Origin: Chloroflexota bacterium | Lineage (GTDB): Bacteria; Chloroflexota; Anaerolineae; Ardenticatenales; JAADHH01 | Reading direction: 5' to 3' | Assembly (NCBI GenBank): GCA_013151955.1 | Contig: JAADHH010000095.1 | Location: 3,195 to 67,194 of the forward strand | DNA: 64,000 nucleotides | Translations under genes and position numbers: made by a program | The notes under the pieces: model-generated | Databases searched by the model: none | What the model was told of the DNA's origin: nothing | Seen by the model: the letters and a program-made list of their open reading frames with translations, nothing else | In this document: piece by piece, positions 1 to 64,000 of the stretch | Layout: every line of letters starts with the position of its first letter | How positions within the stretch are numbered: the stretch's first letter is position 1

Positions 1-1086
1 CAAGTGCAGCGCGTGGTCGAAGCCAACTGCGAAGAAGAGACTCAACACCAGGAAGGTCGGAATGAAGAACGAGCCAATGTCCAGGGTGACAAAGTTGATG
101 GCAAAGGCAAGCTCGCCCGCCCAGGCCAACCCCAGGGTTGCGGCCAGTCGGGGGCGGGAGCGTATGGTTGCCGCAATGCCCCAACCTATGAAGATCAATG
201 CAAAGGGCGTAAATTGACTCCATAGCGCGTGCAGGTAGAGGGCGAAATGATTTTGCAAGCGGGCCAGAGAGCTGGCACCGAAAACAAAGTCGCGGTATTG
301 GCCGGCCATGGCAAAGCTCAGCAGACTCCCGGCGCTTAGCGGGGCAAAGAACTCGGAGTAGGGCGTTCCGGTGAAAGCGCGCACAGCGATGTAGCCGTAT
401 TGGGCCGCCCCCAAGAGGACGAGGAGCGTGACGATCACGATACTGCGCGGATGGAACACCGAGCGATCGGTGCAGATAACCAAAAAGGCGAAGGCCGGCA
501 GCAACGTGATCATCGTGAGATGATTGCCAAAGCTGAGTGCATAGATCAGACAGGCCAGATAGAACATGCGCCGGTTACCGCTGCGTCGCCAGTGAAAAAG
601 GGCCAGGAGCGTGGCTGCCACATAGAAAGCGTTGAGCGTATAGACTTCGGCGACGACCGCTTTGTCCCAGAAAAAGCGAGTCGTGCCGAACAAGAGGGCA
701 GAGAGGGCTGCGGCAAAGGGAGAAACGTCCAGTTCAAGGGCCGCCCAGAAGAGTGTCCCCACGGCCAGGGCACCAAACAGGGCCGACATCAGGTTGATGC
801 GATAGGCCAGCACACCAAAGGGCAGCCGCGCGAACAGGGCGTTCAACATTACATAGCCGGGATAGCCGGGGGAGTGCGGAATTCCGAGCACACGCCCGAT
901 GAATTGGAACTTGGCGTTATCCCCGCTCCCCCCCAACCCCGGTTGCAACGTGTGGAGGTATGCGAAGAAAGGAATCAGCACACAGAGAATGCCCCACAGC
1001 CACGTCGTGAACGGTCTTGGAGCAGGTTGTCCCGGAGGTTGAATGGGCCTGGGGGCTTTCCGGAAGCCTGGTCGTTCAGAGGGCAT
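1..1086 (-). CDS. Polytopic membrane glycosyltransferase-like protein (DUF2723/GT-C type), first 362 codons; gene continues past the left edge
   Basis: Absent from the ORF track because no stop lies in the window. Hand translation from ATG at 1086..1084 reads MPSERPGFRKAPRPIQPPGQPAPRPFTTWLWGILCVLIPFFAYLHTLQPGLGGSGDNAKFQFIGRVLGIPHSPGYPGY... It stays open to nt 1 and has repeated hydrophobic helices. Family assignment is from memory. Confidence 0.65.
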   Translation of the reverse strand, partial: MPSERPGFRKAPRPIQPPGQPAPRPFTTWLWGILCVLIPFFAYLHTLQPGLGGSGDNAKFQFIGRVLGIPHSPGYPGYVMLNALFARLPFGVLAYRINLMSALFGALAVGTLFWAALELDVSPFAAALSALLFGTTRFFWDKAVVAEVYTLNAFYVAATLLALFHWRRSGNRRMFYLACLIYALSFGNHLTMITLLPAFAFLVICTDRSVFHPRSIVIVTLLVLLGAAQYGYIAVRAFTGTPYSEFFAPLSAGSLLSFAMAGQYRDFVFGASSLARLQNHFALYLHALWSQFTPFALIFIGWGIAATIRSRPRLAATLGLAWAGELAFAINFVTLDIGSFFIPTFLVLSLFFAVGFDHALHL

Positions 1087-1116
1087 TGTACTCAACCACG
1101 GACGAACGGTGGGCAG

Positions 1117-2076
1117 CTAGTTTGCGGACTCATCGAAGCCCCAGGTATCGCTGACGACGTAGAGGGGGCGGGCCTTCACTTCGTCATAGATGCGCCCCAG
1201 GTATTCCCCAATGATGCCCAAGAAGATCAACTGTATCCCGCCTAGAAAGAGAACACTGACCAGGGTCGTCGCCTGACCCAGCAAGGCTTGGTGGCCGTAC
1301 AGGCGCAGAAAGATGACCGCGGCGATTCCAACCAGGCTCAGACTGGCGATGACGAAGCCAAAATAGGTTGCGATTTGCAACGGGAGGTAGGAGAAAGAAG
1401 TGATTCCGTCAAGGGCGAAGCGGACCATTTTTCGCAACGGGTATTTCGTTTCCCCGGCGAACCGCTCGGAGCGGACGTACTGCACACCGGTCTGCCGGAA
1501 TCCTGTCCAAACCGATAGGCCGCGCATGAAACGGTGCCGTTCGCGGAGGGTCCGCATTGCCTGCACTGCCTTTCGGTCGGCCAGGCGAAAATCGCCCGTA
1601 TCTGGGGGAATATCAATGTCTGTAATGCGGATGATAAGGCGGTAAAAGAGTTTGGCAGTCGTCTCTTTGAACCACGATTCCCCTTTCCTTTCCTGGCGCA
1701 TCGCGTAGACGACTTCGTACCCTTCCTTCCATTTTTCGATGAGCTGGAGGATGACTTCGGGAGGGTCTTGCAGGTCGGCATCGATGATGATCACGGCATC
1801 CCCTTGCGCATAGTCCAACCCGGCGGTGATGGCCACCTGGTGCCCAAAGTTGCGGGAGAAGTTGACGATCTTCACCCGGGGGTCCCGCTCCCGCAACTGG
1901 TGCATCAGTTCCAAAGAGCGGTCGTGACTCCCATCATTGACGAGCACCAATTCGTACGGTTCATCGAGCGTGTCCATGGCCTCTGTCACACGGCGGTGTA
2001 GTTCCTCGATGATTCGCTCTTCGTTGAAGACCGGAGCAACGATGGAGTAGCGCGGTCTCGGGCTCGGGTCGGCCAT
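1117..2076 (-). CDS. Family 2 glycosyltransferase, polyprenol-phosphate sugar transferase type (DPM1/GtrB/ArnC-like) with C-terminal TM helices
   Basis: ORF 1117..2229 trimmed to ATG 2076 ([20 protein letters not shown]...). Motifs VLVNDGSHD and [12 protein letters not shown], followed by two C-terminal hydrophobic helices. Confidence 0.9.
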
Positions 2077-2080
2077 GTCG

Positions 2081-2530
2081 TTATGTCCCTTCGTGTTGAT
2101 GGGCAGCTTCGGGGGAATCAAATGCCGCGCGGAAGGCTGCCGGTGGCGGTTGCGGACGTCCCTCACTGTCCAAAAAGACAAAGATTTGTTTGGCATCCAT
2201 GATGACCTCGCCGCCGGCCCCGCGATCATCTGCGCGCGTGATGCGGTACTGCATCGTCCAGCGGATTCGTCGTCCCCACTCGATCACCCCGCCGGTGACG
2301 TGTAGCGTGTCGCCAAAGCGTGCCGCCTTGCGGTAGTCCATGGAGGTGTGTACCACAACGGGGTACATCCCCCACGCATCGAAGTCATTGAAGCTCAAGC
2401 CGATTTGTTCGAGGTATTCGCAGCGGGCGAATTCCAGGTATTGGAGGTAGACAGCGTTGTTCACGTGGCCAAAAGAATCGAGTTCAAAGCTGCGTACCTT
2501 TACGGTGGCCGTACGTTGTGGATAGGACAT
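2081..2530 (-). CDS. Acyl-CoA thioesterase, hotdog fold (4HBT/YbgC family)
   Basis: 149-aa ORF. '[23 protein letters not shown]' is the typical 4HBT catalytic region. A 4-nt gap separates it from the downstream GT2 gene. Confidence 0.85.
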
Positions 2531-2569
2531 GACTCTGTTTTCCTGTCTGTTTTTTTATAGCCAAATGTG

Positions 2570-2694
2570 GTATCTTCTCAATATTTCGGGGTGAGCAGAA
2601 CGTCGTGCCCCCCTACCCTCCCCAACTTTGGGGGGGAATGTGCTCCCCCAGAATTGGGGGCCGGGGGGCGTTCCCCAAGTTATTGAGATGATAC
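2570..2694 (+). mobile_element. MITE, shared-TIR superfamily, core type A (copy A1)
   Basis: GTATCTTCTCAATATTTCGGGG ... CCCCAAGTTATTGAGATGATAC. Core has C5/G5 hairpins (CCCCAACTTTGGGG, CCCCCAGAATTGGGGG). Flanks CAAATGTG / CAAATGCA match at 6 of 8. Confidence 0.85.
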
Positions 2695-2779
2695 CAAATG
2701 CAGTTCAGAATCTCATTTTGGGATCAGCAAATACAGTATACGCCGAACGGCCAATTTGTCAAGACAAGACGATTTCAAA

Positions 2780-2940
2780 GCAGTCCCCATGAGCGGCGCG
2801 CTCGCCACCAAGGATGAAAATGGCGGGGCGTGAAACGTGAAGACGTGAAACGTATTGCGTATTGCGTATTGCGTCTTACGCATCACGTTTTACGTTTTAC
2901 CTGACACCTGACACCTTATTTTCAAAGAAGTTGAACTTCT
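2780..2940 (+). repeat. Family E composite repeat, copy E1 (heptamer-phased array 2829-2915)
   Basis: CGTGAAA CGTGAAGA CGTGAAA (CGTATTG)x3 CGTCTTA CGCATCA (CGTTTTA)x2 (CCTGACA)x2. Flanked by ...CACCAAGGATGAAAATGGCGG and TTATTTTCAAAGAAGTTGAACTTCT. Confidence 0.9.
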
Positions 2941-3019
2941 AACTGGATGTGGTATAATCTCGAGCAAGTAAAGTTGAACCGTGCAGCCCGATTTCGCTAT
3001 GGACGGCGAGCCAACACTC

Positions 3020-5383
3020 ATGAAAACGATGACCTTATTCCCGAAACCTTTGCTCTTGCAACGTGTGCTCCGCTCCTTGCTGGTGCGGCGCGTCCGTTCC
3101 CTGTTGACGCTGGCCGGCATCATTGTGGGGGTAGCCGGCGTGACTGCGGTTGTTTTCACGGCCCGCAACCTGGCCGATGCCCAGGCAGATGTTTACGACT
3201 CCGCTTCTCAGGCCGATATAACGTTTTGGGTATGGGATGCCAGTCCCTCTTTGCCGCGCACACTCACCAACCGCCCCGACGTGACCGCTGTAGAACTGCG
3301 CTGGACCGATTACGTGAAGGCCAACCTGGGCGAGAGTCGCCAGACGCTGCACCTGATTGGGCTGTCCAATCCGGCAGAGACTACCGTGAACCGTCTCGAC
3401 TTGTTGGCCGGACGCTATCCCGGCCCGGACCAGGCGTTGCTGGAGATTTCCTCACGCGATCTGGCCCCCCTCGAAATTGGAGACTCGATTACCTACCTCG
3501 ATTCCGCGGGTCGCCAACGCCGCTTGACCATCAGCGGTCTCGCACGCAGCCCGGCGCTCCTTTCCGCGCAACTGACCGGCCTGGCCACGGCCTTCGTTCC
3601 GGCGCGTACCGTGCGAGACTTGTTGGGCGTCTCCGGCGCGAACCAATTGCTCATCCGCGTTGCCGACCCCCGCCACAGCGGTGAAGCGGCGCGCGACATT
3701 GCCCGCTCGCTTGACAACCAGCACCTGCAACATGACGAACCACAGATACGCGACCCGAACAATTTTCCCGGCAAACGGGAATTGGACGCCCTATTTCGTT
3801 TGCTGGCCCTTTTTGCAGCGCTGGGGCTACTGCTGTGTGGGGTACTGGTCGGCAATACGCTCTCCATGCTGGTTGCCGAAGAGCAAAACGAGATCGGCAC
3901 ACTGAAGGCATTGGGCGCAGACCGCACGTACATCCTGCAAAGCTATCTGTTGGCCGCCCTTGTTTACGGCTTCCTGGGCACGCCGGTGGGCATCGCGTTG
4001 GGTGCCCTGTTGGGTTGGCGGATCATGTCCTTTTTGGGCGGGCTGACCAGCCTGTCTGCCCCGTTTGCCCTTGCACCGGAGGGCATTGCTGTGGGCGTCG
4101 CCGTGGGGCTGGGCGTGACCTTTTCGGCCGGTCTGGTTCCCGCCTATCATGCAGCCATGCTTCCCGTATCCGAGGCCTTGCAACCGCATGGTCTGGTCTC
4201 TCGCTATGCCCGTACCCGCCTGGAGCGCGTGTTGCAACACATGCGCAGACTGCCGCCCCTGACGGCCATGTCGCTGCGCAACCTGAGCCGCCGCCGCACC
4301 CGCAACGGCCTGACCGTGTTGGTCATTGCCCTGGCTGTGGCTACCCTGTTGGCTGCCCAGACCACGGAAGCCTCTGTGAACGGCGCCATCGACGAGGTCT
4401 TCCGTACCTATCGCGCGCAAGCGTGGGTCTTCTTCCGCCGGCCGGTCAGCCCCGACCTGAAACAGAGTTTGCAGGCCATCCCCGGCGTTGGCCAGGCCGA
4501 ACCGTGGACGTTGACCGACGCCTGGGTTGGCCATGCCCCGGTGCGCCTCTGGGGCCTGCCGGCCGATACCACACTATACCGGCCCAACCTGATTGCCGGC
4601 CGCTGGTACCGCCCGGATGAGCCGCGAGGAGCGGTCGTATCCGCCGATCTAGCGAAGCGGCAAGGCATAAACAGGGGGCAAAGCATCCAGGTGGACCTGG
4701 GCGAAGGCCGCCAAACTTCGTTGCACGTGGTTGGTATCGCCATAGACAACACAATCTTCTTGGGCAGCCAGGTGCAAAGCAAGGTGTTTGCTCCCCGCCG
4801 GACCGTCGCGCGTCTGCACGGGCTGCAGGGGCAGGCCAGCCTGTTTGCGCTAGGCCTGCGAGAGGGATCGCCGGCAGCGGTACAGTCGATTCTGGCGCAG
4901 ATCGAGCAGCGTTATGCCGCGTGGTTGCCCGCCGGCGAATCGGCCCAAGCCGAGGTAGACGCCGCCCGCAAACAATCGCAGACGTTGGGGCTGGCCCTGC
5001 GCAGCATGGTCGCACTCGTGGCCATCATTGGCGCGATCGGTCTGACAAACACGTTGACCATCGGCGTGCTGGAGCGCCGGCGCGAAATCGGCGTACTGCG
5101 AGCCCTCGGCGCCACCGACCGTCAGATTGCCCAGACTTTCATCGTCGAGGGGGTCGCACTGGGCCTCATGGGGTGGGTGCTGGGAGCAGTCATCGGCTAC
5201 GGTTTGGGCCAGGGGCTTGTGTACACCTTGGGCAGTGTGCTGTTTCGCATTCGCTACCTTTTTCCGCCTGGGGTGCTGCTCCTCAGCCTGGCCTTTGCAC
5301 TGGTCATCGCGGTTGCTGCCAGCCTGGGGCCGGCCTGGGCCGCCGCTCGCCTGCCCACCATCGAGACCTTGCGATACGAGTAG
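3020..5383 (+). CDS. ABC-transporter permease with two FtsX domains (MacB/YbbP-like); no ATPase partner nearby
   Basis: 800-aa ORF from GTG 2981; a likelier start is ATG 3020 (MKTMTLFPKPLLLQRVLRSLLVRRVRSLLTLAGIIVGVAGV). Two TM1 / large loop / 3-TM units. C-terminal 'IGVLRALGATDRQI' FtsX signature. Confidence 0.85.
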   Translation: MKTMTLFPKPLLLQRVLRSLLVRRVRSLLTLAGIIVGVAGVTAVVFTARNLADAQADVYDSASQADITFWVWDASPSLPRTLTNRPDVTAVELRWTDYVKANLGESRQTLHLIGLSNPAETTVNRLDLLAGRYPGPDQALLEISSRDLAPLEIGDSITYLDSAGRQRRLTISGLARSPALLSAQLTGLATAFVPARTVRDLLGVSGANQLLIRVADPRHSGEAARDIARSLDNQHLQHDEPQIRDPNNFPGKRELDALFRLLALFAALGLLLCGVLVGNTLSMLVAEEQNEIGTLKALGADRTYILQSYLLAALVYGFLGTPVGIALGALLGWRIMSFLGGLTSLSAPFALAPEGIAVGVAVGLGVTFSAGLVPAYHAAMLPVSEALQPHGLVSRYARTRLERVLQHMRRLPPLTAMSLRNLSRRRTRNGLTVLVIALAVATLLAAQTTEASVNGAIDEVFRTYRAQAWVFFRRPVSPDLKQSLQAIPGVGQAEPWTLTDAWVGHAPVRLWGLPADTTLYRPNLIAGRWYRPDEPRGAVVSADLAKRQGINRGQSIQVDLGEGRQTSLHVVGIAIDNTIFLGSQVQSKVFAPRRTVARLHGLQGQASLFALGLREGSPAAVQSILAQIEQRYAAWLPAGESAQAEVDAARKQSQTLGLALRSMVALVAIIGAIGLTNTLTIGVLERRREIGVLRALGATDRQIAQTFIVEGVALGLMGWVLGAVIGYGLGQGLVYTLGSVLFRIRYLFPPGVLLLSLAFALVIAVAASLGPAWAAARLPTIETLRYE

Positions 5384-5556
5384 GAAACAGAGCGGATGCG
5401 CCCTGCCCCCACCGCTGCCGGTTGACTTTCAGAGCAGCCTGTGCTATCATCCGGCGGTACACGTGCCGCGGCCGGTGCGATACGATGGCTGCGTCGAGGG
5501 CTTCCCACAATTGCTGGAGGGACAAAGAAAGCGGTCTGATCAATTCAAAACCTTTT

Positions 5557-7488
5557 ATGACGAAACAGCATTTTTTGCGAATGGTTCACAGGAAGGATAT
5601 TGGCGTACATGCCCCGTTAGCAGCTCTGATGGTTGTGTATGCTCTCCTTTTCTCCTTTCTGAGTTTGCGGCTGCATCAAACGTTTCATACGGGCAACGAT
5701 CTGGCCGTCTTTTCACAAGTCATTTGGAACACAACACAGGGACGTCCATTCGAAACTTCTCTGGTGGCCGAAGCAACCAACTTCTTGGGGCAACATTTCT
5801 CCCCGATTCTGGCACTCTTCACGCCGCTATACGCCATACGACCTGACGCCGGGATTCTGTTAGTCAGCCAGGCCGTCATCGTGGCGCTGGGTGCTATCCC
5901 CCTTTATGCCTATGCTACTCGCAAGCTGGGCGGAACAAGGTGGGGCCTGGGCATAGCCACAGCCTATCTCCTGTTTCCTGCGGTCCATTTCGTAACCCTG
6001 GACGAGTTTCATCCCATTGCCCTCGCCATCCCCCTTTTGGGATTCGCTGCGTACAGCTTACTCATGCGTCGTTACCGGGCTTTCTTTCTCGTCTTTGCCG
6101 TTGCCATGCTGGTGAAAGAGGAAACGACGCTGATCCTGGCCGGCATGGGTCTGCTCATCTTCTTCGTACACCGTCGCATCCGGTTGGGGATCGTGACAAC
6201 AGCACTCGGCGTGGGCCTGGCCGGCCTGCTACTGTATGTGATCATCCCGGGCCTGGCCCGTCCGGGATATGGCTACGTCTTTACACACCGCTATGATTAC
6301 CTTGGTGAAAATGTGACAGACATTGTTTTTCACCTGGTGACCCATCCGCAAATGGTTTTGCCGTACCTTTTGATCTGGCCCAAAGCGCTCTTCCTTATCC
6401 AACTATTCGGCGCGGTATCCCTGCTCCCTTTATTGGCACCAGGAACGCTGCTCATGGCGCTGCCCACCTTTGTCTATTTGCTGCTCAGTGATTACCCGTT
6501 TCAGTATTCGATCCAACACCAGTACACGGCCCCGCTCATTCCCATCTTGTTCCTGGCAGCGGTAGATGGCCTGTACCGGCTGTACCGGTGGGGACAAGGG
6601 CACGGCCACGATTGGCGGGTACCGGGGATGGGGATGTTGTTGGGCAGCGCGTTGCTCGCATTTGCCCTGTGGTCGCCCGCACCCCTCGGCGGAGCCTTCG
6701 ATCCGTCCGAGTACGCCATCACTGCACATGTGAAAGCCGGCCACCGGCTACTGGCCCAGATTCCCGCACAAGCCAGTGTCGCATCGGACTGGAAATTCTA
6801 TCCCCACCTGAGCAACCGCCGGGTGCTGGGCGACCTGCTGAACCCCCGTGTCTCCCCGGTGGATTTCGTGCTGGTGGATCAACCACCCGGCTATGTGTCG
6901 GCCCCGCTCTATCCCCACGTGTTGTTGCCCAAAGCAGACCAACCGTTGGTTTACCCCCTCTTCCAGGACATCGTCAAAGAAGACAATATCACCCTGAGTC
7001 AATACCAGCGGGACATAGTACTCCAGGGAATAGATGCCCGTTTTGGGGAGGTCCTCCGACTGGTCGCGATGGGCTGGATCAACGGCCCCTATGTCCCAGC
7101 GGGGCAACCGGCCAGACTTGTCCTTGTCTGGCAGGCCACGAGCCACCTGGACAAACGCTACGTGTTTTTTGTACACCTGCTTCGCACGCAGGATCAAGAA
7201 ACATCGTTGGTTGCGCAAGATGATCAAGAGCTGGGTAGGGGGCTGTTTCCAACGACAAAGTGGGATGAATGGGGTGCGAACAAACTTCTGGCCGATGAAT
7301 ACACCCTCTCCCCTCCACCGACCCTGCCGGCCGGCGACTACACCCTGACCGCGGGCGTCTATCCTCGCAGCGGTGGGCCGAACCTCACGGGAACAGACCG
7401 CCAAGGCAACGCCGTGGGCAACGAAGTCTACCTCGGCGTGTTGCACCTGACGCAATCGTCGCCCGCGAGGGAAGGGGGAACCCCATGA
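5557..7488 (+). CDS. DUF2079-type polytopic membrane protein (putative GT-C glycosyltransferase) with extracytoplasmic C-terminal beta-rich domain
   Basis: 855-aa ORF trimmed to ATG 5557 (MTKQHFLRMVHRKDIGVHAPLAALMVVYALLFSFLSLRLHQTFHTGNDLAVFSQVIWN...). The upstream 212 codons overlap the permease gene and are Arg/Gly-rich noise. Confidence 0.8.
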   Translation: MTKQHFLRMVHRKDIGVHAPLAALMVVYALLFSFLSLRLHQTFHTGNDLAVFSQVIWNTTQGRPFETSLVAEATNFLGQHFSPILALFTPLYAIRPDAGILLVSQAVIVALGAIPLYAYATRKLGGTRWGLGIATAYLLFPAVHFVTLDEFHPIALAIPLLGFAAYSLLMRRYRAFFLVFAVAMLVKEETTLILAGMGLLIFFVHRRIRLGIVTTALGVGLAGLLLYVIIPGLARPGYGYVFTHRYDYLGENVTDIVFHLVTHPQMVLPYLLIWPKALFLIQLFGAVSLLPLLAPGTLLMALPTFVYLLLSDYPFQYSIQHQYTAPLIPILFLAAVDGLYRLYRWGQGHGHDWRVPGMGMLLGSALLAFALWSPAPLGGAFDPSEYAITAHVKAGHRLLAQIPAQASVASDWKFYPHLSNRRVLGDLLNPRVSPVDFVLVDQPPGYVSAPLYPHVLLPKADQPLVYPLFQDIVKEDNITLSQYQRDIVLQGIDARFGEVLRLVAMGWINGPYVPAGQPARLVLVWQATSHLDKRYVFFVHLLRTQDQETSLVAQDDQELGRGLFPTTKWDEWGANKLLADEYTLSPPPTLPAGDYTLTAGVYPRSGGPNLTGTDRQGNAVGNEVYLGVLHLTQSSPAREGGTP

Positions 7489-9836
7489 CGAAGAAAGCTT
7501 CCCCTCTCCTGATAGCCGGGGCCATCTTCCTGTTCCTCGCTTCAATCTATCTGCTGACCTACAGCGGCGAGTTCCATGCCATTGATGAAGTTTCCATGTT
7601 CGCGGTGACGGAGAACCTGGTCAAGCACGGCACGTTCAATGCCAACCAAATGTTGTGGGCATCTGGCTGGTTGCCGGCGCAGAACAGAATCGGTCCAGAC
7701 GGAAACTACTACTCGAAGAAGGGCATCGGCCAATCCCTGGCCGCCAGCCCGCTTTATTGGGCCGGCCTACACCTCCCGCCGGCCGTGGGCCTGGTCCAAA
7801 TTACAATGCTGACGAACGTCCTCGTAACAGCGCTCACCGGTGCCCTTCTTTTCTTGCTCCTTCTCGAGTTGGGATTTTCCTTGCGTACGGGTGTGGCCGG
7901 GGCGATGATTTTTGGACTGGGAACGACGGCCTGGCCGTATACCAAAACCTTCTTTAACGAACCTCTGACCGCCTTGTGCCTGCTGGCTTCGTTCTATCTG
8001 CTGGTCCGTGCCCGCCGAAAACCCTCGTCCGCCAAGAGAGGGGCCCTTTCCGGCTTGCTGTTTGGTTTGGCGGTGAGTAGCCGCGTGGCAAACTTGGCCC
8101 TGGCGCCCGGGTTCATCGCCTACATTGTGTTCATAGAGCACCAAAACAGAAAGCCCGGCAGCCGCACCTACCGGCAGGTTGCGGGCTTCGTGCTTGCCCT
8201 CCTGCCTGTACTGCTCTTGCTCGGTGAATACAACTTTGTCCGATTTGGGAGTCCATTCGACAACGGCTACGCCTCACCCGAGGGCTTCACTGCGTTCCTA
8301 CCCACCAGTCTGTACGGATTCCTATTCAGCCCTGGAAAGAGCATCTTTGTCTATTCGCCGGTTTTGTTGCTCTCGCTCTTCGGACTACCCCTCTTCTGGC
8401 GACGATTTCGCGCGGAAACGTTGCTGATCGGCTGGATCGCAGCCACCTATTTGTGCGTATACGGGTTGTGGTTCATGTGGTGGGGGGGATGGAGTTGGGG
8501 GCCGCGTTTCCTCGTGCCTTTGATACCATTTCTGATGCTCCCTTTGGCCGGCTTGGTGGATACAATCTCCTGGCGTAGCAGACTGACCCAGTTGTCCGTG
8601 GCCCTCCTTGTTCTGGCCAGCGTAGGTGTTCAATTGGCCGGCGTCCTCGTGGATTTCAATCAATACCTTGCCGACTTACTTGCTCGGGGCGTGCCTGCCG
8701 AAGAGACCATCTTTCATATTCGCTATTGGCCGGTGCTGGGACATCTGGCCCTGGCCCGGCGCGGCGTGTTGGACATGGCCTGGCTCGGATGGGGCGAGAA
8801 CGGCTCCTACGTTGCGTGGCCGGTCGTCGGGTTGCTGCTCGTCGTAACCTGCTGCGCTCTTCTTGCCGGATACCGTTCCGCCCGACGCCCGAATAGTTCC
8901 CCTGCAAATGCAGCGCTTGTCGGGTTCAGCCTGTTGCTCTTGATCGCAGCCACCTATCTGGGGCTGCTGCGTTTCTCTGCCCAGCCCGACCACACCGTGG
9001 ATAGCGATCAACTGGCCCTGGTCGAACAGGTGCGGCAAACGGCACAGCCCCACGATGGCCTTGTGTTGGAATTGACCCCCAATCATAATTACTTCGAGCG
9101 GGCCGTCTCTTTCATGAATGCGTATCGCGCAGCTCCCCCCTATTATGGGATCATCCGTCCTGATCGCCCTGAAACTGCTGAACAGGAGAAGCTCAACGAA
9201 AGGATCGCATCTAGTTACCGCCGCCTGTGGCTGATGACCGAAGGCGTCTCGGCCGGCGACCCCGCCAGCACGACGGAGCGCTGGTACAACCAACATGCCT
9301 ACCTCGTCGGAAATCGCTGGTTTGGTTCGTCTCTGCGTCTTGGCACCTATTCTTTGCCCGCACCAGGGCAGCGCCCCCTCCTGACCCAAACCGGCGACGC
9401 ACGGGTCCTCGGCCGGCAAATAAAATTGCGCGCAACCCGTTTGTCCGTGGCCGAAGGGGTGCGACCCACGCACCCCTTGCGCGTTCGGCCGGGAGACACA
9501 TTGCAACTGGAACTCGATTGGGAAGCGATGCGCCCAATCTCAACGAGTATAAAAGTTTCGGTGCAGTTGTTGGATTGGCGGGGAGAGCTACGCCTGCAGG
9601 AAGACCGCTTGCCGGTTGGAGGCTTTCGGCCCGCGCCCACCTGGAAGCTCGGCGAACAGATCACCGACCGTTACGGGCTGGTCCTCCCCGACGATCTGTC
9701 CCGTGGACGATATGCCCTGATCACCAGACTCTATCGCACAACCGACGGCCAGCGATTGCGTACAGCCGCCGGGCAGGACCACATTCTCATCACCGAGCTT
9801 GTGCTGGAACCACCAGAGGCACCACACAGCCAATAA
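7485..9836 (+). CDS. GT39/PMT_2-like (ArnT-type) polytopic membrane glycosyltransferase with C-terminal soluble domain
   Basis: 783 aa. Its start overlaps the upstream stop by 4 nt (ATGA). N-terminus '...SGEFHAIDEVSMFAVTENLVKHG', more than 10 hydrophobic helices, and a C-terminal domain shared with two other proteins in the window. Confidence 0.8.
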   Translation: MTKKASPLLIAGAIFLFLASIYLLTYSGEFHAIDEVSMFAVTENLVKHGTFNANQMLWASGWLPAQNRIGPDGNYYSKKGIGQSLAASPLYWAGLHLPPAVGLVQITMLTNVLVTALTGALLFLLLLELGFSLRTGVAGAMIFGLGTTAWPYTKTFFNEPLTALCLLASFYLLVRARRKPSSAKRGALSGLLFGLAVSSRVANLALAPGFIAYIVFIEHQNRKPGSRTYRQVAGFVLALLPVLLLLGEYNFVRFGSPFDNGYASPEGFTAFLPTSLYGFLFSPGKSIFVYSPVLLLSLFGLPLFWRRFRAETLLIGWIAATYLCVYGLWFMWWGGWSWGPRFLVPLIPFLMLPLAGLVDTISWRSRLTQLSVALLVLASVGVQLAGVLVDFNQYLADLLARGVPAEETIFHIRYWPVLGHLALARRGVLDMAWLGWGENGSYVAWPVVGLLLVVTCCALLAGYRSARRPNSSPANAALVGFSLLLLIAATYLGLLRFSAQPDHTVDSDQLALVEQVRQTAQPHDGLVLELTPNHNYFERAVSFMNAYRAAPPYYGIIRPDRPETAEQEKLNERIASSYRRLWLMTEGVSAGDPASTTERWYNQHAYLVGNRWFGSSLRLGTYSLPAPGQRPLLTQTGDARVLGRQIKLRATRLSVAEGVRPTHPLRVRPGDTLQLELDWEAMRPISTSIKVSVQLLDWRGELRLQEDRLPVGGFRPAPTWKLGEQITDRYGLVLPDDLSRGRYALITRLYRTTDGQRLRTAAGQDHILITELVLEPPEAPHSQ

Positions 9837-9883
9837 GGTGAGGCAAGAGACGAACGTCACACAAATGCGTGGAAAGAAGGCAA

Positions 9884-9925
9884 AGAAAAAGCCCTGTCCG
9901 GAGAGGATCAGGGCTTTTTCTTTTC
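9884..9925. terminator. Bidirectional rho-independent terminator between the GT39-like gene and flp
   Basis: Stem AAAAAGCCCTG (9886-9896) pairs with CAGGGCTTTTT (9909-9919) around a 12-nt loop. T-runs follow on both strands. Confidence 0.75.
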
Positions 9926-9946
9926 GTTGAAAGGAGAGCTACAGTA

Positions 9947-10102
9947 TCAGGTGCCAGCGAGACCACTGGTAATCGCACTGAATACGCTACCGATTTGCGG
10001 GCCAAGTAACGCCAGAATGGCGATAACAATCACGGCCACGAGTACTAGGATCAACGCATATTCGACCAGACCTTGCCCTTCCTCTTGAGGGAGATACAAC
10101 AT
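9947..10102 (-). CDS. flp: Flp/Fap-family type IVb pilin precursor (51 aa)
   Basis: Too short for the ORF track; found by hand. MLYLPQEEGQG|LVEYALILVLVAVIVIAILALLGPQIGSVFSAITSGLAGT has the G/xxxEY Flp cleavage motif and a hydrophobic helix. SD AAAGGAGGTGA lies 6 nt upstream of the ATG. Confidence 0.85.
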   Translation of the reverse strand: MLYLPQEEGQGLVEYALILVLVAVIVIAILALLGPQIGSVFSAITSGLAGT

Positions 10103-10206
10103 TTCTAATCACCTCCTTTACGTGTGGATTTTTGAGGGCCCTGGATAAGATTATTTGAGGAGGCCCTCCTTGTTTCTGTGCCGGGTACTTTCCCAATTGC
10201 ACCTTT

Positions 10207-10235
10207 ATTATAGTACAGTTTCTCCTAAGAAGCAA
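10207..10235 (-). promoter_or_regulatory. Predicted sigma-70-type promoter for flp (TTGCTT-N17-TATAAT)
   Basis: On the minus strand, TTGCTT sits at 10235..10230, followed by a 17-nt spacer and TATAAT at 12..07. This implies a ~95-nt leader containing the hairpin GAGGGCC...GGCCCTC. Confidence 0.4.
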
Positions 10236-10285
10236 TAGGATGGTGGTACCAATTCCTGGCAGGAGAAAGCCCCAAATTCTGTAAT

Positions 10286-10422
10286 GTGTCAGGTGTCAGG
10301 TGTCAGGTAAAACGTGATGCGTGATGCGTAAGACGCAATACGTTTCACGTCTTCACGTTTCACGTCCCGCCATTTTGAAAATAAGTTTAGAAGTTCAACT
10401 TCTCGGAGAAGTTGAACTTCTT
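10286..10422 (-). repeat. Family E composite repeat, copy E2 (inverted relative to E1)
   Basis: The reverse complement reads CGTGAAA CGTGAAGA CGTGAAA CGTATTG CGTCTTA (CGCATCA)x2 CGTTTTA (CCTGACA)x3. Two AGAAGTTSAACTTCT palindromes at 10389-10421. Confidence 0.9.
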
Positions 10423-10452
10423 GGCCCAATGCGTGTTCCGTCGTCCCCCGCT

Positions 10453-11949
10453 CTACGCTCCACGCTGTTCATCACTGTGAATTTGCTCTATCAGGGCGAG
10501 TGCCTCGGCACGTGACCGAACCTCGCCCGCGGCCTGTGCTTCACGCACCGACTCCAAGAGGCGTCCGATCACGGGACCGGGCGATAGTTGCAAGTGGCGC
10601 ATAACTTCTCGTCCATTGATCAGTGAGGGCGGGAATACGACTTCTTCGCGCTCTTGAAAAAAGGCCGAAAAGAGTCTCTTGGCCACATCCAAATGTTTCT
10701 TCCACAAAGACTCGGTCAAATCAGGCCCCCAGGTCGCCCGCACATCGGCAAGGGAGAGTACCACCACGGCCAGGCCGGCAGCACCGGTATCGCGGAAGAA
10801 ACGGTAGATGGCCCGCCGGCTGGCCGGCTGATTGACCATTTGTAGCGGGCGCATGTGGTTGCGCGTGATCGTCTGCACCCAGGAAACCTCCGCGCTCGAA
10901 AAACGGAGGCGTTGCAAGACCGTCCCCGCCATCTCCGCTCCAACGCCTTCGTGCCCATAGAAATGTACGCGACCCCGCTCATCCACCGTACGACACGACG
11001 GCTTGCCGGCATCGTGCAACAGGGCGGCGAATTTGAGCAGGAGGGCGCGGGAGCGGCCGGCCGACAGCGTCCCCGCAAGGTATTCGGCGACTTGCGGACG
11101 ATGTTGCTCATCCACCTGCAGAAGCCTCACCGCGCTGTCCGGCTGGCCATAGAGCGCCTGAAGCAAGTCCTCCAAAGCCATCACAGCCGCAATCGTGTGC
11201 TCGAAAGCATCGAACTTGTGCGGTGCGGGCTGCTTCAATCCCCTGAGCGCGGCCAGCTCTGGGAAAACCGTGGTCAACAGCCCGAGCTGGGCCACATCCG
11301 GCAGGTGCGCAGCTCCGCGAGGAAGCGCAAGCAGGCGGCAAAACTCATCGCGCACACGTTCGCCCGACACGTTTGCCAGCAAGGGCGCATCGCGGATGAT
11401 TTGGTCTCGTGTGTCTGCATCAATCGTCAAGCCCAGTTCCGCCGCTTGTCTGGAAGCACGCAGTAAGCGGACCGCATCGGCTTGGAACACGCCGGCAGAG
11501 AGTGCGCGCAGTTTGCCTTTGGCCAAATCGTGCAGTCCGCCGGCCGGATCAAACAATCGTCCTGTGCGTACATCCACGGCCAAGGCGTTGACGGTGAAAT
11601 CCCGGCCGGCCAGGTCGTCGAGGATGTCATCGCCCCGGATGTGCGCGAAGTCCAGGGCCAGCCGGCGGTCGTGCCGGGCGAGAATGGCCCGCCCCGTGTC
11701 TCGTTCCTGATCGAGTGGGTAGTACGCACCCCGAAAATGGTTTGCCACACGACGCGCGACGTCGCAACCGGAGCCGTGAGCAACGGCGAAGTCAACATCC
11801 CCCTGCAACCCCCGCCCCGATACCATGTCGCGCACGGTCCCGCCGACAAGATAGATGCCCTTGAACGTCTGTGCGACGTATTGCACGACTTCTTGCAGGA
11901 AAGGATCGCCGCCGGACAAGGCTTCGGCGAGGGAGAATCGGGCATTCAT
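10453..11949 (-). CDS. cca: CCA tRNA nucleotidyltransferase / poly(A) polymerase family with HD domain
   Basis: 498 aa. 'LVGGTVRDMVSGRGLQGDVDFAV' is the nucleotidyltransferase head; 'LLHDAGKP' and 'ITRNHMRP' are HD-domain motifs. Confidence 0.85.
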   Translation of the reverse strand: MNARFSLAEALSGGDPFLQEVVQYVAQTFKGIYLVGGTVRDMVSGRGLQGDVDFAVAHGSGCDVARRVANHFRGAYYPLDQERDTGRAILARHDRRLALDFAHIRGDDILDDLAGRDFTVNALAVDVRTGRLFDPAGGLHDLAKGKLRALSAGVFQADAVRLLRASRQAAELGLTIDADTRDQIIRDAPLLANVSGERVRDEFCRLLALPRGAAHLPDVAQLGLLTTVFPELAALRGLKQPAPHKFDAFEHTIAAVMALEDLLQALYGQPDSAVRLLQVDEQHRPQVAEYLAGTLSAGRSRALLLKFAALLHDAGKPSCRTVDERGRVHFYGHEGVGAEMAGTVLQRLRFSSAEVSWVQTITRNHMRPLQMVNQPASRRAIYRFFRDTGAAGLAVVVLSLADVRATWGPDLTESLWKKHLDVAKRLFSAFFQEREEVVFPPSLINGREVMRHLQLSPGPVIGRLLESVREAQAAGEVRSRAEALALIEQIHSDEQRGA

Positions 11950-12164
11950 GAGGGGCTTGGGCGAACAAATCGCAAAATGGGGTCTTCTTTCGGACGCAGC
12001 CGACGAGCGGCTGTCCAGGCCTCACGGGGCGTCTTGCCCACCCCCACCACGCGCGGGCCGATCATAGCCACCCAGCGTCCTTCATAGAGGCGCAAGTGGT
12101 CAGAAGATGGTTGGGGTGCTTTGCGAACCGATTTTTCCTTCCGCATGATGGTGTGCCTGGCCAC
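11946..12164 (-). CDS. Small hypothetical protein (DUF5678-like?)
   Basis: 72-aa ORF (GTG 12164, or ATG 12146). Its stop overlaps the cca start by 4 nt (ATGA). 'LYEGRWVAMIGPRVVGVGKTPREAWTAAR' resembles the small DUF5678 family from memory. No other support. Confidence 0.4.
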   Translation of the reverse strand: MARHTIMRKEKSVRKAPQPSSDHLRLYEGRWVAMIGPRVVGVGKTPREAWTAARRLRPKEDPILRFVRPSPS

Positions 12165-12360
12165 CCTACACCTTCCGCAAAGATGTCATCCTGAGCCACA
12201 CGGGGGCAAAGAATCGTGTTTGGACGATTCTTCCCCACAAAGACACCAAGACACAAAGGGTCTGTTTTCCTTTGTGTCTTCGTGCCTTGGTAGTAAAGTT
12301 TTCTTGCTCTTCGTACAGGAATCCAGAAGTTTCGGTACGACTTCTTTCAGTCTGGCCGCG

Positions 12361-13230
12361 CTACGACAGCGTTTCGGCGACGAATTCGGCCACCTGACCG
12401 GGATGGCCGGCCACGCGAGCTCCGGCCGCTTCCAGCGCCGCGATCTTGCTTGCCGCGGTGCCGGTACCGCCGGAGATGATTGCGCCGGCGTGCCCCATGC
12501 GCTTGCCTGGAGGGGCCGTCCGCCCGGCGATAAAGCTAAAGACCGGTTTGGTTACGTTTTCGGCGATGAACTTGGCCGCTTCTTCTTCGTCGGTGCCGCC
12601 AATCTCACCGATCATAACAATCGCTTCTGTCTCTGCGTCATTCTGGAACAGGTTCAAGACGTCGATGAAGTTGGAGCCCGGCACCGGATCGCCACCGATG
12701 CCGACGACCGTGCTTTGCCCGATGTCTCGGGTGGTCAACTCCCAGACGACCTCGTAGGTCAACGTACCACTTCGGGAAACCAGCCCCACAGGGCCACGCT
12801 TGTGGATGTAGCCGGGGATGATGCCCACTTTGGCTTCGTCTGGCGTGGTCAAGCCGGGACAGTTTGGGCCGATGAGGCGTGTGCCGGTGGTGTCCAGGTA
12901 TCGTTTGACCGGGATCATGTCCAGTACGGGGATGCCTTCGGTAATGCAAACGATCAAGCCGATGCCGGCATCGGCGGCCTCCAAGATGGCGTCGGGGGCA
13001 AAGCGGGCCGGCACGTAGATGATAGACGTGTTGGCGCCCGTCTCGTCCACGGCCTTCTGAACCGTGTCGAAGACCGGCACGCCGGCAACTTCCTGCCCGG
13101 CGCGACCGGGGGTGACGCCGGCAACGACGGGGGTCCCGTAGGCAACCATCTGTTCCGTATGAAAAGTCCCCTCGCGGCCGGTAATGCCCTGTACCAGCAG
13201 ACGGGTGTTTTTGTCGACAAGGATGCTCAT
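12361..13230 (-). CDS. sucD: Succinyl-CoA synthetase subunit alpha
   Basis: 289 aa. [28 protein letters not shown]...; 'SRSGTLTYE'; and the phosphohistidine loop 'MGHAGAII'. Confidence 0.97.
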
Positions 13231-13287
13231 GAAATTCCTCCTGATATTGAAACAGCAATTGGCGAATGAGCGAACCGGTCCCCCGAT

Positions 13288-14628
13288 TCACGCATTCGAT
13301 TGACAAAAGCGTTTGGTTACGTCAAATAAGGTATGGGTGCCAAAACCCATGCTATCTACGGCGATGCGTTCGTCGTGGCCATGGGCCAAGCCGAAATGTT
13401 CCACTTGCGGATTGTACAATACCGGCGAGAAGCCGTAAACTTGCGTGCCCAGCCGGGTAACGTGCTTGGCGTCGGTCGCACCGGTCAACATGTACGGAAC
13501 CAGCACGGCACCGGGCATCGTTTCCATCATCACCTGGCGAATGACCTCGAACAGGGGAGAATCGGGCCCACTTTCCAGCGGAGCGCCATAATCCAGGAAC
13601 TCGATCTCGGCCTGATCCCCCAGCACCGCTTCCAGCTCTGCCCGAAAACTTTCTCTCGTTTGGTCGGGAACGATGCGCCCATCTACATGAGCCTCGGCCA
13701 CCGATGGAATTACGTTCACGCGGCTGCCAGATTGCAGCATGGTGGGGGTGGCCGTGTTGTGGAGCATAGCCACAAACGTGCGACGGAGGTCTTCCCGAAT
13801 GGGGAGGCTGTCTGGGTCAAGTCCCCCTCCATCGAGCAGCGTTTGCAGAGCAGCGCGTACTTCCGGCGTTTGCGTTTCACCGATGGTTTCGAACATCGTG
13901 CGCAGGGTGGTGGTGACGTGTACGGGGAGGGTCTGTTCTCCCAGGCACTGTATGGCCGCAGCCAGGTGTATCACAGCGTTGTCATTGTGCGGCACGGAAG
14001 CATGGCCCGGCTTCCCGCGTGTCCGCAACGCGAAGCGAGCATAGCCCTTTTCGGCCGTCTGGCAGGCGTAGAAAACCGTCCCTCCCACTTCGAAGGCAAA
14101 ACCGCCCCCTTCGTTCAGGGCGTATTCCGCCCGGATGAGGTCTGGGTGGTTGTCCACCAGCCAGCCGGCACCCCATTCCCCGCCGGCCTCCTCGTCTGCG
14201 GAAGCCATGAAGATTACGTCACGCCGGAGCGGGACATCCATGCGCCGGAGAAGCAACATGACCATCAATTCCATGGCGACCATCTGCTTCATGTCCACGG
14301 CCCCCCGGCCAAATATGTAGCCGTCCGCAATTTCAGCGGCGAAGGGGGGATGCGTCCAATGGTCTGCCTCGGCCGGCACCACATCGGTGTGTCCCATCAA
14401 GAGCAAGGGGGCCGCTTCATCTGCGCTGCGCAGTCGGGCAACCAGGTTGCTGCGTCCGGGGGACCCTTCCAGGATGACCGGTTCGATGCCTTCATCGCGC
14501 AGGATGTCCGCCAAGTATTCTGCGGCCAGCGCTTCGTTCCCGGGCGGATTCACCGTTTCCAGGCGAATGAGTGCCTGTAGATGTCGTACCGCCTCGTTCT
14601 GCAGAGCAGTCCAATCAAAATTGACCAT
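13288..14628 (-). CDS. M20/M25/M40 family metallopeptidase (ArgE/DapE/CPG2-like)
   Basis: 446 aa. 'LLMGHTDVVP', 'ADEEAGGEWGAGW' and 'NEGG' are metal-ligand motifs typical of M20. Confidence 0.85.
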   Translation of the reverse strand: MVNFDWTALQNEAVRHLQALIRLETVNPPGNEALAAEYLADILRDEGIEPVILEGSPGRSNLVARLRSADEAAPLLLMGHTDVVPAEADHWTHPPFAAEIADGYIFGRGAVDMKQMVAMELMVMLLLRRMDVPLRRDVIFMASADEEAGGEWGAGWLVDNHPDLIRAEYALNEGGGFAFEVGGTVFYACQTAEKGYARFALRTRGKPGHASVPHNDNAVIHLAAAIQCLGEQTLPVHVTTTLRTMFETIGETQTPEVRAALQTLLDGGGLDPDSLPIREDLRRTFVAMLHNTATPTMLQSGSRVNVIPSVAEAHVDGRIVPDQTRESFRAELEAVLGDQAEIEFLDYGAPLESGPDSPLFEVIRQVMMETMPGAVLVPYMLTGATDAKHVTRLGTQVYGFSPVLYNPQVEHFGLAHGHDERIAVDSMGFGTHTLFDVTKRFCQSNA

Positions 14629-14861
14629 TAAGAACTCAAATCTATCTTAAATTATCGGCACGGTTCATTTTACAAAGAAAACAGTTGGACAAATGGTAAC
14701 GGTTTGCACAGGCAAAATCCGTGACGCGTGGCCCGTGAAAAGAGCCTTCTTTCACGCATTACATTTCACGTTTTACGCGGATTCTTCCCGGCACCAAAAC
14801 TCCATTTGTCAACCTGCTTTCAGACCGTGCTGAACCATGCCCAATTATCCATCGTCGGGGG

Positions 14862-16001
14862 TTACAAATTGCCTCGTGCGGCAGCGACCGCTTTTTGTGC
14901 GCCTTCGGCCAGGCTGTTTGCTGTGGCCATTTGGGCGCCGGCCAAGATGGCGCGGCCCTCTTCCTGGTTCGTGCCGACCAGGCGAGTGACCATCGGCACA
15001 TCGGTGTCGATCTGTTCAAAAGCCTCCAGGATGCCTTTGGCTACTTCATCACAGCGGGTGATACCGCCGAAGATGTTAAAGAGTACCGCTTTCACCTTTG
15101 GATCGGCCAGGATGATCCGCAAGGCCGCTGCTACTTTGTCGGCTTGTGCGCCACCGCCGATGTCCAGGAAGTTGGCAGGTTCAGCGCCATAGAGCTTAAT
15201 CACATCCATCGTAGCCATCGCCAATCCGGCACCGTTGACCATGCAGCCGATTTCGCCATCCAGGTCCACGTAGCTCAGGCCGTGGCGGCGCGCTTCCGTC
15301 TCTGCTTCTGTCTCCTCATCGGCGTCGCGCAAGGCGGCCAGGTCGGGATGGCGGAAGAGTGCGCTATCGTCAAGTACGACCTTGCCGTCTACGGCCAACA
15401 GCTTGTTGTCGCCGGTCACCACGAGGGGGTTGATCTCGGCCAGGGTTGCGTCGCTGCTCAGAAAACAATCGAAGAGTTGGTGGGCAATTGTGGTAAAGGG
15501 GCGCACCAGTTCTTTGGCCAGTCCGATGCCAAAGGCCAACTGGCGTGCCTGGTAATCTTGGAACCCTACGGCCGGGTCAATACGGACCGTGATGATCTTC
15601 TCGGGGGTGGTAGCGGCCACCTCCTCGATGTCCATGCCACCGGCTGCGGAGGCCATGAGGGCTACGCGACGGGCGGCGCGGTCCATCACAGCGCCGAGGT
15701 AAATTTCGTCTGCAATGTCAGCGGCCTGGTCGATCAAGACCTTGTGGACGGTCAGTCCTTTGATGTCCATGCCCAAGATTTGGTCTGCCACGCGCCCGGC
15801 CTCATCGGCAGATTTGGCCAGTTTCACCCCGCCGGCCTTGCCACGCCCTCCCACCAGAACTTGCGACTTGACCACAACCGTGCCGCCAAGGCGCGCAGCA
15901 ACCTCGCGTGCCTCGGCAGGTGTTGTCGCCACATCACCGTCCGGAATGGGAACGCCAAACTGGGCAAATAGACGTTTAGATTGGTATTCTTGTAACTTCA
16001 T
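14862..16001 (-). CDS. sucC: Succinyl-CoA synthetase subunit beta
   Basis: ORF 14862..16049 trimmed to ATG 16001 ([20 protein letters not shown]...). ATP-grasp N-terminus and '[10 protein letters not shown]' ligase-CoA motif. Confidence 0.95.
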
Positions 16002-16137
16002 GAATATGCCTCCGCGGATAGGTAAAAGAAATGTACGTTTTGTCGTCAAGCAGGTGAACTACGGCACAAATTATAACACAGGGATGCCGATTTGACAATA
16101 TCTTATCTTCCGGCGTGCTGCACAAACGCAGTGATGT

Positions 16138-16166
16138 TTGACGAAAAGGGAAAAGTACATTAGAAT
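16138..16166 (+). promoter_or_regulatory. Candidate promoter upstream of rplY (TTGACG-N17-TAGAAT)
   Basis: TTGACG at 16138-16143, a 17-nt spacer, and TAGAAT at 16161-16166. This would give a ~210-nt leader. Confidence 0.3.
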
Positions 16167-16381
16167 AGGGCAGATGTCAGTTTGATCATTACAATGGAGG
16201 TTGGCAAATGAAGGCCACCGTTCGTGAAGGTCTCCTTCCGAGCGCTTGTGTGCCACCAAAGACGAAAACCGTGCAGAGCGTTGCAACGTTGTACCATGCA
16301 ACCGCTCGAACGTTCAACGGCAATGACGTCTGGCCGTTATCTTCATCACGGACGAATTTTACAAGGAGTGATCGTACAATC

Positions 16382-17041
16382 ATGAGTGAACTTCAACTAG
16401 AAGCATCCAAGCGTACAGTGCTAGGCAAAAAAGTCCGTCAGTTACGACGGCAGGGAATTACCCCGGTTGTTCTATACGGCCCGGCTATTGATCCAAGGCC
16501 GCTCCAAGTGGACGAGCGTGCATTGGAAAGGACACTTGCTCTTTCTGGGAGAACGCAACTGATCGACCTGAAGCTCATGCCAGAAGGCCTTTCGTACGCC
16601 TCACTGGCACGCGAGATCCAAGTTGACACCCTCACCCAACAACTGCTTCATGTGGACTTTCAGGCCGTAGTCATGGACCAAGAAATCTCGGCATCCATAC
16701 CTTTGGTTTTTGACGGAGAACCACGCCCCATGATGCAGAATCTGGGCGTACTTGTCCAAAATCTGGACAAGGTGGAAGTGTCGGCCCTCCCCATGAATTT
16801 GCCTGCCGAAATTCGGGTGGACCTTACCAGTCTCGCGGAAGTCGGCCAAAAAATTTCTGTGGCAGATTTACCACTGGGGCCCACCGTTCGCCTGCTGTCC
16901 GACCCTGAAGAATGGGTGGCCCAGATCGTGCATGCCCGGGTCGCCGAAACCACCGAAGTGGTCGACGAGGAAGCGCTGGAATCTGTTGAAGCAGAAACAG
17001 AAGAGACGACGCAGCCAGGAGAAGAGGAGCCAGCAAGCTAA
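16382..17041 (+). CDS. rplY: 50S ribosomal protein L25 / general stress protein Ctc (long form)
   Basis: ORF 16208..17041 trimmed to ATG 16382 (MSELQLEASKRTVLGKKVRQLRRQGITPVVLYG...). Acidic C-terminal tail. Confidence 0.9.
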   Translation: MSELQLEASKRTVLGKKVRQLRRQGITPVVLYGPAIDPRPLQVDERALERTLALSGRTQLIDLKLMPEGLSYASLAREIQVDTLTQQLLHVDFQAVVMDQEISASIPLVFDGEPRPMMQNLGVLVQNLDKVEVSALPMNLPAEIRVDLTSLAEVGQKISVADLPLGPTVRLLSDPEEWVAQIVHARVAETTEVVDEEALESVEAETEETTQPGEEEPAS

Positions 17042-17050
17042 CTCCGACTG

Positions 17051-17206
17051 CCTAGCAGGCTGTCGGAGAGGTCTGTTTTCTTCTCTATTAGGTCACAGAT
17101 TCTCACAGAGAAACACAGATGTTCAGGCCAAATCATCGGAAAATCTGTGTTTATCCTGCAAATCTGTGTCCCATGATTCTTTCTTTTCTCCGACAAGCTG
17201 CTAGTT
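17051..17206 (+). repeat. Family C repeat, copy C1 (subtype a, with terminal inverted repeats)
   Basis: CTAGCAGGCTGTCGGAGAG (left) is inverted relative to CTCCGACAAGCTGCTAG (right). The core 'CACAGATTCTCACAGA...AAAATCTGTGTTTATCCTGCAAATCTGTGTCCCATGATTCTTTC' is shared with 31681-31757. The left end forms a hairpin plus T-rich run just after the rplY stop. Confidence 0.8.
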
Positions 17207-17538
17207 GACAAGCCAGAACCAAACAGGATAATCACAGATTGCGCTGAGTCTCGGACTTCTCTTGGTTTTTTACTCTGCGGCAGTCTCCCGCTTGGTTGCT
17301 GGTAAACATAAAAGGACCACGGATACCACGAAATGTTCGTTTTTTGGTCTGTGCAATCTGTGGTTGAAACACCCCATGTCTTCACAGCAACACGTAACAG
17401 GGGGCTGCCTAACCTGCGCAATGGGGAAGCCCCTATCTTGCATTGAAATCGGCACTGGTGCGCCGGGTGAAACTACGGGTCGAGCAGTATCGTCCGCTCA
17501 CCCGGCCACCAGAAACATGAATTGAGGAAGGGTGTCGC

Positions 17539-18600
17539 GTGTTCAGTCTGCTGAATTTCTTCTTGGGACTCTTTTCGCGGGATATTGCTATTGATCTTGG
17601 TACGGCGAACACGCTTGTCATGGTTCGCGGCCAAGGGGTCGTGATCAATGAGCCTTCGGTCGTGGCCATTGAATCCAGGACCAAGCGCGTGCTGGCAATT
17701 GGCAGTGAAGCCAAACAGATGGTGGGACGAACGCCGGCCAGCATCGTTGCCATCCGACCGCTTCGAGACGGGGTGATCTCCGATTTCGACGTGACGGAGC
17801 GGATGTTGCACTATTTCATCCGCAAAGTCCACGAAAAGGGCTTCTTGCCCATTGCCCGTCCACGGGTCATCGTGGGCATACCGGGCGGTGTTACCGAAGT
17901 AGAAAAACGAGCGGTCCGCGACGCCTGTATCAGCGCCGGCGCGCGCGAAGCACACCTCATCGAGCAGCCGATGGCCGCCGCCATTGGTGCTGGCTTGCCG
18001 GTTACCGAATCGCTGGGGAGCATGATCATCGACATTGGAGGGGGTACGACCGAAGTTGCCGTCACCGCGCTGGGCGGAATTGTGGTCAATCACTCCATTC
18101 GCGTAGCCGGCGACGAAATGGATGAAGAGATTGTCAACTATGCCCGTCAAAAATATAACCTTTTGATTGGCGAACGCATGGCCGAACGTACAAAGCTCGA
18201 AATTGGGTCTGCTTACCCCCTCGAAGAAGAAAAAACCATGACCCTTCGGGGACGAAACCTGATTACAGGATTGCCAGAAGCAATCAACGTCAGTAGTGTG
18301 GAAATACGCGAAGCACTTGCCGGACCAGTGGGCATGATCGTGGAAGCAACGCGAAGCACGCTGGACGAAACCCCACCTGAATTGATTGCAGACCTCATGG
18401 AACATGGTATTGCCTTGGCCGGCGGTGGCGCGCTGCTCTTGGGACTGGCTCAAAGATTGTCGGAGGAGACCAAGATGCACGTCTACGTCGCAGATGACCC
18501 CCTCACATCGGTGGTCAAGGGAGCGGGAATGGTGTTGGAAGAGCTGGACACCTTGCGCAAGGTGTTGGCTCCCACGCAGCGTGCCGGCATTCCATCTTGA
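17539..18600 (+). CDS. mreB: Rod-shape-determining actin homologue MreB
   Basis: 353 aa, GTG start. 'DIAIDLGTANTLV' and 'IIDIGGGTTEVAV' are actin-fold phosphate motifs. Confidence 0.97.
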   Translation: MFSLLNFFLGLFSRDIAIDLGTANTLVMVRGQGVVINEPSVVAIESRTKRVLAIGSEAKQMVGRTPASIVAIRPLRDGVISDFDVTERMLHYFIRKVHEKGFLPIARPRVIVGIPGGVTEVEKRAVRDACISAGAREAHLIEQPMAAAIGAGLPVTESLGSMIIDIGGGTTEVAVTALGGIVVNHSIRVAGDEMDEEIVNYARQKYNLLIGERMAERTKLEIGSAYPLEEEKTMTLRGRNLITGLPEAINVSSVEIREALAGPVGMIVEATRSTLDETPPELIADLMEHGIALAGGGALLLGLAQRLSEETKMHVYVADDPLTSVVKGAGMVLEELDTLRKVLAPTQRAGIPS

Positions 18601-18693
18601 CCTTTACCTGTGTCGTGACTGAATTATTCCTTTCCGCTCGTATTTTGCGGATAATTTATAGCTGATCGTTACTACTCAGGCCGGCTTTGGCAA

Positions 18694-18812
18694 GCAATGA
18701 ATTGCCCGCCTATAATTGCGAAACCTGTTGAAACAGGTTGCTGTTGTGCTAGAATAGTGCGTTTTAACGCACTTCGCAGTCTCAGTCTCAGGCGGCGAAT
18801 TCATTCGTCGCT
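18694..18812 (+). repeat. Family F repeat, copy F1 (MITE-like, ~120 bp)
   Basis: About 88% identical by eye to the reverse complement of 53364-53487. Termini GCAATGAATTGCCCGCC / GGCGGCGAATTCATTCGTCGC are inverted. Internal hairpins AAACCTGTTGAAACAGGTT and AGTGCGTTTTAACGCACT. Confidence 0.85.
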
Positions 18813-18849
18813 TTTCTTGGATAGCACCCGGCTGAAAGGGAAGTCACTG

Positions 18850-19701
18850 TTGACGATACGCTTACGCAGCAATGTGCTGACTTTTTTGTCCCTTTCTGCG
18901 GTTGCGCTCATAGCCCTGGCCCTGCATCAAAACCAGAAGCTGCAACCCGTAGAAGGTCTTGTCTTGCGCGCTTTCGTACCTGCGCAAACCATGTTTAGCC
19001 ACCTTGGACAGAGCATTCAGGATACACTCGATACCGCACATGAACTTAGATCGCTGCAAGCCGAAAACCAACGACTACGCCAGCAAACGAACGACCTGTT
19101 GCTGAGCAAGGTACACCTGGCCGAAGTAGAACAACAAAACCTGCAACTACGGGAACTGTTAGACTTCAAGCAAAAAAACCCGGATTACACGGTGCAGTTA
19201 GCCGAAGTGATTGGCCGCTCGACGCCGGCCACCGTGATTGGCCGTGATCCAAGCAATCTGGTGCAATCCCTGCTCCTGAACCAGGGCACCGCCGATGGCG
19301 TACGCCAAGGCCAGGCCGTTGTTACTGCCCGCGGCCTGGTGGGACGAATCACAGAGGCCGATTTGAACTGGTCGAAAGTCCTGCTGCTGACCGACAGCAA
19401 TAGCCGGGTGAACGGGTTGTTACAAAGCAGCCGTGCCACCGGAATCGTCGCCGGTAGACAAGGGAAACTCTATCTCCGCTATGTTCCGCAGGGCGAGGAG
19501 ATCGTTCCAAACGACATTGTGGTTACTTCCGGCCTCGGCGGTTATCTCCCCAAAGGATTGGTCATTGGCCAGGTGCAAAACGTCCAACAGCGAGACGTAG
19601 ACATGTTCCAGGAAGCAGAAATTCGCTCCTTCGTCGATTTCTCCCGCCTGGAGTTGGTCATCGTCTTGCAAGATTTCACGCCGCTTCAGGTGCAGCCATG
19701 A
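18850..19701 (+). CDS. mreC: Rod-shape-determining protein MreC
   Basis: ORF 18697..19701. The first ~51 codons lie in repeat F1, so the start was moved to TTG 18850 (LTIRLRSNVLTFLSLSAVALIAL; start uncertain). Coiled-coil 'LRSLQAENQRLRQQ' and 'VVTSGLGGYLPKGLVIGQV'. Confidence 0.85.
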   Translation: MTIRLRSNVLTFLSLSAVALIALALHQNQKLQPVEGLVLRAFVPAQTMFSHLGQSIQDTLDTAHELRSLQAENQRLRQQTNDLLLSKVHLAEVEQQNLQLRELLDFKQKNPDYTVQLAEVIGRSTPATVIGRDPSNLVQSLLLNQGTADGVRQGQAVVTARGLVGRITEADLNWSKVLLLTDSNSRVNGLLQSSRATGIVAGRQGKLYLRYVPQGEEIVPNDIVVTSGLGGYLPKGLVIGQVQNVQQRDVDMFQEAEIRSFVDFSRLELVIVLQDFTPLQVQP

Positions 19702-20210
19702 CATCAGAAACCAATCTGTACCTGCCCCTTTTCGTATTGCCATTCGTTGCCTTTTTGCAATCTACAATTTTGCCACACCTGGAAGTGGTGGGGCTACGAC
19801 TCGATCTGGTTCTCCTGACCGTCATTTCCTGGAGTCTGATTCGGGGTATGCGAGAAGGAATGATTTGGGGTTTCATCGGCGGAGCGTTGATTGACTTGTT
19901 GTCTGCTGCCCCGTTCGGCATCCATACCTTCGCCATGCTCCTATGCGGCGTGATCAGTGGCGTGGGCGGCCGGAACGTCTTTCGACAGAACCTGCTCTTG
20001 TCTTTGGGGATTACTGCGGTGGCTTCTGTAGCATACTATGTTGTCTCGATGCTGTTACTTCAAATTTCAGGGTGGTCCGTATCTTGGCTGGCTACTTTTG
20101 GCTCGGTGGTCATTCCCATTGCGCTACTCAACACACTCAGCATACCGTTGATCCACCGCCTTGTCCAGAATCTACAGCGTTTTACCGGACAAAAAGAGCT
20201 AAGTTGGTGA
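19698..20210 (+). CDS. mreD: Rod-shape-determining protein MreD
   Basis: 170-aa multi-TM protein. 4-nt overlap with mreC; position in the mreBCD cluster. Confidence 0.85.
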   Translation: MTSETNLYLPLFVLPFVAFLQSTILPHLEVVGLRLDLVLLTVISWSLIRGMREGMIWGFIGGALIDLLSAAPFGIHTFAMLLCGVISGVGGRNVFRQNLLLSLGITAVASVAYYVVSMLLLQISGWSVSWLATFGSVVIPIALLNTLSIPLIHRLVQNLQRFTGQKELSW

Positions 20211-20226
20211 TTTCGGAGTATCGAAC

Positions 20227-22536
20227 GTGAATGCACAAAACAGAGGGCTGCGCTTTCTGCTGTTTCAAGTGGCAATCGTGGCCAGTTTCGTCATCTTGGC
20301 CATACCTCTGTGGCGACTTCAAATCGCCGAAGGGGGACACTACCGGCTACGGGCAGACGAAAACCGCTACTATGTAGTTTCGACCAACGCTCCTCGTGGC
20401 GTGATCTACGACCGGACCGGAAAGGTGTTGGCCCGCAACATGCCCAGGTTCAGCGTTCGCCTGTTGCCCAAAGCGATGGCCGATGATGCTGCCGAAGAAC
20501 AGGTATTGGAGCGCCTGATTTCAATGCTGAACGGGAAGATCGCCGGCGCTTCATTATCCAACCGTCCGTCAAATGGAGAGAATCTACACATCGAAGACAT
20601 CCGCAAACAACTTCAGGAAGGGCAATTCAATCCCTACCAACCCATTGTGATAGCAGACAACATCCCGCGGGACGTTGCCCTGGCCATCATGGAAGAACAT
20701 GAGAACCTTCCGGGGGTAGAAGTGACCGTGCGTGCACAGCGCCAATATGTGGAAGGCAAGTTGCTGTCCCACGTACTCGGTTTTGTCGGGAGCATCCCCG
20801 CAGAACAGGTGGATCGTTACGTGGGCCAACCCAACAGCGATTACACACCCCAAGATATCGTGGGCCTTTCCGGCGTGGAGTATGTTTTTGAGAATACACT
20901 CCGTGGGCACAAAGGCCAACGGCAAACCGAAGTAGACGTCGCCGGCCGTGAAGTGCGGATGATCAACGAAGTCCCAGCGGTCGCCGGCCACAACTTGATC
21001 ATCACGATAGATTTGGATTTGCAGCGCGTGGCTGCGGAAGCGCTGCGCAAACAGATGGCTATCATCCATTCCAAATCGGGCGTCGTAATTGCCATGAATC
21101 CCCAAAATGGGCAGATCCTGGCACTGGTTTCCCTGCCGAGCTATGACGACAACCTCTTCGTCGGCGGAATTTCTACGAACGATTACAACCGCCTGACCAA
21201 AGACGCTTTTCGCCCCCTCCTGAATCACGCCATCAGCGGAGTGTACCCCCCCGGTTCGACTTTCAAGATTGTCACAGCACTGGCCGCTCTGGAGGAAAAC
21301 GTCATTGATCGCAACACATACATCAATGATCCGGGCACCATCTGGCTGCCCAACAAATACTTCCCGGACGACCCAACCCTGGCCCAACCCTTCTACTGCT
21401 GGTACAAACCCGGCCATGGAGAACTGAATGTGGTGGGCGCGCTGGCACAATCGTGCGACGTGTTCTTCTACGAGGTGGGAGGCGGCTATCGTGAATTCCA
21501 AGGACTGGGGATAGAGAAACTCGCCGATTATTCACGACTCTTAGGCTTTGGGCGTGATACAGGAATTGACCTCCCCGGGGAATCGGCCGGTCTGGTGCCC
21601 AACAGGAAATGGAAGCGCTTGAACTATGGAGAAAGTTGGGTGACGGGCGACACATACAACATGGCCATCGGCCAAGGTGCCATCCTGGCCACCCCCCTGC
21701 AAGTTCTGAATGCCACGGCCGCAATCGCCAATGGGGGGACGCTCTACCAGCCCCAGTTGGTCTACCAGGTGCAAGACGCAGACGGCAATGTCCTGCGCGG
21801 ATTTCAACCGGATATCATCCGCCGGCTGCCCGTTTCCCAGGACAATCTCAACCTGGTGCGGGAGGGCCTGCGCCAGGCTGTACTCAATGGCACAGCACGG
21901 CATGTAAGCATCCCCGGTATATCCATCGCCGGCAAGACGGGCACCGCTGAATTCCCTGGCCGCCGGGACCGCGAGGGGAATTTGCCGACCCACGCCTGGT
22001 TTACGGCCTTCGCCCCTTTTCAAAACCCACAGATCGCCATAGTCGCTTTCGTCTACGGTGGAGGGGAAGGCTCGGCCGTATCGGTGCCCATTGCCCGGAA
22101 AATCTTGCAAGCCTATTTCCAGGCCCATCCCCTTTCCGGTTCGGAGGGGAGCGCGCCGGGAACGCCTCCTGCGAGTACAGGGGGCGCGCCGCCCCCTTCG
22201 GCCCCATCGCCGACACCCGCCGGACAGCCAGGTTCTTTCCAGGGACACATCGTCTCCGTTCAGCCACAAGAAAAGGAAATCTCTACCCTGTCCGGACAAG
22301 TTATCGACCGCTTCGGCAACGGGATACCGGGGACACAGGTAACACTCGATGGAGGCGGCCCGCCCGTGGCCCAGTTTGCAACCGGACCCAACGGCGAGTT
22401 CCAATACGATTATTTCAATCCGGCTTCCTCCCCCACGTGGAACATCCGCCTGACCGATTTACCGGGAGCACCGGTACTCACCGTGCAGGTGCAACCTTTC
22501 AAACATTACGTGGTAGAATTTCGCGAGGGCCGGTGA
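20227..22536 (+). CDS. mrdA: Penicillin-binding protein 2 (elongasome transpeptidase) with Pro-rich linker and C-terminal CarboxypepD_reg-like extension
   Basis: 769 aa. 'STFK' active site, 'SCD', and 'KTGTAE' (KTG box). C-terminus '...LSGQVIDRFGNGIPGTQVTLDGGG...GPNGEFQYD'. Confidence 0.93.
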   Translation: MNAQNRGLRFLLFQVAIVASFVILAIPLWRLQIAEGGHYRLRADENRYYVVSTNAPRGVIYDRTGKVLARNMPRFSVRLLPKAMADDAAEEQVLERLISMLNGKIAGASLSNRPSNGENLHIEDIRKQLQEGQFNPYQPIVIADNIPRDVALAIMEEHENLPGVEVTVRAQRQYVEGKLLSHVLGFVGSIPAEQVDRYVGQPNSDYTPQDIVGLSGVEYVFENTLRGHKGQRQTEVDVAGREVRMINEVPAVAGHNLIITIDLDLQRVAAEALRKQMAIIHSKSGVVIAMNPQNGQILALVSLPSYDDNLFVGGISTNDYNRLTKDAFRPLLNHAISGVYPPGSTFKIVTALAALEENVIDRNTYINDPGTIWLPNKYFPDDPTLAQPFYCWYKPGHGELNVVGALAQSCDVFFYEVGGGYREFQGLGIEKLADYSRLLGFGRDTGIDLPGESAGLVPNRKWKRLNYGESWVTGDTYNMAIGQGAILATPLQVLNATAAIANGGTLYQPQLVYQVQDADGNVLRGFQPDIIRRLPVSQDNLNLVREGLRQAVLNGTARHVSIPGISIAGKTGTAEFPGRRDREGNLPTHAWFTAFAPFQNPQIAIVAFVYGGGEGSAVSVPIARKILQAYFQAHPLSGSEGSAPGTPPASTGGAPPPSAPSPTPAGQPGSFQGHIVSVQPQEKEISTLSGQVIDRFGNGIPGTQVTLDGGGPPVAQFATGPNGEFQYDYFNPASSPTWNIRLTDLPGAPVLTVQVQPFKHYVVEFREGR

Positions 22537-22634
22537 GCGTGTCACCACTGGCGACAGAAGCTGCCCGCGGTGGAAACCGCGCCTATGGCTGCAAAGTTGG
22601 CGACAGGAGCGCCCTCCTTTTTTGAGAGAATATG

Positions 22635-22765
22635 GTATCTTCTCAATAATTCGGGGTAGGGGCACGGCCTTGCGCCTGCCCCGTAGGGCGACCGCTGCCC
22701 CGTAGGGTGACCGGCTGCCCCATAGGGCGACCGCAAGGGTACGCCCCTACTTTTTGAGAAGATAC
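22635..22765 (+). mobile_element. MITE, shared-TIR superfamily, core type B (copy B1)
   Basis: TIRs GTATCTTCTCAATAATTCGGGG / rc GTATCTTCTCAAAAAGTAGGGG. Flanking 8-mers AGAATATG (22627-34) and AGAATACG (22766-73) match at 7 of 8 positions, consistent with a TSD. Core holds 3 copies of a ~19-bp unit CTGCCCCGTAGGGCGACCG. Confidence 0.85.
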
Positions 22766-22777
22766 AGAATACGACCA

Positions 22778-23500
22778 ATGAAAGAAATGCGAACAGAACA
22801 CGAGAAAAAGAAAGCTCAACTGACCATCAAGGGCCTGCGCAATGGACTCTTGACCATCGTTCCCGAAGACGGCCCATGGACGGCATGGACATCTGAGTTG
22901 GAACGCAAGGTGAGCGTACAACCTGAATTCTTTCGGGGTGGGCGGATCATCCTGGAAGTGGGCTCTCGCCACCTTTCCGCCGATGAGCTGGGGAGCATGG
23001 AAGATTTGCTCGTGAAACATGGCCTTCGGCTGATCGGCGTGGTCGCCGACCTACCCGACACGCGACTCGCGGCATCAGAATTGGGCCTTCGCGTGATGCG
23101 TACGCGGCCGGGCAAAGAGCCCGTGCATGCGCCCGACACAGCCGGCCGTCACGCCGTTACCGGGGAGCCGGCTGTACTCGTCGAACGTACGCTGCGATCG
23201 GGACAATGGATCCAGTACGAGGGACACGTGATCGTATTGGGCGACGTGAATCCTGGCGCCAAAGTGGTTGCCGGAGGCAATATCATTGTATGGGGCAAAC
23301 TTCGCGGCGTTGTCCACGCCGGCGCAACCGGCAACGAAGAGTCCGTAGTTTGTGCTCTGGACTTGGCACCAACGCAATTGCGCATCGCCGGGTACTTCTC
23401 CCGGGCACCGGAAGCGCCATCCGCCGGCAAAGTGACCCCAGAGATCGCCCTGGTGCGTGACGATCAAATCATCGTACAGGCCTGGACCGATCATGGCTGA
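22778..23500 (+). CDS. minC: Septum site-determining protein MinC
   Basis: ORF 22754..23500 starts (TTG) inside MITE B1, so it was trimmed to ATG 22778. C-terminal beta-helix 'GDVNPGAKVVAGGNIIVWGKLRGVVHAG'. Confidence 0.9.
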   Translation: MKEMRTEHEKKKAQLTIKGLRNGLLTIVPEDGPWTAWTSELERKVSVQPEFFRGGRIILEVGSRHLSADELGSMEDLLVKHGLRLIGVVADLPDTRLAASELGLRVMRTRPGKEPVHAPDTAGRHAVTGEPAVLVERTLRSGQWIQYEGHVIVLGDVNPGAKVVAGGNIIVWGKLRGVVHAGATGNEESVVCALDLAPTQLRIAGYFSRAPEAPSAGKVTPEIALVRDDQIIVQAWTDHG

Positions 23501-23559
23501 CGGCGACCCAAAGCATGACCTGATTACCTATGAGCATTGGTTGAAGAGAGGGTGACAAT

Positions 23560-24351
23560 ATGGCAGGGTACGTGATTACCATTACATCGGGCAAAGGGGG
23601 GGTCGGCAAGACAACTACCACAGCCAACTTGGGCACAGCCTTAGCATTACAAGGCAAACGCGTGGTGTGCATAGACGCCGACATCGGGTTGCGCAACCTG
23701 GACGTAGTCATGGGACTTGAAAACCGGATTGTGTACGACTTGGTGGATGTCGTAGAGGGGCGATGCCGTCTGCGCCAGGCCCTCATTCGGGACAAACGTT
23801 TGCCGGAATTGCACCTTCTCCCGGCCGCGCAAACGCGGGACAAGACGGCCGTAAGCCCCGCCGAAATGGCCGAACTGTGCCATGTCTTGCGAAAGGACTT
23901 CGATTTTGTCCTGGTCGACTCCCCCGCCGGAATCGAACAAGGTTTTCGTAACGCGGTCGCCGGGGCAGATTATGTACTCGTCATCACCACCCCAGAGATC
24001 TCGGCGGTGCGCGATGCAGACCGCATCATCGGACTGGTGGAAGCAGCCGAAAAAGGGCCCGTACACTTGATCATCAATCGTGTGCGTACAAACATGGTGC
24101 AACGGGGCGACATGCTCGATACAAATGATGTAATCGAGATTCTTGCCGTTGACCTCATTGGTATCATCCCGGAAGACGAAGAGATCATCATCTCCACAAA
24201 TCGCGGCGTGCCGGTGGCGTTGGGAGAGCACTCTCGGGCAGGGCAAGCTTTTCGGAACGTGGCCGCGCGTATATTGGGTGAAGAAATATCTTTCATGCCC
24301 CTGCGTGATTCGCGCAGTTTTCTATCCCGGCTGCTCGACCGCGTCCGGTGA
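23560..24351 (+). CDS. minD: Septum site-determining ATPase MinD
   Basis: 263 aa. Deviant Walker A 'SGKGGVGKTT' and a C-terminal amphipathic tail. Confidence 0.97.
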   Translation: MAGYVITITSGKGGVGKTTTTANLGTALALQGKRVVCIDADIGLRNLDVVMGLENRIVYDLVDVVEGRCRLRQALIRDKRLPELHLLPAAQTRDKTAVSPAEMAELCHVLRKDFDFVLVDSPAGIEQGFRNAVAGADYVLVITTPEISAVRDADRIIGLVEAAEKGPVHLIINRVRTNMVQRGDMLDTNDVIEILAVDLIGIIPEDEEIIISTNRGVPVALGEHSRAGQAFRNVAARILGEEISFMPLRDSRSFLSRLLDRVR

Positions 24352-24373
24352 GCAACAGGAAGAGGGGAAGATT

Positions 24374-24655
24374 ATGGTAAACTGGAATCGCGTTTTTCGG
24401 CGACAACGACGCAGTGGCGATGTGGCAAGGGAACGACTGCAACTGGTCCTCGTGCATGACCGTGCCGGCGTTTCGCCCGAACTGATCCAGACACTACGGC
24501 ACGAGATCATCGATGTCATCTCCAAGTACCTGGATATAGACCAAGCCGGTATGGAGATCAATCTGACGCAAGGCCGTGACCGCAGCAAGCTGGTTGCCAA
24601 CATCCCCATCCGTAGTTCCCGAAGAGCGGGGCACACTCCAGAGGGCCGCGCTTGA
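24374..24655 (+). CDS. minE: Cell division topological specificity factor MinE
   Basis: ORF 24143..24655 trimmed to ATG 24374 (MVNWNRVFRRQRRSGDVARERLQLVLVHDR...). Position after minD. Confidence 0.9.
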   Translation: MVNWNRVFRRQRRSGDVARERLQLVLVHDRAGVSPELIQTLRHEIIDVISKYLDIDQAGMEINLTQGRDRSKLVANIPIRSSRRAGHTPEGRA

Positions 24656-24797
24656 CCAATCGCTCGGCAGCACGCCTCCCTTGCAGGCACGCAACGACGG
24701 AAAACATGCTTCTCGGGCGAGGAGGTTCGCCGCTTGATCTTTCTTCGTGTCCCGGCGACAAAAGACTCCAACACCAAAAGGTAACTGAGAACGACTT

Positions 24798-25901
24798 GTG
24801 ATCGACAATAGAACGCTGCGCCATTTTGATTACACACTCTTGCTCCTTACCCTGGCTTTGGTTGGCCTGGGGTTGGCCATGATCTATAGTGCCACCACTA
24901 CATTCTCTTCTGATCCTATCCCGCTATCCGAGAACTTTGTATTGCGTCAGGTGCTCTATCTGATCGCCGGGCTGGTGATCATGGTCCTATTGAGTATGGT
25001 TGACTACACCTTGTATGCCACATTCGTTCAGCCTCTCTATGTCTTTGTGCTGATCATGCTGGCACTGACCGCCCTGATCGGCCGCACGTACGGGGGCGCT
25101 CAACGATGGATTGATTTGCGCGTCTTCCCGGTCCAGCCATCCGAACTGAGCAAACTCCTGTTGATTCTGGTGCTGGCGCGATTCCTTGCCGACCGGGAAG
25201 GCAATTGGTGGAAACTGTGGGCCTCGTTTGTCGTCATTGCCCCTCCCATGATCCTGGTCTACCTCCAACCGAGCTTGAGCGCCACGATTGTGTTGGGCGT
25301 GATCTGGCTCGGAATGGTCGTCATGGCCGGGCTGCCACTGTGGCATTTGCTGCTCTTGGGTACCGGGGGAATTGCGTTGTTGCCCATGCTTTGGATGTCC
25401 ATGCACACTTACATGAAAGAACGCGTCCTGACCTTCCTGAATCCGGCCAGGGACCCTCTGGGGGCAGGCTACAACATTTTCCAGGCGCGCATTGCCCTGG
25501 GTTCGGGCGGTTTGTGGGGGCAAGGCTATCTCCGGGGTACACAGAGCCAATTGCGTTTCCTTCGCGTTCGGCACACGGACTTCATTTTCTCCGTACTCGG
25601 AGAGGAGCTCGGGTTCATCGGTGCCATGATTCTCTTCCTCTTGCTCGCCTTGCTGTTATTGCGATTGATCAGGAATGCCCGCCTGGCGCGGGACGGGTTT
25701 GGGCGATTGACGATTGTCGGGATCGCTTCCATGATTCTTTTTCAGAGCGTGGTCAATATCGGCGTGAACCTTGGTGTTTTGCCCGCCACAGGTATGCCGC
25801 TTCCGTTCGTCAGCTACGGTGGCAGCTCCTTGATTATGCTCCTCGCCGCAGAAGGGGTGGTACAAAGCATTGTCATCCATCGAAAAAAACTCGAATTCTG
25901 A
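24798..25901 (+). CDS. rodA: SEDS-family peptidoglycan polymerase RodA (FtsW/RodA/SpoVE)
   Basis: 367 aa, about 10 TM helices. 'QPSELSKL' and 'TDFIFSVLGEELGFIG' are SEDS motifs. Confidence 0.92.
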   Translation: MIDNRTLRHFDYTLLLLTLALVGLGLAMIYSATTTFSSDPIPLSENFVLRQVLYLIAGLVIMVLLSMVDYTLYATFVQPLYVFVLIMLALTALIGRTYGGAQRWIDLRVFPVQPSELSKLLLILVLARFLADREGNWWKLWASFVVIAPPMILVYLQPSLSATIVLGVIWLGMVVMAGLPLWHLLLLGTGGIALLPMLWMSMHTYMKERVLTFLNPARDPLGAGYNIFQARIALGSGGLWGQGYLRGTQSQLRFLRVRHTDFIFSVLGEELGFIGAMILFLLLALLLLRLIRNARLARDGFGRLTIVGIASMILFQSVVNIGVNLGVLPATGMPLPFVSYGGSSLIMLLAAEGVVQSIVIHRKKLEF

Positions 25902-26631
25902 CCGGAGAAGCCGGCCTTCCACCATTGCCATCGATGGCCCGGCGGCTTCTGGCAAGAGCACAATAGGACGTGCTTTGGCCAATCGCTTGCACTACCTGTT
26001 CCTCGATACCGGCGTAATGTATCGCGCGGTAACCTGGATAGCCCTGAAGAGACAAATCTCCCCCGCCAACGAAGCAGCCGTCTCTCGCCTGGCCCACGAG
26101 GTCTCGATTGAAATCGCCCCCCCTACGGTTCACGACGGCCGCCAGAACACGGTGACCGTAGATGGCGCGGATGTGACATGGAGCTTGCGCACGCCGGAGG
26201 TGGACAGCAACGTTTCGCAGGTTTCTGCCTACGCCGGCGTCAGAGAAGCGCTGACCGCACAACAAAAAAAAATCGGCGCGCGGGGCCACGTCGTCATGGT
26301 GGGTCGTGACATTGGCACCGTGGTACTGCCCCAGGCAGACCTGAAAATCTATCTCACGGCCACGCTGGAAGAACGCGCCCAACGTCGCCTGCGCGACTTG
26401 CGCGCGCGCGGACAGACGATGCCCTACGAGGCCGTGCTGAAAGATATGCGCCGCCGGGACAAAATCGACAGCGAGCGAGCACTGGCCCCCCTCCAGGCCG
26501 CAGACGATGCCGTGGTGCTGGATACAACCGATCGCACCATCAAGCAAGCTCTGGAGGAAATCCAACGTCTCGTGAATCGTGAGGAGACCAAGAAGTCGCC
26601 CGATTCGGCTCCAAAGAGCGTTTTTTCCTGA
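25870..26631 (+). CDS. cmk: Cytidylate kinase
   Basis: 253 aa. P-loop 'IAIDGPAASGKST'. The ATG 25870 start overlaps the rodA end by 32 nt; the start is uncertain. Confidence 0.9.
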   Translation: MSSIEKNSNSDRRSRPSTIAIDGPAASGKSTIGRALANRLHYLFLDTGVMYRAVTWIALKRQISPANEAAVSRLAHEVSIEIAPPTVHDGRQNTVTVDGADVTWSLRTPEVDSNVSQVSAYAGVREALTAQQKKIGARGHVVMVGRDIGTVVLPQADLKIYLTATLEERAQRRLRDLRARGQTMPYEAVLKDMRRRDKIDSERALAPLQAADDAVVLDTTDRTIKQALEEIQRLVNREETKKSPDSAPKSVFS

Positions 26632-26735
26632 ACACAAGCCCCATTTGGCAAATTCGTCACTCTTTGTTATAATCGGGCAATGAAACCTGTCCTGCCATTT
26701 ATTAGCAATGACAGAGAGGCCAGGAGGTGAAGCCA

Positions 26736-27965
26736 ATGTCGGCCACACGTCGCGTGCTGTTCTGTCTTTGGGGGATGTTCCTGATACTGGCTTTGTCTGC
26801 TTGCGCAGCAGCAGCCCCTGCGCAGCCTGTAGCGTTGGCTACTACATCGACGCCCCTGCCATCGCTGACCGCTACGCCCAAGCCTTCCCACACACCCGTT
26901 CCAACGACGACGTTTTCGCCTACGCCAATACCCAGCCCGACGGCAACAAACACGCCGGTCGCCTACGTGGTTCGCATTGGCGATTCGTTTTGGCGAATCT
27001 CCAGACGATTCGGCATTACCGTAGACGCCCTTCTCCAAGCCAATGGCCTGAACCGCAACGCTACGTTGCGTCCAGGCGAGACCTTGATGATTCCCAAGGA
27101 CACATCTGACCAAGTGGCGCTACAGACGGACACGACTTCGGCGGCCTCCACGTCGCCATCCGCACCTCCCGCAGCAGGTGCGGCACCCTCCGGCCCGGCA
27201 CCCGCCAAGCCCGCACAGGCCCGGACCCACGACAATCGCTATGCCCGGGCGGCGAAATCTACTCCCGCGCCACCCCACCAACCGGCCACCGGCCCAAGCG
27301 CGAAAACGGAACCTGCGCAGCAAAAACCGGCCGGCGTTACGCACATCGTACGGTCCGGCGACAGCCTGAGCAACATCGCCATCGAGAATGGCGCGAGCGT
27401 AGAGGTCATCATGGCCGCGAACGGCATCGAGGACCCCACACGACTCCGCGTGGGACAAGAATTGCTGATTCCGCTGGGAACAGCTACACCCGTGCCCGTC
27501 GCTACCCGGTCCCCTTCCCCATCACCGACGGCTTCCCTGCCCTACGCCGTTCCGGCACCGCTGTGGCCCATCAACGGTACGCGCCTTGCCGCAGACGAAT
27601 CACCAACATTGAGTTGGACCTCGGTGGGCATCCTCGATCCCGAAGAATACTATGTCGTCCGGTTGGAACGGCTGCGGGGCCCCGCTGCGACACAATCGTG
27701 GATGAAATGGCTCAAAACCACAAGCTGGCGAGTCTCCCCAGACCTCCGCGATCCTGAGCAGACCAAAGGACAACTATACCGGTGGAGCGTCGTGGTGATG
27801 CGCCACACAGGGACAGAGAAAGACAGTTCATGGACCGGCTTGCCCCTTAGCAACCCAAGCCCGACCCGCCGATTCCTGTGGCCTTTGCCGGTGAAAACAG
27901 CGCCCGCAAAACCGAACCAGAGTACACTGCCGATTCCTGTCGTACCCTCTGCGCACAGCGACTGA
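26736..27965 (+). CDS. Lipoprotein with two LysM peptidoglycan-binding domains and a Pro/Thr/Ala-rich linker
   Basis: ORF from GTG 26727; ATG 26736 has SD AGGAGG 8 nt upstream. Lipobox 'LALSAC'. LysM units 'YVVRIGDSFWRISRRFGITVDALLQANGL' and 'HIVRSGDSLSNIAIENGASVEVIMAANGI'. Confidence 0.85.
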   Translation: MSATRRVLFCLWGMFLILALSACAAAAPAQPVALATTSTPLPSLTATPKPSHTPVPTTTFSPTPIPSPTATNTPVAYVVRIGDSFWRISRRFGITVDALLQANGLNRNATLRPGETLMIPKDTSDQVALQTDTTSAASTSPSAPPAAGAAPSGPAPAKPAQARTHDNRYARAAKSTPAPPHQPATGPSAKTEPAQQKPAGVTHIVRSGDSLSNIAIENGASVEVIMAANGIEDPTRLRVGQELLIPLGTATPVPVATRSPSPSPTASLPYAVPAPLWPINGTRLAADESPTLSWTSVGILDPEEYYVVRLERLRGPAATQSWMKWLKTTSWRVSPDLRDPEQTKGQLYRWSVVVMRHTGTEKDSSWTGLPLSNPSPTRRFLWPLPVKTAPAKPNQSTLPIPVVPSAHSD

Positions 27966-28122
27966 GCGAATAAGCCTTGAGACCTGACAGGTTTTCCCCC
28001 GTTGCCTGGGCAGGCACGGAAGGCAACCTCACCGGCGGCGTACCGGCCCTGCGAAGCCGTCCGTGAAACCCGTCAGGTCTGGCGAAGCCCACGCTCGACG
28101 CTCCCCGATAGTGATAGCTTCC

Positions 28123-30018
28123 CTATTCATGCCACGGAATGATCAAGGCGTTATCCTGGGCCCGGCCCGAAGCAACCGGCAGCCGCTCTCCCGTCTCTGG
28201 CCGGTACATGCCGACCAATAGCTGGTATGGCCCCGGGGGCGCATCGCCGGGAACGACCAGCCTGTGGACATCGCGGATCACGTCGCCGGCCCGCCACTGC
28301 CGGGTACGAAATGTCCCCTCGCGTGGTGGCCCATCATGTTGCGCCCAACGTTTTCCCTGCGCATCCACCAGGTGGACGAAGACCGTGTAATCGGCGGCCG
28401 GCACAGCTTCCGCTTGCCATAGCAGAGTGACGGTGAGCGGCTGTCCCGGACGAATCACCCCCCCAGACCCCTCCCGCGCCCTTCCCGGCGAGGAAACGTC
28501 GTACCCCAGCAGGCGAATCGTTTGGGCCAGGTCCCCATCGTATGCACGAAAAGGGCGCGCCGGTCTACACAATTCATAGCCGTCCACCCGCCCGGTGCAG
28601 GCATAGTACATCTCCATGGCCGACAGCATTTCCCGACTGAAGCGGTGGAAGCCCTCGCGGTCGGCGTGTGCGCCCCGGCGAAGAACGAGGAGCGGGAAAC
28701 GGTGTGCGGCCAGGTCCTGCAAGAAGGGCGCGGGGTCCCACGCCCCCTGAGCGGCAAGTTGTGTATAGACAAAAGAATGGATGGCAACGGGCCGGTCATT
28801 GACGGCCAGGATGCCCATATCCTCCGCCAGGATGGGGTCAGGCACTCCCGCTAACCGTGCGGAGAGCTGCTCGTCAATCTGGGCCGTATGTTGCAGCCAG
28901 GCCGCCTCGGCGACCGGCCCCAACCGCTCAAATCCCGGCAGGAAGAGGCCCAGTTGTGCAATCACCAGCAGGGCCACGAGCAGGGTCGCCCATCCTCCAT
29001 TGCGCCGGTCGCCCAAGCGTTGCCAGGCCATGGCGGCGAGCAGGCACATCACGGCCAGCGTTTCCAAGTAATAGTTCTCCCACGCGCCCGCCTTGCCGGC
29101 GGAGAGCGTCACCAATGCTGCGCACAGGAAATAAACCCCGGCCAAGGAAAGGTGCCGCTCGCGCCACTCCATCAGCAATTCTCCCCCCGCCGAAATTGCG
29201 ATCAGGGCAACAAGTGCCAGAAACCCGCCGGTAAATCGCAGAAACGCCGCCAAATTGTAGGGGTTGGCGTTGCCGATCACCACGTCCGTAAAGAAAGTCC
29301 CTCCGGTGGCCAGATTCAAGCCGGCGAAGGCCAGTCCCCCGGCCGTGACCATTCCCAAGGCCCAAAGCAGCCCCCGCCGTCTGTCTTGCGATAGAAGCAC
29401 AAGGCCGTATGCCAGCGGCGCGGCAACGAACGATTGTTTGGTATAGAAGGCCAGCAAGAAGAGCAGGGAAGCAAAGAAGATGCGGCGCGGCGCAAACGTC
29501 TTTTCCCCTACAGGATATGCCAGGTACATGCCGGCCAGGCTAAAGGCCAATGCCAGCGCGTCGGGACGGAAAAACGTAGCCCAGCGGTAGGCGAAGGGAG
29601 AGGCGAGAAAGAGCAACGCGGCCATCATCGCCCACCTCTGCGCCGTCTTCTCACGACGGGCCAGGGCATAGATCACCCAGGCACTCAGCAAGATGCTGCC
29701 GGCCGAAATCAATCGCCCGCCCCACAGCGCCGGCCCGCCCAAACGCAAGAATTGTGCGGAAAGCCAGAGATAGAGAGGGGTGTAGACGGAAAAAGTGTAG
29801 GGGAAGCCCTCAATCGGTTTGTATGGCCAGCCTCCTCGTGCAAACTGGCGCGCCCAATCGAGCACCGGCCCTTCGCCATACTCAATCGTGTAGGGAAACC
29901 TGATTACCGCCCAACTCCGGTAGGCAAAGGCCAGCAAAAACAGGGCCAGCAACCCAAAAGCAAGGAGCGTTGCGCCCTGCCCGGGCCACCCGGTTTCGGA
30001 CTGGTGACGCCGGCTCAT
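28123..30018 (-). CDS. GT39/GT83-like (ArnT/PMT_2-type) polytopic membrane glycosyltransferase with C-terminal soluble domain
   Basis: ORF 28123..30192 trimmed to ATG 30018 (MSRRHQSETGWPGQGATLLAFGLLALFLLAF...). At least 11 hydrophobic helices. The C-terminus matches the domain in 5557..7488 and 7485..9836. Confidence 0.8.
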   Translation of the reverse strand: MSRRHQSETGWPGQGATLLAFGLLALFLLAFAYRSWAVIRFPYTIEYGEGPVLDWARQFARGGWPYKPIEGFPYTFSVYTPLYLWLSAQFLRLGGPALWGGRLISAGSILLSAWVIYALARREKTAQRWAMMAALLFLASPFAYRWATFFRPDALALAFSLAGMYLAYPVGEKTFAPRRIFFASLLFLLAFYTKQSFVAAPLAYGLVLLSQDRRRGLLWALGMVTAGGLAFAGLNLATGGTFFTDVVIGNANPYNLAAFLRFTGGFLALVALIAISAGGELLMEWRERHLSLAGVYFLCAALVTLSAGKAGAWENYYLETLAVMCLLAAMAWQRLGDRRNGGWATLLVALLVIAQLGLFLPGFERLGPVAEAAWLQHTAQIDEQLSARLAGVPDPILAEDMGILAVNDRPVAIHSFVYTQLAAQGAWDPAPFLQDLAAHRFPLLVLRRGAHADREGFHRFSREMLSAMEMYYACTGRVDGYELCRPARPFRAYDGDLAQTIRLLGYDVSSPGRAREGSGGVIRPGQPLTVTLLWQAEAVPAADYTVFVHLVDAQGKRWAQHDGPPREGTFRTRQWRAGDVIRDVHRLVVPGDAPPGPYQLLVGMYRPETGERLPVASGRAQDNALIIPWHE

Positions 30019-30026
30019 ACAGACGA

Positions 30027-30503
30027 TCAGTTTTCGCCGGCCCGCTGCGGGCGTTCTGGAGTATGCCAGCCTCTGGCGAAGCGGCCCACGTGCTTGCGGC
30101 AACGATGGTCCCAAACACCGCCGGGAGCTTCCCAGCCGCCGCCGGCACGCTGCTTGGTGCGAGCACAATCGTAGCAGACGTAGTCCCGGCACTTATCGCA
30201 CGGCCCACCCCAATAGATTTCCTCCGATGCGACCGCTTTGCCGCATGAGGCACAAGTGATTGCCGCTTCGGCCCAGCTATCGAAACAGTTCTGGCAAATC
30301 CCTTCCCACGCCACCGGCAGATGATGCCATTGTTCCGACCAGTAGCCTGCCGTTTCTGCCCGCCGCAGCCCGCTACACCGTTTGCAATGCGACTTTCCAC
30401 ACGTCCGGCAGGTTTTCATCTCCGCCGGATTGCGCAGATGCCCACACAACGGGCAGGTGGCCGGTTGCCGGCGCTCTTCATTGTCTGGTGATGGCATACT
30501 CAT
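30027..30503 (-). CDS. Cys-rich multi-zinc-ribbon-like protein (158 aa), unassigned family
   Basis: Seven CxxC pairs (C17/20, 32/35, 40/43, 70/73, 84/87, 102/105, 110/113) plus C135; Trp-rich. Its start abuts the GNAT stop, and its stop lies 8 nt before the GT39-like start. This composition is unlike GC-rich noise ORFs. Confidence 0.7.
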   Translation of the reverse strand: MSMPSPDNEERRQPATCPLCGHLRNPAEMKTCRTCGKSHCKRCSGLRRAETAGYWSEQWHHLPVAWEGICQNCFDSWAEAAITCASCGKAVASEEIYWGGPCDKCRDYVCYDCARTKQRAGGGWEAPGGVWDHRCRKHVGRFARGWHTPERPQRAGEN

Positions 30504-31397
30504 TCAATTCCTTCCGCGTATGACCCGCTCGAAAATCGCAAAGTTCAGGGCCTTGTCATTCACGTAACCGGCCGCTTCCAGAATCTCCGGCCAGGGCGAC
30601 CCTTTGGGCACAAAGGCCAATACCTCGCGGTCCGGTGTGGCTGTGGCCTTTCGACGCAGGGCCCGCACCAAATCGGCGACGGAATCTTGCGCGCCATCCA
30701 GCAGCCCAACCCACAAGCGGCCCCGTTCCGCCAAGAAATCGTGCGCATCTGGCGTAAGGGCGACCGCAGCAAGGGACCGGTCCGCACGGCGATAGCCGAC
30801 CACTTCACCGGCGCGCAAGTGTTCGGCCAGGCGAGCAGGCGTCAACGCCGGCCACCTCCAACCGACGGCGCACAGCCGGTGACCGGCCGCGAACACCTCG
30901 GACCGTTCCAGCAGGGCCATCACCGCCGGCCCCTCCTCCGGCCCCAACGTTTGCGGGGCCGGGGCCACGATCGATTCGTCCGCCCTCCCCCTGAAACAAA
31001 GCGGGGTTGCTACGCGACGAAAGTTCGACCTATCCATAATGTGATGTACGGCTGCGTTGTGCACACCGGTGGCCAGGCGCAGCACCCGCGGCCTCAGCCG
31101 GGCCAGGTACTGGCGCTGGCCGGCCATGTAGGCATTGGCCACACCCGACTTGCGCACCTCTGGGGCCACCCGCAACCCCTCCAGCCAAATCTCGCCCGGG
31201 CCCAGGGCGGTCACCTTGCCGATGGCGACCGGCTTGCCGTGCAGTTCACCTACCAAAAAAGCGCCGGTCACATCAGCAAGCCATTCGTCCCAAACATCGG
31301 CGATGTAGTCGCCAAACTCGTCCCAGGTATGCTCACAAAAGGCCAGCACCGCTTCTTTGTCTTCCGGTCGAGCCGGTCTTACGACAAATCCCTCCAT
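30504..31397 (-). CDS. GNAT-family N-acetyltransferase with C-terminal extension
   Basis: ORF 30504..31559. The upstream part runs through MITE D1, so the start was set at ATG 31397 (MEGFVVRPARPEDKEAVLAF...; SD AAGGAG upstream), with ATG 31424 as the alternative. Acetyl-CoA motif 'RVAPEVRKSGVANAYM'. Confidence 0.8.
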   Translation of the reverse strand: MEGFVVRPARPEDKEAVLAFCEHTWDEFGDYIADVWDEWLADVTGAFLVGELHGKPVAIGKVTALGPGEIWLEGLRVAPEVRKSGVANAYMAGQRQYLARLRPRVLRLATGVHNAAVHHIMDRSNFRRVATPLCFRGRADESIVAPAPQTLGPEEGPAVMALLERSEVFAAGHRLCAVGWRWPALTPARLAEHLRAGEVVGYRRADRSLAAVALTPDAHDFLAERGRLWVGLLDGAQDSVADLVRALRRKATATPDREVLAFVPKGSPWPEILEAAGYVNDKALNFAIFERVIRGRN

Positions 31398-31427
31398 TCG
31401 CAACGCGCTCCTTTGCTCACCCATTTC

Positions 31428-31518
31428 GTATCTTCTCAATAAAACGGGGTGGGACGACCCAGAAGTTCGACTTTTGGTAAAAGTCGAACTTCTTCGCCCC
31501 GGAATATTGAGAAGATAC
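31428..31518 (+). mobile_element. MITE, shared-TIR superfamily, core type D (copy D1)
   Basis: GTATCTTCTCAATAAAACGGGG ... CCCCGGAATATTGAGAAGATAC. Core is the palindrome AGAAGTTCGACTTTTGGTAAAAGTCGAACTTCT. No TSD is visible. Confidence 0.8.
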
Positions 31519-31757
31519 GTCAACATCGACAAAAAGTTGTCTATGTTTCTGTAGGACACAGATTCTCACAGAAAAACAGTATCTTCTCAAAAAGTAGGGG
31601 CGATCCCTTGCGGTCGCCCTACGGGGCAGGCGCAAGGCCATGCCCCTACCACACGGATTATTGAGAGGATACGAAAAACAGAGATAAAACATTCAGAAAA
31701 ATCTGTGTTTATCCTGCAAATCTGTGCCCCATGATTCTTTCTCCGACAAGCTGCTAG
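31519..31757 (+). repeat. Family C repeat, copy C2 (mosaic), interrupted by MITE B2
   Basis: GTCAACATCGACAAAAAGTTGTCTATGTTTCTGTAGGACACAGATTCTCACAGAAAAACA [insert] GAGATAAAACATTCAGAAAAATCTGTGT...CTCCGACAAGCTGCTAG. The uninterrupted form is at 63421-63480. Confidence 0.85.
31579..31672 (-). mobile_element. MITE, shared-TIR superfamily, core type B (copy B2), nested inside repeat C2
   Basis: GTATCTTCTCAA...TTGAGAGGATAC flanked by a perfect 8-bp direct repeat GAAAAACA (31571-78 and 31673-80). The copies at 63421-63480 and 48001-48040 carry GAAAAACA only once. Confidence 0.9.
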
Positions 31758-32725
31758 TATGCGGCCAACCGCCGCGCGGCCTCAGCGATCTTTGCCGCGT
31801 CCGGACGGAAAAAATCCTCCAGCGGCGGGCTATAGGGCACAGGCGTATCGGGTGCCGTGACCCGCAATACCGGCCCGTCCAGATAGTCGAAAGCCCGTTC
31901 GGCGATGAGGGCGGCCAGTTCCGCACCAAAACCGGCCGTGCGGCTCGCCTCGTGGGTGATGACCACCTTGCCCGTCTTGCGTGCGCTGGCCAACACAGTT
32001 TCTTCGTCCAGGGGAACCAGCGTGCGCAAGTCCAGCACCTCGGCGTCAATCCCTTCTTGCTCCAGCACCTCGGCAGCGGCCAGCGCCTCGTGGACCATCG
32101 CCCCGTACGCCAACAGGCTCAAATCGCTCCCTTTGCGTCGCACTGCGGCCTGGCCAAAGGGCACAACATAGTCGTCGGTCGGGATGTCCTCCTTGATCCG
32201 CCGGTAGAGGTATTTGTTTTCCAGGAAGATCACCGGGTTGGGGTCGCGGATGGCCGATTTCAGCAGTCCTTTGGCGTCGTAGGCCGTGGCCGGCACGACG
32301 ACCCGCAGGCCGGGCGCATGGCAAAACCACGCCTCCGGGTTCTGCGAGTGGAACGGGCCGGCGCGCACACCACCACCGGAAGGCGCACGAATGACAATCG
32401 GCACCGCAGCGCGCCAGCGATAGAAGCTGGTGCCGGCCACGTTGACGATTTGGTCGAAAGCGCAGGCCATGAAATCGGCAAATTGAATCTCGGCCACCGG
32501 GCGCATACCCATCATGGCCGACCCGATAGCCGAGCCAACGATGGCAATCTCGCACATCGGCGTATCGATCACACGGCGCGGGCCGAATGTCTCCAGCAAT
32601 CCTTGCGTCACCTTGAAGGCACCGCCGTACACGCCGATGTCTTCACCGAGCAAAAAGACCCGTTCATCCCGGTGCATTTCCTCTTCCAGGGCTTGATGGA
32701 TGGCTTCCAGGTATGTCACTTCCAT
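31754..32725 (-). CDS. 2-oxoacid dehydrogenase E1 component, beta subunit (transketolase-like)
   Basis: ORF 31754..32833 trimmed to ATG 32725 (SD GGAGGTG 6 nt upstream): MEVTYLEAIHQALEEEMHRDERVFLLGEDIGVYGGAFKVTQGL... The upstream 36 codons lie in a tandem repeat. Confidence 0.92.
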   Translation of the reverse strand: MEVTYLEAIHQALEEEMHRDERVFLLGEDIGVYGGAFKVTQGLLETFGPRRVIDTPMCEIAIVGSAIGSAMMGMRPVAEIQFADFMACAFDQIVNVAGTSFYRWRAAVPIVIRAPSGGGVRAGPFHSQNPEAWFCHAPGLRVVVPATAYDAKGLLKSAIRDPNPVIFLENKYLYRRIKEDIPTDDYVVPFGQAAVRRKGSDLSLLAYGAMVHEALAAAEVLEQEGIDAEVLDLRTLVPLDEETVLASARKTGKVVITHEASRTAGFGAELAALIAERAFDYLDGPVLRVTAPDTPVPYSPPLEDFFRPDAAKIAEAARRLAAY

Positions 32726-32744
32726 CGTTGTCACCTCCAAATTT

Positions 32745-32852
32745 TCTCCGGTATGGGCGCCCCTTGCGGTCGCCTTGGGCCAGGGCGAGCCTTGGGCCAG
32801 GGCGAACCTTGGGCAAGGGCGAACCTTGGGCAAGGGCGAACCTTGCCCCTAC
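32745..32852 (-). repeat. TIR-less type-B core containing a 4.5x tandem 17-bp repeat
   Basis: Units CCTTGGGCCAGGGCGAG (32773-89), CCTTGGGCCAGGGCGAA (32790-806), and CCTTGGGCAAGGGCGAA twice (32807-40). Flanked by CCCTTGCGGTCGCC and CCCCTAC as in MITE B cores. Fills the E1-alpha/E1-beta gap. Confidence 0.85.
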
Positions 32853-33817
32853 ACGTCGCAGAACACGCCTTCGAGGGCCTCGCGCCCTTCGGGGAAGGGG
32901 CTCTTTTCGGCAAAAGTCGTGGCGTCATCCACGGCAGCGGCGACGCGCGACGCGATCTCTTCCGCCAGCTCATCGGAGAGCAGGCCCTGCTGGCGTAGCG
33001 CCGCCTCGAAGCGGCGGATGGGGTCTTTTTCGCGCCACGCTGCGAGCAGTTCCTGTGGCACGTAGAAGGCATCGTCGTGTGCCGCATGGCCACGCATACG
33101 CATGGTCTTGGCCTCGATGAGTGTGGGGCCTTCGCCGCGTCGCGCCCGTTCCACCGCTTTGTGCACCACGTCGTAAACGGCCAGCACATCGTTGCCATCC
33201 ACCACAACGCCGGGGATGCCGTAACCGGCGGCGCGATCGGCCAGATTCTCGATGGCAAACTGCTTCTTCGTCGGCGTGGAATAGGCAAACTGGTTGTTCT
33301 CGCAAATGAAGACGGCCGGCGCTTTGAGTACCGAAGCGAGATTCAGCGTTTCGTGCGCCGCGCCTTCACTGCTGGAGCCATCGCCAAAGAAGGCCAGCGC
33401 CACACGCGGTTCCTGGCGCACCCAGAAAGCCATGGCCGCGCCCAGCGTCAACGGGAGTTGGTCGGGCAGGGGGCTGACGTAGCCGAGAATGCCCAGGTTC
33501 AGGTCGCCCATGCCGTGCGTGTTTCCGTCGCGGCCTCGACTGAGTGCCGTGCGCCGGCCCAAGAATTGGGCGAGTACCTGCCGGGGCGTGATGCCGCGCA
33601 CCAAGTAGGCCCCCAGATCACGGTGGAGCGGCGCCACCACATCATCCGGCCCCAGCGCCCACGCCGCGCCGACGGCTATCGCCTCGTGCCCCAGGCTGGA
33701 AAAAGAGACCCCCTCGATCTTCCCCTGCTTGAAGAGCAAGTCGATGCGGTCGTCCACAGCACGGGTCAGCAGCATATACTCGTAAATTTGCAGCAAATCC
33801 TCATTCGGTAAGGTCAT
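32849..33817 (-). CDS. 2-oxoacid dehydrogenase E1 component, alpha subunit (TPP-binding)
   Basis: ORF 32849..33838 (GTG) trimmed to ATG 33817 (SD GGAGGGGAGGG 8 nt upstream): MTLPNEDLLQIYEYMLLTRAVDDR... TPP motif 'GDGSSSEGAAHETLNLA'. Confidence 0.92.
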   Translation of the reverse strand: MTLPNEDLLQIYEYMLLTRAVDDRIDLLFKQGKIEGVSFSSLGHEAIAVGAAWALGPDDVVAPLHRDLGAYLVRGITPRQVLAQFLGRRTALSRGRDGNTHGMGDLNLGILGYVSPLPDQLPLTLGAAMAFWVRQEPRVALAFFGDGSSSEGAAHETLNLASVLKAPAVFICENNQFAYSTPTKKQFAIENLADRAAGYGIPGVVVDGNDVLAVYDVVHKAVERARRGEGPTLIEAKTMRMRGHAAHDDAFYVPQELLAAWREKDPIRRFEAALRQQGLLSDELAEEIASRVAAAVDDATTFAEKSPFPEGREALEGVFCDV

Positions 33818-33844
33818 AACCGAAACCCTCCCCTCCACGTCTGT

Positions 33845-35149
33845 TCACAAATAGTGCAGCTCCCGCGCGGCATAGCGCAACTCGTCGCGAAAATCGGGGT
33901 GAGCAATGGTGATCAACGCCTGTGCCCTTTGGCGGATGCTCTTGCCATACAGATCAGCGATTCCGAATTCGGTCACAATGTAGTGTACATCGTTTCTCGT
34001 GGTGGTCACGCCGGCCCCCGGCTTCAAGTCAGCAACGATGCGCGAGAACTTGCCGCCACTGGCCGTCGAGGGGAGCGCGATGATCGGCACACCGCCTCGT
34101 GAACGCGCGGCCCCACGGATGAAATCAATCTGGCCGCCCACACCGCTATAGAATCTGTGGCCAATCGAATCGGCACATACCTGCCCGCTCAAATCGACTT
34201 CGATGGCTGAGTTGATGGCCACCATCCGGTCGTTCTGGCTGATTACGAAAGGATCGTTGACGTAGCCGGTGGGGTGCATTTCCACGATGGGGTTGTTATC
34301 GACAAACTCGTAGAGCCTTTGCGACCCGAGCAGAAAGCCGGCCACGATCTTGCCACGGTGCAGTGTCTTGCGCTCGTTGGTGATGACGCCTGCCTCGACC
34401 AGGTCTATCACGCCGTCGGAGAACATTTCCGTGTGTACGCCCAGGTCCTTCTTGTTGTACAATGCGTGCAGGACACCGTCGGGGATGCCGCCGATGCCCA
34501 TTTGCAGGGTGGCGCCGTCGGGAATCAACTCGGCCACCTGCTCGCCGATGCGCAGTTGCAGCTCCGTGGTCTCGCCTTGCGGCAATTCGACCAACGGACG
34601 ATTGACCGGTACGGCGTAATCCAGCTTGCTGACGTGGATGAAACTATCACCCAGCGTGCGGGGCATACACTCGTTGACCTCGGCGACCACGATGCGCGCG
34701 GCCTCGGATGCCGGCTTGGTGATTCCAACCTCCACGCCGAAGGAGCAGAAGCCATGCTCGTCGGGAGGTGACACCTGCACGAGAGCCACATCCAACGCCA
34801 GGGGCGCGTCTCGACGAAAGAGGGCCGGAATTTCCGAAAGGAATACCGGAGTAAAATCGGCACGTCCCTCATTGATGGCACGGCGCATGTTGGGGCCAAT
34901 GAAAAGCACGTTCGTGCGGATGTGTCCTTCCATGTCTGGGGCCATGTACGGCGCGTCTCCGACGGTGAGGACGTGGACCAGCTCCAGGTCGGTGAGTTCG
35001 TGTGCCCGGCGTGCGAGGGCCTGCACCAGCGTCTCCGGCATACTGCAATTGCCGGTCATGAAGATGCGTTGGGCCGACTGGACGACCTGCAAAGCCTCGT
35101 CTGGGGGAACGATCCGTTCGCGGTAAGTCTTTTCCCAGGTGACACTCAT
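33845..35149 (-). CDS. Acetyl-CoA hydrolase/transferase family protein (4-hydroxybutyrate / succinyl-CoA:acetate CoA-transferase type)
   Basis: ORF 33845..35290 trimmed to ATG 35149 (MSVTWEKTYRERIVPPDEALQVV...). 'SGVGGQIDFIRGA' family motif. 4-nt overlap with the ald stop. Confidence 0.88.
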   Translation of the reverse strand: MSVTWEKTYRERIVPPDEALQVVQSAQRIFMTGNCSMPETLVQALARRAHELTDLELVHVLTVGDAPYMAPDMEGHIRTNVLFIGPNMRRAINEGRADFTPVFLSEIPALFRRDAPLALDVALVQVSPPDEHGFCSFGVEVGITKPASEAARIVVAEVNECMPRTLGDSFIHVSKLDYAVPVNRPLVELPQGETTELQLRIGEQVAELIPDGATLQMGIGGIPDGVLHALYNKKDLGVHTEMFSDGVIDLVEAGVITNERKTLHRGKIVAGFLLGSQRLYEFVDNNPIVEMHPTGYVNDPFVISQNDRMVAINSAIEVDLSGQVCADSIGHRFYSGVGGQIDFIRGAARSRGGVPIIALPSTASGGKFSRIVADLKPGAGVTTTRNDVHYIVTEFGIADLYGKSIRQRAQALITIAHPDFRDELRYAARELHYL

Positions 35150-36243
35150 CGTATGTTTCCCCCATCGTTTTGCCGCAGGGCCGGATGGATGACTGCCCCG
35201 TTCCGGGTGTTCACGCCACGACCGAGGTCGGGATGTTGCCGAATCGCTTTGTCGAGACCCTGGGTGGCGATGGCCATGATGTACGGCCACACGGCATTAC
35301 TGAGGGCGTGCGTGGCGGTGCGCGCCACTGCGCTGGTCATATTCGGCACACAGTAGTGGATGACGCCTTCCGCTACGTAGCAGGGATCATCGAGTGTTGT
35401 GGGACGGGTAGTCTCCACGCAGCCTCCTTGATCCACGGAGATGTCCATAATCAGCGATTGCGGCTTCATCGAGCGCACCATATCTCGCGTGATAATCACC
35501 GGGGCGCGCGCGCCGGCCACCAGAATAGCACCAACCACTACGTCCGCAAAATGCAGCACCTTCTCCAGATTAAACCGGTGGGCTACCATCGTAATCACCT
35601 GATCGCCAAAGTGCTGATCGACCCATTGCAAACGGGCCAGGTCTTTATCCAGGACGTGGATGCTGGCCCCCAGGCCAAGAAAGGAGCGGATGGCGCTCGT
35701 GCCGACCATGCCCGCACCGACGATGGCCACCTCAGCCGGCGGCACACCGGGCAGGCCGCCCAGCAGAACCCCTTTGCCGCCACAACCAACCTCCAGCAGG
35801 CGGGCCGCCGTCTGGGCGGTCATACGTCCGGCGATCTCGCTGATGGCCGAAAGGACCGGCAGGTGGCCCGCTTCATCTTCGATGGTCTCGTATCCGATGG
35901 CCGTAACCTGGTGGTCGAGGAGCAACCGCATCTTGGTTGGCTGGGCCGATGCCAGGCTCAAGAAGCTCATTACGATTTGCCCGGGCTGTAGCGTTTCCAG
36001 TTCCTGTTGTGTGGGGCGGGCTACTTTGAGAATCAAGTCTGCGCGTGCAAACGCTTCGTGGGCTGTGTACACGATTTGCGCACCCGCAGCGCGGTAGTCT
36101 TCATCTCGAAAACCCGAACTGACGCCGGCCCCCCTCTCTACATAGAATCTATGGCCGGCCTGGGTCAGCATTTGCACGATGGCCGGCATGAGACCCACGC
36201 GACACTCGAAGGGACGTGTTTCCTTGGGAATGCCAATGTTCAC
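35146..36243 (-). CDS. ald: Alanine dehydrogenase (AlaDH/PNT family)
   Basis: 365 aa. MNIGIPKETRPFECRVGLMP...; NAD fold 'VAIVGAGMVGTSA'. Confidence 0.88.
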   Translation of the reverse strand: MNIGIPKETRPFECRVGLMPAIVQMLTQAGHRFYVERGAGVSSGFRDEDYRAAGAQIVYTAHEAFARADLILKVARPTQQELETLQPGQIVMSFLSLASAQPTKMRLLLDHQVTAIGYETIEDEAGHLPVLSAISEIAGRMTAQTAARLLEVGCGGKGVLLGGLPGVPPAEVAIVGAGMVGTSAIRSFLGLGASIHVLDKDLARLQWVDQHFGDQVITMVAHRFNLEKVLHFADVVVGAILVAGARAPVIITRDMVRSMKPQSLIMDISVDQGGCVETTRPTTLDDPCYVAEGVIHYCVPNMTSAVARTATHALSNAVWPYIMAIATQGLDKAIRQHPDLGRGVNTRNGAVIHPALRQNDGGNIR

Positions 36244-36310
36244 GCTATATCCTCCATTTTGAAAATAGGTTTCGAGTTGTATATTCCGTGTTGCGTCGCT
36301 CGACGCTCGA

Positions 36311-36520
36311 CGCGATTTTCATCCGTGGTGGCGTGCAACCGCTCAGGGTGACTGTTATGAAAATAACGTGTCAGGTAAAACGTAATGCGTGATGCGTGAT
36401 GCGTAAGACGCAATACGCATTACGTTTCACGTCTTCACGTTTCACGCATTACGTTTCACGCCTTCACGTTTCACGTCCTACGATTTTCATCCTTGGTGGC
36501 GGGCAACCGCCCATGGGCAC
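36311..36520 (-). repeat. Family E composite repeat, copy E3 (longest array, about 15 units)
   Basis: 36369-36478 is the inverted heptamer array with the GAAA block duplicated. Bracketed by a ~38-bp direct repeat CGATTTTCATCCNTGGTGGCGNGCAACCGC (36314-50 and 36481-520). Confidence 0.9.
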
Positions 36521-36628
36521 TGCTTTCTTAATACTACCCTGTTTCGCAAAAAAATGCAAGAGGCCGATGTTCCACGGTTGACAAACGAACCTACGCGCGC
36601 TAGAATAAGTTCATCACATTGGGAGGTC

Positions 36629-39034
36629 ATGAGGAACGTGAAACACCATTTGCCGCTTGCTTTTGTCCTGGTCGCCTCGCTCGGCTTGCTGCTTTCTGGC
36701 AGCGTTGTGCGGGCTGCCACCCCACGCCCCGTTTCGCCTGCTCCGGCCCCCCTCCCCGGCCTGCCCGCTCGCGGGGTGACGGCCCTCAGCCTTGACGCAA
36801 ACGGGGAACTCTGGGCCGGCACCCTCACGGGACTGGCCCATTTCGATGGACGGCGCTGGCAGACATTCGCAACAGCGCGTGCAATCGGCGTGCCCTGGAT
36901 CTCGGCCCTGCTGACCGACCGGCAGGGGCGTCTTTGGGCCGGCACCCTGGGGAAGGGGCTGTACCGTCGCGACGGAAACGAGTGGCGAACGGTGGACCGG
37001 CCCTTGCCGAAGACCACAAGCGACTGGATCACCGCTCTGGCAACGGACGATGGGGGCCGCTTGTGGGCCGGCACCTTTGGTGGCGGGCTCGCCTCCTTCG
37101 ACGGAACAACCTGGACGCGATACCCCCACAGCAATGGCCCGGCCGGCCCCTGGGTCCAGACGCTAACGTCGGACCGCCAGGGCCAGGTCTGGGTGGGGAC
37201 GTGGGCCGGCGGCTTGAGTCGATTCGACGGCCATACGTGGCAGACGTACACTGTGGCCGATGGCCTACCCGACAATCAAGTGAACGCCCTGGTCGTGGGG
37301 GCCGATGGTGCGCTGTGGGCCGGTACGAACGCGGGCTTGGCCCGTTTTGATGGCCGGCAGTGGCAAACCTTCACCGTGGCGCGCGGTCTGCCGGACGACC
37401 ACATTTCCGCATTGGCCGCCGCACCCGACGGCACGATCTGGGTAGGCACGGCGCGCGGTCTGGCCCGCTTTCAGGATGGCCGATTCTCTGTGGTGTGGAC
37501 CGGCGAAAGTTCGACGCCGCCGGTCATTTCGGCTCTGGCCACCGACCCACAGGGCACGCTCTGGATCGGCACGCTAAGAGAGGGAGTGTTTCGCCTGGGC
37601 AACGCTCCGCCCCCGGCCGTGCAAAACGCACACAGGCCGGTCGTTCTCGTCCACGGCTGGCACGGCCCTGCCAGCGACCTGCTTGCCGACAGCCAACTCA
37701 AGTTCCTGGCCCGTTGGCTGCGTGCCGACGGCTACCCGGTCTTCTACGCCACGGACATCACTGCGGAGCGGACGCTGGACGAAAACGCCCGGGCGTTGCA
37801 GCAGACGATCACCCGTGCCCGCCGAGCCACCGGCGCAAGCCGCGTACACCTGATCGGCCACAGCATGGGCGGCCTGGTCGCCCGCGCCTATGTGGAATCG
37901 GACCGCTACGCCGGCGACGTCGCCTCAGTGACCATGCTGGGCACGCCGAACGGCGGGCTGCACTTGTGGTATGGCCAACTGGCCCGCTGGCTGCGTGAGG
38001 GCCGCGCCGAGCCATCGCTGATCGAATTGACGCCAGAATTCATGGCCAGGTTCAACGCGACCCATCGCCCGCCCCCCGCTGTGCCCTACCTGCTGCTGGC
38101 CGGCGACCTGACCGGGCGGGTGGATGTGTTGCGCGGCTGGCCGGCCAACGACGGCCTGATCCGGCGAGACAGTGTCTTCGCCCTGCCCGGCGTCCACGTC
38201 TCCACCGCTGATGCCCACGGCTGGACCGACGAGACCATTCTGTATGGCGTGCCGGCATACACCTGGCCACGCCGCACCTATGACCGCTATATCCGGCCCT
38301 GGCTGAACGATTGCGACGAACGGAGTGACTCGCCGTCGTGCGCTCCAGCACCTCCCGTGCCACGGGCCACGGTTGAAGCCCCACACGTTCCGCCCCACAC
38401 GCCAACCATCACCCGCAACATTGCCGCCGGCACCACGCTCACTCTGCCTCTCACCCTGGACCTCACGGGCACAGCACGCTTCTTCCTGACCTGGGATAGC
38501 GGTGACATACGGTTCCGGCTGGTGACGCCCGGCGGAATCGTACACGACGGTGAACAAGGTGAGCGCGACAAAGGCGTTGCCTACCTGCGATTGCGCGACC
38601 CGGAAATCGTGCCCTTTGCGGTATATCGTGTGACGAAGCCCCCGGCCGGCCGCTGGTTGATGGTGGTTGAGAATCGGGGAATCGCTCCGGCAACAATAAC
38701 AGCGTACGCCGTGCCGGAGGACGGCCAGACGCTGGATGTGTCCACCGACAAAATTCAATACGCTGCGAGCGAACCGGTCGTCATTCGCGCGGCCTGGCAA
38801 GTGAACGGGCAGCCGGTGCGTGGCGGCACACTGGTCGCAAAGGTGGCGGCGGAGGGGGGGTACCGCTCCGTGCTCCTGGCCGACGACGGCCGGCACGAAG
38901 ACGGCCGGGCCAACGATGGCCTGTATGCTGCGCAATTCGTGCCCTCGCAGGCCGGGTACCAGGTGGCTTCCGTCACCGCTCGCCGGCCGGGCAGGACACC
39001 CCGTGTGCAAGAGATCATCTTCAACGTTTCTTGA
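36629..39034 (+). CDS. Secreted fusion protein: seven Reg_prop-type beta-propeller blades, then alpha/beta-hydrolase (lipase class 2/PGAP1-like), then C-terminal Ig-like domains
   Basis: ORF from 36554 trimmed to ATG 36629 (SD GGGAGG): MRNVKHHLPLAFVLVASLGLLLSGSVVRAA signal peptide. Seven '(L/V)W(A/V/I)GT..GL..FDG..W' blades. 'VVLVHGWHG' and 'IGHSMGG' (Ser codon 37862-64). C-terminal 'LLADDGRHEDGRANDGLYAAQF'. Confidence 0.85.
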   Translation: MRNVKHHLPLAFVLVASLGLLLSGSVVRAATPRPVSPAPAPLPGLPARGVTALSLDANGELWAGTLTGLAHFDGRRWQTFATARAIGVPWISALLTDRQGRLWAGTLGKGLYRRDGNEWRTVDRPLPKTTSDWITALATDDGGRLWAGTFGGGLASFDGTTWTRYPHSNGPAGPWVQTLTSDRQGQVWVGTWAGGLSRFDGHTWQTYTVADGLPDNQVNALVVGADGALWAGTNAGLARFDGRQWQTFTVARGLPDDHISALAAAPDGTIWVGTARGLARFQDGRFSVVWTGESSTPPVISALATDPQGTLWIGTLREGVFRLGNAPPPAVQNAHRPVVLVHGWHGPASDLLADSQLKFLARWLRADGYPVFYATDITAERTLDENARALQQTITRARRATGASRVHLIGHSMGGLVARAYVESDRYAGDVASVTMLGTPNGGLHLWYGQLARWLREGRAEPSLIELTPEFMARFNATHRPPPAVPYLLLAGDLTGRVDVLRGWPANDGLIRRDSVFALPGVHVSTADAHGWTDETILYGVPAYTWPRRTYDRYIRPWLNDCDERSDSPSCAPAPPVPRATVEAPHVPPHTPTITRNIAAGTTLTLPLTLDLTGTARFFLTWDSGDIRFRLVTPGGIVHDGEQGERDKGVAYLRLRDPEIVPFAVYRVTKPPAGRWLMVVENRGIAPATITAYAVPEDGQTLDVSTDKIQYAASEPVVIRAAWQVNGQPVRGGTLVAKVAAEGGYRSVLLADDGRHEDGRANDGLYAAQFVPSQAGYQVASVTARRPGRTPRVQEIIFNVS

Positions 39035-39073
39035 CACTGTGTGATCCATAGTGTATACTGTACTTTGAAAACA

Positions 39074-39262
39074 GTAGCCATGCGCGGCTGCGCGCCACCA
39101 ACGATGAAAATGGCGGGACGTGAAACGTGAAGGCGTGAAACGTAATGCGTATTGCGTCTTACGCATCACGCATCACGCATTACGTTTTACCTGACACCTG
39201 ACACGTTATTTTCATAACAGTCGTCAGAGCGTGTTGCGTAGTGCGTATTGCGTGCCGCTCGC
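39074..39262 (+). repeat. Family E composite repeat, copy E4
   Basis: CGTGAAA CGTGAAGG CGTGAAA CGTAATG CGTATTG CGTCTTA (CGCATCA)x2 CGCATTA CGTTTTA (CCTGACA)x2, followed by extra NTTGCGT units at 39231-39255. Confidence 0.9.
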
Positions 39263-39314
39263 CCATTGAAAATTGAAATTTGATCATTATTTGTCTGACA
39301 ATGGAGTCGACTAC

Positions 39315-40514
39315 ATGAGTTCTTTGCCTCTTCACAACATTCGGGTATTGGATTTGACCCGCTTGCTTCCCGGCGGGTTTTGCTCGCTGATTCTGGCTGA
39401 TTTGGGTGCCGAAGTGATCAAGGTAGAAGATCGCCGGCTGGGTGACTACTGCCGTTGGTGGGACCCAAAGGTGGGTGATTACAACGCCGGGTTTCAGGTG
39501 CTCAACCGGAACAAACGCAGTGTGTGTCTGGACCTCAAGCGCCCCGCAGGCCCCGACATCTTTCTGCGCATGGCCGAAACAGCAGACGTGGTGATGGAAA
39601 GTTTTCGCCCTGGGACGATGAAGCGCCTGAACGTCGGCTACGAACGCTTGCGCAGTCGCAACCCGCGCCTGATTTACTGTGCCATCAGCGGGTATGGCCA
39701 GAGCGGCCCCCACGTACGCCGCGCCGGACACGACCTGAATTTTCTGGCCGAATCTGGAGCGCTGGCGGCTGCCGGCCCGCCCGGCACCGCACCGGCGACT
39801 CCATCCATCCAGGCCGCCGACATGGGCGCCGGCTTCACAGCCGCAAATGCGATCCTGGCTGCCCTCTACCGCCGGGAGCAAACCGGCCAGGGGGCCTTCA
39901 TCGACACCTGTCTGTTGGACGCCGCGCTTTCCTTTTCCTTTCTCCTTCGCGCCCTGGCCTTTGCCCTGGACCGCCCTCCCCAACCGGGCGGGGAAGAACT
40001 GACCGGAGGGCTGGCCTGCTACCACGTCTACGCCACCGCAGACGGCAAGGCGATGGCCTTGGGCGCGTTGGAACCCAAGTTCTTCCGGGCCTTTTTGAGC
40101 CTGATCGGGCGAGACGAACTCGCCAGCGACCAACTTGACCCCCAGAAACAGCCGGCGCTAAAGCGCGAGCTGACCCGCATCTTCGCCGAGAAGACGCAAG
40201 CAGAATGGACCACTTTTCTTGCCGACCATGACGCAGATGTCTGCTGTACACCCATTCAGGACGCATTGGCGGCGGACGCAAACGCACAAATCGCCGCCCG
40301 TCACCTCTTGTTCCAGGCCGATGGAGTCGCCCACACCCGGTCGCCGGTACGCCTGGCGGGGATACCTCCGCCGGCGTATCGCCCGCCTCCGGAGTTTGGG
40401 GCAGACACGGCAGCCATCCTACGCGAAATCGGCCTGGACGATTCAGAAATCGAGGCACTCTTTGCGGACCGGGTCGCCGGACCGGGGAGAAACCGATTGA
40501 CGACCACCCATTGA
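39315..40514 (+). CDS. Family III CoA-transferase (CaiB/BaiF; alpha-methylacyl-CoA racemase-like)
   Basis: ORF from 39273 trimmed to ATG 39315: MSSLPLHNIRVLDLTRLLPGGFCSLILADLGAEVIKVED, the canonical family III N-terminus. Confidence 0.9.
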   Translation: MSSLPLHNIRVLDLTRLLPGGFCSLILADLGAEVIKVEDRRLGDYCRWWDPKVGDYNAGFQVLNRNKRSVCLDLKRPAGPDIFLRMAETADVVMESFRPGTMKRLNVGYERLRSRNPRLIYCAISGYGQSGPHVRRAGHDLNFLAESGALAAAGPPGTAPATPSIQAADMGAGFTAANAILAALYRREQTGQGAFIDTCLLDAALSFSFLLRALAFALDRPPQPGGEELTGGLACYHVYATADGKAMALGALEPKFFRAFLSLIGRDELASDQLDPQKQPALKRELTRIFAEKTQAEWTTFLADHDADVCCTPIQDALAADANAQIAARHLLFQADGVAHTRSPVRLAGIPPPAYRPPPEFGADTAAILREIGLDDSEIEALFADRVAGPGRNRLTTTH

Positions 40515-40526
40515 CAATGATTGAAG

Positions 40527-40655
40527 GTATCTTCTCGATAATTCGGGGTGAGCAGAACGTCATGCCCCCCTAACCCCCCAACTTTGGGGGGAATGTGCTC
40601 CCCCAGAATTGGGGGCCGGGGGGCGTTCGCGTTCCCCAAGTTATCGAGAAGATAC
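40527..40655 (+). mobile_element. MITE, shared-TIR superfamily, core type A (copy A2) with perfect 8-bp TSD
   Basis: GTATCTTCTCGATAATTCGGGG ... CCCCAAGTTATCGAGAAGATAC. Flanked by GATTGAAG at 40519-26 and 40656-63. Inserted between the CoA-transferase stop and the thiolase RBS. Confidence 0.92.
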
Positions 40656-40673
40656 GATTGAAGGAGTATATCG

Positions 40674-41816
40674 ATGACTACAGCATATATCATTGAAGCA
40701 GTGCGCACACCAAGTGGCCGGCGAAATGGATTGTTGCGCCCTATGCGCCCCATCGAGCTGGCTGCATTCATCCTGCGAGCACTCGTCGAGCGGGCCAACA
40801 TCGAGCCTGAACAGATTGACGATGCGATCATGGGCTGCGTGACCGAGACCGGTGAGCAAGGGGGGAATATCGCCCGGCTGGCCACGCTCCACGCCGGATT
40901 CCCGGTGACCGTGCCGGCGGTGACGCTCAACCGGATGTGCGGCTCCGGGCAACAGGCCATACACTTCGCCGCCCAAGCCGTTTTGGCGGGCGACATGGAC
41001 CTGGTCATCGGCGGTGGCGTGGAGAGCATGAGTCGCGTGCCGATGGGGTCTGACTGGAATTTCACCGCGCTGCCGGCCGGTTTTCCCTTCGACCTGGTTC
41101 CGCAAGGGATCTCGGCGGAAATGATGGCCGAGAAGTGGAATCTGTCCCGTGAGGTGCTGGACGATTTTGCCTATGAGAGTCACCTGCGTGCGGCACGGGC
41201 CACACACGAAGGCCGCTTCGACCGCGAGATCGCCCCGGTGGAGGTGCCCCTCGACGGTGGCACACGCACGGTGCGTGTGGACGAAGGCATCCGTTTCGAA
41301 CCAGACCGGGAAAAGATGGCCGCGTTGCAACCGGCATTCAAACCGGGCGGCGTGATCACGGCGGCGAATGCCAGCCAGATCAGTGACGGCGCTGCGGCGC
41401 TGCTCGTTGCTTCGGAGCGGGCGGTCCGCGAATATGGCCTGCGGCCACGTGCCCGCATCGTGGCCCGTGCCGTCGTTGGCACCGACCCCGTGCTCATGCT
41501 CGATGGCCCGATACCCTCTACGTCTCGCGTCCTGGAGCGCGCCGGCTTGACCCTGGACGACATCGCCTGCTTCGAAGTGAACGAAGCGTTTGCCTCGGTT
41601 GTACTGGCCTGGCAGCGCGAAACTGGCGTCGACCTGGAGCGGGTGAACGTCAACGGTGGCGCTATCGCCCTGGGACACCCGTTGGGGGCCACCGGCGCGC
41701 GCCTGATGACCACCCTGCTCCACGAGTTGGAGCGTACCGGAGGACGCTATGGCTTACAAACGATGTGTATCGGCTGGGGAATGGCCACGGCCACAATCAT
41801 TGAACGAATTGCGTAA
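40674..41816 (+). CDS. Thiolase (acetyl-CoA C-acyltransferase)
   Basis: 380 aa. 'VTLNRMCGSGQQAI' (active Cys), 'NVNGGAIALGHPLGATG', and 'CIGWGMA' at the C-terminus. Confidence 0.95.
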   Translation: MTTAYIIEAVRTPSGRRNGLLRPMRPIELAAFILRALVERANIEPEQIDDAIMGCVTETGEQGGNIARLATLHAGFPVTVPAVTLNRMCGSGQQAIHFAAQAVLAGDMDLVIGGGVESMSRVPMGSDWNFTALPAGFPFDLVPQGISAEMMAEKWNLSREVLDDFAYESHLRAARATHEGRFDREIAPVEVPLDGGTRTVRVDEGIRFEPDREKMAALQPAFKPGGVITAANASQISDGAAALLVASERAVREYGLRPRARIVARAVVGTDPVLMLDGPIPSTSRVLERAGLTLDDIACFEVNEAFASVVLAWQRETGVDLERVNVNGGAIALGHPLGATGARLMTTLLHELERTGGRYGLQTMCIGWGMATATIIERIA

Positions 41817-41831
41817 CGAAAGGAGAGGAAA

Positions 41832-43457
41832 ATGCAAGGCTTAATGATGGACTACCCGCTCACCATTCAGACAATCCTGGAGCGGGTAAATCAGTTCTAT
41901 CCGCGGAAGGAGGTTATCTCCAAGCTGCCTACCGGTGTACATCGCTATACCTACGGCGATTTCTACCGGCGCGTGCACCGCCTGGCGAATGTATTGCAAG
42001 ATTTGGGGGTGAAACCGGGGGATCGCGTGGCGACCTTTTCCTGGAATCACTACCGCCACCTCGAACTGTACTACGCGATTCCCTGCATGGGCGCGGTGCT
42101 GCACACGTTGAACATTCGCTTGTTTCCTGAGCAGCTCGCTTATGTGATCAATCACGCCGAGGACAAAGCTATTTTCGTTGACGCCAGCTTGCTCCCCTTG
42201 GTGGAACGGATCAAGGAGCACATCGGCGGCGTAGGTACATTCGTGATCATGAACGACACCGGCCAGCCGCCCCAAACGGCATTGGAACCGCTTGCCGATT
42301 ATGAGGGCCTGATGGCCGGTGCGGCGGAGACGTTCGCCTTTCCGCAACTTGGCGAAAATGATGCGGCGGTGATGTGCTACACCTCCGGCACGACAGGCGA
42401 GCCGAAAGGGGCGGTCTACAGCCATCGCGCGATCTATCTCCATTCCATGGCCGAGTGCATGGCAGATACATTGGCTCTTTCGGAACGGGACACCATCATG
42501 CCGGTGGTACCGATGTTCCACGCCAATGCCTGGGGGGTTCCCTTTGCAGCCCCGATGACCGGCGCTTCCCAGGTATTCCCCGGGCCCTTCATGAAACCGC
42601 CCGATCTGGCCGGCTTGATTCAGGATGAGAAAGTCACTTTCACCGCCGGTGTGCCGACCCTCTGGTTTGGTCTCTACCACTTGTTGATGCAGGAAGATTA
42701 CGACATGAGCAGCCTGCGGGCGATGGTCGTTGGCGGAGCGGCAATGCCCCAGAGCCTGATCGAGGATTTCGAGAAGAATTTGGGTATCCGGGTCATCCAT
42801 GCCTGGGGCATGACGGAGACGACCCCGTTGGGCACGGTGGCCAACCTGAAGAGCAATATGGATTCGTGGTCCGAGGCCGATCGCTACAGTGTGCGGGCCA
42901 AACAGGGCACACCTGTGCCAGGCGTGGAAATCCGCGCCATGGATGAAGCCGGTAACATCGTGCCTTGGGATGGCCAGACGATGGGCGAGTTGCAAGTGCG
43001 CGGCCCCTGGGTCATTCGGAGCTATTACAACGATCCGCGCAGCCCACAATCTTTTACCGACGACGGCTGGTTGCACACCGGAGATGTGGTAACGATTGAC
43101 CCCGAAGGGTATATGCAGATCACCGACCGGACAAAAGATCTGGTGAAGAGTGGCGGCGAATGGATTTCTTCGCAGGCGCTGGAGAATGCGCTGATGGCGC
43201 ACGACAAGGTGCTCGAAGCGGCCGTGATCGCCATTCCGCACCCCGAGTGGCAAGAACGCCCGTTGGCCTGTGTGGTGATCGCACCGGAGCACAAAGACCA
43301 GGTGACGAAAGAAGAATTGTTGGCCTTCATTCGGCCCAAGTTTGCCAAGTGGTGGCTGCCGGACGATGTCGTCTTTGTGGAGGAGTTGCCCAAAACCAGT
43401 GTCGGAAAGTTCGACAAGAAGGTGTTGCGCGAGCGATACAAGGAGTACGGGTTATAG
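41832..43457 (+). CDS. AMP-dependent acyl-CoA synthetase (medium/long-chain fatty acid-CoA ligase)
   Basis: 541 aa. AMP-binding 'YTSGTTGEPKGA', 'GWLHTGDV', and 'PKTSVGKFDKK'. Confidence 0.93.
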   Translation: MQGLMMDYPLTIQTILERVNQFYPRKEVISKLPTGVHRYTYGDFYRRVHRLANVLQDLGVKPGDRVATFSWNHYRHLELYYAIPCMGAVLHTLNIRLFPEQLAYVINHAEDKAIFVDASLLPLVERIKEHIGGVGTFVIMNDTGQPPQTALEPLADYEGLMAGAAETFAFPQLGENDAAVMCYTSGTTGEPKGAVYSHRAIYLHSMAECMADTLALSERDTIMPVVPMFHANAWGVPFAAPMTGASQVFPGPFMKPPDLAGLIQDEKVTFTAGVPTLWFGLYHLLMQEDYDMSSLRAMVVGGAAMPQSLIEDFEKNLGIRVIHAWGMTETTPLGTVANLKSNMDSWSEADRYSVRAKQGTPVPGVEIRAMDEAGNIVPWDGQTMGELQVRGPWVIRSYYNDPRSPQSFTDDGWLHTGDVVTIDPEGYMQITDRTKDLVKSGGEWISSQALENALMAHDKVLEAAVIAIPHPEWQERPLACVVIAPEHKDQVTKEELLAFIRPKFAKWWLPDDVVFVEELPKTSVGKFDKKVLRERYKEYGL

Positions 43458-44159
43458 GGGACGAGCCAGAGTCAGGCCGTAGACGGCTTGCGCTCCCTGT
43501 TCACGAAGGGTGTGCGCGCAGGCCGACAAGGTCGCTCCGGTAGTCAGGACGTCATCAATCAGGAGGGGGCGATGGCCGGCGACGTGAGCAGGCGAGGCTT
43601 CGAACGCCCCCTGCACATTCAGCCACCGTTCACGTGCCGAGAGGCCAACTTGGGGAGGCGTTTGGCGCGTGCGCCGCAGGGCCTGTTCCACCACGGGCAA
43701 GCCTGTGCGCTGCGCCAGACGCTCTGCTAAGAGGGTGGATTGGTTGTATCCCCGTTCTTGTTCGCGGGTTTGGTGCAGCGGCACCGGCACGATCATGTCT
43801 GCGGAAAAGGTCTGGGCTTCCCAAACATCCAGGAGAAGGTCGCCCAGCGGGTTGGCCAAATCGCGCAGATTGTTGTATTTGAGAACGTGAATGGCTCTGC
43901 GGAGAGGGCCGTCGAACGGTGCGACCGCGCGTAGCCGGTCGAATTCCGGGGGGTGCGCGCGACAGAATCCACACGTGCTTTTCCGGGACGGGAGTGCCCT
44001 GCTGCACGTGGGGCATACGGGGCCGGCAAAAGGGGTGATGTGGTCAAGACAAGATGGGCAGAGGAGCGCACCGGTTTTCCGGCAATGCACACAGCGTGGC
44101 GGGAAGAGGAGGTCGAGCAGGGTTTTCTGGGTTTTGATCCAATGATGCCGCAGATTCAT
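43452..44159 (-). CDS. comF: ComF-family phosphoribosyltransferase-like protein (competence protein ComFC type)
   Basis: 356-aa ORF trimmed to ATG 44159 (235 aa): N-terminal zinc fingers 'CVHCRKTGALLCPSC...CPTCSRAL...CGFC' and PRTase motif 'LLIDDVLTTGATL'. Its start overlaps the DUF192 stop by 4 nt. Confidence 0.88.
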   Translation of the reverse strand: MNLRHHWIKTQKTLLDLLFPPRCVHCRKTGALLCPSCLDHITPFAGPVCPTCSRALPSRKSTCGFCRAHPPEFDRLRAVAPFDGPLRRAIHVLKYNNLRDLANPLGDLLLDVWEAQTFSADMIVPVPLHQTREQERGYNQSTLLAERLAQRTGLPVVEQALRRTRQTPPQVGLSARERWLNVQGAFEASPAHVAGHRPLLIDDVLTTGATLSACAHTLREQGAQAVYGLTLARPL

Positions 44160-44503
44160 GAATCGAAGATCGCCAGTTTGTCCCCGACGACGATGCCTTG
44201 CCGGGCAATGGTGCCGGCCGGCAGCTCTAAGACTGCGTGCGTCCCCCGAACCCAGGGGCCGGGACGTTGCGGTGGCATGGCCTCGGTCAGGCGGATGACT
44301 GTATTGTTCTCGTCGAGATACAAAACATCGATGGGAAAGCGCATCAGAAATGTGTGGATGGAGCTTTCGGGGCACAGCAGGAGGCCTTCCCCTTTGGCAA
44401 GCGCCTTCCTTCCCAGCAGCCCGCGCAAACGGGCAAGAAAACTTGTCGCCATCATACCACGTGTCACGATTTCGGTGTTTCGGGTGAGATTTGTAACTCT
44501 CAT
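44156..44503 (-). CDS. DUF192 (COG1430) domain protein
   Basis: 115 aa. 'ARLRGLLGRKALAKGEGLLLCPESSIHTFLMRFPIDVLYLDENN' fits the DUF192 pattern. 4-nt overlaps with tadC upstream and comF downstream. Confidence 0.8.
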   Translation of the reverse strand: MRVTNLTRNTEIVTRGMMATSFLARLRGLLGRKALAKGEGLLLCPESSIHTFLMRFPIDVLYLDENNTVIRLTEAMPPQRPGPWVRGTHAVLELPAGTIARQGIVVGDKLAIFDS

Positions 44504-45429
44504 ATCCCCTTGAAGGTTTCAATCAAACGAGGTATGGCCGGCCCGAGTAGAACGATGAAGAGCGAAGGGAAGATCAGGAAGGCCAGTGGGATGAGCATTT
44601 TGATCGGCGCTTTTTGGGCCGCTTCTTCGGCGCGCTGCCGTCGTTTGATGCGCATCTGCTTCGACTGAATGCGCAACACCTTGGCAATGCTCACGCCCAA
44701 TTGGTCGGCCTGGATGATGGCGGCTGCAAAGCTGGTAACGTCGTCCACATCCATGCGGTAGGCCATCTCCCGGAGCGCTTCCCGGCGCGATTTCCCAATC
44801 CGAAGTTCGCTGATGACCCGTCCAAAGGCTTGAGATAGTTCGTTGTCCCACTTTTCGTTTACCTTGGCCAGGGCAGCATCAAAGCCAAGTCCCGCTTCGA
44901 CGCTGATCGTGAGCAGGTCCAGGGCATCGGGCAACGCTTTTATAATTTCATGCTGTCGTTGGCGGATTTTCTGGCCTAACCACATCGTAGGCAGGAAAAA
45001 GCCGAGGGCTACGAGGGCGATTACAAAGAAAAGTATCCTGGAGGGCTCTGTGCGGGCGAGGAAAAAGAGCACGCCCGGGACAGCTCCTGTAACCAGCGCC
45101 GAGAGGCCGCGCACACCCATGAACTCAGCCGGCGTCCAGTCGTTGGGGTTGCCGGCCATATCGAGCTTGTGTTGCAGAGTTTCGAGGTTTCTTTGGGGAG
45201 CAAAGCGCATAACAAAACCGGACATGGTCTGGATGATTGGCTTGATGGCCCGATCCTGGAAAGGTACTTGCAATTCGATTTCTTCCAACGTGCGGGGTTG
45301 CCGGCCCCCATAGCGGTTGAGTCTTTCTTGCACAGGGTTCTCGCGGCGGGTGAGGGCCAGGCCCACGAAGATCAAGGCAATGCTTGATCCGGCGAGCAAG
45401 GCAACGATCAAGGCCAGCAGTCCACTCAT
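44500..45429 (-). CDS. tadC: Tad pilus inner-membrane platform protein TadC (T2SS-F family)
   Basis: ORF trimmed to ATG 45429 (MSGLLALIVALLAGSSIALIFVG...). T2SSF domain 'ALPDALDLLTISVEAGLGFDAAL'. Confidence 0.9.
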   Translation of the reverse strand: MSGLLALIVALLAGSSIALIFVGLALTRRENPVQERLNRYGGRQPRTLEEIELQVPFQDRAIKPIIQTMSGFVMRFAPQRNLETLQHKLDMAGNPNDWTPAEFMGVRGLSALVTGAVPGVLFFLARTEPSRILFFVIALVALGFFLPTMWLGQKIRQRQHEIIKALPDALDLLTISVEAGLGFDAALAKVNEKWDNELSQAFGRVISELRIGKSRREALREMAYRMDVDDVTSFAAAIIQADQLGVSIAKVLRIQSKQMRIKRRQRAEEAAQKAPIKMLIPLAFLIFPSLFIVLLGPAIPRLIETFKGI

Positions 45430-45431
45430 AA

Positions 45432-46394
45432 TTACACCTCGATATTCACAATTTTTCGGATGATGAAGAAACCGATGGTGATCATCACGATAGCAACCGT
45501 CAGCATCGTCCACCCGCAGGTAGTGGTGTAGAGCAAAGACATATACTCTTTGTCAATGACAAACAGGACGGCGGCCAGGATGACGGGCAAGAGGGTGATG
45601 ATATATCCGGATAGCATCTGCTGAGAGGTCAACACACGGATTTCGCCCTGAATGCGCACCCGTTCTCGTATCGTTTCGCCGATAATGTCCAGGATTTCGG
45701 CAAGATTGCCGCCCACTTCGCTTTGGACGAGGACGGCCGTGATCATCATGTCCAGGTCTTCGCTGTTGATGCGACGCAGCATATTGTTGAGGGCTTCTTC
45801 GTTTGTCAGCCCCAGCCCGACCTCCCGCACCACACGTTCAAATTCTATGGAGATGGGGGGAGATAACTCGCGGGAGATCACTTCAATAGATTGCATGAGG
45901 CTGTAGCCGGCCCGCAGGCTGTTGGCCAGCAGGGTGATTGCATCGCCCAGTTGATCATTGAAGGCGTTCAGGCGGCGTTGCTGTCGCCAGCGCACGTACA
46001 GACGCGGCAAGAAATATCCGCCAATGCTGAAGATCAAGGCCAGGACGAGCACGCGAAACAGGACCAACCCCAAAAGGAAAGTCAGGAGCACAGTGGCGAT
46101 GTTAATCAAGATATATTCGGAGGTCGTGATTTTGAGGTCGGCGCGAGCCAGTTCGACGGCCAGTGCCGGCCCGGCAACGCGACGTTCCAACATGCGGTTG
46201 AGCATCTGGGCAAAGCGACCTGGACGTTTGCTGTCACCTTCTTGAGTGGGTTGCACCACTCCTTCCCGCGTGGCATAGCGGTCCAGACGAGAACCGATCA
46301 CTTCGGCCCGACTGCCCATGAATTGGGCCAAGCCGCCGAAGAACATCAGTACGGCGATCCCCATAGCAATTGAAAGGATGATTGGCGAAATCAC
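45432..46394 (-). CDS. tadB: Tad pilus inner-membrane platform protein TadB (T2SS-F family)
   Basis: 320 aa. 'QLGDAITLLANSLRAGYSLMQSIE' T2SSF motif and 3-4 TM helices. Confidence 0.9.
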   Translation of the reverse strand: MISPIILSIAMGIAVLMFFGGLAQFMGSRAEVIGSRLDRYATREGVVQPTQEGDSKRPGRFAQMLNRMLERRVAGPALAVELARADLKITTSEYILINIATVLLTFLLGLVLFRVLVLALIFSIGGYFLPRLYVRWRQQRRLNAFNDQLGDAITLLANSLRAGYSLMQSIEVISRELSPPISIEFERVVREVGLGLTNEEALNNMLRRINSEDLDMMITAVLVQSEVGGNLAEILDIIGETIRERVRIQGEIRVLTSQQMLSGYIITLLPVILAAVLFVIDKEYMSLLYTTTCGWTMLTVAIVMITIGFFIIRKIVNIEV

Positions 46395-46478
46395 TCTGCA
46401 AACTCCGAAATAAGGTTATGCACCCAGTCCGCCAGAATGGGCGGACAAAGTGCGTGGCCCTTGAGTCAGCCCGGGCAG

Positions 46479-47873
46479 CTACGAATAATACTGGTCGTCC
46501 ATCCCAAACATGTTCGGGGGCAGCATAATTCCCGTGGCTTCTATGCGATCTACGAATTTAGGACGAATGCCGGTCGGGCGTAGCCGGCCCACAATACGCC
46601 CATCTTCAATGCCCGTTTGTTGGAAGACGAATATGTCCTGCATGACGATCACATCGCCTTCCATGCCTTGGACTTCGGCGATGTTCACCACTTTTCTGGT
46701 GCCATCGCGGAAGCGGTCTTGGTGAACGATCAGGTCGATGGCCGATGAGATTTGCTCGCGGATGGCCCGCAGCGGCAGGGCCATTCCGGCCATCAGAGTC
46801 ATCGTTTCGAGACGAGCCAGTGTGTCGCGCGGCCCATTCGAGTGTGCCGTAGTCATGCTGCCGTCGTGGCCCGTGTTCATCGCTTGCAACATATCCAGGG
46901 CTTCGGCTGCGCGCACCTCGCCAACGATGATGCGATCAGGGCGCATACGCAGCGCATTGACGACGAGCTGCCGGATGGACACCTCGCCACGTCCCTCGAT
47001 GTTGGGAGGGCGTGATTCCAATGTGACGACATGCTCTTGTCTGAGTTTGAGTTCTGCAGCGTTTTCAATCGTGACGATTCGCTCGTCGTTGGGAATGCTC
47101 GACGATAAGATGTTGAGCAGGGTCGTCTTTCCCGAACCGGTGCCGCCAGAAACTACGACATTCAACCGGGACTTTACGCAGGCATCCAAAAACTCCAACG
47201 CCTCGGAAGTTATGGAGCCAAACCGCAACAGGTCTTCCCCACCCAGACGTTCACGGCCAAACTTTCGGATGGTGATGGTGGGGCCTATGAGTGCCAGAGG
47301 GGGGATGATGATGTTGACACGTGATCCATCTGGCAGGCGAGCATCCACATAAGGCTGGCTCTCATCCACCCGGCGTCCAATGGGGGAGACAATGCGGTCG
47401 ATGATGCGCATCACATGTTCATCATCGTCGAACAGGTTCGTGACCTTTTCCAGTTTTCCGGCCCGCTCTATGTAGATGCTTTTTGGCCCGTTGACCATGA
47501 TTTCGGTGATGCTGTCGTCTTGTAAGAGGGGTTCAATGGGGCCGTAGCCCAGGATTTCCGCCAGAACCTGTTCAAATAAGGCCCGGCGTTGGGATCGCGT
47601 CAGCACCATGCCTTCCTGGGCCAACAGCGTGTCGAACACCTGACGGATCGTTTCCTGCATTTCTTCCCGATGGCTGAGGTCAATCTGCGTATCCAATTCG
47701 GCGATGAGTTGTGTTTGGATCCGCCTTTTGAGAGATGTGAGAGGGTCTTTGGCCTTGGCCAACGGTTGACGACGGAAGCGCAACGCTTCCATTTTGGAAG
47801 TGCCCTGCTCCTTGTCACCGATATCAGGGAGCCGGCCGGTTTGTTTCTTTTCAAGTCGCTTGAGTAAAGACAT
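46479..47873 (-). CDS. cpaF: Tad pilus secretion ATPase CpaF/TadA
   Basis: 464 aa. Walker A 'SGGTGSGKTTLLN', 'RPDRIIVGEVR', and 'TGHDGSMTTAHSN' (His box). Confidence 0.95.
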   Translation of the reverse strand: MSLLKRLEKKQTGRLPDIGDKEQGTSKMEALRFRRQPLAKAKDPLTSLKRRIQTQLIAELDTQIDLSHREEMQETIRQVFDTLLAQEGMVLTRSQRRALFEQVLAEILGYGPIEPLLQDDSITEIMVNGPKSIYIERAGKLEKVTNLFDDDEHVMRIIDRIVSPIGRRVDESQPYVDARLPDGSRVNIIIPPLALIGPTITIRKFGRERLGGEDLLRFGSITSEALEFLDACVKSRLNVVVSGGTGSGKTTLLNILSSSIPNDERIVTIENAAELKLRQEHVVTLESRPPNIEGRGEVSIRQLVVNALRMRPDRIIVGEVRAAEALDMLQAMNTGHDGSMTTAHSNGPRDTLARLETMTLMAGMALPLRAIREQISSAIDLIVHQDRFRDGTRKVVNIAEVQGMEGDVIVMQDIFVFQQTGIEDGRIVGRLRPTGIRPKFVDRIEATGIMLPPNMFGMDDQYYS

Positions 47874-47890
47874 ATTCTAGCACCAAGTTT

Positions 47891-48085
47891 CTACGCATTG
47901 TCCGAGACTTCGCTCAGAAAATGTGGCCCCTGACGGGGCAGTTGACAAAAGGACAGGGGACACAGATTTACACAGGCTTCGACACAGGCTTCGCACACAG
48001 ATTTTTCTGAATGTTTTATCTCTGTTTTTCTGTGTCCTACAGAAACATCGACAACTTTTTGTCGACCTTGACGCCCTAAGCGCCT
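47891..48085 (-). repeat. Family C repeat, copy C3 (subtype b)
   Basis: The reverse complement is about 90% identical by eye to 63391-63582. It fills the cpaE-cpaF intercistronic gap and abuts the cpaE stop codon. Confidence 0.88.
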
Positions 48086-49376
48086 ACCGCTTCCGCCACC
48101 GTCTAAATAGTCCTCCGGGAGTTGCTGCCTGCTTTTTGTGCATTGTTTCCGTCGGACCCGGCGGGGGCAGTTGTTCGACGATTTGCTGGGCCAGGTGTAA
48201 CAGGTTCTGCCCAACAGCAGAGTTCGGCTGCCCCTGTACGACAGGCAGACCCTGGTTGACGGCTTTGGTCGTTGCCGCATCATCACGTATCACGTCGGTA
48301 AGGACAGGATGTTTCACACTGGCTTCTATGTCGCGTACGCGAATCCCTCCTCGGGGGTCGTGCTTGTTGAGCACGAGCAAAATCTTTTCCGGCTCATAGG
48401 TCAAAGCCTCGGTAACCTCGAAGAAGGTCTTGGTATTTTTTATGGCCGTTATTTCGGTCGTCGTCAACAGAATGATTCGGTCGCTAAGATCAAATAGAGT
48501 CAATGTTGGTTCTTGGAAAGAAGTCCACGTATCAATTACGATGTAATCAAAGATCAGTCGCAGCTTCTCCAGGATTATGGTCAGGTGCTCCGTCGTGACG
48601 AGTTCGGCCATCTCGGGCTTGGGTGGTGAGAGCAGGGCCTTTACGCCGGAGGAGTGCGTGATCAGCAAACCGGCCAGGAATTCTTCGTCCAGGTCGTCAA
48701 TTTGCTCGACGGCGTCAACTATGCTCCTTTGGGAAGAAAGGTTCAGGAGTACACCCACGTCGCCAAATTGCAGACTGCCATCCACAATCGCTACTTTGGT
48801 CTTCGTCACTTCTCGAATGGCGATTGCCAGATTGGTGACCACCGTGCTGGTTCCGACCCCCCCCTTTGCGCCATAAACGGTAATCACTCTCCCTTTCGGC
48901 GATGGCGGGACGGGCTGGGCGACCGGTACCGGAGCCAACGCCTCTCCTTGGGGAGGCGGGGGGGTGGCCGGGCGACGGCGCTGGCCCAAGTCGTAAACGC
49001 GCCGTATGCTGGTGACCAATTCTTCTGCGGTGAAGGGTTTGATCAGGAATTCGCGTGCGCCGGCCAACATGGAACGTCGCAGGTAGTCGGCCTCTCCCTG
49101 TACCGACATCATGATCACCTGGGTGTTGGGAGCGCTTTCCGATATTTTCTCGCCGGCCGTCACCCCGTCCATGCCCGGCATGTTGATGTCCATCAAGACG
49201 ACATCTGGCTGCAACTCCATGACCATCTCGACACCTTCCGCACCGTCCGATGCCGAGCCAACAACCTGAATGTCCTTTTCGAAGTATAGGAGCTTCTTTA
49301 GGTTCTCACGAGTTTCCGGTATATCATCCACAACCAGGACGTGGATCATTTTGTTAGGGTCTGCGTTTTCAGACAT
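48084..49376 (-). CDS. cpaE: Response-regulator receiver domain fused to CpaE/TadZ-type MinD/ParA ATPase
   Basis: 430 aa. REC 'IHVLVVDDIPETR...DVVLMDINMPGMDG...MMSVQG...FLIKPF' has all phospho-acceptor residues. Then 'VITVYGAKGGVGTSTVVTNLA', a deviant Walker A. Confidence 0.9.
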   Translation of the reverse strand: MSENADPNKMIHVLVVDDIPETRENLKKLLYFEKDIQVVGSASDGAEGVEMVMELQPDVVLMDINMPGMDGVTAGEKISESAPNTQVIMMSVQGEADYLRRSMLAGAREFLIKPFTAEELVTSIRRVYDLGQRRRPATPPPPQGEALAPVPVAQPVPPSPKGRVITVYGAKGGVGTSTVVTNLAIAIREVTKTKVAIVDGSLQFGDVGVLLNLSSQRSIVDAVEQIDDLDEEFLAGLLITHSSGVKALLSPPKPEMAELVTTEHLTIILEKLRLIFDYIVIDTWTSFQEPTLTLFDLSDRIILLTTTEITAIKNTKTFFEVTEALTYEPEKILLVLNKHDPRGGIRVRDIEASVKHPVLTDVIRDDAATTKAVNQGLPVVQGQPNSAVGQNLLHLAQQIVEQLPPPGPTETMHKKQAATPGGLFRRWRKR

Positions 49377-49411
49377 GCGCCTGCGTCAACTCCTTGCCGG
49401 ACCAATTATGC

Positions 49412-50191
49412 TTATCGAGGGCGAACATCAAATTCGCGAATTATGTAGTCTTCGTTCACGGTCTCTGTCTTGACCTCTTCGTGATCTCCGGCAGCACGTA
49501 GCGCCAGATCCACAAGGGTGTTCTCCCGTAGACTTTTCAGGATGATTGCCTGTTGGCGGTCGACCAAAAAAGTGATCACTTGTTGTTGCTGGTTCTGCTG
49601 CTGATTGCTCGGAATGTTCCACGATCCCACGCGCAGGACCTCGATATCTTGCAAGGCGAGTTGTGTGGCCGGTTTTTGGGTGACGCCTTGGGCCGTGTCT
49701 TCTTGCAGCCTCATGCTCACCAGAACATCGACTCTATCGCCCGCCTGGATCGCTCCGGCGACACCACTAATGTTGTCCACGGGCATAGCCACGGCTACTT
49801 TGCCTTTCGGAATGATGAACGATGCGTCCGAGCCCAGCCCCAGTCTCGTTTCTTCCACCTTTTTGTCGATCAACATTGAGCTCAGCAGGATCTGGCCGGG
49901 GAAGATCGGGCTTCTCGTCAGCTTGCCCACCGCGTCCGCCGGATTCAATATCGCGCCAGGCGGAACGGAGTCCTGCGGCCACTCCTTGACTCCGATTGCG
50001 TCGGGGGGTACCGGGACATGGGCTTCGATATTCTGGAACGCGACCACCACAGATGCCGTCTCTACGGGCTGGACGTTAGTCCCTTGCGGCTGGCGGCGCA
50101 ATATGAACAGGGTGGCTCCTGCAGACACAATGGCAAGGATGAACCCTAGTACAATCAGGAGTCTTGCGCTACGTTGCATCTTTTCCTCCAA
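49412..50191 (-). CDS. cpaB: Flp pilus assembly protein CpaB/RcpC (SAF domain)
   Basis: 259 aa. N-terminal TM helix 'ARLLIVLGFILAIVSAGATLFIL'. Position upstream of cpaE. Confidence 0.8.
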   Translation of the reverse strand: MEEKMQRSARLLIVLGFILAIVSAGATLFILRRQPQGTNVQPVETASVVVAFQNIEAHVPVPPDAIGVKEWPQDSVPPGAILNPADAVGKLTRSPIFPGQILLSSMLIDKKVEETRLGLGSDASFIIPKGKVAVAMPVDNISGVAGAIQAGDRVDVLVSMRLQEDTAQGVTQKPATQLALQDIEVLRVGSWNIPSNQQQNQQQQVITFLVDRQQAIILKSLRENTLVDLALRAAGDHEEVKTETVNEDYIIREFDVRPR

Positions 50192-50335
50192 TATTTCGCG
50201 TGATGTAGGGTCATTAAATCGCCCTCATGGTGATTGGGTGATGATAAACGAGTACGTAATGTCCGATGTTCTCTCGCCACTACCAATATTTTACATCGAA
50301 ACCTACGAAAGAGCAAAATGTGACAACTTAGAATT

Positions 50336-52027
50336 TCAATCAGCCCGCACGGTGGGCAAAAAGAGAACCTGATTGGAATCTCTGGGTGCATAATAGAGTT
50401 CGATGCCGTGCAACACCGGTGTAGTAGAAGAGAGTGCCGTAGAAAAATTCAAACGATAGTTCACCTGGCCGGTCGTTTGGATGGGCACTACGTAGGTGAT
50501 TCGCGACGTTTGTGTCAGTGCGTTGGTTGCCTGGCCAGCGGCGACCAGCGGATGCGACGAAATGTCTGTGTCGACCCACGGTTGGCTGGAGTCTGCCTGA
50601 TAGGCAAAGGTAATTGTGGCAGCCGTCGTATCGGTTATGGCCGTTTCCAGAGCGAACCGCTGCAGGTAGCTGTTCTCCGGTAGTTGCATCGTGCCGGTGT
50701 AGATCCCGTGTGGCATGTATTGCGCGGCCAGGCCACGTGTGGGGGCACTGTACACGCTTGCCTGAGGGAAAGCGTGGGTGTTCGCCCCACCGACCACGAA
50801 GATGTGGTCCGCCAGCCAGGTCCCTGTGTGCGCGTAGCGCGGGGCCGGCAAGGGATAGGTCGTTCGCCAGACGGGGTCACCGGCCTGCTCACGATATAGG
50901 TAATCGGGTGCGGAAGGATCCAGCGCGACGCTGATCACTTCGTCCCGGTGGCCGCTGGTCAAGGTGGGGCCTACCCCGCCGGCCAAAAGAATTTGAGCGT
51001 TGACTTGAACTGTTGCTGCCTCCAAAAAGGATTCTGGGAGTGGCAAGGAAGCCGTATGCCAATTGGAAAGCGACCCATCCGGCTGGATATCGGCGTAGAA
51101 CATGCTGGCATTGCCCTGCCCAGACGAGACGTCGTCTCCGCCCATGACGAAAAGTGTAGCATTGCCATCAGCGTGACGATAGAGCACGGACATAGCGTGT
51201 GCCAGCACTTTTGGGAGCGCCGGCGCGGTCTGGAATGCCGTGATGTGTCCGGCTCCATCTATGTCTGCCCAATGCACTTCATTGTGAGTTTGGGCGCTCC
51301 CTCCGATCACTGTCTGTCCCCCCAGGAAGTACAGGTGTTGCCCGTACAACGCTCCCATGGCGTAATGCGCGGGATATGGCAAGCGTACGGTCTCTGTGAT
51401 CCAGGAACTGATGGTGCCATCTGGCTGCATGGTCGCGCGGAAGATGGTATCCTGCGAGGGGAACTCCAGGCCCGGTCCCTGTCGTGTAAATCCTCCAAGA
51501 ATGTAAAGGTACGTTTCCGTCGAGTCCAGCAAGGCTATGTGGCCGGCCAGGGCAACAGGCATCGCGTTGGCCAACGGTTGCCACGGATTCAATTGAATCG
51601 CGGCCCCATTTTCGGTTGATGATACCACAGAAGTGGCATAGATGGTGTTGGTCGGATTGATTCCGTCTGCGCCTATGCCTCCGGTCACATACAGCCGATT
51701 TCCACGGGCCACGGTTGCCATCTGGCTACGGGGGGCAGGGAGAGATTCTGCGGCCTGCCACGGTTCGGTCACCCCGATAGGTAGCAGTTGCAACGCGCCA
51801 CCGGCGAGATCAATCACTTGGACGTGGCTCGTCTGCCCAGCTTCAAAGTCCGCGACCGTGGTGTGGGGAATCGAGAAAGCGGTCCAGCTTGCTCCCAAGG
51901 GGAGTAGCCCCTGGCGTGCAGTTGCAGATATGAGTATGAGTAGAGCGCCCAAGACAAATAGAGGCCATCGTTTCCCCGCCCGGCGATATCTCATGATCGG
52001 TTGTAACACATTTCTTTCTTGGCGCAT
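50336..52027 (-). CDS. Membrane-anchored Kelch-type beta-propeller protein (6 blades) with C-terminal beta-sandwich region
   Basis: 563 aa (alternative start ATG 51994). TM 'WPLFVLGALLILISA'. Blades marked by RLYVTGGIG, YLYILGGF, HLYFLGGQ, TLFVMGGDD, ILLAGGVG and IFVVGGAN. Confidence 0.75.
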   Translation of the reverse strand: MRQERNVLQPIMRYRRAGKRWPLFVLGALLILISATARQGLLPLGASWTAFSIPHTTVADFEAGQTSHVQVIDLAGGALQLLPIGVTEPWQAAESLPAPRSQMATVARGNRLYVTGGIGADGINPTNTIYATSVVSSTENGAAIQLNPWQPLANAMPVALAGHIALLDSTETYLYILGGFTRQGPGLEFPSQDTIFRATMQPDGTISSWITETVRLPYPAHYAMGALYGQHLYFLGGQTVIGGSAQTHNEVHWADIDGAGHITAFQTAPALPKVLAHAMSVLYRHADGNATLFVMGGDDVSSGQGNASMFYADIQPDGSLSNWHTASLPLPESFLEAATVQVNAQILLAGGVGPTLTSGHRDEVISVALDPSAPDYLYREQAGDPVWRTTYPLPAPRYAHTGTWLADHIFVVGGANTHAFPQASVYSAPTRGLAAQYMPHGIYTGTMQLPENSYLQRFALETAITDTTAATITFAYQADSSQPWVDTDISSHPLVAAGQATNALTQTSRITYVVPIQTTGQVNYRLNFSTALSSTTPVLHGIELYYAPRDSNQVLFLPTVRAD

Positions 52028-52086
52028 ACCGGCCGGTTGCTAATAGGAACCTGGTGCGCTTGCCACGAATCGATTGGGTCACGCTG

Positions 52087-53337
52087 CTATCGTGTCATTT
52101 TAATGATCATCACGCCTTTGTCGTTGGCGCCGCCCAGCTCCCCTTGTGGAGCTACGTACCGTACGAAATGTCCCCGAATGTATTTGTTGTCCCCGTGATC
52201 TTGAATCTCGTCCACCTGGAAGGCGGCAAAGGAGACGATGTTATAGTAATACTTGTTATCATAAGTGCCGTTATTTGTGTAGGTGTCTATGATAGTCGCA
52301 TAAGCGGGGTCGCTCCACCCGTATTGACCATAGGCCGGGTTGTTATGGCATTGTCCTGGGTTGGGGCCAGGGTCATACGAGCCACCGACATCGCGGTGGT
52401 TGCTGGGATCATCGTTGCACTTCTGGTCTGTCGTGTAATGATAGGCAATGTCGTAGACCGGCATGATCAGCACCTGGCCGACGTGTGCTTCCCGTAGGAT
52501 GTGCTGGGTATCCCGGGGTGGATAGCGGTGTTCTTGCTCCCAGCCATACTTTCCTGCGGGGTCTCCTTGTATGCGCGTGCGCTCGAATATCGTGGAGTCG
52601 TGGTATCCTTCACGGGTCCACTGCTTGAGTAGTGCGTCGCCGATGTTGCACTTGTTCGGGTACGCGCAACTGAGGTCCAGCAAGGCGGCGTTTGCGCCGG
52701 TGATGTCGCCACTATCCAACGTGCAGCCGCTCCCCCCTCCGTGGTGATTGCTCTGGTAGGCGTCGTCATGGTATCCACCGTCGTCATCATGGTGGTCATC
52801 TCCATGCTGGTTACAATCCTGTCCCCAAATTTTGTACGAGGCTCCGTATGTGAAATCGAAATTCGAGATGGCGATGGGAGACAATCCGCTTACGGCCTTC
52901 GCCGTGCCGAATTGTGCCGTCGCTTCGGCCATGACAGTGAACGTGGGGCGGCCCACGATGCCCGAAACATAGCCATTGAATTGGTGTCCCGCCTGCACAC
53001 GCACTCCATTCGTCCAAGACGGTGTCGGTTGATTCAGACATTGAACGGGTACGTCACGTGGCGTATAGAACATGGAAACTTTGTCGCTATCGGCCCCCTG
53101 GCGCGTGACCGCATATTCCCGAATCGTGGAACACAGGGCCAATTCATTCGTTTGCCCGGTGGCCAGGGCTACCGCTCCGGCTATGGCCGCACTGTCGGCC
53201 GCATTTTGCATACTGCGTCGCTGTAAATAGTTGTTGCTACCATCAACGGACAAGGCCAGGAAGCCCAGCAAAGCAGCTAAGACCAGGGCTATTATGACCA
53301 TCGACTGTCCTTCTTCTCTTCGCATGATCTGTATCAT
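52087..53337 (-). CDS. TadG-like (Tad_N, pilus-assembly) protein with His/Asp-rich insert
   Basis: 416 aa. N-terminus 'REEGQSMVIIALVLAALLGFLALSVDGSNNYLQRRSMQNAADSAAIAGA' is the TadG/Tad_N pattern. 'HGDDHHDDDGGYHDDAYQSNHHGGG' at residues 177-200. Confidence 0.75.
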   Translation of the reverse strand: MIQIMRREEGQSMVIIALVLAALLGFLALSVDGSNNYLQRRSMQNAADSAAIAGAVALATGQTNELALCSTIREYAVTRQGADSDKVSMFYTPRDVPVQCLNQPTPSWTNGVRVQAGHQFNGYVSGIVGRPTFTVMAEATAQFGTAKAVSGLSPIAISNFDFTYGASYKIWGQDCNQHGDDHHDDDGGYHDDAYQSNHHGGGSGCTLDSGDITGANAALLDLSCAYPNKCNIGDALLKQWTREGYHDSTIFERTRIQGDPAGKYGWEQEHRYPPRDTQHILREAHVGQVLIMPVYDIAYHYTTDQKCNDDPSNHRDVGGSYDPGPNPGQCHNNPAYGQYGWSDPAYATIIDTYTNNGTYDNKYYYNIVSFAAFQVDEIQDHGDNKYIRGHFVRYVAPQGELGGANDKGVMIIKMTR

Positions 53338-53363
53338 CGTCCACGGCTCCCCTCACCCCAAAA

Positions 53364-53487
53364 GCGACGAATGAATTCGCCGCCTGAGACTGCTGCGTAG
53401 TGCGTTAAAACGCACTATTCCTGCTATTCCTGCATGACAGCAACCTGTTTCAACAGGTTTCGCAATTATAGGCAGGCAATTCATTGC
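53364..53487 (-). repeat. Family F repeat, copy F2
   Basis: Reverse complement of F1 (18694-18812), about 88% identical by eye. Lies between the tadE-like and tadG-like genes. The spurious ORF 53353..53583 runs through it. Confidence 0.85.
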
Positions 53488-53495
53488 TCTTTTTC

Positions 53496-53954
53496 TCAAT
53501 TGCTGCGCACCGGTTGGACGGCTGTTGCCTGCAACTGGATATTCTGTCGTCCCGTAAAGCTGCGGAAAAAGGGTGTAATCCAATCGTACTCGTAAGACAG
53601 GGTCACGGTAATGGTGTCCCCAATGCCCGGTGATACCGGATCGCTTAGGTCTACAGCTACGTTGGTAATCTTGCTGGTATCGACGAGACCTTGTTGACTT
53701 TCATGTCTGGTGCGATAGTCCACGTTGTCCGGATCGGCACAGGACGCCCCACTCGAGGCGTAGGGGCAGCCGGGGTAGAAGGAGCCGTAGGAGGCTCCTT
53801 CGCCCGCCGCATTGCCCAGTGCAACATAAGTGAAATAGGCACGCCCCAAGTCTGCGATACCCATGATCAATAGAATGAGTACCGTCATCCCCAGGGCCAA
53901 CTCAACGATGCCCTGGCCTCTCTCCTCGCCAATCCTCATTCGGTTCCACCCCAT
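53496..53954 (-). CDS. TadE-like pseudopilin
   Basis: 152 aa. 'GEERGQGIVELALGMTVLILLIMGIADLGRAYFTYVALGNAAGEGASYG' is the TadE N-terminal domain. Confidence 0.85.
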   Translation of the reverse strand: MGWNRMRIGEERGQGIVELALGMTVLILLIMGIADLGRAYFTYVALGNAAGEGASYGSFYPGCPYASSGASCADPDNVDYRTRHESQQGLVDTSKITNVAVDLSDPVSPGIGDTITVTLSYEYDWITPFFRSFTGRQNIQLQATAVQPVRSN

Positions 53955-54035
53955 GTCCTCATCTCTTCCCCAGTTGTCAGCTTATGACACGTGAAACGTG
54001 TTCCGTACTGCACCGTTCACCATTCATCATTCACG

Positions 54036-57000
54036 CTACGGGCAGGGTCTGGTCCCAGTGATCTGCGGGGCCAGGTCCACAACGTGGGTCTGGTCGTCAG
54101 AACCCGTGAATGAGACTTGAGCCGTACCCGCCGAACTGGGTGGCGGATTGCTCACAGTCGCCGAAAGCGTGATCGTCACCGAATCGTCAACCTTCATGTT
54201 GCCCAGGTTCCAGGTCATCGTCTGGCCATTGACGCTGGCCGGCGACGGATTGGCCGAGCCGTTCACATATTGCAAGTCAGCCGGCAACACCTCGGTAACT
54301 ACCACATTCTTCCAAATGATCTGTGTGATCTGTGTGCCAATATCCTGGAAAATTCCGGCTAGATCGCTGGAGTTCGGCGCTTCATAGTAATGCGCACTAT
54401 CCGAAGCCATACTTCGCAGTACATTGCGGGCCAGGTTCTCCGTAGCGCTGCCGTGTTGCTGCCCGACATCGCCCAGGTTGAGACCAATCGTGAATACCGT
54501 GGTCCCCTGGTTCTTGGCGGAAGCCGCTTGGTTGATGGCGTCATTCGTGCAGTTGGTGGGCGAAGAGGGCCAAGTGCTGCAACCCTGGGAGCTGCCATGC
54601 CGGCGGTTGGCCACACCATCGCTCAGCACGACGATGATCGGTATGGCATTGCTTCGCGCCCGGCTGCTGTTTAGCTCTTGTTGAGCCTTGTAGACGGCAT
54701 CGCCGATGTTGGTGTAACCATTGGCGTTGAAGTTGTCGATGGCGTTTTTCACGCTATTGAAATTGTTCGTCAGACTGTGGTCCTTGCTGGCTGTCGTAGA
54801 GTAGGAAACGAGCCCTACTTTGTCCGTGCTGGAATCGAGCTGATCGATCAGCAGTTTGGCCGCACTCTTGGCATCGCTGATGGGCTGCGGTGGGTTGCCA
54901 CCCGCGTCGTCCATGGAACCGGAGCGATCGAGCACGATCATGACATCCAGCTTGGTATGTTGCGTGAACGGTGTCCCCGTAGGTTGGACCCCTATGGCAA
55001 TGTCGGCAATCTCGCACTGCCCAGAGGTCGTCGGCGTAGCCGTTACCGTTGGTGTGGGCGTGGCTGTGGACGTGGGCGTGCTGGTAGCCCCTCCCTGCGG
55101 CGTACTGGTCGCCGCCGGCGGCGCGCACGGCCCCGGTTGCACGTTGACTGTGTTCTGACCAACGCGGCTGGGCGATGCGTGGATGTAGGGGATCGTCACA
55201 TGGTCGAACCCGGCTTGCCCAAAGGCGGCCTTGTCCACGTCCACGGTGTAAATCACTTCGTAGAGCCAGTTCGGATAACTCGGGTTGGGCGTGTAGTTGG
55301 CATCTGTCGCCGGCGAATCGGTGGTCATGTTGGAGTATCCGGCGCTATTCAGATTGTAGTCCAGCGATGTAGAAGCGCTCAGCACCCAGGCTGCATTCCC
55401 CACATTCACGCTGCCGTCACCGCCCGTCACCCCTTGGGAGGCATAGCCGGAAGGCGCGCTGCCATCCACATCCAGATAGTCTACGGAAATATCCATCACC
55501 TCACTGCCGTTGCCATCGTAGAGCAGGAACTGCGCCCGGTCGCTCTTCCAGAGGTCCTGGAACGTGTGTTGTTTGAGCCGGCCATTCTTCCAGTACTCAG
55601 ATGTGTTGGCTCCGTAGGTGTTGTCCACGAATTCCTTATCCAATACCAGGCGGATGCGGATGTACCCGCCCATGTCTGTGGCGTACAGTTGGGTGTAGAA
55701 GTATTCGGGTCCCTGGCCCGGGTAGGCCGGGTTTGGCGACACATAGCAGACTTCCTGGCTGCCGCCGGGGGTCGGCGTGGCGGTGGGCGAACCGGAAGGG
55801 GTGGTCGTACTCGTCGGCGTCGATTCAGGCCCCTGACTGCCGCCGCTGCCACTGGTGGTGATGCTGCAACCATTTTCAAAGTAGAAGGTCACCACAAAGT
55901 CGCCCATGTTGAAATAGGAAGCCAGGTCGGATGGACTATGGTCGAAGTCCGCCTCCCAGGTTTTGCCGTGGTTCTTCTTGATTTCCTTATCACCGGAGAA
56001 GTGCGAGACGTCGGTGGGGGACGAATGCCCATCGCCACCCCAGATGCGGTGGCCGCCCAACTTGAACCAGTCGATCTTCATGTGCGGGTAATGATCGCTC
56101 TCCGGCCAGTAGAAGACAATGCGGTCGAGTTCTGCATCCTCGTCCGTGCCATTCGTGATTGTGGTTTGCACGTGGTCCTTGTTGCTGGGCACGGTGACCA
56201 GTTGGCTGGCCGTCAGACCGCTGCACTGCGACGAGGTCGTCGGTACCGGCGTGGGGCTAGGCTGTGCCGTAGACTCTGGCGTGGGGCTAGGCCCAAACTG
56301 GCTGCTGCCCGATGCGGAAACGGCGCACCCACCCTCGAAATAAATGGTCACCTGGTAGCTGGAGAGGTTGAAGACGTCGGTCAAGTGTTCGGGGCCGTCC
56401 TTGATCTTGGCTTTCCAGGTCTTGTGGTGGCCGTGCTCAATCTCACGGTGATCATCATGTCCAGACAGGGTGACATCGGTGGGCGGCGAGGCGTCATCTC
56501 CCTCCCATATTTCGTGGTCATCCAGCTTGAACTTGTCCACCTTCATGTTGGGGTAATCGCCGCTGGTCGGCCAGACAAAGTAGATCCGGGTAATCTTGGC
56601 GTTATCGTGACTGGCATTGTTCGTAAGGGTAACCCGCAGTTCGTCATTATCGTGCAAGGTTATGTCGCTGGCGGCGATGCTCTGGCACTGCGCGGGAGTG
56701 GTCGGTGTCGGGCTGCTGGCAATTGTTGTGGCGGTGGGAGACGAGCGGCCGCAATCCGAGACCTGGATGGTAACAGAATCTTGCTCACCGGTCGCCGGTA
56801 CGACAGCGTACACACGGTAGCGTCCGGTGCCCTGGTTGCCTCCGTTCATGTCGTCGGGGACAACGGTAACATTGCGATGGGCATTGAAGTCATCCAGGTG
56901 CCAGTTCCGAAACTGTTCCGGCCCCGGTTGTTGTTCGTAATAGAAAGTATACGACGTGCCCACCGGAGAGACTTGCACATAGTTGCTCAGATTGAACGTG

Positions 57001-57560
57001 TCCCAAATACACACGCTCAGGTTTTCCGTCGCGAAGGAAACATCTCCCCCCGGATTGGGTGTCGTGGTGGGCGTGAAGGTCGGTGTGGGCAAGGGCGCAA
57101 AGGTAGGAGGACTATCCTGCCATGGAGCCGATTCGCCTCCCGATCCAACAATGGTGCGTGCAGAGACAAAGCTGACCGTCATCGATGGTAGGATACGGTT
57201 GATAAACGGGGTCATCGGATGGTAAGAATAGCTGGGAGTTACCACGATGCGGTAGTCTCCCGGTATCGTTTGCGAAAGGTCTACGTTGTGACCAAAAACG
57301 CCGTCATCATAGGCGATGGCAACGTGTACATCATCGGCGCGAATGGTTACAATTTTGGAGCGTACTGCCTGAATGATCCCCAAGGTATCGCCCGGATTGG
57401 CCGCACCGTAGCGGGAACCTTCCCTTGCCGCATTCGACAGATTGCTCCAAAGCAACATAGCATGGCCCATGTCCACAATGCCTGAAATGATGATGAGCAA
57501 TATCGGCAGTACAAGCGCAAATTCTAGTAAGCTCTGCCCTTTTTGGGTTCTTCTCTTCAT
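54036..57560 (-). CDS. Giant TadE-N-terminal / vWA-domain protein (1174 aa) with internal tandem modules; putative pilus-associated adhesin
   Basis: SD GGAGGG upstream. N-terminus 'MKRRTQKGQSLLEFALVLPILLIIISGIVDMGHAMLLWSNLSNAAREGSRYG' (TadE). vWA MIDAS 'VLDRSGSMDD...YTNIG...VVLSDGVANRR' (residues ~869-1080). Thr/Pro linkers. Two homologous ~127-aa modules at residues 291-417 and 445-570. Confidence 0.85.
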   Translation of the reverse strand: MKRRTQKGQSLLEFALVLPILLIIISGIVDMGHAMLLWSNLSNAAREGSRYGAANPGDTLGIIQAVRSKIVTIRADDVHVAIAYDDGVFGHNVDLSQTIPGDYRIVVTPSYSYHPMTPFINRILPSMTVSFVSARTIVGSGGESAPWQDSPPTFAPLPTPTFTPTTTPNPGGDVSFATENLSVCIWDTFNLSNYVQVSPVGTSYTFYYEQQPGPEQFRNWHLDDFNAHRNVTVVPDDMNGGNQGTGRYRVYAVVPATGEQDSVTIQVSDCGRSSPTATTIASSPTPTTPAQCQSIAASDITLHDNDELRVTLTNNASHDNAKITRIYFVWPTSGDYPNMKVDKFKLDDHEIWEGDDASPPTDVTLSGHDDHREIEHGHHKTWKAKIKDGPEHLTDVFNLSSYQVTIYFEGGCAVSASGSSQFGPSPTPESTAQPSPTPVPTTSSQCSGLTASQLVTVPSNKDHVQTTITNGTDEDAELDRIVFYWPESDHYPHMKIDWFKLGGHRIWGGDGHSSPTDVSHFSGDKEIKKNHGKTWEADFDHSPSDLASYFNMGDFVVTFYFENGCSITTSGSGGSQGPESTPTSTTTPSGSPTATPTPGGSQEVCYVSPNPAYPGQGPEYFYTQLYATDMGGYIRIRLVLDKEFVDNTYGANTSEYWKNGRLKQHTFQDLWKSDRAQFLLYDGNGSEVMDISVDYLDVDGSAPSGYASQGVTGGDGSVNVGNAAWVLSASTSLDYNLNSAGYSNMTTDSPATDANYTPNPSYPNWLYEVIYTVDVDKAAFGQAGFDHVTIPYIHASPSRVGQNTVNVQPGPCAPPAATSTPQGGATSTPTSTATPTPTVTATPTTSGQCEIADIAIGVQPTGTPFTQHTKLDVMIVLDRSGSMDDAGGNPPQPISDAKSAAKLLIDQLDSSTDKVGLVSYSTTASKDHSLTNNFNSVKNAIDNFNANGYTNIGDAVYKAQQELNSSRARSNAIPIIVVLSDGVANRRHGSSQGCSTWPSSPTNCTNDAINQAASAKNQGTTVFTIGLNLGDVGQQHGSATENLARNVLRSMASDSAHYYEAPNSSDLAGIFQDIGTQITQIIWKNVVVTEVLPADLQYVNGSANPSPASVNGQTMTWNLGNMKVDDSVTITLSATVSNPPPSSAGTAQVSFTGSDDQTHVVDLAPQITGTRPCP

Positions 57561-57717
57561 GGGTCCTGCCCTCCACGTCTACGCAAGCATGTAGAATCCG
57601 AAGATGGTCTTGAAATAGTCTTTGCCTTCTACTATTATATCCTAACGCTACGTGCCAAGCAATAGGATTGTAGTACCGTTACACAGCCAACTTCTGCCAT
57701 TGTGACAAGCAAATGAG

Positions 57718-57842
57718 GTATCTTCTCAATAATTCGGGGTGAGTGGACCGTCGTGCCTCCCTACCCCCCAAAAACTTTTGGGGGAGTGTGCTCCCCCAGA
57801 ATTGGGGCCCCGGGGGCGTTTCCCAGGTTATTGAGAAGATAC
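57718..57842 (+). mobile_element. MITE, shared-TIR superfamily, core type A (copy A3)
   Basis: GTATCTTCTCAATAATTCGGGG ... CCCAGGTTATTGAGAAGATAC. Flanks CAAATGAG / CAAATGGA match at 6 of 8. Confidence 0.85.
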
Positions 57843-57898
57843 CAAATGGACGAATCGGCGAATGTCCCCTGGCCAAAGACCACGCCGGTCTGCCAAAA

Positions 57899-59863
57899 TC
57901 AAAAGTCAAATTCGACATATTCCGTCTCGCGCAGGGCCGGCTCTGCAATGCCCAAAATGGACAGCAATTCGGCAATCATCTCTGTCTTGCGGATGGCATC
58001 TTTTCGGGACCACGTGCGACTCTTGATTTCCAGAAAAGGGGCACCCTTCGCCGGACGGATCATGGTGTCCATGTTGATCACAAAGGCTGTGCCCCGGAAG
58101 GCGATGTGCAAACGCTCACGTCGTTTTTGCACCTCGCGTGACTCCGCGGGTTGAAAATACTCCTGGTAGAAGCGGAGAGACCGGTCCGCGATGGCCACGT
58201 AGCGCGCACGGGACAAAACCACGGCATGTTCGTAGGCCACCTTTTCGGCAGGCTCCATCAAGGTGAGGAAATAGAGCGGATGTACCTCTCCGGCCGTTCC
58301 GCTGACAAAATCTTCCCGGTAGCGGATGCGGCCCTCTTCCGGACCAAAGAGCAAGTAGGTGTCGTACTGCTCGCGCTGACTGCCCCGGCCAATGACTACA
58401 TCGGGGTGACTGAAGGCCTGGTGCAGTTGCAAAGGCTCTGCCAACTCCGCCTTGACTTGCACCTCGAAGGTCTCCTGGTGTTCCACCGTGCTGATGGCCA
58501 CCAGTTTGCTCAACAGGTCTCCCTCGCGCTCCGCCAAGAAGGCGTAGATTTGTTCAGACTGTTGTTGGGCTTCTTTTGCGATAGCGGGCAGGTCAACGGT
58601 GAGGAGTTGACCATCACGCAGCAGGAACTGCCCATTCACGATGACGTGGCGCACATCATTGCTCTTGGCGCTGTACACCAGTTGCGAATACACGGTCTCT
58701 GTGATGGGCTGATACATCGGCGTCAGATGGGCCGCCGCATGATCTACGGTGACCATGTCCGCGCGTTTGCCCGATTCCAGGGAGCCGATCAAATGATCCA
58801 GGTGAATGGCTCGCGCACTTTCGATGGTGGCCAGGGCCAGGGCCTGTTTGGCCGGCAAGGCCAGGGGGTCATGGTTCACCCCTTTGGGCAACAAGGCCGC
58901 GAGACGCATCTCCTCAAACATGTCCTGATCGTTGTTGCTCGCTGCGCCATCTGTGCCGATGCCCACCGCGATCCCTTTGGCCAACATCTCTGCAACGGGA
59001 GCCACGCCGCTGGCCAGCTTCAGGTTGCTGGTTGGATTGTGGGCCACGCCCACACCGTAATCGTGCAGGATTTCCAGTTCCCCATGCCGGGGATGGACGC
59101 AGTGTGCAGCGATGGTTTTGGCCTCGAACAGCCCCACGGAAGCCCCCCAGGCGATGGGAGGGAGGTCGTGCTCCGACTGGGTCTCCTCCACTTCCCGGCG
59201 CGTCTCCGACAGATGGATGATCAAGGGGACATCATAGCGGAGGGCCAGTTGGCGAGTCAGTTGCAGGACTTCCGCGGTGCAGCTATAGGGTGCATGAGGG
59301 GCAACAGCCGGCACGATGAGGGGATGGTCTTTCCATTCCTTGATCATCTCTTCGCAGTAGGCCAGGCTCTCATCGTAACTCTCCGCGTCGGGGGTGGACC
59401 AATTCATGATGGTCTCGCCGCAAATCGCCCTCATGCCGGCCTCGGCAGCCGCTTGGGCCACGGCTCCCTCAAAGTAGTACATGTCCACAAAGCAGGTTGT
59501 GCCGCCACGTATCATTTCGGCGCAGGACAGCAGCGTGCCCAGGCGACAGAACGCTTCGCAAACGAAGGCCCGTTCGACCGGCAGCATGTACCCGTAGAGC
59601 CACACATCCAGTTGGCGGTCATCAGCCAGTCCCCGGAGCAAACTCATCGGCACGTGGGTGTGTGCGTTGATCAGGCCGGGGATGATGGTCTGCCCGGCAC
59701 AATCTACCACGGTGTCGGCATGATGGGCCGCAGCGATTTCCCCGGCCGGCCCTACGGCAACGATGTTTTCTGCCAGGATCGCAATTGCCCCGTTTTCGAA
59801 TACGTCTCTGGCGGGATTCATCGTCACGACCGTGCCGCCGGTCAAAATTATGTCTACGTTCAT
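57899..59863 (-). CDS. MtaD-like amidohydrolase (5'-methylthioadenosine/S-adenosylhomocysteine/adenosine-type deaminase) fused to a C-terminal CYTH-like domain
   Basis: ORF to 59881 (TTG); ATG 59863 has SD GAGGAG. 'GLINAHTHVPMSLLRG' is the metal site. The C-terminal 193 aa (57902-58480), 'FEVQVKAEL...QYDTYL...RIRYRED...KRRERLHIAFRGTAFVINMDTM...PFLEIKSRT', matches the CYTH topology motifs. Confidence 0.85.
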   Translation of the reverse strand: MNVDIILTGGTVVTMNPARDVFENGAIAILAENIVAVGPAGEIAAAHHADTVVDCAGQTIIPGLINAHTHVPMSLLRGLADDRQLDVWLYGYMLPVERAFVCEAFCRLGTLLSCAEMIRGGTTCFVDMYYFEGAVAQAAAEAGMRAICGETIMNWSTPDAESYDESLAYCEEMIKEWKDHPLIVPAVAPHAPYSCTAEVLQLTRQLALRYDVPLIIHLSETRREVEETQSEHDLPPIAWGASVGLFEAKTIAAHCVHPRHGELEILHDYGVGVAHNPTSNLKLASGVAPVAEMLAKGIAVGIGTDGAASNNDQDMFEEMRLAALLPKGVNHDPLALPAKQALALATIESARAIHLDHLIGSLESGKRADMVTVDHAAAHLTPMYQPITETVYSQLVYSAKSNDVRHVIVNGQFLLRDGQLLTVDLPAIAKEAQQQSEQIYAFLAEREGDLLSKLVAISTVEHQETFEVQVKAELAEPLQLHQAFSHPDVVIGRGSQREQYDTYLLFGPEEGRIRYREDFVSGTAGEVHPLYFLTLMEPAEKVAYEHAVVLSRARYVAIADRSLRFYQEYFQPAESREVQKRRERLHIAFRGTAFVINMDTMIRPAKGAPFLEIKSRTWSRKDAIRKTEMIAELLSILGIAEPALRETEYVEFDF

Positions 59864-59885
59864 ACCTGTCTCCTCAATCAATTTT

Positions 59886-59945
59886 AGAAGTTTTCTCCCA
59901 GAAGTTCAACTTCTCCCAGAAGTTGAACTTCTGAACTTCTGGGGG
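59886..59945. repeat. Cluster of AGAAGTTSAACTTCT palindromes
   Basis: AGAAGTTTTCTCCCAGAAGTTCAACTTCTCCCAGAAGTTGAACTTCTGAACTTCTGG. The same palindrome is found at 2926-2940, 10389-10421 and within MITE D1. Confidence 0.85.
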
Positions 59946-59986
59946 AACTTATTATTTACGCTTGCTTACTTTGCCGGATTTGGCTT

Positions 59987-61408
59987 CTACGGTAAGGCCG
60001 TGGCAACCACGGAGCCGTCGTCGTCTGTAAGATCAATCAGCACATGTTCCAGCGCACCGGTAAACATGCGCATCTGGTCTTTGATGATGATTTCTGTCCA
60101 GGCCGCGAGGTGGCCATATACGATGACACGTGGTTTGCCTTTCTCCCGGTCTTGCGCCATGTCTTCCAACTGCTTCCGCAATTCTTCGGCCTCTTCATTC
60201 AGAATGGCTTGAACACCCTCCAACCGGGAGAGCAGATCGGCTCGGTCGGCGGGCAATTGGCCAAAGTCGTCTTTCAGTCCTTCCAGGATGGAGATTTGTG
60301 CGTTGACTTGTTGCAGATTCTTGATATCTGCGTCCAGTCGCTTTTGGCTTTCTCTGCGCTTCCGGGCACGAGACGGTTTCTCTCCCACGCGCAGACGGGT
60401 AACCGCTCCTCGTCGCGACCCCACGTTGACCACGTTGATATCGTTGCCGGCGACCATAGTACCGGCAACGATGTCCCCCCTTTGTGTGTCCTCGGATCCG
60501 ACGATGATGGAATCCTCAGCCTGGAAATGGCAGCGCACAGCTTCGCGTTCCACGTAAACATTGCCTCCTGCGGCGACGTTCGTGCGGTCCGCGAACTGTA
60601 GATGTACGTCCCCCTGGGCCACGATATTTGCTCGATTGGGCCCACTGACCACGCCCTTTTTGACGTACACATCACTGTCGCTCTCCAGCGCGGCATCCTC
60701 CAGGAATCCGTGCACAGTTATGTCCCCGGTTGCTTTGACCTTGAACCCGCTGCGTACATTGCCATGAATGATCACCTGACCATCGACATCGAGATTGCCT
60801 GTAGAGAAATCTACATCCCCATTGACAGTGAAGGTCTGCTCTACGGAAAGGCGCACAGTTTTTCCGTAGTCGCGGATGTGCAATTGCCCGTTGATGGACG
60901 CAATCAACTCCAAGGGGTCTGCCTCGGACAATTGTGTGCCATGCCCTGTTGGCAAGGGTACATCACGGCCATTGTGTGCCGGAAGGGGACGTCCCAACAC
61001 ATTGAACCCCGGTGTCCCTTGTGTCGGAGGAATCTTGCGTGCCAGCGACTGCCCTGCGCTGACGTTGATCACCAGTCCCAAGTTACGATAATCTACGCGA
61101 CCACTCTCTTTCTCTTGAGGTCTTCCCGCCTCCGGCAAATCCACAAGAAGTTCAATTTGCGCGTCGGTACCGTGGATGGCCGGTTGCCCCTCGGCGACCA
61201 ACTCGCGGTTCACGTAGCGCTGGCCGGCGATGATTTCATCAATTTTGTCCAGAAGCACGCCACCTTCCACGGATGCCTGGCCCAGTGCTTCGTAGACATC
61301 GTCCACGGTGTAAGGATAGGGTTCCCCATCAAGAGAACGCGGCAGGGTGAGATAGGCCTTCATCTTATCCTGCGATACGGTTACCTTCCGAGGGGACTTC
61401 GCGTTCAT
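59987..61408 (-). CDS. FapA/DUF342 family protein
   Basis: ORF to 61498; likely start ATG 61408 (MNAKSPRKVTVSQDKMKAYLTLP). Beta-helical 'GNVRSGFKVKATGDITVHGFLEDAALESDSDVYVKKGVV...GDVHLQFADRTNVAAGGNVYV' and a C-terminal coiled coil. Confidence 0.8.
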   Translation of the reverse strand: MNAKSPRKVTVSQDKMKAYLTLPRSLDGEPYPYTVDDVYEALGQASVEGGVLLDKIDEIIAGQRYVNRELVAEGQPAIHGTDAQIELLVDLPEAGRPQEKESGRVDYRNLGLVINVSAGQSLARKIPPTQGTPGFNVLGRPLPAHNGRDVPLPTGHGTQLSEADPLELIASINGQLHIRDYGKTVRLSVEQTFTVNGDVDFSTGNLDVDGQVIIHGNVRSGFKVKATGDITVHGFLEDAALESDSDVYVKKGVVSGPNRANIVAQGDVHLQFADRTNVAAGGNVYVEREAVRCHFQAEDSIIVGSEDTQRGDIVAGTMVAGNDINVVNVGSRRGAVTRLRVGEKPSRARKRRESQKRLDADIKNLQQVNAQISILEGLKDDFGQLPADRADLLSRLEGVQAILNEEAEELRKQLEDMAQDREKGKPRVIVYGHLAAWTEIIIKDQMRMFTGALEHVLIDLTDDDGSVVATALP

Positions 61409-61700
61409 GCTCCATTCGGCCTTTTCGGCGAATCGCAGAGAGAGATTCGTTCCGCTTTCCGCCCCTGGGTGATTGTCCTGCAAAGTAGGCGTACACAATG
61501 GAGGTCAACATTTATTCCATCCGCTAAATTATACCAAATTTCTTGCCAAAAGTAAATAGGCGCTTAGGGCGTCAACATCGACGAAATTTTGTCACTGCTT
61601 TGAAAACCAGATGTCAGTTGTCAGTCGTCAGTAGCCAGATGTCAGATGTCATATCATGTAGCCCTTGAATCCCCATTCCAGGGCGGGTTCGTCCCTCTGG

Positions 61701-61767
61701 CCCCCCTACCCCCCCAATCCTGGGGGGAACCATCCGACTCCCCCCAGAATTGGGGGGCCGGGGGGGC
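61701..61767 (+). repeat. TIR-less fragment of the type-A MITE core
   Basis: CCCCCCTACCCCCCCAATCCTGGGGGGAACCATCCGACTCCCCCCAGAATTGGGGGGCCGGGGGGGC parallels the A1-A3 cores. A family C left-end fragment sits at 61556-61595. Confidence 0.7.
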
Positions 61768-61803
61768 TTCCGCCGCTCCACGCTCCACGCCCCTCCTCGC
61801 AGG

Positions 61804-63285
61804 TCACTCTTGCAGCAGTGTGATGGCTGCTTGCAAGCGTTGCAACACCCGTTCCCTCCCCAATATGTGAATCGTGCCAAAGAGGGGGGGCGACACCTTC
61901 TTGCCGGTGACGGCCACGCGAATTGGGCCAAAAAAGGCGTTGGGCTTGAGCTGCCTTCCGGTAACGACGGCCCGCAAGGCTGTTTCCACGTCGGTCTCCG
62001 CAAAGGTGGGGAGAGAAGCAAGCGTTTGGTAGGCCAAATCCAGCAGTTGCCGGGTTTGATCCACGGTCTGTTTCTTGCCGACCAGATCGTGGGGGGTAGG
62101 GTGGACTTCCGGGACGAAGAAACTGTCAACCAAGTCAACGGCGTCGGGCAGACGCTTGATGCGCACCCGAATGAGTGGTACCAACGCGCGCAAGGTATCC
62201 ATATCCGGGGATAGTCCCGCGTCGCGCAGAACAGGGAGCAGGCGGGCCGCCAAATCATCCACGGGCATCGTGCGGATGTACTGACCATTCATCCAATCAA
62301 GCTTTTCATAGGAGAAGGCAGCGGCGGATGGCTTCACCTGGTCCAGGTCAAAATGATCGATCAGTTGTTGGCGGGTGATGATCTCCGTGTGATCGTCGTA
62401 GCTCCAACCGATCAGGGCCAGGAAGTTGAACAGGGCCTCCGGCAGGTATCCTGCGGCGCGAAAATCTTTCAGATGGACGTAAGCTTCGCGATTGCCGGCC
62501 AGTTTCTTGCGTTTGCTCATTTTCCCTTTGCCGGAGGGGTCCAAAATGATCGGCAGATGCGCGAAGAGGGGCGGCGTCCACCCAAACGCTGCGTAGAGTT
62601 GCACATGTTTGGGCACGCTGGGCAACCATTCATCGGCACGCAGGACGTGCGTGATGGCCATCAAATGATCATCCACGACGTTGGCCAGGTGGTAGGTCGG
62701 AAAGCGGTCCGTTTTGAGCAGCACAAAATCATCGAGCGTCTCATTCTGCACGACGATGTCCCCCCTGATCTGGTCGTGGAATCGAGTTTCCCCTTCCAGC
62801 GGCATTTTGAAGCGTACGACTGCTGTCTCTCCCCGCGCTTCGCGGTCCCGTCTTTGCTGCGCTGTCAGCCCGCGACAGCGGCGGTCGTAGCCGGCCGGTT
62901 CTTTGCGTGCCTGCCGTTCTTTTCGCATTTGGGCCAGGCGGTCGGGAGAGCAGAAGCATTTATAGGCATGGCCCTCCGCAATCAGTTGTTCGGCGTATCG
63001 GCGATAGATATCCGTCCTCTCAGACTGGAAGTAGGGACCGTAGGGGCCACCGGCTTCCGGGCCTTCATCCCAATCGAGGCCCAGCCAACGCAAGCCACTC
63101 AGCAGGTCGTCCAACGCATCCTCCTGGTAGCGTGTGCGGTCGGTATCCTCGATACGGAGGATGAACTGCCCGCCGTAGTGCCGGGCAAAGAGCCAGTTGA
63201 ACAGTGCCGAGCGGGCACCGCCCACGTGGAGATAGCCGGTGGGACTGGGTGCAAACCGTACACGTGGTCTTTGTTCTTGTTTCAT
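61804..63285 (-). CDS. gltX: Glutamyl-tRNA synthetase
   Basis: ORF to 63453 runs into repeats; trimmed to ATG 63285: MKQEQRPRVRFAPSPTGYLHVGGARSALFNWLFARHYGGQFILRIEDTD (HIGH region); 'KMSKR' (KMSKS). Confidence 0.95.
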   Translation of the reverse strand: MKQEQRPRVRFAPSPTGYLHVGGARSALFNWLFARHYGGQFILRIEDTDRTRYQEDALDDLLSGLRWLGLDWDEGPEAGGPYGPYFQSERTDIYRRYAEQLIAEGHAYKCFCSPDRLAQMRKERQARKEPAGYDRRCRGLTAQQRRDREARGETAVVRFKMPLEGETRFHDQIRGDIVVQNETLDDFVLLKTDRFPTYHLANVVDDHLMAITHVLRADEWLPSVPKHVQLYAAFGWTPPLFAHLPIILDPSGKGKMSKRKKLAGNREAYVHLKDFRAAGYLPEALFNFLALIGWSYDDHTEIITRQQLIDHFDLDQVKPSAAAFSYEKLDWMNGQYIRTMPVDDLAARLLPVLRDAGLSPDMDTLRALVPLIRVRIKRLPDAVDLVDSFFVPEVHPTPHDLVGKKQTVDQTRQLLDLAYQTLASLPTFAETDVETALRAVVTGRQLKPNAFFGPIRVAVTGKKVSPPLFGTIHILGRERVLQRLQAAITLLQE

Positions 63286-63309
63286 GTCTCCCCTTGATTT
63301 GATACTTTC

Positions 63310-63390
63310 GTATCTTCTCAATATTTTGGGGGAATGTGCTCCCCCCAGAATTGAGGCCCGGGGGGCGCTCCCCAAGTTATTGAGATGATA
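63310..63390 (+). mobile_element. MITE, shared-TIR superfamily, truncated type-A core (copy A5)
   Basis: GTATCTTCTCAATATTTTGGGGGAATGTGCTCCCCCCAGAATTGAGGCCCGGGGGGCGCTCCCCAAGTTATTGAGATGATAG. The right TIR is degenerate, and there is no TSD. Confidence 0.75.
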
Positions 63391-63582
63391 GGCGCTTAGG
63401 GCGTCAAGATCGACAACTTTTTGTCGATGTTTCTGTAGGACACAGATTCTCACAGAAAAACAGAGATAAAACTTTCAGAAAAATCTGTGTGCGAAGCCCG
63501 TGTAAATCTGTGTCCCCTGTCCTTTTGTCAACTGCCCCGTCAGGGGCCACATTTTCTGAGCGAAGTCTCGGACAATGCGTAG
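63391..63582 (+). repeat. Family C repeat, copy C4 (subtype b, uninterrupted reference copy)
   Basis: GGCGCTTAGGGCGTCAAGATCGACAACTTTTTGTCGATGTTTCTGTAGGACACAGATTCTCACAGAAAAACAGAGATAAAAC...GAGCGAAGTCTCGGACAATGCGTAG. Confidence 0.88.
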
Positions 63583-63591
63583 ATACTTTCG

Positions 63592-64000
63592 TTATGCGGG
63601 CAAGTGCGCAAACGCATCGCGCAGATGCCAGCGACGTTGCCAGCGGTAGGTGGGATGTGGAGCAAAGCGGCGGCGGACATCCTCCGGCCGCACGTTGCCC
63701 AGGATGTTCATCCGTGCGACATCCCCCACTCCCATTCCCATCGCCATGCAATACTGCAAATACCCTATTTCATGCGGATCATAGCCCATCAAATGGCTCG
63801 TCAGCGCGTCTGCTGCCAACCAGTCGCGGCTGGCCACAGCGATGCGCCAATCTACGGCCTGTCCATCGGCCGGCCCTTCTCCTTCCATGCCCTGGAAACC
63901 GTCAATCACGCTCAAATGGGGATAGACGTGAGGTGCCAGGCAGGCCAGGTTTAGATTCATGACCCCGAATCCTTGGTGCATAGCGGCCTTGTCGCTTCGT
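63592..64000 (-). CDS. DUF362 domain protein, C-terminal part (gene starts beyond right edge)
   Basis: The frame stays open upstream of the track's Met (...RSDKAAMHQGFGVMNLNLACLAPHVYPHLSVIDGFQGMEGEGP...). 'IAVASRDWLAADALTSHLMGYDPHEIGYLQY' fits DUF362 C-termini from memory. Confidence 0.65.
   Translation of the reverse strand, partial: RSDKAAMHQGFGVMNLNLACLAPHVYPHLSVIDGFQGMEGEGPADGQAVDWRIAVASRDWLAADALTSHLMGYDPHEIGYLQYCMAMGMGVGDVARMNILGNVRPEDVRRRFAPHPTYRWQRRWHLRDAFAHLPA

Follow-up and report, generated by a model that had tools for sequence, protein, structure and literature searches.

The window analysed here, the whole 64-kb stretch of this Chloroflexota contig, is roughly 90% coding (the coding fraction is an estimate) and contains seven short elements, all of them intergenic, whose sole common part is a bipartite terminal inverted repeat (TIR) of 22 bp, GTATCTTCTCAATAA-N3-GGGG. 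Three different interiors lie between these ends, namely type A (2570, 40527 and 57718, with a deletion derivative at 63310), type B (22635 and 31579) and type D (31428). The window also holds a TIR-less type A core and two paralogues of a second repeat, here called R, one of which is interrupted by an element. These features are listed below, the elements under the designation MITE that is argued for in what follows.

2570–2694, forward strand: type A MITE of 125 bp, a GC-rich nested hairpin inside 22-bp TIRs
22635–22765, forward strand: type B MITE of 131 bp, containing 19-bp units in 3.1 tandem copies
31428–31518, no strand assigned: type D MITE of 91 bp, core palindrome AGAAGTTCGAC...GTCGAACTTCT, without target duplication
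31518–31742, forward strand: R repeat with nested type B MITE (filled site)
31579–31672, reverse strand: type B MITE of 94 bp, in opposite orientation to the 22635 copy and nested in the R repeat
40527–40655, forward strand: type A MITE of 129 bp, with a perfect 8-bp target duplication
57718–57842, forward strand: type A MITE of 125 bp, with flanks matching at 6 of 8 positions
61700–61771, forward strand: TIR-less type A core ('G5C5'), a free-standing GC-rich palindromic repeat
63310–63391, forward strand: type A deletion derivative of 82 bp, the left half of the core gone, without target duplication
63402–63490, forward strand: R repeat, uninterrupted paralogue (empty site)

Seven short elements with common termini had been proposed by a sequence-only reading of this DNA, and the statistics of the ends bear this out. 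The 14 termini fall into exactly seven inverted pairs at a spacing of 82–131 bp, where chance predicts none, and the window contains 13 matches to the TIR consensus at ≤3 mismatches against 0.00 expected from shuffled sequences. With TIR bases 1–15, 15 matches were obtained against 0.53 expected, comprising the 14 termini and one extra weak match at 20885 (3 mismatches); the termini themselves carry 1–3 mismatches to the consensus. The end of the last element, previously placed at 63390, was one base short: its right terminus, which reads GATAG and not GATAC, lies at 63391. In the ORF list of the window, no ORF of ≥120 aa is confined to any of the seven elements, and the ORFs that overlap them belong to neighbouring genes, as over-extended N-termini or as ORFs in an alternative frame. 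Seven copies in 64 kb with differing flanks make this a multi-copy sequence at unrelated loci, and for each type several copies at unrelated sites are shown.

The 2570–2694 copy lies between a thioesterase gene (2081–2530, reverse strand) and an FtsX/MacB permease gene (2981–5383, forward strand), and the 22635–22765 copy directly past the terminator-like hairpin of the PBP2 gene, upstream of minC. The type D element adjoins the left end of the interrupted R repeat, while the deletion derivative adjoins the other R repeat and is located ~25 nt upstream of a gltX-like start codon. The 40527–40655 copy follows the stop codon of a CoA-transferase gene and precedes the ribosome-binding site of a thiolase gene, and its right target duplication overlaps the GAAGGAG Shine-Dalgarno sequence of the ATG at 40674. 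Its hairpin (−83 kcal/mol) stands between two co-directional genes, and effects on neighbouring genes, here for example, are possible.

The target duplications (TSDs) first noted for these elements stand, with two perfect, one matching at 7 of 8 positions, two at 6 of 8, and two elements without any. The perfect 8-bp TSDs flank the 31579–31672 element (GAAAAACA, 31571–31578 and 31673–31680) and the 40527–40655 element (GATTGAAG, 40519–40526 and 40656–40663), the 7/8 match belongs to the 22635–22765 copy (AGAATATG / AGAATACG), and the 6/8 flanks to the copies at 2570–2694 (CAAATGTG / CAAATGCA) and 57718–57842 (CAAATGAG / CAAATGGA); flank comparison gave no TSD at the 31428 and 63310 elements. 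The window elements were combined with 64 from 43 other assemblies into a set of 71 short elements, in which the 8-bp TSD is perfect in 33 and matches at 7/8 in another 15, compared with 0.7% perfect and 0.5% at 7/8 (~1% together) when flanks were re-paired as a control. Direct repeats of 6, 7, 9 or 10 bp abut the termini in none of the 71 elements. The CAAATG on both sides of the 2570 and 57718 copies is not explained by simple insertion, nor does a target logo built from 48 sites, which shows weak AT enrichment alone, account for it. We rejected the idea that CAAATG is part of type A, because type A copies in other metagenomes carry perfect TSDs that are unrelated to it and differ from one another.

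Alignment of the filled R repeat (31518–31742) with its empty paralogue (63402–63490), the two being 90–97% identical, reveals that the 31579–31672 element inserted into R and duplicated GAAAAACA. The empty repeat reads ...CACAGAAAAACAGAGATA..., and the filled one reads ...CACAGAAAAACA–MITE–GAAAAACAGAGATA.... Insertion is thus shown by the 8-bp TSDs together with an empty site. Two syntenic related assemblies (L123 and L124) have no TIR element across ~19 kb, and in both of them the orthologous intergenic region is without the 57718 element. As the sequence in its place differs and is unalignable, these relatives show absence and not a clean empty site.

No transposase had been recognised in the window, and we likewise found none among its 30 major ORFs and no IS66-type transposase by tblastn. 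The full-length IS that the sequence-only reading proposed to look for was found in other Chloroflexota and in metagenomes, where nine copies from six transposase clusters (L016, L121, L122, L125, L126/L127, L128, L129 and L130) have this 22-bp TIR at both ends; at a further locus (L120) the right end of an IS is visible. These copies measure 1.73–1.92 kb and have a single ORF each, with neither tnpA nor tnpB, and 8-bp TSDs were read at four distinct insertions (ACAGTGGC, CTCTAACA, CCTGAAGG and GAAAACTT). The termini of the short elements are identical to the IS ends, and insertion makes 8-bp duplications. The ORF encodes 542–548 aa (~1.63 kb; the gene is called at 503 aa in L125 and is frameshifted in L016), has an N-terminal coiled coil and matches Pfam PF03050 (DDE_Tnp_IS66) at 42.7–59.7 bits, the gathering cut-off being 23.1. 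Its score against the NCBIfam equivalog NF033517 (112–121 bits) does not reach the cut-off of 180, so we treat the transposase as a divergent member of the IS66 family, a label that follows from the Pfam match combined with the TSD and end pattern. The IS copies are 64–75% identical in DNA among themselves, with the TIR kept nonetheless. Near-identical copies (99.8–99.9%) occur at different metagenome sites, which indicates that the lineage is currently active elsewhere. More than 5000 homologues of the transposase were retrieved at E≤1e-10; proteins of this clade are labelled 'ZapB' or 'hypothetical' in several sources. On a Nostoc plasmid, a relative at 48% amino-acid identity carries GTATCCGCTCAGAAAACCGGGG at its ends and is flanked by an 8-bp TSD, CATCATCG.

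Within the ISBst12 group, ISDge4 of Deinococcus geothermalis is described with GTAACTGCTCAGCA ends and a direct repeat of 8 bp (PMC12898284). The IS described here resembles it in its single ORF, DDE_Tnp_IS66 domain, N-terminal coiled coil and 8-bp TSD, and the end pattern GTA-CT-CTCA is common to GTAACTGCTCAGCA and to the ends found here (GTATCTTCTCAATA). The two differ in transposase length (~545 aa here versus 449 aa in ISDge4; PMC12898284) and in the conserved GGGG that the TIR here adds at positions 19–22, and the window, unlike the ISDge4 case, has miniature derivatives alone and no IS.

Across the full set of 71 elements, TIR positions 1–15 are conserved, as is the GGGG at positions 19–22 (87–92%) although it lay outside the search pattern; positions 16–18 and those past 22 show no conservation. 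Pairing was counted with exact 15-mers, a terminus being scored as paired if an inverted partner lay 55–170 bp away. In Chloroflexota loci 54/76 exact termini are paired, with 7 more at locus edges, compared with 4/44 for other phyla; among the 120 in viral contigs, 9 are paired and 111 single. The question raised earlier, whether the termini occur mostly singly, is thereby decided in favour of element ends. The viral scan, with its chance-level single matches and no transposase, serves as a negative control, and carriage by phages was rejected on the same grounds. The repeat is present in at least 37 Chloroflexota-labelled assemblies, such elements are carried by the cultured host Thermoflexus hugenholtzii JAD2 (L027), and IS with these ends are widespread in Chloroflexota. 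A literature search that covered few subscription journals and not ISfinder found nothing on these elements, on a Chloroflexota IS66-derived MITE or on the sequence strings; the family appears to be undescribed so far.

On mutual comparison the three interiors of the window gave no cross-matches, in agreement with their original division into types. The 'twin hairpins' ascribed to type A fold as one nested three-tier hairpin, and the tandem ~19-bp units ascribed to type B were recovered (3.1 units of 19 bp in the 22635 copy). The suggestion that the cores exist independently of the TIRs is strongly borne out for type A and plausible for type D, and for type B it is not established. At 61700–61771 the TIR-less A core is real (about 82% identical over 66–67 nt), 122 of 129 metagenomic copies of this core are without these TIRs, and the core constitutes a GC-rich palindromic repeat of its own that is widespread. 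The type D core resembles TIR-less palindromes at 10389–10421 and 59900–59932. The TIR-less B core proposed at 32745–32852 is weak (E about 0.01) and, with a 14-nt identity only, was not accepted as a type B homologue; this interval is a 17-bp × 4.3 tandem repeat between two genes. Other intergenic palindromes are abundant in the genome.

The interiors of the 71 elements form 40 clusters and are mostly self-complementary sequence, 51 of them folding with z<−2; each window element forms a much more stable fold than its shuffled versions (z from −5 to −11). A comparison with the inner sequence of the IS copies gave no match to any MITE interior, so the interiors are not IS-derived, and an origin as IS deletion remnants was rejected. 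At least seven other Chloroflexota assemblies hold elements 79–86% identical to the type B copy at 31579, a likeness across assemblies labelled as different orders that could reflect horizontal spread or selection on the sequence. The covariation term for ten type B sequences is −0.02 kcal/mol, essentially zero, and type B as a selected RNA was rejected on this near-absence of covariation; L075 keeps three pairs through double changes. The Rfam comparison recommended in the sequence-only reading yielded no match at any element. A scan of the whole window with Rfam 15 gave 0 matches at gathering and nothing relevant at E≤5 (a weak Chloroflexi-1 match at 28757–28834, 22.6 bits against a cut-off of 80, is not at an element), and a gathering-score scan of four metagenome loci that contain the GC-rich palindrome gave nothing relevant.

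We consider it very probable that the seven elements are MITEs with the ends of these 1.8–1.9-kb single-ORF IS66-family IS of ISBst12-like organisation; MITEs of this type are an ordinary kind of mobile DNA. A DDE transposase of ~545 aa, supplied in trans by an IS elsewhere in the genome (this genome is assumed to contain one), would bind both TIRs, excise or copy the element and integrate it across an 8-bp staggered cut, and selection would then leave copies only in intergenic DNA. The type A interior at least, and probably that of type D, originates in the host's pool of palindromic intergenic repeats. With host palindromes as interiors, new MITE types seem to be born by a palindrome landing between TIRs, and a resident palindrome could end up between a TIR pair through nested insertion or capture.

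It is somewhat unlikely that these MITEs are fossils whose matching transposase has been lost from the genome, immobile relics that were kept by drift or have acquired host functions. Sixty-four kb without a transposase, two copies without a TSD and two with imperfect ones, the deletion derivative at 63310 and the mismatches in the termini are all consistent with such a state. Against it stand the current activity of the IS lineage elsewhere and a fairly recent insertion, suggested by the two perfect 8-bp TSDs and by the copy inside a repeat whose paralogue is 90–97% identical.

Far less probable is an identity as structured RNAs or as hairpins with a regulatory role, acting as terminators, mRNA stabilisers or small RNAs, in which the 'TIR' would be a selected closing stem and the elements would not be mobile. 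Such an identity would suit the strong folding of all window elements, the conservation of type B in at least seven assemblies together with the retained pairs in L075, and the copy between two genes of an apparent operon. However, no element has an Rfam match, the covariation is essentially nil, the interiors are unrelated, the elements occur in both orientations, the 57718 copy has no counterpart at its position in the two relatives, and the two element-containing regions scanned have no terminator-like T tract. The TSDs and the empty site show insertion, and a transposase gene is bounded by the same 'stem'.

The high density and palindromic organisation of the elements, in a genome full of other intergenic palindromes, might also be produced by a protein-binding or uptake-type motif paired by chance or by palindromes of REP/BIME type that a RAYT (Y1) transposase mobilises, but this is hardly credible, being largely refuted by the TSDs (Y1 transposases do not make 8-bp TSDs), by the identity of the motif with the end of a DDE-type IS and by the pairing (lone copies of the motif are very rare in Chloroflexota loci), and the inspected sequences have no GTAG or CGTC head. 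REP superfamilies are defined by such a head (PMC3733652). REP and BIME sequences are 20–40-bp palindromes with a GTAG or CGTC head and no TSD, whereas the elements here are 82–131 bp long with 22-bp TIRs and 8-bp TSDs.

Like the elements here, the Correia elements of Neisseria, ERIC/IRU and RUP are MITE-like repeats of 100–150 bp with TIRs, fold into long hairpins and are intergenic or intercistronic; from such positions they can affect transcript stability or provide promoters. Correia elements duplicate TA; we know of no transposase for them and, to our knowledge, Correia, ERIC/IRU and RUP each have one interior sequence per family. The plant Tourist and Stowaway elements likewise have one TIR and TSD type, set by the transposase superfamily, and many families whose interiors resemble neither one another nor the autonomous element; they are eukaryotic, with PIF/Harbinger or Tc1/mariner transposases and 2–3-bp TSDs. 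In MITEPsy1 of Pseudomonas syringae the TIRs are 18 nt long and the TSD 4 nt (CTAG/YTAA); it has a single interior and is confined to one species complex, and its movement has been shown experimentally (PMC3189936). As with MITEPsy1 and ISPsy2, the elements described here are ~100-bp, non-coding, multi-copy sequences with TSDs that are tied to an IS by their ends only, and mobilisation in trans is presumed; they differ in the 22-nt TIR, the 8-bp TSD, the dozens of unrelated interiors and a Chloroflexota-wide range, and are known from sequence alone.

A more far-reaching proposal, that the IS66-type TIR pair is a general chassis repeatedly taking up resident host palindromes, is in our judgement unlikely. 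It draws on the 40 clusters among 71 elements, the A core being far commoner without TIRs and the mostly self-complementary interiors. Candidate routes are that palindromes insert preferentially into the MITE hairpin loop or that the transposase needs a fold-back substrate. If such a specific mechanism exists, the superfamily would act across the phylum as a vehicle making new MITE families and spreading host hairpins between genomes, and would not be a set of decayed IS copies.

With the MITE reading, the current understanding of transposition is unchanged, and a repeat that litters the intergenic DNA of many Chloroflexota MAGs gains a name and a mechanism and is linked to IS66-family transposases of a very large clade whose annotation is poor. 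This is of use for annotation, for interpreting MAG assembly breaks and for avoiding false 'novel RNA' calls. Since Thermoflexus hugenholtzii JAD2 is cultured and carries such elements, experiments are feasible. The many unrelated interiors, most of them palindromic, and the nesting that involves another widespread palindromic repeat provide a data set on the birth of MITE families.

Seven inverted pairs of the bipartite 22-bp terminal inverted repeat (TIR) were recovered from the 64-kb window, as the sequence-only reading had claimed. Its 22-nt consensus at up to three mismatches gave 13 matches and none in shuffled sequence, and TIR bases 1–15 gave 15 matches against 0.53 expected, namely the 14 termini and a weak three-mismatch match at 20885; these searches found no credible unpaired terminus in the window. 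The type A, B and D interiors show no cross-matches, which upholds the distinction of three unrelated cores, and nearly every other point of that reading proved correct.

MITEs in the window, each bounded by an inverted TIR pair
2570–2694: type A
22635–22765: type B, 3.1 tandem units of 19 bp, in opposite orientation to the 31579 copy
31428–31518: type D
31579–31672: type B, 94 bp
40527–40655: type A
57718–57842: type A
63310–63391: type A derivative, left half of the interior deleted

Every element is predicted to fold as a single long hairpin (folding z-scores −5 to −11), and the 'twin hairpins' earlier ascribed to type A become nested tiers within one hairpin. Exact protein matches identify the window proteins as NOZ06181–NOZ06217 (locus tags GXP41_), with housekeeping genes including PBP2, MinC, MinD, RodA, 2-oxoacid dehydrogenase E1, a Tad pilus cluster and glutamyl-tRNA synthetase. 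The stated absence of a transposase was confirmed, with none among the 30 major ORFs of the window and no window match by tblastn with an IS66-type transposase. The estimated coding share of the window is ~90%, and each of the seven elements lies in intergenic DNA. The 22635 copy lies directly past a terminator-like hairpin. The 40527 copy, a predicted −83 kcal/mol hairpin separating two co-directional genes, has the CoA-transferase stop codon on one side and the thiolase Shine-Dalgarno sequence (GAAGGAG) on the other, the latter overlapped by its right target-site duplication (TSD). The TIR holds an inward-facing −10-like AATAAT and an outward-facing −35-like TTGAGA (partly by inspection), and a scan of two element-containing regions gave no terminator-like T tracts. 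Effects of the MITEs on neighbouring genes are possible.

Scanning of 185,579 species-representative genomes (596 Gb) for the exact 15-mer returned at least 119 loci, 72 of which, among the matches listed, are from Chloroflexota (Anaerolineae, Caldilineales, Thermoflexales, Ardenticatenales, Chloroflexaceae and some Dehalococcoidia). Since we calculate that ~1,000 exact matches would be expected by chance in 596 Gb, those in other phyla are mostly noise. Among the matches listed, 54 of 76 exact 15-mers at Chloroflexota loci pair with an inverted copy ≤400 bp away (the remainder include 7 at locus edges and 2 that are ends of full IS), compared with 4 of 44 in other phyla. Viral contigs (IMG/VR) have 111 single occurrences out of 120, and their few 'pairs' show neither the GGGG block nor duplications. 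The reading of the termini as element ends, for which a predominance of single occurrences had been named as the contrary outcome, therefore stands.

Target duplications were assessed in the seven window elements and in 64 TIR-bounded elements of 43 other assemblies, 71 in total. Perfect 8-bp direct repeats flush with the termini are present in 33 and 7/8-matching repeats in 15, against 0.7% and 0.5%, respectively, when left and right flanks were re-paired; none of the 71 has flush direct repeats of 6, 7, 9 or 10 bp. In a logo of the 142 ends, TIR positions 1–15 are conserved, as is GGGG at positions 19–22 (87–92%, and outside the search pattern), with no conservation at positions 16–18 or past 22; a bipartite 22-mer is the recognisable end. 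The reported CAAATGnn flanks of two type A copies are present (2562–2569/2695–2702 for the 2570 copy and 57710–57717/57843–57850 for the 57718 copy), each pair matching at 6 of 8 positions with mismatches at positions 7–8. Type A copies outside the window have no such flanks; CAAAT(G/T) on the left of L014, L106 and the L016 IS hints at a weak target hot spot, a motif unsupported by the 48-site insertion logo.

One insertion can be read directly within the window, in a different repeat (R) of ~190 bp, which contains CACAGATT/AATCTGTG motifs in inverted arrangement and a hairpin, CGACAA...TTGTCG.

R repeat copies in the window
17089–17184: uninterrupted
31518–31742: filled
63402–63490 (also given as 63388–63500): uninterrupted
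61556–61600: partial

The uninterrupted copies read ...CACAGA(A/G)AAACA(G/C)AGAT..., and the filled copy reads ...CACAGAAAAACA, the 94-bp type B element, then GAAAAACAGAGATA... Apart from the element and one additional copy of the 8-mer, no large difference separates the filled from the uninterrupted copies, which is the pattern left by transposition. The elements at 31428 and 63310 have no duplication and both adjoin the left end of R, an arrangement that could reflect copy–copy recombination or duplication of a MITE-plus-R unit. R itself could be a non-autonomous element too, or else a promoter or leader present in several copies.

The same ends bound an IS, so that the full-length partner sought by the sequence-only reading was found, in other assemblies. 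In a Caldilineales locus (L016), exact termini 1,730 bp apart enclose a frameshifted IS66-family transposase gene. Protein searching yielded >5,000 homologues at E ≤ 1e-10, mostly ~545 aa and on contigs of ~2 kb, as expected of collapsed repeats. DNA from six transposase clusters (55–82% amino-acid identity to the L016 protein) is in all cases bounded by the same TIR.

IS copies from the six clusters
L121 and L125: 1,919–1,920 bp, TSDs ACAGTGGC and CCTGAAGG
L122: 1,800 bp, TSD CTCTAACA
L126, L127 and L128: 1,799 bp, TSD GAAAACTT
L129 and L130: 1,805 bp
L120: right end only

Mutual DNA identity of the IS copies is just 64–75%, yet all carry the 15-mer and the (C/G)G(T/G)GG block, and several pairs 99.8–99.9% identical occupy different sites, indicating an active lineage. 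The transposases score above the Pfam DDE_Tnp_IS66 threshold and below the NCBIfam equivalog cut-off, and by sequence the partner is assigned to a divergent, single-ORF, ISBst12-like branch of the IS66 family. Two characterised relatives share this architecture: one on a Nostoc plasmid (48% identity; ends GTATCCGCTCAGAAAACCGGGG / GTATCCCCTCAATAGTTCGGGG, TSD CATCATCG), and ISDge4 of the ISBst12 group, whose transposition has been demonstrated (ends GTAACTGCTCAGCA, 8-bp duplication; PMC12898284). Many transposases of the clade carry the JGI labels 'FtsZ-binding cell division protein ZapB' or 'regulator of replication initiation timing', evidently a systematic misannotation due to the N-terminal coiled coil. 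Elements of 59–155 bp with a related TIR (GTATCTTCTCAATAACCCCGTGCA...) also occur in proteobacterial MAGs (L072 3848–3984 and 5511–5569; L029 1433–1587), one with a perfect 8-bp TSD (GATTAACC), suggesting sister MITE families outside Chloroflexota.

Similarity between MITEs and IS ends after 15–29 terminal bases, and internal IS sequence has no match in any MITE interior. Clustering sorts the 71 interiors into 40 groups, each window type occurs at several sites, and 51 of 71 keep a fold at z < −2 even without their TIRs (median −4.4). Type B is found in at least seven other assemblies at 79–86% identity to the window copy, in flanking DNA without similarity. Selection on the sequence would be one account of this conservation; covariation across the type B alignment is negligible, and we read type B as a transposon that probably spread horizontally rather than as a selected RNA.

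The type A core does exist apart from the TIRs, as had been proposed for cores A and B. Its TIR-independent pattern (CCCCCAGAATTGGGG-N0-3-CCGGGGG) occurs at no fewer than 120 metagenome loci; among the matches listed, 122 of 129 copies lack the IS66-type TIR and 5–7 represent genuine type A MITEs, whose 8-bp TSDs are clean and unrelated. Type A is therefore a compound in which an IS66-type chassis carries a minimal version of another repeat, G5C5. Free-standing G5C5 is a palindromic element of 57–200 bp with a variable interior and arms GATCGCCCCC(C)-N2-3-CCCCCAATTCTGGGGG ... CTCCCCCAGAATTGGGGGCCGGGGGGCGATC, both present in 77 of 113 assessable copies among the matches listed. No TSD is evident at the free-standing metagenome copies assessed, and Rfam and literature gave no match. 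G5C5 is abundant in metagenome contigs (loci L131–L250, at least 120). The supposed TIR-less B core at 32745–32852 was rejected as a homologue, sharing 14 identical bases only and comprising a 17-bp tandem array. Orthologues of the type A site at 57561–57898 in related assemblies (L123 3605–3995 and L124 3861–4251) carry a heptad run (GTAGCAG TTCAGTA GTCAGTA) and a GGCGGTCTCCTGACCG hairpin, which resembles the interior of one MITE cluster (L011, L046, L057, L080, L033) and there lacks TIRs. The type D core resembles the AGAAGTTCAACTTCT double palindromes of the window.

Other intergenic repeats in the window
10389–10421 and 59900–59932: perfect double palindrome AGAAGTTCAACTTCT-N3-AGAAGTTGAACTTCT, downstream of gene 3′ ends
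2925–2940: single AGAAGTTCAACTTCT-type unit, upstream of a permease gene
10282–10440, 2800–2940 (inverted), 36350–36533 and 39090–39253: composite heptamer module, with heptads also at 61600–61650
61700–61771: free-standing G5C5
32773–32845: 17-bp unit (CCTTGGGCAAGGGCGAA) repeated 4.3 times in tandem, where a short spacer separates the E1 alpha and E1 beta dehydrogenase genes

Each arm of the double palindrome is itself palindromic, as might be seen in a dimeric binding site or bidirectional terminator. The intergenic modules consist of short tandem, palindromically arranged heptamers (GTGTCAG, CGTGATG, ACGTTTC/ACGTCTTC), followed by the AGAAGTTCAACTTCT palindrome in the two copies inspected (10282–10440 and 2800–2940), and are reminiscent of the short tandem heptamer repeats of cyanobacteria.

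The elements qualify as MITEs on all sequence-level criteria, the sole gap being a matching transposase in the same genome, as the partner IS is known from other assemblies. The ~545-aa DDE transposase would bind the bipartite TIR and mobilise the MITEs in trans, purifying selection would leave surviving copies in intergenic DNA only, and new types may arise by nesting or by capture of resident palindromes. The searchable literature, outside which lie ISfinder and most subscription journals, yielded no account of the elements, an IS66-derived Chloroflexota MITE family or the sequence strings. The MITE finding is of modest interest; more intriguing is what brings such a variety of host palindromes within a single TIR pair.

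Follow-up and report, generated by a model that had tools for sequence, protein, structure and literature searches.

The stretch of DNA analysed here (64,000 nucleotides of a Chloroflexota contig, in the following the window) contains four full copies, designated E1 to E4, of an array of 7- and 8-nt units (Table 1). We interpret these arrays as a heptad minisatellite, selfish or neutral and with slippage as its mode of evolution, rather than as a shared operator or leader, and assign to this reading a probability of about 0.5; it is one of the three roles offered in the initial annotation, and the one favoured by the evidence. The observation of the four arrays is confirmed: reading the sequence and splitting it into units exactly reproduced the claimed series, which in E1 runs CGTGAAA, CGTGAAGA, CGTGAAA, CGTATTG (three times), CGTCTTA, CGCATCA (once), CGTTTTA (twice) and CCTGACA (twice). 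E2 has the same unit order, but with ATTG once, CATCA twice, TTTA once and CCTGACA three times, while E4 reads GAAA, GAAGG, GAAA, AATG, ATTG, CTTA, CATCA (twice), CATTA, TTTA and CCTGACA (twice), and E3 is like E4 except that the 29-nt block GAAA-GAAGR-GAAA-AATG is doubled and CCTGACA occurs once. The arrays are composite, with 7–8 unit types in a fixed order and octamers interspersed, and do not consist of one single repeated unit. The 24-mer CGTGAAACGTGAAGNCGTGAAACG occurs five times in the window (0.00 expected from shuffles), and chains of at least eight CG dinucleotides spaced by 7 or 8 nt are present in the window only at E1–E4. Tandem Repeats Finder (TRF) reported period 7 at all four sites, in line with the phasing proposed initially, together with a period-29 duplication in E3; the true phasing, however, is 7 or 8 nt, CGTGAAGR being an octamer, and the invariant feature of the arrays is an RCGY every 7 or 8 nt, with all units in the same phase. 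Period 7 also outnumbers every other tandem-repeat period, both in the window (12 of 20 repeats) and in the loci of the census described below (172 of 392 repeats, 94 of these 172 belonging to other unit classes). A CRISPR array, with direct repeats of about 23–55 nt and unique spacers of similar length, had been rightly dismissed, as the units are 7–8 nt long and contiguous, with zero spacers.

The difference among the four copies consists almost exclusively in the gain or loss of complete units. E1 and E2 are separated by four changes of unit number and by no substitution within the array, and the distal part of E3 is 99% identical to E4 over 79 nt, unit number aside, which bears out the slippage-type evolution suggested from the first reading. 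Such whole-unit divergence is the signature of slipped-strand mispairing. Variation of the same kind is seen between genomes, one orthologous site in three species carrying 3, ~7 and ~8 left-arm units (loci L029, L093 and L097, respectively). An overrepresentation of heptanucleotide repeats, general among bacteria, has been ascribed to polymerase slippage (Mrazek 2007, as summarized in PMC4679880), and the arrays share with the LSSR (Mrazek et al. 2007) and the cyanobacterial STRR heptamers the head-to-tail 7-nt units, the mostly intergenic location and the highly variable copy number (PMC4679880, PMC4692102), as well as the occurrence of several unit types in one genome and the predominance of period 7 over all others. 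Compared with that class of repeats, the arrays exhibit head-to-tail 7-nt runs beyond chance and copy-number variation, but not a single repeated unit: they mix related units of 7 and 8 nt as two arms of a palindrome with RCGY fixed in phase and, unlike LSSR/STRR, they have one unit pair, CGTGAAA/CGTGAAGA, that is preserved without change in different phyla.

The series described initially as collinear does keep its unit order, but it represents the two arms of an imperfect palindrome. Each array is such a quasi-palindrome, its left-arm units (of the types CGTGAAA and CGTAATG) complementing right-arm units (of the types CGTTTTA and CGCATTA) and giving long hairpins, which folding predicted on both strands (z from -2.6 to -7.6); in E1, the unpaired CCTGACA units stand between the stem and TTATTTTC. 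The complementary pair AATG/CATTA is present with both members in E3 and E4 and missing with both members in E1 and E2. The degenerate fragment noted initially is real, and could not be aligned with the equivalent spacer of the relatives L103 and L105; the window contains also a second degenerate copy, overlooked in the initial annotation (Table 1).

Table 1. Arrays, associated modules and degenerate copies in the window.
Feature	Position	Strand	Remarks
E1 module: CAGT-CCCC-ATG, small hairpin GAGCG/CGCTC, then CGCCACCAAGGATGAAAAT	2781–2821	+	hairpin covaries among copies
E1 array, 12 units	2829–2915	+	linker GGCGGGG ahead at 2822–2828; predicted fold -42.5 kcal/mol, z -5.7
E1 closing motif TTATTTTCAAAG	2916–2927	+	inverted partner of ATGAAAAT; also after E3 and E4 and after the cargo in metagenome copies
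E2 array, 11 units	10286–10364	-	on the 5' side linker GGCGGGA (10365–10371) and TTATTTTCAAAAT (10372–10384); without hairpin module
Degenerate remnant	14745–14785	-	reads CGTAAAA CGTGAAA TGTAATG CGTGAAAGAAGG... on the minus strand
E3 continuation: TTATTTTCATAA, module b (36315–36354), second cargo with CGTCGAG heptads (36268–36314), TATTTTCAAAAT	36256–36366	-	TATTTTCAAAAT directly before the ald ribosome-binding site
E3 array, ~16 units, four-unit 29-nt block doubled	36368–36482	-	predicted fold -60.9 kcal/mol, z -7.2; missing in the L099 ortholog
E3 module a	36483–36522	-	directly downstream of a conserved ald promoter-like stretch; also in relative L099, there without array
E4 module	39072–39111	+	13 nt downstream of promoter-like TTGACA-17-TATACT (39031–39059)
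E4 array, 12 units	39119–39205	+	linker GGCGGGA ahead at 39112–39118; inverted relative to E3, the distal part of which is 99% identical
E4 closing motif TTATTTTCATAACAGT, then second divergent CG-phased run CGTCAGAG CGTGTTG CGTAGTG CGTATTG CGTGCCG	39206–39265	+	
Second degenerate copy	53985–54036	+	ACGTGAA ACGTGTT ... TTCACCA TTCATCA TTCACG; flanked by two TadE-domain genes, opposite in orientation to both

E1, E3 and E4 sit in the variable slot of a small conserved module, known from roughly 17 copies, in which a hairpin and CGCCACCAAGGATGAAAAT are followed by a cargo and then by TATTTTCA; these three arrays are bracketed by ATGAAAAT and ATTTTCAT, while E2 is not. Copies of the module in metagenomes have either no cargo or one made up of REP hairpins or IS110 elements, including IS110 transposases. 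The cargo of one such copy (L100) is a heptad hairpin of unrelated CG-phased units and that of another (L109) a true GTAG-type REP hairpin, and in the second cargo of E3 TRF identified a repeat of CGCTCGA (2.4 copies). A leader peptide starting from the ATG of the module or from AAGGATGAAAATG was considered and rejected, since the reading frame is not the same in E1 as in E3/E4 and the length of the hairpin is not divisible by three.

Relatives with 81–88% identity lack the arrays at the orthologous sites. The ald leader of L099 (~88% nucleotide identity) has 24 nt where the window has 236 nt, and the array is absent; the comparison reveals a replacement and not a clean insertion. The cca-flp spacer, orthologous to the site of E2, is empty in L105 and L106, and in L103 and L104 it is occupied by other heptad arrays (GCGTGGA, 7.4 copies, and GATGAAT, 4 copies) and by the module with a different cargo. 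Because close relatives do without them at the same sites, the arrays are recent and dispensable. Recombination of E3 with E4 leading to a simple inversion was rejected: it would not yield the L099 gene order, since the ald promoter and the module stay with ald in both genomes. A scan of metagenomes for the window-specific centre ATTGCGTCTTACGCATCACG returned no matches.

The units CGTGAAA/CGTGAAGA are the basis of a very large family, of which E1–E4 are members. With membership defined by an exact match to the 24-mer, the family comprises at least 98 loci in at least 44 MAGs, and its carriers are Chloroflexota and Planctomycetota, with single matches in four further lineages, one of them a complete Poribacteria chromosome (OZ220744). 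Litorilinea/Caldilinea isolates and Tepidisphaera are among the carriers with complete genomes. Around the 98 loci no recurrent neighbour gene or transposase was identified among 627 called proteins, and a search for phage carriage gave only 2 matches in IMG/VR. In the literature library searched, no report containing the array sequence was found. The census of orientation and location called for in the initial annotation revealed near-random placement, contrary to a role tied to 5' regions: in co-directional spacers 21 arrays have the same and 16 the opposite orientation, 11 arrays are in convergent and 7 in divergent spacers (approximate counts, as the genes were called with a crude home-made caller with an error of perhaps 10–15%), and in-frame insertions encoding VKREDVKRE occur in at least three unrelated proteins. 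For 32 arrays the upstream gene is co-oriented, and 17 of these begin no more than 11 nt from the stop codon of that gene or overlap it. In having one heptamer common to distant phyla with no visible transfer mechanism, the family resembles the TAACTGA repeats of Beggiatoaceae, Cyanobacteria and Bacteroidetes, which contain stop codons and are intergenic (MacGregor 2015, PMC4679880). Those, however, are short direct repeats a few nt upstream of starts, whereas the arrays are made of a different unit, lie 65–185 nt from start codons, often abut stops and frequently possess an inverted second arm, and membership in the TAACTGA type was rejected.

In the window, the distances to start codons given initially hold (65, 184, 125 and ~110 nt for E1 to E4, respectively). 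The gene downstream of E2 is a 51-aa Flp pilin ORF (9947–10102, minus strand), and E2 is located ~75–150 nt upstream of the conserved TATAAT of this gene. E1 and E2 lie upstream of promoters and E3 and E4 downstream of them, and none of the four arrays falls between -35 and -10 or within an ORF. The genes on either side are unrelated in function and include ald and genes for a CoA-transferase, a MacB-type permease and an M20 peptidase, and no DNA-binding Pfam domain was detected in the flanking proteins scanned. An operator or leader specific to 5' regions, as had been suggested, is not supported, given the absence of the arrays from orthologous sites, the unrelated neighbours and the inconsistent position relative to promoters. 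An ECF-sigma promoter (TGAAAC-N16-CGT) was rejected as well, since, as judged by eye, the spacings of 13, 14, 20 and 22 provided by the 7/8-nt phasing do not fit. Since in the window every full copy is oriented towards a downstream start, and two of them (E3 and E4) are situated in 5' leaders, the arrays may nonetheless have a local effect in cis. GC skew follows gene orientation and is uninformative as an origin marker.

According to the reading that we prefer, E1–E4 would be copies of a non-coding, rapidly evolving and hairpin-forming minisatellite, with arms of 7- and 8-nt units and RCGY in phase. The CG clamps common to all units would favour mispairing in any register. Copies would persist in tolerant places, such as hairpin loops, repeat-filled spacers and the first bases past stop codons, and would spread by a putative copying route, in which cassettes either recombine or undergo gene conversion with each other or are mobilised in trans; for the arrays no terminal inverted repeat, target duplication or transposase was found. 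Effects on the neighbours, for instance of the hairpins of -45 to -60 kcal/mol predicted in the 5' leaders of ald and of the CoA-transferase gene, would be side effects. Pure neutrality, however, accounts neither for the 24-base identity across phyla nor for that of a one-armed in-gene copy, with 31 of 31 nt identical between two species and flanks ~75% identical, both comparisons being conditioned on the exact-match search.

Or perhaps the arrays act as RNA, with hairpins in 5' or 3' UTRs that set mRNA stability or processing (RNase III, exonuclease barrier) or translation, or supply the apical, variable stem to a structured RNA that the module forms and that regulates in cis? The predicted hairpins are strong, E3 and E4 follow promoter-like sites and hence would lie in leaders, the hairpin of the module exhibits compensatory changes between copies, ~10 of 14 module copies are in sense orientation upstream of a gene, and at a site orthologous in three species an array is located between a cobalamin riboswitch and its gene. 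We nevertheless consider this explanation unlikely. It had been argued that the need for G-U pairs would favour function as RNA in one orientation, and the strand that begins with CGTGAAA, stabilised by such pairs, does fold better (55 loci, versus 27 for the other strand), but equally so in sense and antisense orientation (14:5 versus 11:4; overall sense versus antisense 18:16), so that the asymmetry provides no evidence for selection at the mRNA level, and selection on the mRNA strand was rejected. Besides, E1 and E2 precede the promoters of their downstream genes, a second arm was found in only 38 of 89 family members, and the orthologous leaders of the relatives lack arrays. No intrinsic terminator (a GC-rich hairpin directly followed by a U tract) was called at any of the four arrays; Rfam gave no matches in the window at or above the gathering thresholds, only noise (E>2) around E3 and E4, and in seven related loci nothing but the cobalamin riboswitch adjoining an array. 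No tRNA or tmRNA was found.

Alternatively, the arrays could be phased platforms for a protein that polymerises along RCGY boxes at 7–8 bp and serves as a nucleoid-associated sink, a roadblock or a global operator, either ParB on tandem half-parS heptamers (GTGAAAC/GTTTCAC, with (CGTGAAACGTGAAGA)n as the candidate substrate) or an omega/ParG-type ribbon-helix-helix protein on contiguous heptads. A factor with cross-phylum specificity would account for the exact 24-mer in at least 44 MAGs and for the 31-nt identity of the one-armed in-gene copy, and the strand-symmetric RCGY core suits recognition of double-stranded DNA. The heptamer GTGAAAC, of which E3 contains four occurrences and the other three arrays two each, is exactly one arm of the near-universal parS (TGTTTCAC joined to GTGAAACA), a coincidence that the selfish or neutral reading leaves unexplained. 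The operators of omega (inc18 plasmids) and ParG are contiguous 7–8 bp boxes, direct and inverted, and these are to our knowledge the only well-studied proteins that read contiguous heptads; the CATCACG units of the arrays include the ATCAC core of the omega heptad. In P. aeruginosa, ParB binds ~1000 isolated GTTTCAC/GTTCCAC heptanucleotides, even as a monomer, and the lead unit of the arrays (GTGAAAC, complement GTTTCAC) equals the half-parS heptanucleotide that it recognizes (PMC10419367).

Despite these similarities, a binding platform of either kind seems distinctly unlikely. Close relatives lack the arrays and the flanking genes have no common function. The chromosomal parS (16-bp palindrome TGTTNCACGTGAAACA) is absent from the window at up to 3 mismatches, and 675 kb of loci contain no match to its core, at arm junctions or elsewhere. 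The half-site unit (123 occurrences) is matched in frequency and conservation by the octamer CGTGAAGA (101 occurrences), which does not correspond to a parS arm, and GTGAAAC makes up only 2–4 units per window array, the other units, like those of the L100 cargo hairpin, being unrelated and CG-phased. The parS match concerns one heptamer class chosen post hoc (~1 in 1170 per motif, uncorrected for how many motifs would be recognisable), and the sites are not clustered near an origin. Sites of omega and ParG are plasmid promoters or centromeres with the consensus WATCACW and the cognate gene adjacent, whereas the arrays are chromosomal, number dozens, follow another consensus and have no linked regulator gene; an omega-type operator (contiguous WATCACW heptads at the promoters of a regulon, including that of the repressor gene) was rejected, as only the CATCACG units share ATCAC and the neighbours are unrelated. 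The boldest form of the idea is in our opinion improbable: a factor of cross-phylum specificity, most economically ParB on tandem half-parS, would read the CGTGAAA/CGTGAAGA arrays and thereby keep them letter-perfect in Chloroflexota, in Planctomycetota and in one Poribacteria genome or more. The arrays would then form a hitherto unrecognised class of chromosomal landing pads or sinks for ParB or a ParB-like protein that shape the nucleoid, with the CG-phased heptad hairpins as evolutionary by-products.

A miniature transposable element with its own mobilising enzyme, such as a RAYT/IS200-type single-strand transposase or an IS110-type recombinase, and with the array as the recognised hairpin, is likewise improbable. 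Dispersed copies do have element-specific flanks common within each genome, such as the leader ATAAGGTGGCNCAGCCACGATTTGCGTGC, which precedes many arrays in Caldilineaceae CHL15, or the TIR-like AGGATTTCGTGTGG...CCACATGAAATCCT around arrays in a Chloroflexia MAG; the element-strand asymmetry resembles that of strand-specific single-stranded DNA elements, and the same module site is used by IS110. However, the surroundings of the arrays in 98 loci show no recurrent transposase family, the window copies lack target duplications, and the extent of the shared flanks is unequal between E1/E3/E4 and E2. Similarly to REP/BIME/REPIN sequences, which are targets of the IS110 family and sometimes occur without a dedicated transposase, the arrays are dispersed extragenic imperfect palindromes, nested or clustered with other repeats and occasionally intragenic (PMC3733652). 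A REP/REPIN stem-loop was rejected all the same: REPs are of 20–40 nt, with stems of 5–13 bp and an unpaired GTAG or CGTC tag, whereas the arrays are 80–115 nt long, internally tandem-repetitive and untagged, and start with CGTG (PMC3733652). Finally, contingency (phase-variation) loci, with unit number upstream of promoters or in leaders switching surface or other genes, are highly improbable in spite of unit number being the main variable among copies, of E2 lying near the TATAAT of the Flp pilin gene and of the second degenerate copy adjoining TadE-domain genes, since the remaining neighbours are housekeeping or metabolic genes, no window array is placed between -35 and -10 or within a reading frame, and the wider family occupies all contexts.

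Heptanucleotide repeats in bacteria have been known since 1990, and we are aware of no explanation for either their period or their function. The family reported here is an unusually tractable case, with a defined architecture (two complementary arms, RCGY in phase), a unit turnover that can be measured between copies and between species, a defined docking site in the cargo slot of a small module used also by IS110, and a lead sequence that does not differ between phyla and matches the ParB half-site. If simply selfish, the arrays provide a clean model for the spread of minisatellites and nested palindromes in compact genomes, gene ends and linkers included; if a conserved protein did read them, they would add a new level to chromosome organisation in phyla that have been little studied. 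On the practical side, the arrays add strong predicted hairpins to the leaders of genes such as ald, and they break short-read assemblies, 19 of the 101 array clusters touching contig ends.

The four arrays of 7- or 8-nt units in the window (E1-E4) are a real feature, a variant of the known heptanucleotide and palindromic repeat classes, and the best-supported reading is that they represent a selfish or neutral hairpin-forming minisatellite. Splitting the four sites at every CG[TC] or CCTGACA exactly reproduced the unit series described in the initial annotation, Tandem Repeats Finder reported period 7 at 4/4 sites, and chains of at least 8 CG dinucleotides with 7/8-nt spacing were identified within the window only in E1-E4. 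The leading 24 bases of the arrays (CGTGAAACGTGAAGNCGTGAAACG, hereafter the 24-mer) occur 5 times in the window, vs 0.00 expected from shuffles; a degenerate fragment noticed earlier was confirmed, and an additional degenerate copy was found. Between E1 and E2 there are four changes in unit number and zero substitutions within the array; E4 matches the distal part of E3 at 99% identity across 79 nt; and the GAAA-block duplication previously proposed for E3 comprises four units (29 nt, detected as period 29 by Tandem Repeats Finder). As whole-unit indels far outpace point substitutions, the earlier inference of slippage is sound. Such a minisatellite would settle in tolerant positions, its length would shift via slipped-strand mispairing in the 7/8-nt register, and it would be copied from site to site. 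The array sequence did not occur in the searched literature; bacteria have long been noted to carry an excess of heptanucleotide repeats, ascribed to polymerase slippage (Mrazek 2007, as summarised in PMC4679880), which matches the minisatellite account, and the arrays resemble REP-like nested palindromes (PMC3733652). Among tandem-repeat periods, 7 is the most frequent both in the window (12/20) and in the family loci (172/392, 94 being other unit classes).

Coordinates of the arrays, modules and associated features (window positions unless an L-number, i.e. a retrieved genome or metagenome stretch, is given)
Feature	Location	Strand	Composition or context
E1	2829-2915	+	CGTGAAA CGTGAAGA CGTGAAA, CGTATTG x3, CGTCTTA, CGCATCA x1, CGTTTTA x2, CCTGACA x2; flanks: thioesterase, MacB/FtsX permease
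E2	10286-10364	-	E1 series with CGTATTG x1, CGCATCA x2, CGTTTTA x1, CCTGACA x3; flanks: CCA-adding enzyme, 51-aa Flp pilin
E3	36368-36482	-	E4 with duplicated 29-nt four-unit head block; flanks: alanine dehydrogenase (ald), secreted hydrolase
E4	39119-39205	+	carries CGTGAAGG; extra CGTAATG and extra CGCATTA unit; flank: family III CoA-transferase
Degenerate copies	~14745-14785; 53985-54036
Promoter-like sites around E1	2762..2735(-); 2931..2958(+)
TATAAT near E2	10212-10207	-
Module copies, window	2781-2821(+); 36483-36522(-); 36315-36354(-); 39072-39111(+)		cargo of 36315-36354: different CG-phased stretch, CGTCGAG x2
Module copies, elsewhere	L099 1990-2024; L100 about 5680-5720(-); L103 8010-8062; L108-L130
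Empty cargo position	L108, L113		GATGAAAAT-CT-ATTTTCGTG
GTAG-type REP hairpin as cargo	L109/L118
Longer inserts as cargo	L112, L114, L129
IS110-family element as cargo	L116, L124		Pfam DEDD_Tnp_IS110
Heptad-phased hairpin as cargo	L100		CG-phased units GGACGAY and GAGCGTG, quite unlike those of E1-E4
IS110 genes after module	L116 13970-14512; L124 1408-2627; probably L121
In-frame arrays	L011 2538-2568 and L080; L021; L068		L011/L080: orthologous thioredoxin-domain/DUF255-like genes
Riboswitch, terminator and array	L097 6405-6616
GCGTGGA x7.4 array	L103 7873-7925 (= L104)
GATGAAT x4 array	L103 7960-8010 (= L104)
801-aa secreted hydrolase gene	36580-39030		inverted vs ~88%-identical L099 1-1935
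~140-nt elements	2562-2700; 22629-22765; 31422-31650; 40521-40655; 57710-57848; 63259-63397
33-nt palindromes	10389-10421; 31461-31493; 59900-59932		half-copy 2927-2940
Dispersed repeat	17089-17184; 31518-31742; 47885-48086; 63389-63588; L100 4198-4266
Other tandem arrays	61608-61651; 61700-61790; 32773-32845; 22676-22734		CAGATGT x6.3; CGCTCCA x2.4; 17-mer x4.3; 19/20-mer x3

One scan of species-representative genomes revealed the exact 24-mer in at least 98 stretches, against a calculated chance expectation of ~0.02 matches in 596 Gb; in IMG/VR it was found on two contigs only. Among the matches listed, assigned to lineages by record title, 70 loci belong to 28 Chloroflexota MAGs and 24 loci to 12 Planctomycetota MAGs (Tepidisphaeraceae, Phycisphaerales; some contigs of 208-472 kb), with one each in a complete Poribacteria chromosome and in Verrucomicrobia, Rhodothermia and Desulfobacterales MAGs. 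A complementary second arm (palindrome half) lies at most 150 nt away in 19/59 Chloroflexota and 17/26 Planctomycetota arrays among these listed matches, compared with 13/2695 control windows. The contexts of the listed matches, based on approximate calls from a home-made gene caller, are co-directional same-sense (21), co-directional antisense (16), convergent (11), divergent (7) and contig ends (19), and no recurrent gene family was identified among their neighbours. Where a listed array has a co-oriented upstream gene, it starts at most 11 nt from the stop codon or supplies that stop in 17/32 cases, which fits a unit with TGA in two frames and an opposite strand open in all three. At least three unrelated proteins contain in-frame copies, which encode VKREDVKRE and fall in linkers or loops. 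In three Anaerolineae species (L029, L093, L097) the array is kept at orthologous sites with differing unit number, within the leader preceding a gene for a periplasmic binding protein; a cobalamin riboswitch (64 bits) and its terminator hairpin precede this CGTGAAA-family array of variable length. The Poribacteria match (L061, OZ220744.1) is located at ~3,236,400 of 6,471,377, nearly half-way round the record, which is either a coincidence (n=1) or, if the record begins at dnaA, a position opposite the origin.

The selfish or neutral account does not explain the exact cross-phylum 24-mer, nor the 31/31-nt identity, in a comparison conditioned on the exact-match search, of the one-armed in-gene array in two species (L011/L080) whose flanking codons are ~75% identical. 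The most interesting surviving alternative is that the arrays may serve as ParB or other landing pads, since GTGAAAC, present in the arrays, coincides with one parS arm. ParB also binds isolated heptanucleotides of this kind (PMC10419367); however, no full parS was found in the window or the family loci, the non-parS octamer CGTGAAGA is conserved equally with CGTGAAA (101 vs 123 as the dominant units among the matches listed), and many units, in E1-E4 as well as in L100, bear no similarity to parS. The regulatory roles put forward in the initial annotation (phased regulator-binding sites or leader RNA structures) are not supported, as relatives lack the arrays and the flanking genes are unrelated.

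The neighbours of E1-E4 have no common function. L099, a metagenome contig ~88% identical over ald, retains both the module (a small conserved hairpin-bearing sequence 5' of E1, E3 and E4) and the promoter-like stretch of ald, and 24 nt replace the 236 nt of the window that comprise the array, a second module and cargo (the variable stretch after a module). At the E2 site the spacer is empty in L105/L106 (81% identity), and L103/L104 (85% identity) carry different heptad arrays, GCGTGGA x7.4 and GATGAAT x4, together with a module whose cargo is an unrelated GC-rich stretch of ~100 nt; the macB ortholog of L105 has no array upstream, gene order differing there. Missing from the orthologous sites of relatives, E1-E4 are young and dispensable, and are not conserved control elements of the flanking genes. 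Their position relative to promoter-like sites is inconsistent: E1 lies amid divergent sites, E2 is ~75-150 nt upstream of a TATAAT picked by eye, conserved in relatives and not called by the promoter scan, and E3 and E4 are downstream of such sites, which would place them in 5' leaders. No terminator-like sites were called in a scan of each array, and Rfam searches of the window and the array surroundings gave no family matches. In L103 and L104 the GCGTGGA array runs over the end of the CCA-adding enzyme gene, taking in its final codons and its stop codon, the L103 enzyme being 5 aa longer than that of the window, and the GATGAAT array grades into GACGTAG/GACGTAA units. The comparison suggests that stop-codon regions can supply the seeds from which arrays grow. 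The secreted hydrolase gene, upstream of ald and co-directional in L099, lies in the window between the inverted pair E3/E4; its inversion breakpoints do not match the array positions.

E1-E4 are quasi-palindromes, with CGTGAAA opposite CGTTTTA, CGTAATG opposite CGCATTA, and CGTCTTA in the centre; the complementary AATG and CATTA are both present in E3 and E4, and neither occurs in E1 and E2. Either strand is predicted to fold into a single long imperfect hairpin (-29 to -61 kcal/mol, z -2.6 to -7.6), and a one-base frame shift reveals a constant RCGY (ACGT, GCGT, ACGC) per 7 nt, or per 8 nt in the CGTGAAGR unit. The better-folding strand is CGTGAAA-first in 55 loci vs 27. G-U pairing had been taken to favour function as RNA, but the bias is no different when the CGTGAAA-first strand lies in sense (14:5) than in antisense orientation (11:4) relative to the neighbours, and the overall count of sense vs antisense is 18:16. 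The G-U asymmetry therefore belongs to the element or to anchoring on the perfect arm and gives no evidence of selection on mRNA.

The 40-nt module 5' of E1, E3 and E4 comprises (A)CAGTnnCC-ATG, a hairpin (4-5 bp at these arrays, 4-6 bp across all copies) that varies in sequence with pairing kept, and the invariant CGCCACCAAGGATGAAAAT; 3' of each of these arrays lies TTATTTTCA, an inverted counterpart of ATGAAAAT, and the motif closing module plus cargo across copies is TATTTTCA. E2 is without a module and begins after TTATTTTCAAAAT. The 19-mer CGCCACCAAGGATGAAAAT was found in 24 metagenome stretches, ~14 with the window architecture, and the small hairpin covaries among 15 copies (one pair is CG in 7, GC in 5 and AU in 2). 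The module has no counterpart in Rfam; its hairpin-plus-ACCA part resembles a tRNA-like minihelix, and CAAGGATG a CsrA-type site. The stretch after ATGAAAAT differs from copy to copy, so that heptad arrays are one cargo type at a hairpin-loop insertion/expansion hot spot, and the pattern of CG every 7 nt in both arms arises again with unrelated unit sequences. IS110-family transposase genes (DEDD_Tnp_IS110) begin ~200 nt past ATGAAAAT; thus the module seems to be specifically targeted by IS110 insertion, just as REP elements are by other IS110/IS1111 members.

The spacers holding arrays also hold other repeat families, which marks them as repeat-tolerant spots. A family of ~140-nt elements has terminal inverted repeats (GTATCTTCTCAATAA...TTATTGAGAAGATAC) enclosing G-run/C-run hairpins (CCCCAACTTTGGGGGG...), and one copy immediately adjoins E1. 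Perfect 33-nt palindromes (AGAAGTTCAACTTCT-N3-AGAAGTTGAACTTCT) adjoin E1 and E2, the E2 copy being called terminator-like. A dispersed repeat (containing TAGGACACAGATTCTCACAGAAAAACAG and ACACAGATTTTTCTG) is 92% conserved in a relative with genes only ~75% identical, and is therefore either mobile or under constraint. Among the other tandem arrays of the window, the CAGATGT array is akin to the opposite-strand CCTGACA unit.

Follow-up and report, generated by a model that had tools for sequence, protein, structure and literature searches.

A 94-bp MITE nested with an 8-bp target-site duplication in a mosaic intergenic repeat of a Chloroflexota bacterium

The locus described here lies within a 64-kb stretch of Chloroflexota DNA (64,000 nucleotides, hereafter the window), where 356 bp separate the stop codon of a 2-oxoacid dehydrogenase E1-beta gene from the start of a GNAT N-acetyltransferase gene. 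Both genes are encoded on the minus strand. The spacer holds a stack of short repeats assigned to two families, D and C, and the repeat closest to the GNAT gene, D1, stops 30 bp short of its ATG on the upstream side. The features of the locus are as follows.

30504-31397, minus strand: GNAT N-acetyltransferase, downstream flanking gene, 297 aa, identical to NCBI NOZ06198.1
31428-31518, no strand assigned: D1, a D-family MITE of 91 bp whose 12-bp inverted ends match perfectly
31519-31570, plus strand: left fragment of family C (remnant of module F and core), its left end truncated by a D1-associated deletion (alignments A1 and A3)
31571-31578, no strand assigned: left copy of the target-site duplication, GAAAAACA
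31579-31672, no strand assigned: D2, a D-family MITE of 94 bp lying inside family C
31673-31680, no strand assigned: right copy of the target-site duplication, GAAAAACA
31681-31753, plus strand: right fragment of family C, ending in the inverted end TCTCCGACAAGCTG beside the host CTAG, 98% identical to 17140-17184
31754-32833, minus strand: 2-oxoacid dehydrogenase E1 beta subunit, upstream flanking gene, stop codon TAG at 31754-31756; translation probably starts downstream of 32833, where the maximal ORF begins

An earlier note on this DNA, made from the sequence alone, had placed three stacked elements in a gap running to 31757. The three elements are there, but the stack stops at 31753, and the CTAG at 31754-31757 belongs to the host. 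The coordinates given for D2, its ends, and the flanking GAAAAACA pair proved exact to the base when checked against the sequence. The inverted ends of D2, GTATCTTCTCAA and TTGAGAGGATAC, are complementary at 11 of 12 positions, the right end and the subterminal region being somewhat degenerate. Its interior consists of two GC-rich hairpins of the GTAG type, which begin with GTAG and finish with CTAC, and the element folds as a hairpin (−27 kcal/mol, z −6.5). A candidate minus-strand promoter at the left D2 junction (−35 TTGAGA in the end, 17 nt, −10 GAGAAT with TG) was set aside, being a consensus match only and not evidence. A Rfam scan of the whole 64-kb window returned no family at gathering thresholds.

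Three further copies of family C, all uninterrupted, were found in the window.

17052-17204, plus strand: short complete variant with both inverted ends, reading CTAG / CAGGCTGTCGGAGA ... TCTCCGACAAGCTG / CTAG, with GAGAAACA once
47891-48086, minus strand: intact copy with the octamer once, its end coinciding with the TAG stop codon of a response-regulator gene
63392-63582, plus strand: intact copy that serves as a paralogous empty site; GAAAAACA occurs once, at 63455-63462

The copy at 17052-17204, the fourth of the window, was absent from the earlier list. The sequences near 63421-63480 and 48001-48040, where the octamer had been said to be single, were both rechecked and do carry it once; the stretch at 63441-63472 reads CACAGATTCTCACAGAAAAACAGAGATAAAAC. 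When the split copy was aligned with the intact ones (alignment A1), the copy at 31519 was exactly 94 + 8 = 102 bp longer than the three uninterrupted ones (17052, 47891, and 63392), each of which has a single octamer, and the filled copy alone had it doubled.

Orthologous loci were then compared. In distant relatives (L119 and L120, GCA_964455755.1; L121, JGI 3300013233), whose GNAT proteins are 82-84% identical to that of the window, the gene order is the same, the whole stack is missing, and the spacer measures only 26 or 53 bp. The whole stack sits exactly between the stop-codon CTAG and GAAATGGG (alignment A2). The closest relative among those compared (L122, JGI 3300023444; L123, SRR9849951) has a GNAT protein 87% identical in amino acids and flanking genes 84-86% identical in nucleotides; a family C copy lies upstream of GNAT there, oriented as in the window, and D2 is absent. 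The L122 copy is uninterrupted (...TTTTATCTGTGTTTTTCTGTGAGAATC...) and has a single TGTTTTTC. Two locus-specific variants, CATAGAC and GATGTTGAC, are common to L122 and the window copy and distinguish both from the paralogs. As the same C copy is uninterrupted in L122, D2 must have inserted after the two species split. A metagenome scan with the GNAT protein gave no confirmed relatives.

The contrast of an empty with a filled site, first described between paralogs, therefore holds among the three window copies and also at the ortholog, and an orthologous empty site is stronger evidence than a paralogous one. No uninterrupted copy, whether among the three in the window or in L122, has the octamer duplicated. 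The D2 insertion is a clean, ordinary transposition of a non-coding MITE with an 8-bp duplication, and to call the duplication direct evidence of transposition was fair; a recent or ongoing event is unsupported, the insertion being dated only to after the split from a species with ~85% identical DNA.

The repeat that received D2 is mobile as well. Family C was rightly recognized as a repeat, but it is not a uniform one. The alignment shows a mosaic of modules: the longer forms carry an added module (TAGGCGCTTAGGGCGTCAA.ATCGAC...), which also occurs alone at 61556-61600. Two copies finish on TAG stop codons (31754-56 and 48084-86). The distal junction of C in the window reads ACTAG / CAGCTTGTCGGAGA, the proximal junction in L122 reads CCGGCAGCCTG / CTGG / GTC, and the sites without C read CTAG / GTC and TTAG / GTC (L119, L121). 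Combined, these three junctions point to an insertion of C at CTAG with duplication of that tetramer. Family C is thus a mosaic that moves in its own right and has inverted ends of its own, and the description of a MITE nested in a MITE is accurate. The parent insertion sequence (IS) of C would be expected to have the ends CAGSCTGTCGGAGA and to duplicate CTAG. The C core GTAGGACACAGATTCTCACAG had 0 matches in a metagenome scan, and the family was traced to L122/L123 and no further.

The mosaic nature of C bears on an alternative in which the nested D2-in-C arrangement formed at another C copy and reached this locus when C paralogs recombined or underwent gene conversion. Segments have clearly been exchanged among the C copies: in its distal half, the 31519 copy belongs to the 17052 type and its ortholog in L122 to the 63392 type, and the L122 copy is 94% identical to the window copy at 63392 but only ~84% identical to its ortholog. 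Against this, D2 is bordered by ~60 bp and, at its opposite end, by ~28 bp that match the ortholog without a difference, and the longer of these flanks includes the locus-specific variants, so that a conversion tract could have covered hardly more than D2 and the duplicate. The window has no other filled C copy, and even if conversion had taken place, it would merely relocate the transposition to another C copy. We therefore consider this route very unlikely, and transposition of D2 into the C copy where it now lies is retained as the reading of the locus.

D1 differs from D2 in its interior, which is the palindrome AGAAGTTCGACTTTTGGTAAAAGTCGAACTTCT, and it folds into a single long hairpin (−33.3 kcal/mol, z −11.7). 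A 91-bp element 85% identical to D1 occurs in another genome (L046) with a perfect 8-bp duplication, and D1 itself is flanked by no target-site duplication. At the place of D1, the L122 ortholog has 72 bp (GCCCTAAGCGCCTAT...GGTTAGACG), which comprise the rest of C module F, the other inverted end of C, and the spacer. D1 lacks a flanking duplication because it replaced these 72 bp. The earlier observation that D1 has the same termini as D2 and directly adjoins C is thus correct, but the relation is not one of simple abutment, as the end of C and the spacer have been replaced.

With up to 2 mismatches allowed, the window contains 17 matches to the 12-mer D end, where 2.2 would be expected from shuffles, and none of 100 shuffled sequences reached 17. 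These matches define seven paired D copies, all intergenic and 82-131 bp long. The similarity of their inverted ends extends beyond the 12-bp core to ~22 bp (consensus GTATCTTCTCAATAAnnCGGGG). Besides D1 and D2, the copies are the following, none with an assigned strand.

2570-2694: D copy, 125 bp, flanks CAAATGTG / CAAATGCA (6/8)
22635-22765: D copy, 131 bp, flanks AGAATATG / AGAATACG (7/8)
40527-40655: D copy, 129 bp, perfect 8-bp duplication GATTGAAG / GATTGAAG (8/8)
57718-57842: D copy, 125 bp, flanks CAAATGAG / CAAATGGA (6/8)
63310-63391: D copy, 82 bp, its right tip changed to GATAG, without a duplication of its own

Three interior types are found among these copies, and only the ends are common to all. 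The first, with GTAG-type hairpins, is that of D2 and of the copy at 22635-22765, which lies in the opposite orientation to D2 and contains an internal duplication; the second, the AGAAGTTCGAC palindrome, is that of D1; and the third, a CCCCCAGAATTGGGGG-type module, is shared by the copies at 2570, 40527, 57718, and 63310. Examples of interior modules that have no D ends are also seen in the window, at 10389-10421, 59900-59932, and 61700-61771. The same D ends thus enclose at least three unrelated hairpin modules that also stand alone as repeats. All four copies that were folded (D1, D2, 22635, and 40527) form long hairpins, with z from −5 to −12. Window copies of one D subfamily are only 82-93% identical to one another, and the activity of the family, judged from its copies, may be ancient.

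The D copy at 63310 and the C copy that adjoins it lie together inside one perfect 8-bp repeat, ATACTTTC (63302-63309 and 63583-63590). Since this repeat encloses both, D inserted first, and C later into the right tip of D. The order is the reverse of that in the stack at 31428-31753, C having here landed in D. Movement of 63310-63582 as a composite unit, with the far end of C standing in for a D end, was considered and rejected: by eye, only 3 of 12 positions of that end agree with the D end.

A scan of species-representative genomes with GTATCTTCTCAATAWNNNGGGG gave at least 118 loci in at least ~74 assemblies. The matches listed come nearly all from Chloroflexota metagenome-assembled genomes (MAGs) of Anaerolineae, Caldilineales, Ardenticatenales, Chloroflexus, Thermoflexus, and Dehalococcoidia, a few being labeled Acidobacteriota, Nitrospirota, or Desulfobacterota. 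Short elements were defined by pairing plus and minus ends within 50-320 bp. Among the matches listed, at least 87 such elements were obtained, 59-306 bp long with modes at 91-92 and 110-112 bp; the 8-bp flanking repeat was perfect in 53 of these 87 and matched at 7 of 8 positions in another 14, while registers other than 8 bp gave almost no matches. With 67 of 87 elements retaining 7-8 of the 8 bp, the 8-bp duplication is a property of the family and not the coincidence of a single site. Elements of 91-92 bp that are 78-86% identical to the whole of D2 occur in at least nine other species-level genomes, where perfect 8-bp repeats, unrelated in sequence, flank them. D is a genuine MITE family: its members are short and non-coding, with inverted ends shared with an IS, a duplication of fixed length, and empty and filled sites. 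The literature that could be searched contained nothing relevant for the D end sequence, nor for IS66-derived MITEs in Chloroflexi.

The earlier suggestion of an autonomous IS with D termini (GTATCTTCTCAATAA..CGGGG) and 8-bp duplications was borne out in other genomes but not within the 64-kb window, where tblastn with the L105 transposase returned only noise and no such transposase. Among the matches listed, five elements of 1730-1853 bp share the ~22-bp ends of D (L010, L085, L089, L105, and L113). Perfect 8-bp duplications flank those of L085 (CGTCTACG), L089 (GGGTCGGC), and L105 (GCATTTTC), and the elements in L010 and L113 lack one. A single long ORF fills the element in L085 (602 aa) and L105 (554 aa), and one transposase match each was obtained by tblastn in L010, L089, and L113, that of L010 being split into two frames; the predicted transposases range from 532 to 602 aa. 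The L105 element (Candidatus Amarolinea aalborgensis) has split a P-type ATPase gene, and its removal in silico together with one duplicate restored an 890-aa ATPase ORF, the junction reading VEEGRGIFGNIKKYL.

The predicted proteins matched the Pfam family PF03050 (DDE_Tnp_IS66) at 53.7 bits in L105 and 50.4 bits in L085, against a gathering score of 23.1, in a match that spans only the C-terminal half of the domain. The NCBIfam IS66 model NF033517 was matched by L105 (E 2.4e-34, 119 bits) and L089 (E 1e-28, 100 bits), where the equivalog cutoff is 180. A CW.H..R motif is visible in the transposase sequence (LALCWIHEGRHY), and there is an N-terminal coiled-coil region. By these profile matches, the partner transposases are divergent members of the IS66 family. 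Between the L105 transposase and the other four, identity is 48-59%. The complete MITE forms (the 91-bp two-hairpin D2 type and the D1 type) are ~78-86% identical across species, and the partner transposases ~50%. The family to which these transposases belong is very large: at least 7,996 protein clusters were recovered as transposase candidates (8000 scored, all but 4 passing E 1e-20), most on contigs of 1.8-2.3 kb, as expected for repeats that break assemblies. A homolog on a Nostoc plasmid (49% amino acid identity) has the ends GTATCCGCTCAGAAAACCGGGG / GTATCCCCTCAATAGTTCGGGG and a perfect 8-bp duplication, CATCATCG. When the Nostoc IS end was searched against plasmids, only the query itself matched, giving no link to a cyanobacterial MITE.

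The ends are the sole link between the MITEs and the full-length elements, whose interiors share nothing. This fact, with the lack of a partner in the window, would fit mobilization of D by a transposase that is not of the IS66 type, the shared ends reflecting capture or convergence. Yet the similarity covers ~22 bp, including a conserved CGGGG block, and the duplication has the identical length; moreover, transposases only 48-59% identical keep the same ends, and the Nostoc homolog, at 49%, keeps related ones. Ends that are kept while the transposase diverges are the pattern that would be expected if they were the binding sites of that enzyme, and another type of transposase seems highly improbable. 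We thus keep to IS66-type elements as the partners of D.

Members of the IS66 family make an 8-bp duplication and have GTAA-type ends (canonically GTAAGCG), and the family includes a single-ORF group, ISBst12 (ISfinder/TnPedia). The partner elements resemble the single-ORF, ISBst12-like members of the family in the DDE_Tnp_IS66 domain, the 8-bp duplication, the inverted repeats of ~20-25 bp, the N-terminal coiled coil, the one ORF, and a length of 1.7-1.85 kb. They differ from canonical IS66, whose ends are GTAAGCG, in having GTATCTTCTCAATAA..CGGGG; the partner ends begin with GTATC and have only GTA in common with the canonical motif. The accessory genes tnpA and tnpB of the canonical three-gene IS66 are also missing, and there is no room for them beside the single ORF. 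Because that ORF fills the element, the partners are comparable by architecture to the ISBst12-like group and not to canonical IS66. No MITE derivatives of the ISBst12-like group were found in the searchable literature.

Among known MITEs, the mobility of Nezha in Nostoc/Anabaena was established through empty and filled orthologous sites of related species (Zhou et al. 2008, as summarized in PMC3184786). Nezha/ISNpu3-like elements are reported to be small and non-coding, with hairpins, inverted ends, and flanking direct repeats, as in the D family, and Nezha likewise shares its ends with an IS from a different genome (PMC3184786). Its host belongs to another phylum. Nostoc plasmids carry homologs of the transposase found in the D partners. 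Correia/NEMIS, RUP, ERIC, and Chunjie elements resemble D in architecture, intergenic location, hairpins, mobilization in trans, and nested or clustered insertions. They have, however, other parent IS families and duplication lengths (Correia elements duplicate TA), and they are confined to one genus, whereas the D family is found in many species of the phylum and beyond.

The hairpins inside D2 recall yet another class of repeats. To our knowledge, REP/REPIN elements make no target duplications of fixed length. GTAG REPs have been reported in Chloroflexi (PMC3733652), and the D2 interior resembles them in its GC-rich GTAG...CTAC hairpins; D, in contrast, has long inverted ends, a fixed 8-bp duplication, and a link to a DDE enzyme, while REPs are not known to have either feature and are linked to RAYTs. 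D could accordingly be imagined as REP/REPIN-like palindromes moved by a RAYT (IS200/IS605-type tyrosine/HUH), with an incidental likeness to IS66 ends, all the more as its interior modules are also free-standing without D ends. The 7-8 of 8 bp duplicated in 67 of the 87 elements among the matches listed effectively refute this, and the three D subfamilies have unrelated interiors and share solely the 22-bp ends, which are those of transposase-bearing, 8-bp-duplicating elements; we regard it as having hardly any probability. The A-rich, low-complexity target favors replication slippage, but an origin of the GAAAAACA pair and of the palindrome in slippage or chance, with no mobile element, is refuted and practically inconceivable, given an 8/8 match at exactly both element boundaries (prior ~1.5e-5), a 94-bp sequence that recurs at 78-86% identity in at least nine other genomes between unrelated perfect 8-bp repeats, and an orthologous site without D2.

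We are thus confident that D2 is a non-autonomous MITE with the ends of single-gene IS66-family DDE insertion sequences, which transposed into C with an 8-bp duplication. A transposase would have been supplied in trans by a full-length copy elsewhere in the genome and would have bound both D2 ends. D2 would have been excised or copied, then joined to target DNA cut with an 8-base stagger, and repair of the gaps would have duplicated the 8 target bases. In this scheme, we infer the identity of the acting transposase, its action in trans in the source genome, and the chemistry of the reaction.

At the start of the history reconstructed for the locus, the E1-beta and GNAT genes lay 26-53 bp apart. 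The mosaic repeat C inserted at the CTAG overlapping the E1-beta stop in the common ancestor with the L122 organism. In this lineage only, D2 entered C at GAAAAACA, adding 102 bp, and D1 came to lie on the GNAT-proximal side of C with a loss of 72 bp. That loss was either an adjacent deletion or the result of recombination between two D copies, and D1 was left without a duplication.

Nested MITEs, target duplications, and the comparison of empty with filled sites are all standard, and no new mechanism is involved. For an uncultured Chloroflexota lineage, the locus provides a fully reconstructed, textbook-quality case of the stepwise growth of an intergenic region by nested mobile elements, from 26-53 bp through C to D2 and D1 and a final 356 bp. 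What appears to be undescribed in the searchable literature is the D MITE family itself and its link to a single-ORF IS66-type clade across Chloroflexota.

Forms of D persist in several Chloroflexota classes and possibly also in Acidobacteriota MAGs. It is conceivable, but in our view rather doubtful, that D is more than genomic litter, either through repeated horizontal spread across the phylum or through IS66-type ends that repeatedly capture REP-like hairpins kept by selection; under capture and selection, D elements would be, for example, RNA-structure or regulatory modules. The covariation analysis of the D2-type consensus (one long hairpin) spoke neither for nor against selection on structure, because nearly all pairs are invariant, and with no covariation signal, neither the conservation of the MITE forms nor the variety of modules amounts to a demonstration of selection. 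An abundant set of small Chloroflexota repeats is tied to a specific single-ORF IS66-type transposase clade, a link of use in MAG annotation, in accounting for breaks in assemblies, and in telling strains apart by their insertion polymorphisms.

Comparison of empty with filled orthologous sites shows that family C, a mosaic mobile repeat, duplicates the tetranucleotide CTAG on insertion, and this target looks IS5-like. The inverted ends of the family are CAGSCTGTCGGAGA and TCTCCGRCAGCCTG (window 17052-17204 and 31681-31757; positions 1-243 of L122, the locus of the closest relative, JGI 3300023444). Two copies end exactly at TAG stop codons (31754-56 and 48084-86). Module F of the family (TAGGCGCTTAGGGCGTCAACATCGACGAAATTTTGTC) stands alone at window 61556-61600, where GTCAG-rich repeats unrelated to it come next; the family is accordingly a mosaic whose modules are separable.

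A perfect 8-bp direct repeat, ATACTTTC, present at window 63302-09 and 63583-90, brackets jointly a copy of D, the MITE family with inverted ends and 8-bp target duplications, and a copy of family C:

63310-63391, D copy, adjoining the family C copy
63392-63582, family C copy

The right tip of this D copy reads GATAG, where GATAC would be expected. The joint repeat around both elements, together with this altered tip, suggests that the C copy landed in the tip of a pre-existing D element, a nesting order that would be the opposite of that at 31579, where D lies within C.

Across the left junction of that nested D copy (31579-31672), a promoter-like match, by consensus only, lies on the minus strand at window 31562-31590. 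Its putative -35 element (TTGAGA) is in the D inverted end and, after a 17-nt spacer, its TG-extended -10 element (GAGAAT) is in family C; it is directed towards the GNAT N-acetyltransferase gene.

Interior modules of D subfamilies were found as free-standing repeats without D ends at window 10389-10421, 59900-59932, and 61700-61771, among them AGAAGTTCAACTTCT palindromes and CCCCCCAGAATTGGGGGGCCGGGGGGG blocks. CAAATG is present in the flanks of two D copies that belong to one subfamily:

2562-2700, D copy with flanks CAAATGTG/CAAATGCA
57710-57848, D copy with flanks CAAATGAG/CAAATGGA

In both pairs of flanks the same two positions are mismatched, and the agreement could stem from a target preference common to both copies or from another cause. 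A full-length IS66-type element with D-type ends splits a P-type ATPase gene in Candidatus Amarolinea aalborgensis (NZ_UETR01000003.1, L105 3460-5304), and its in-silico excision regained an 890-aa ORF.

Other repeats were seen in the window. About five tandem copies of a 17-bp unit, CCTTGGGCCAGGGCGAA, occupy 32773-32857 in the E1-alpha/E1-beta spacer, which is 76-bp in relatives (L119 2899-2976, a more distant relative lacking the C/D stack). A further family built of short motifs (e.g., GTGTCAGGT, ACGTGATGCGT, and CGTTTCACGT) occurs in at least four intergenic regions:

2800-2931, intergenic
10282-10376, intergenic
36350-36487, intergenic
39090-39253, intergenic

Between species, the C copy of the closest relative (L122 1-195) is 94% identical to the 63392 copy of the window (compared over 63388-63582), against only 84-86% identity for the flanking genes; family C is thus more alike between the species than the genes surrounding it, a difference for which recent activity, transfer, or concerted evolution could account.
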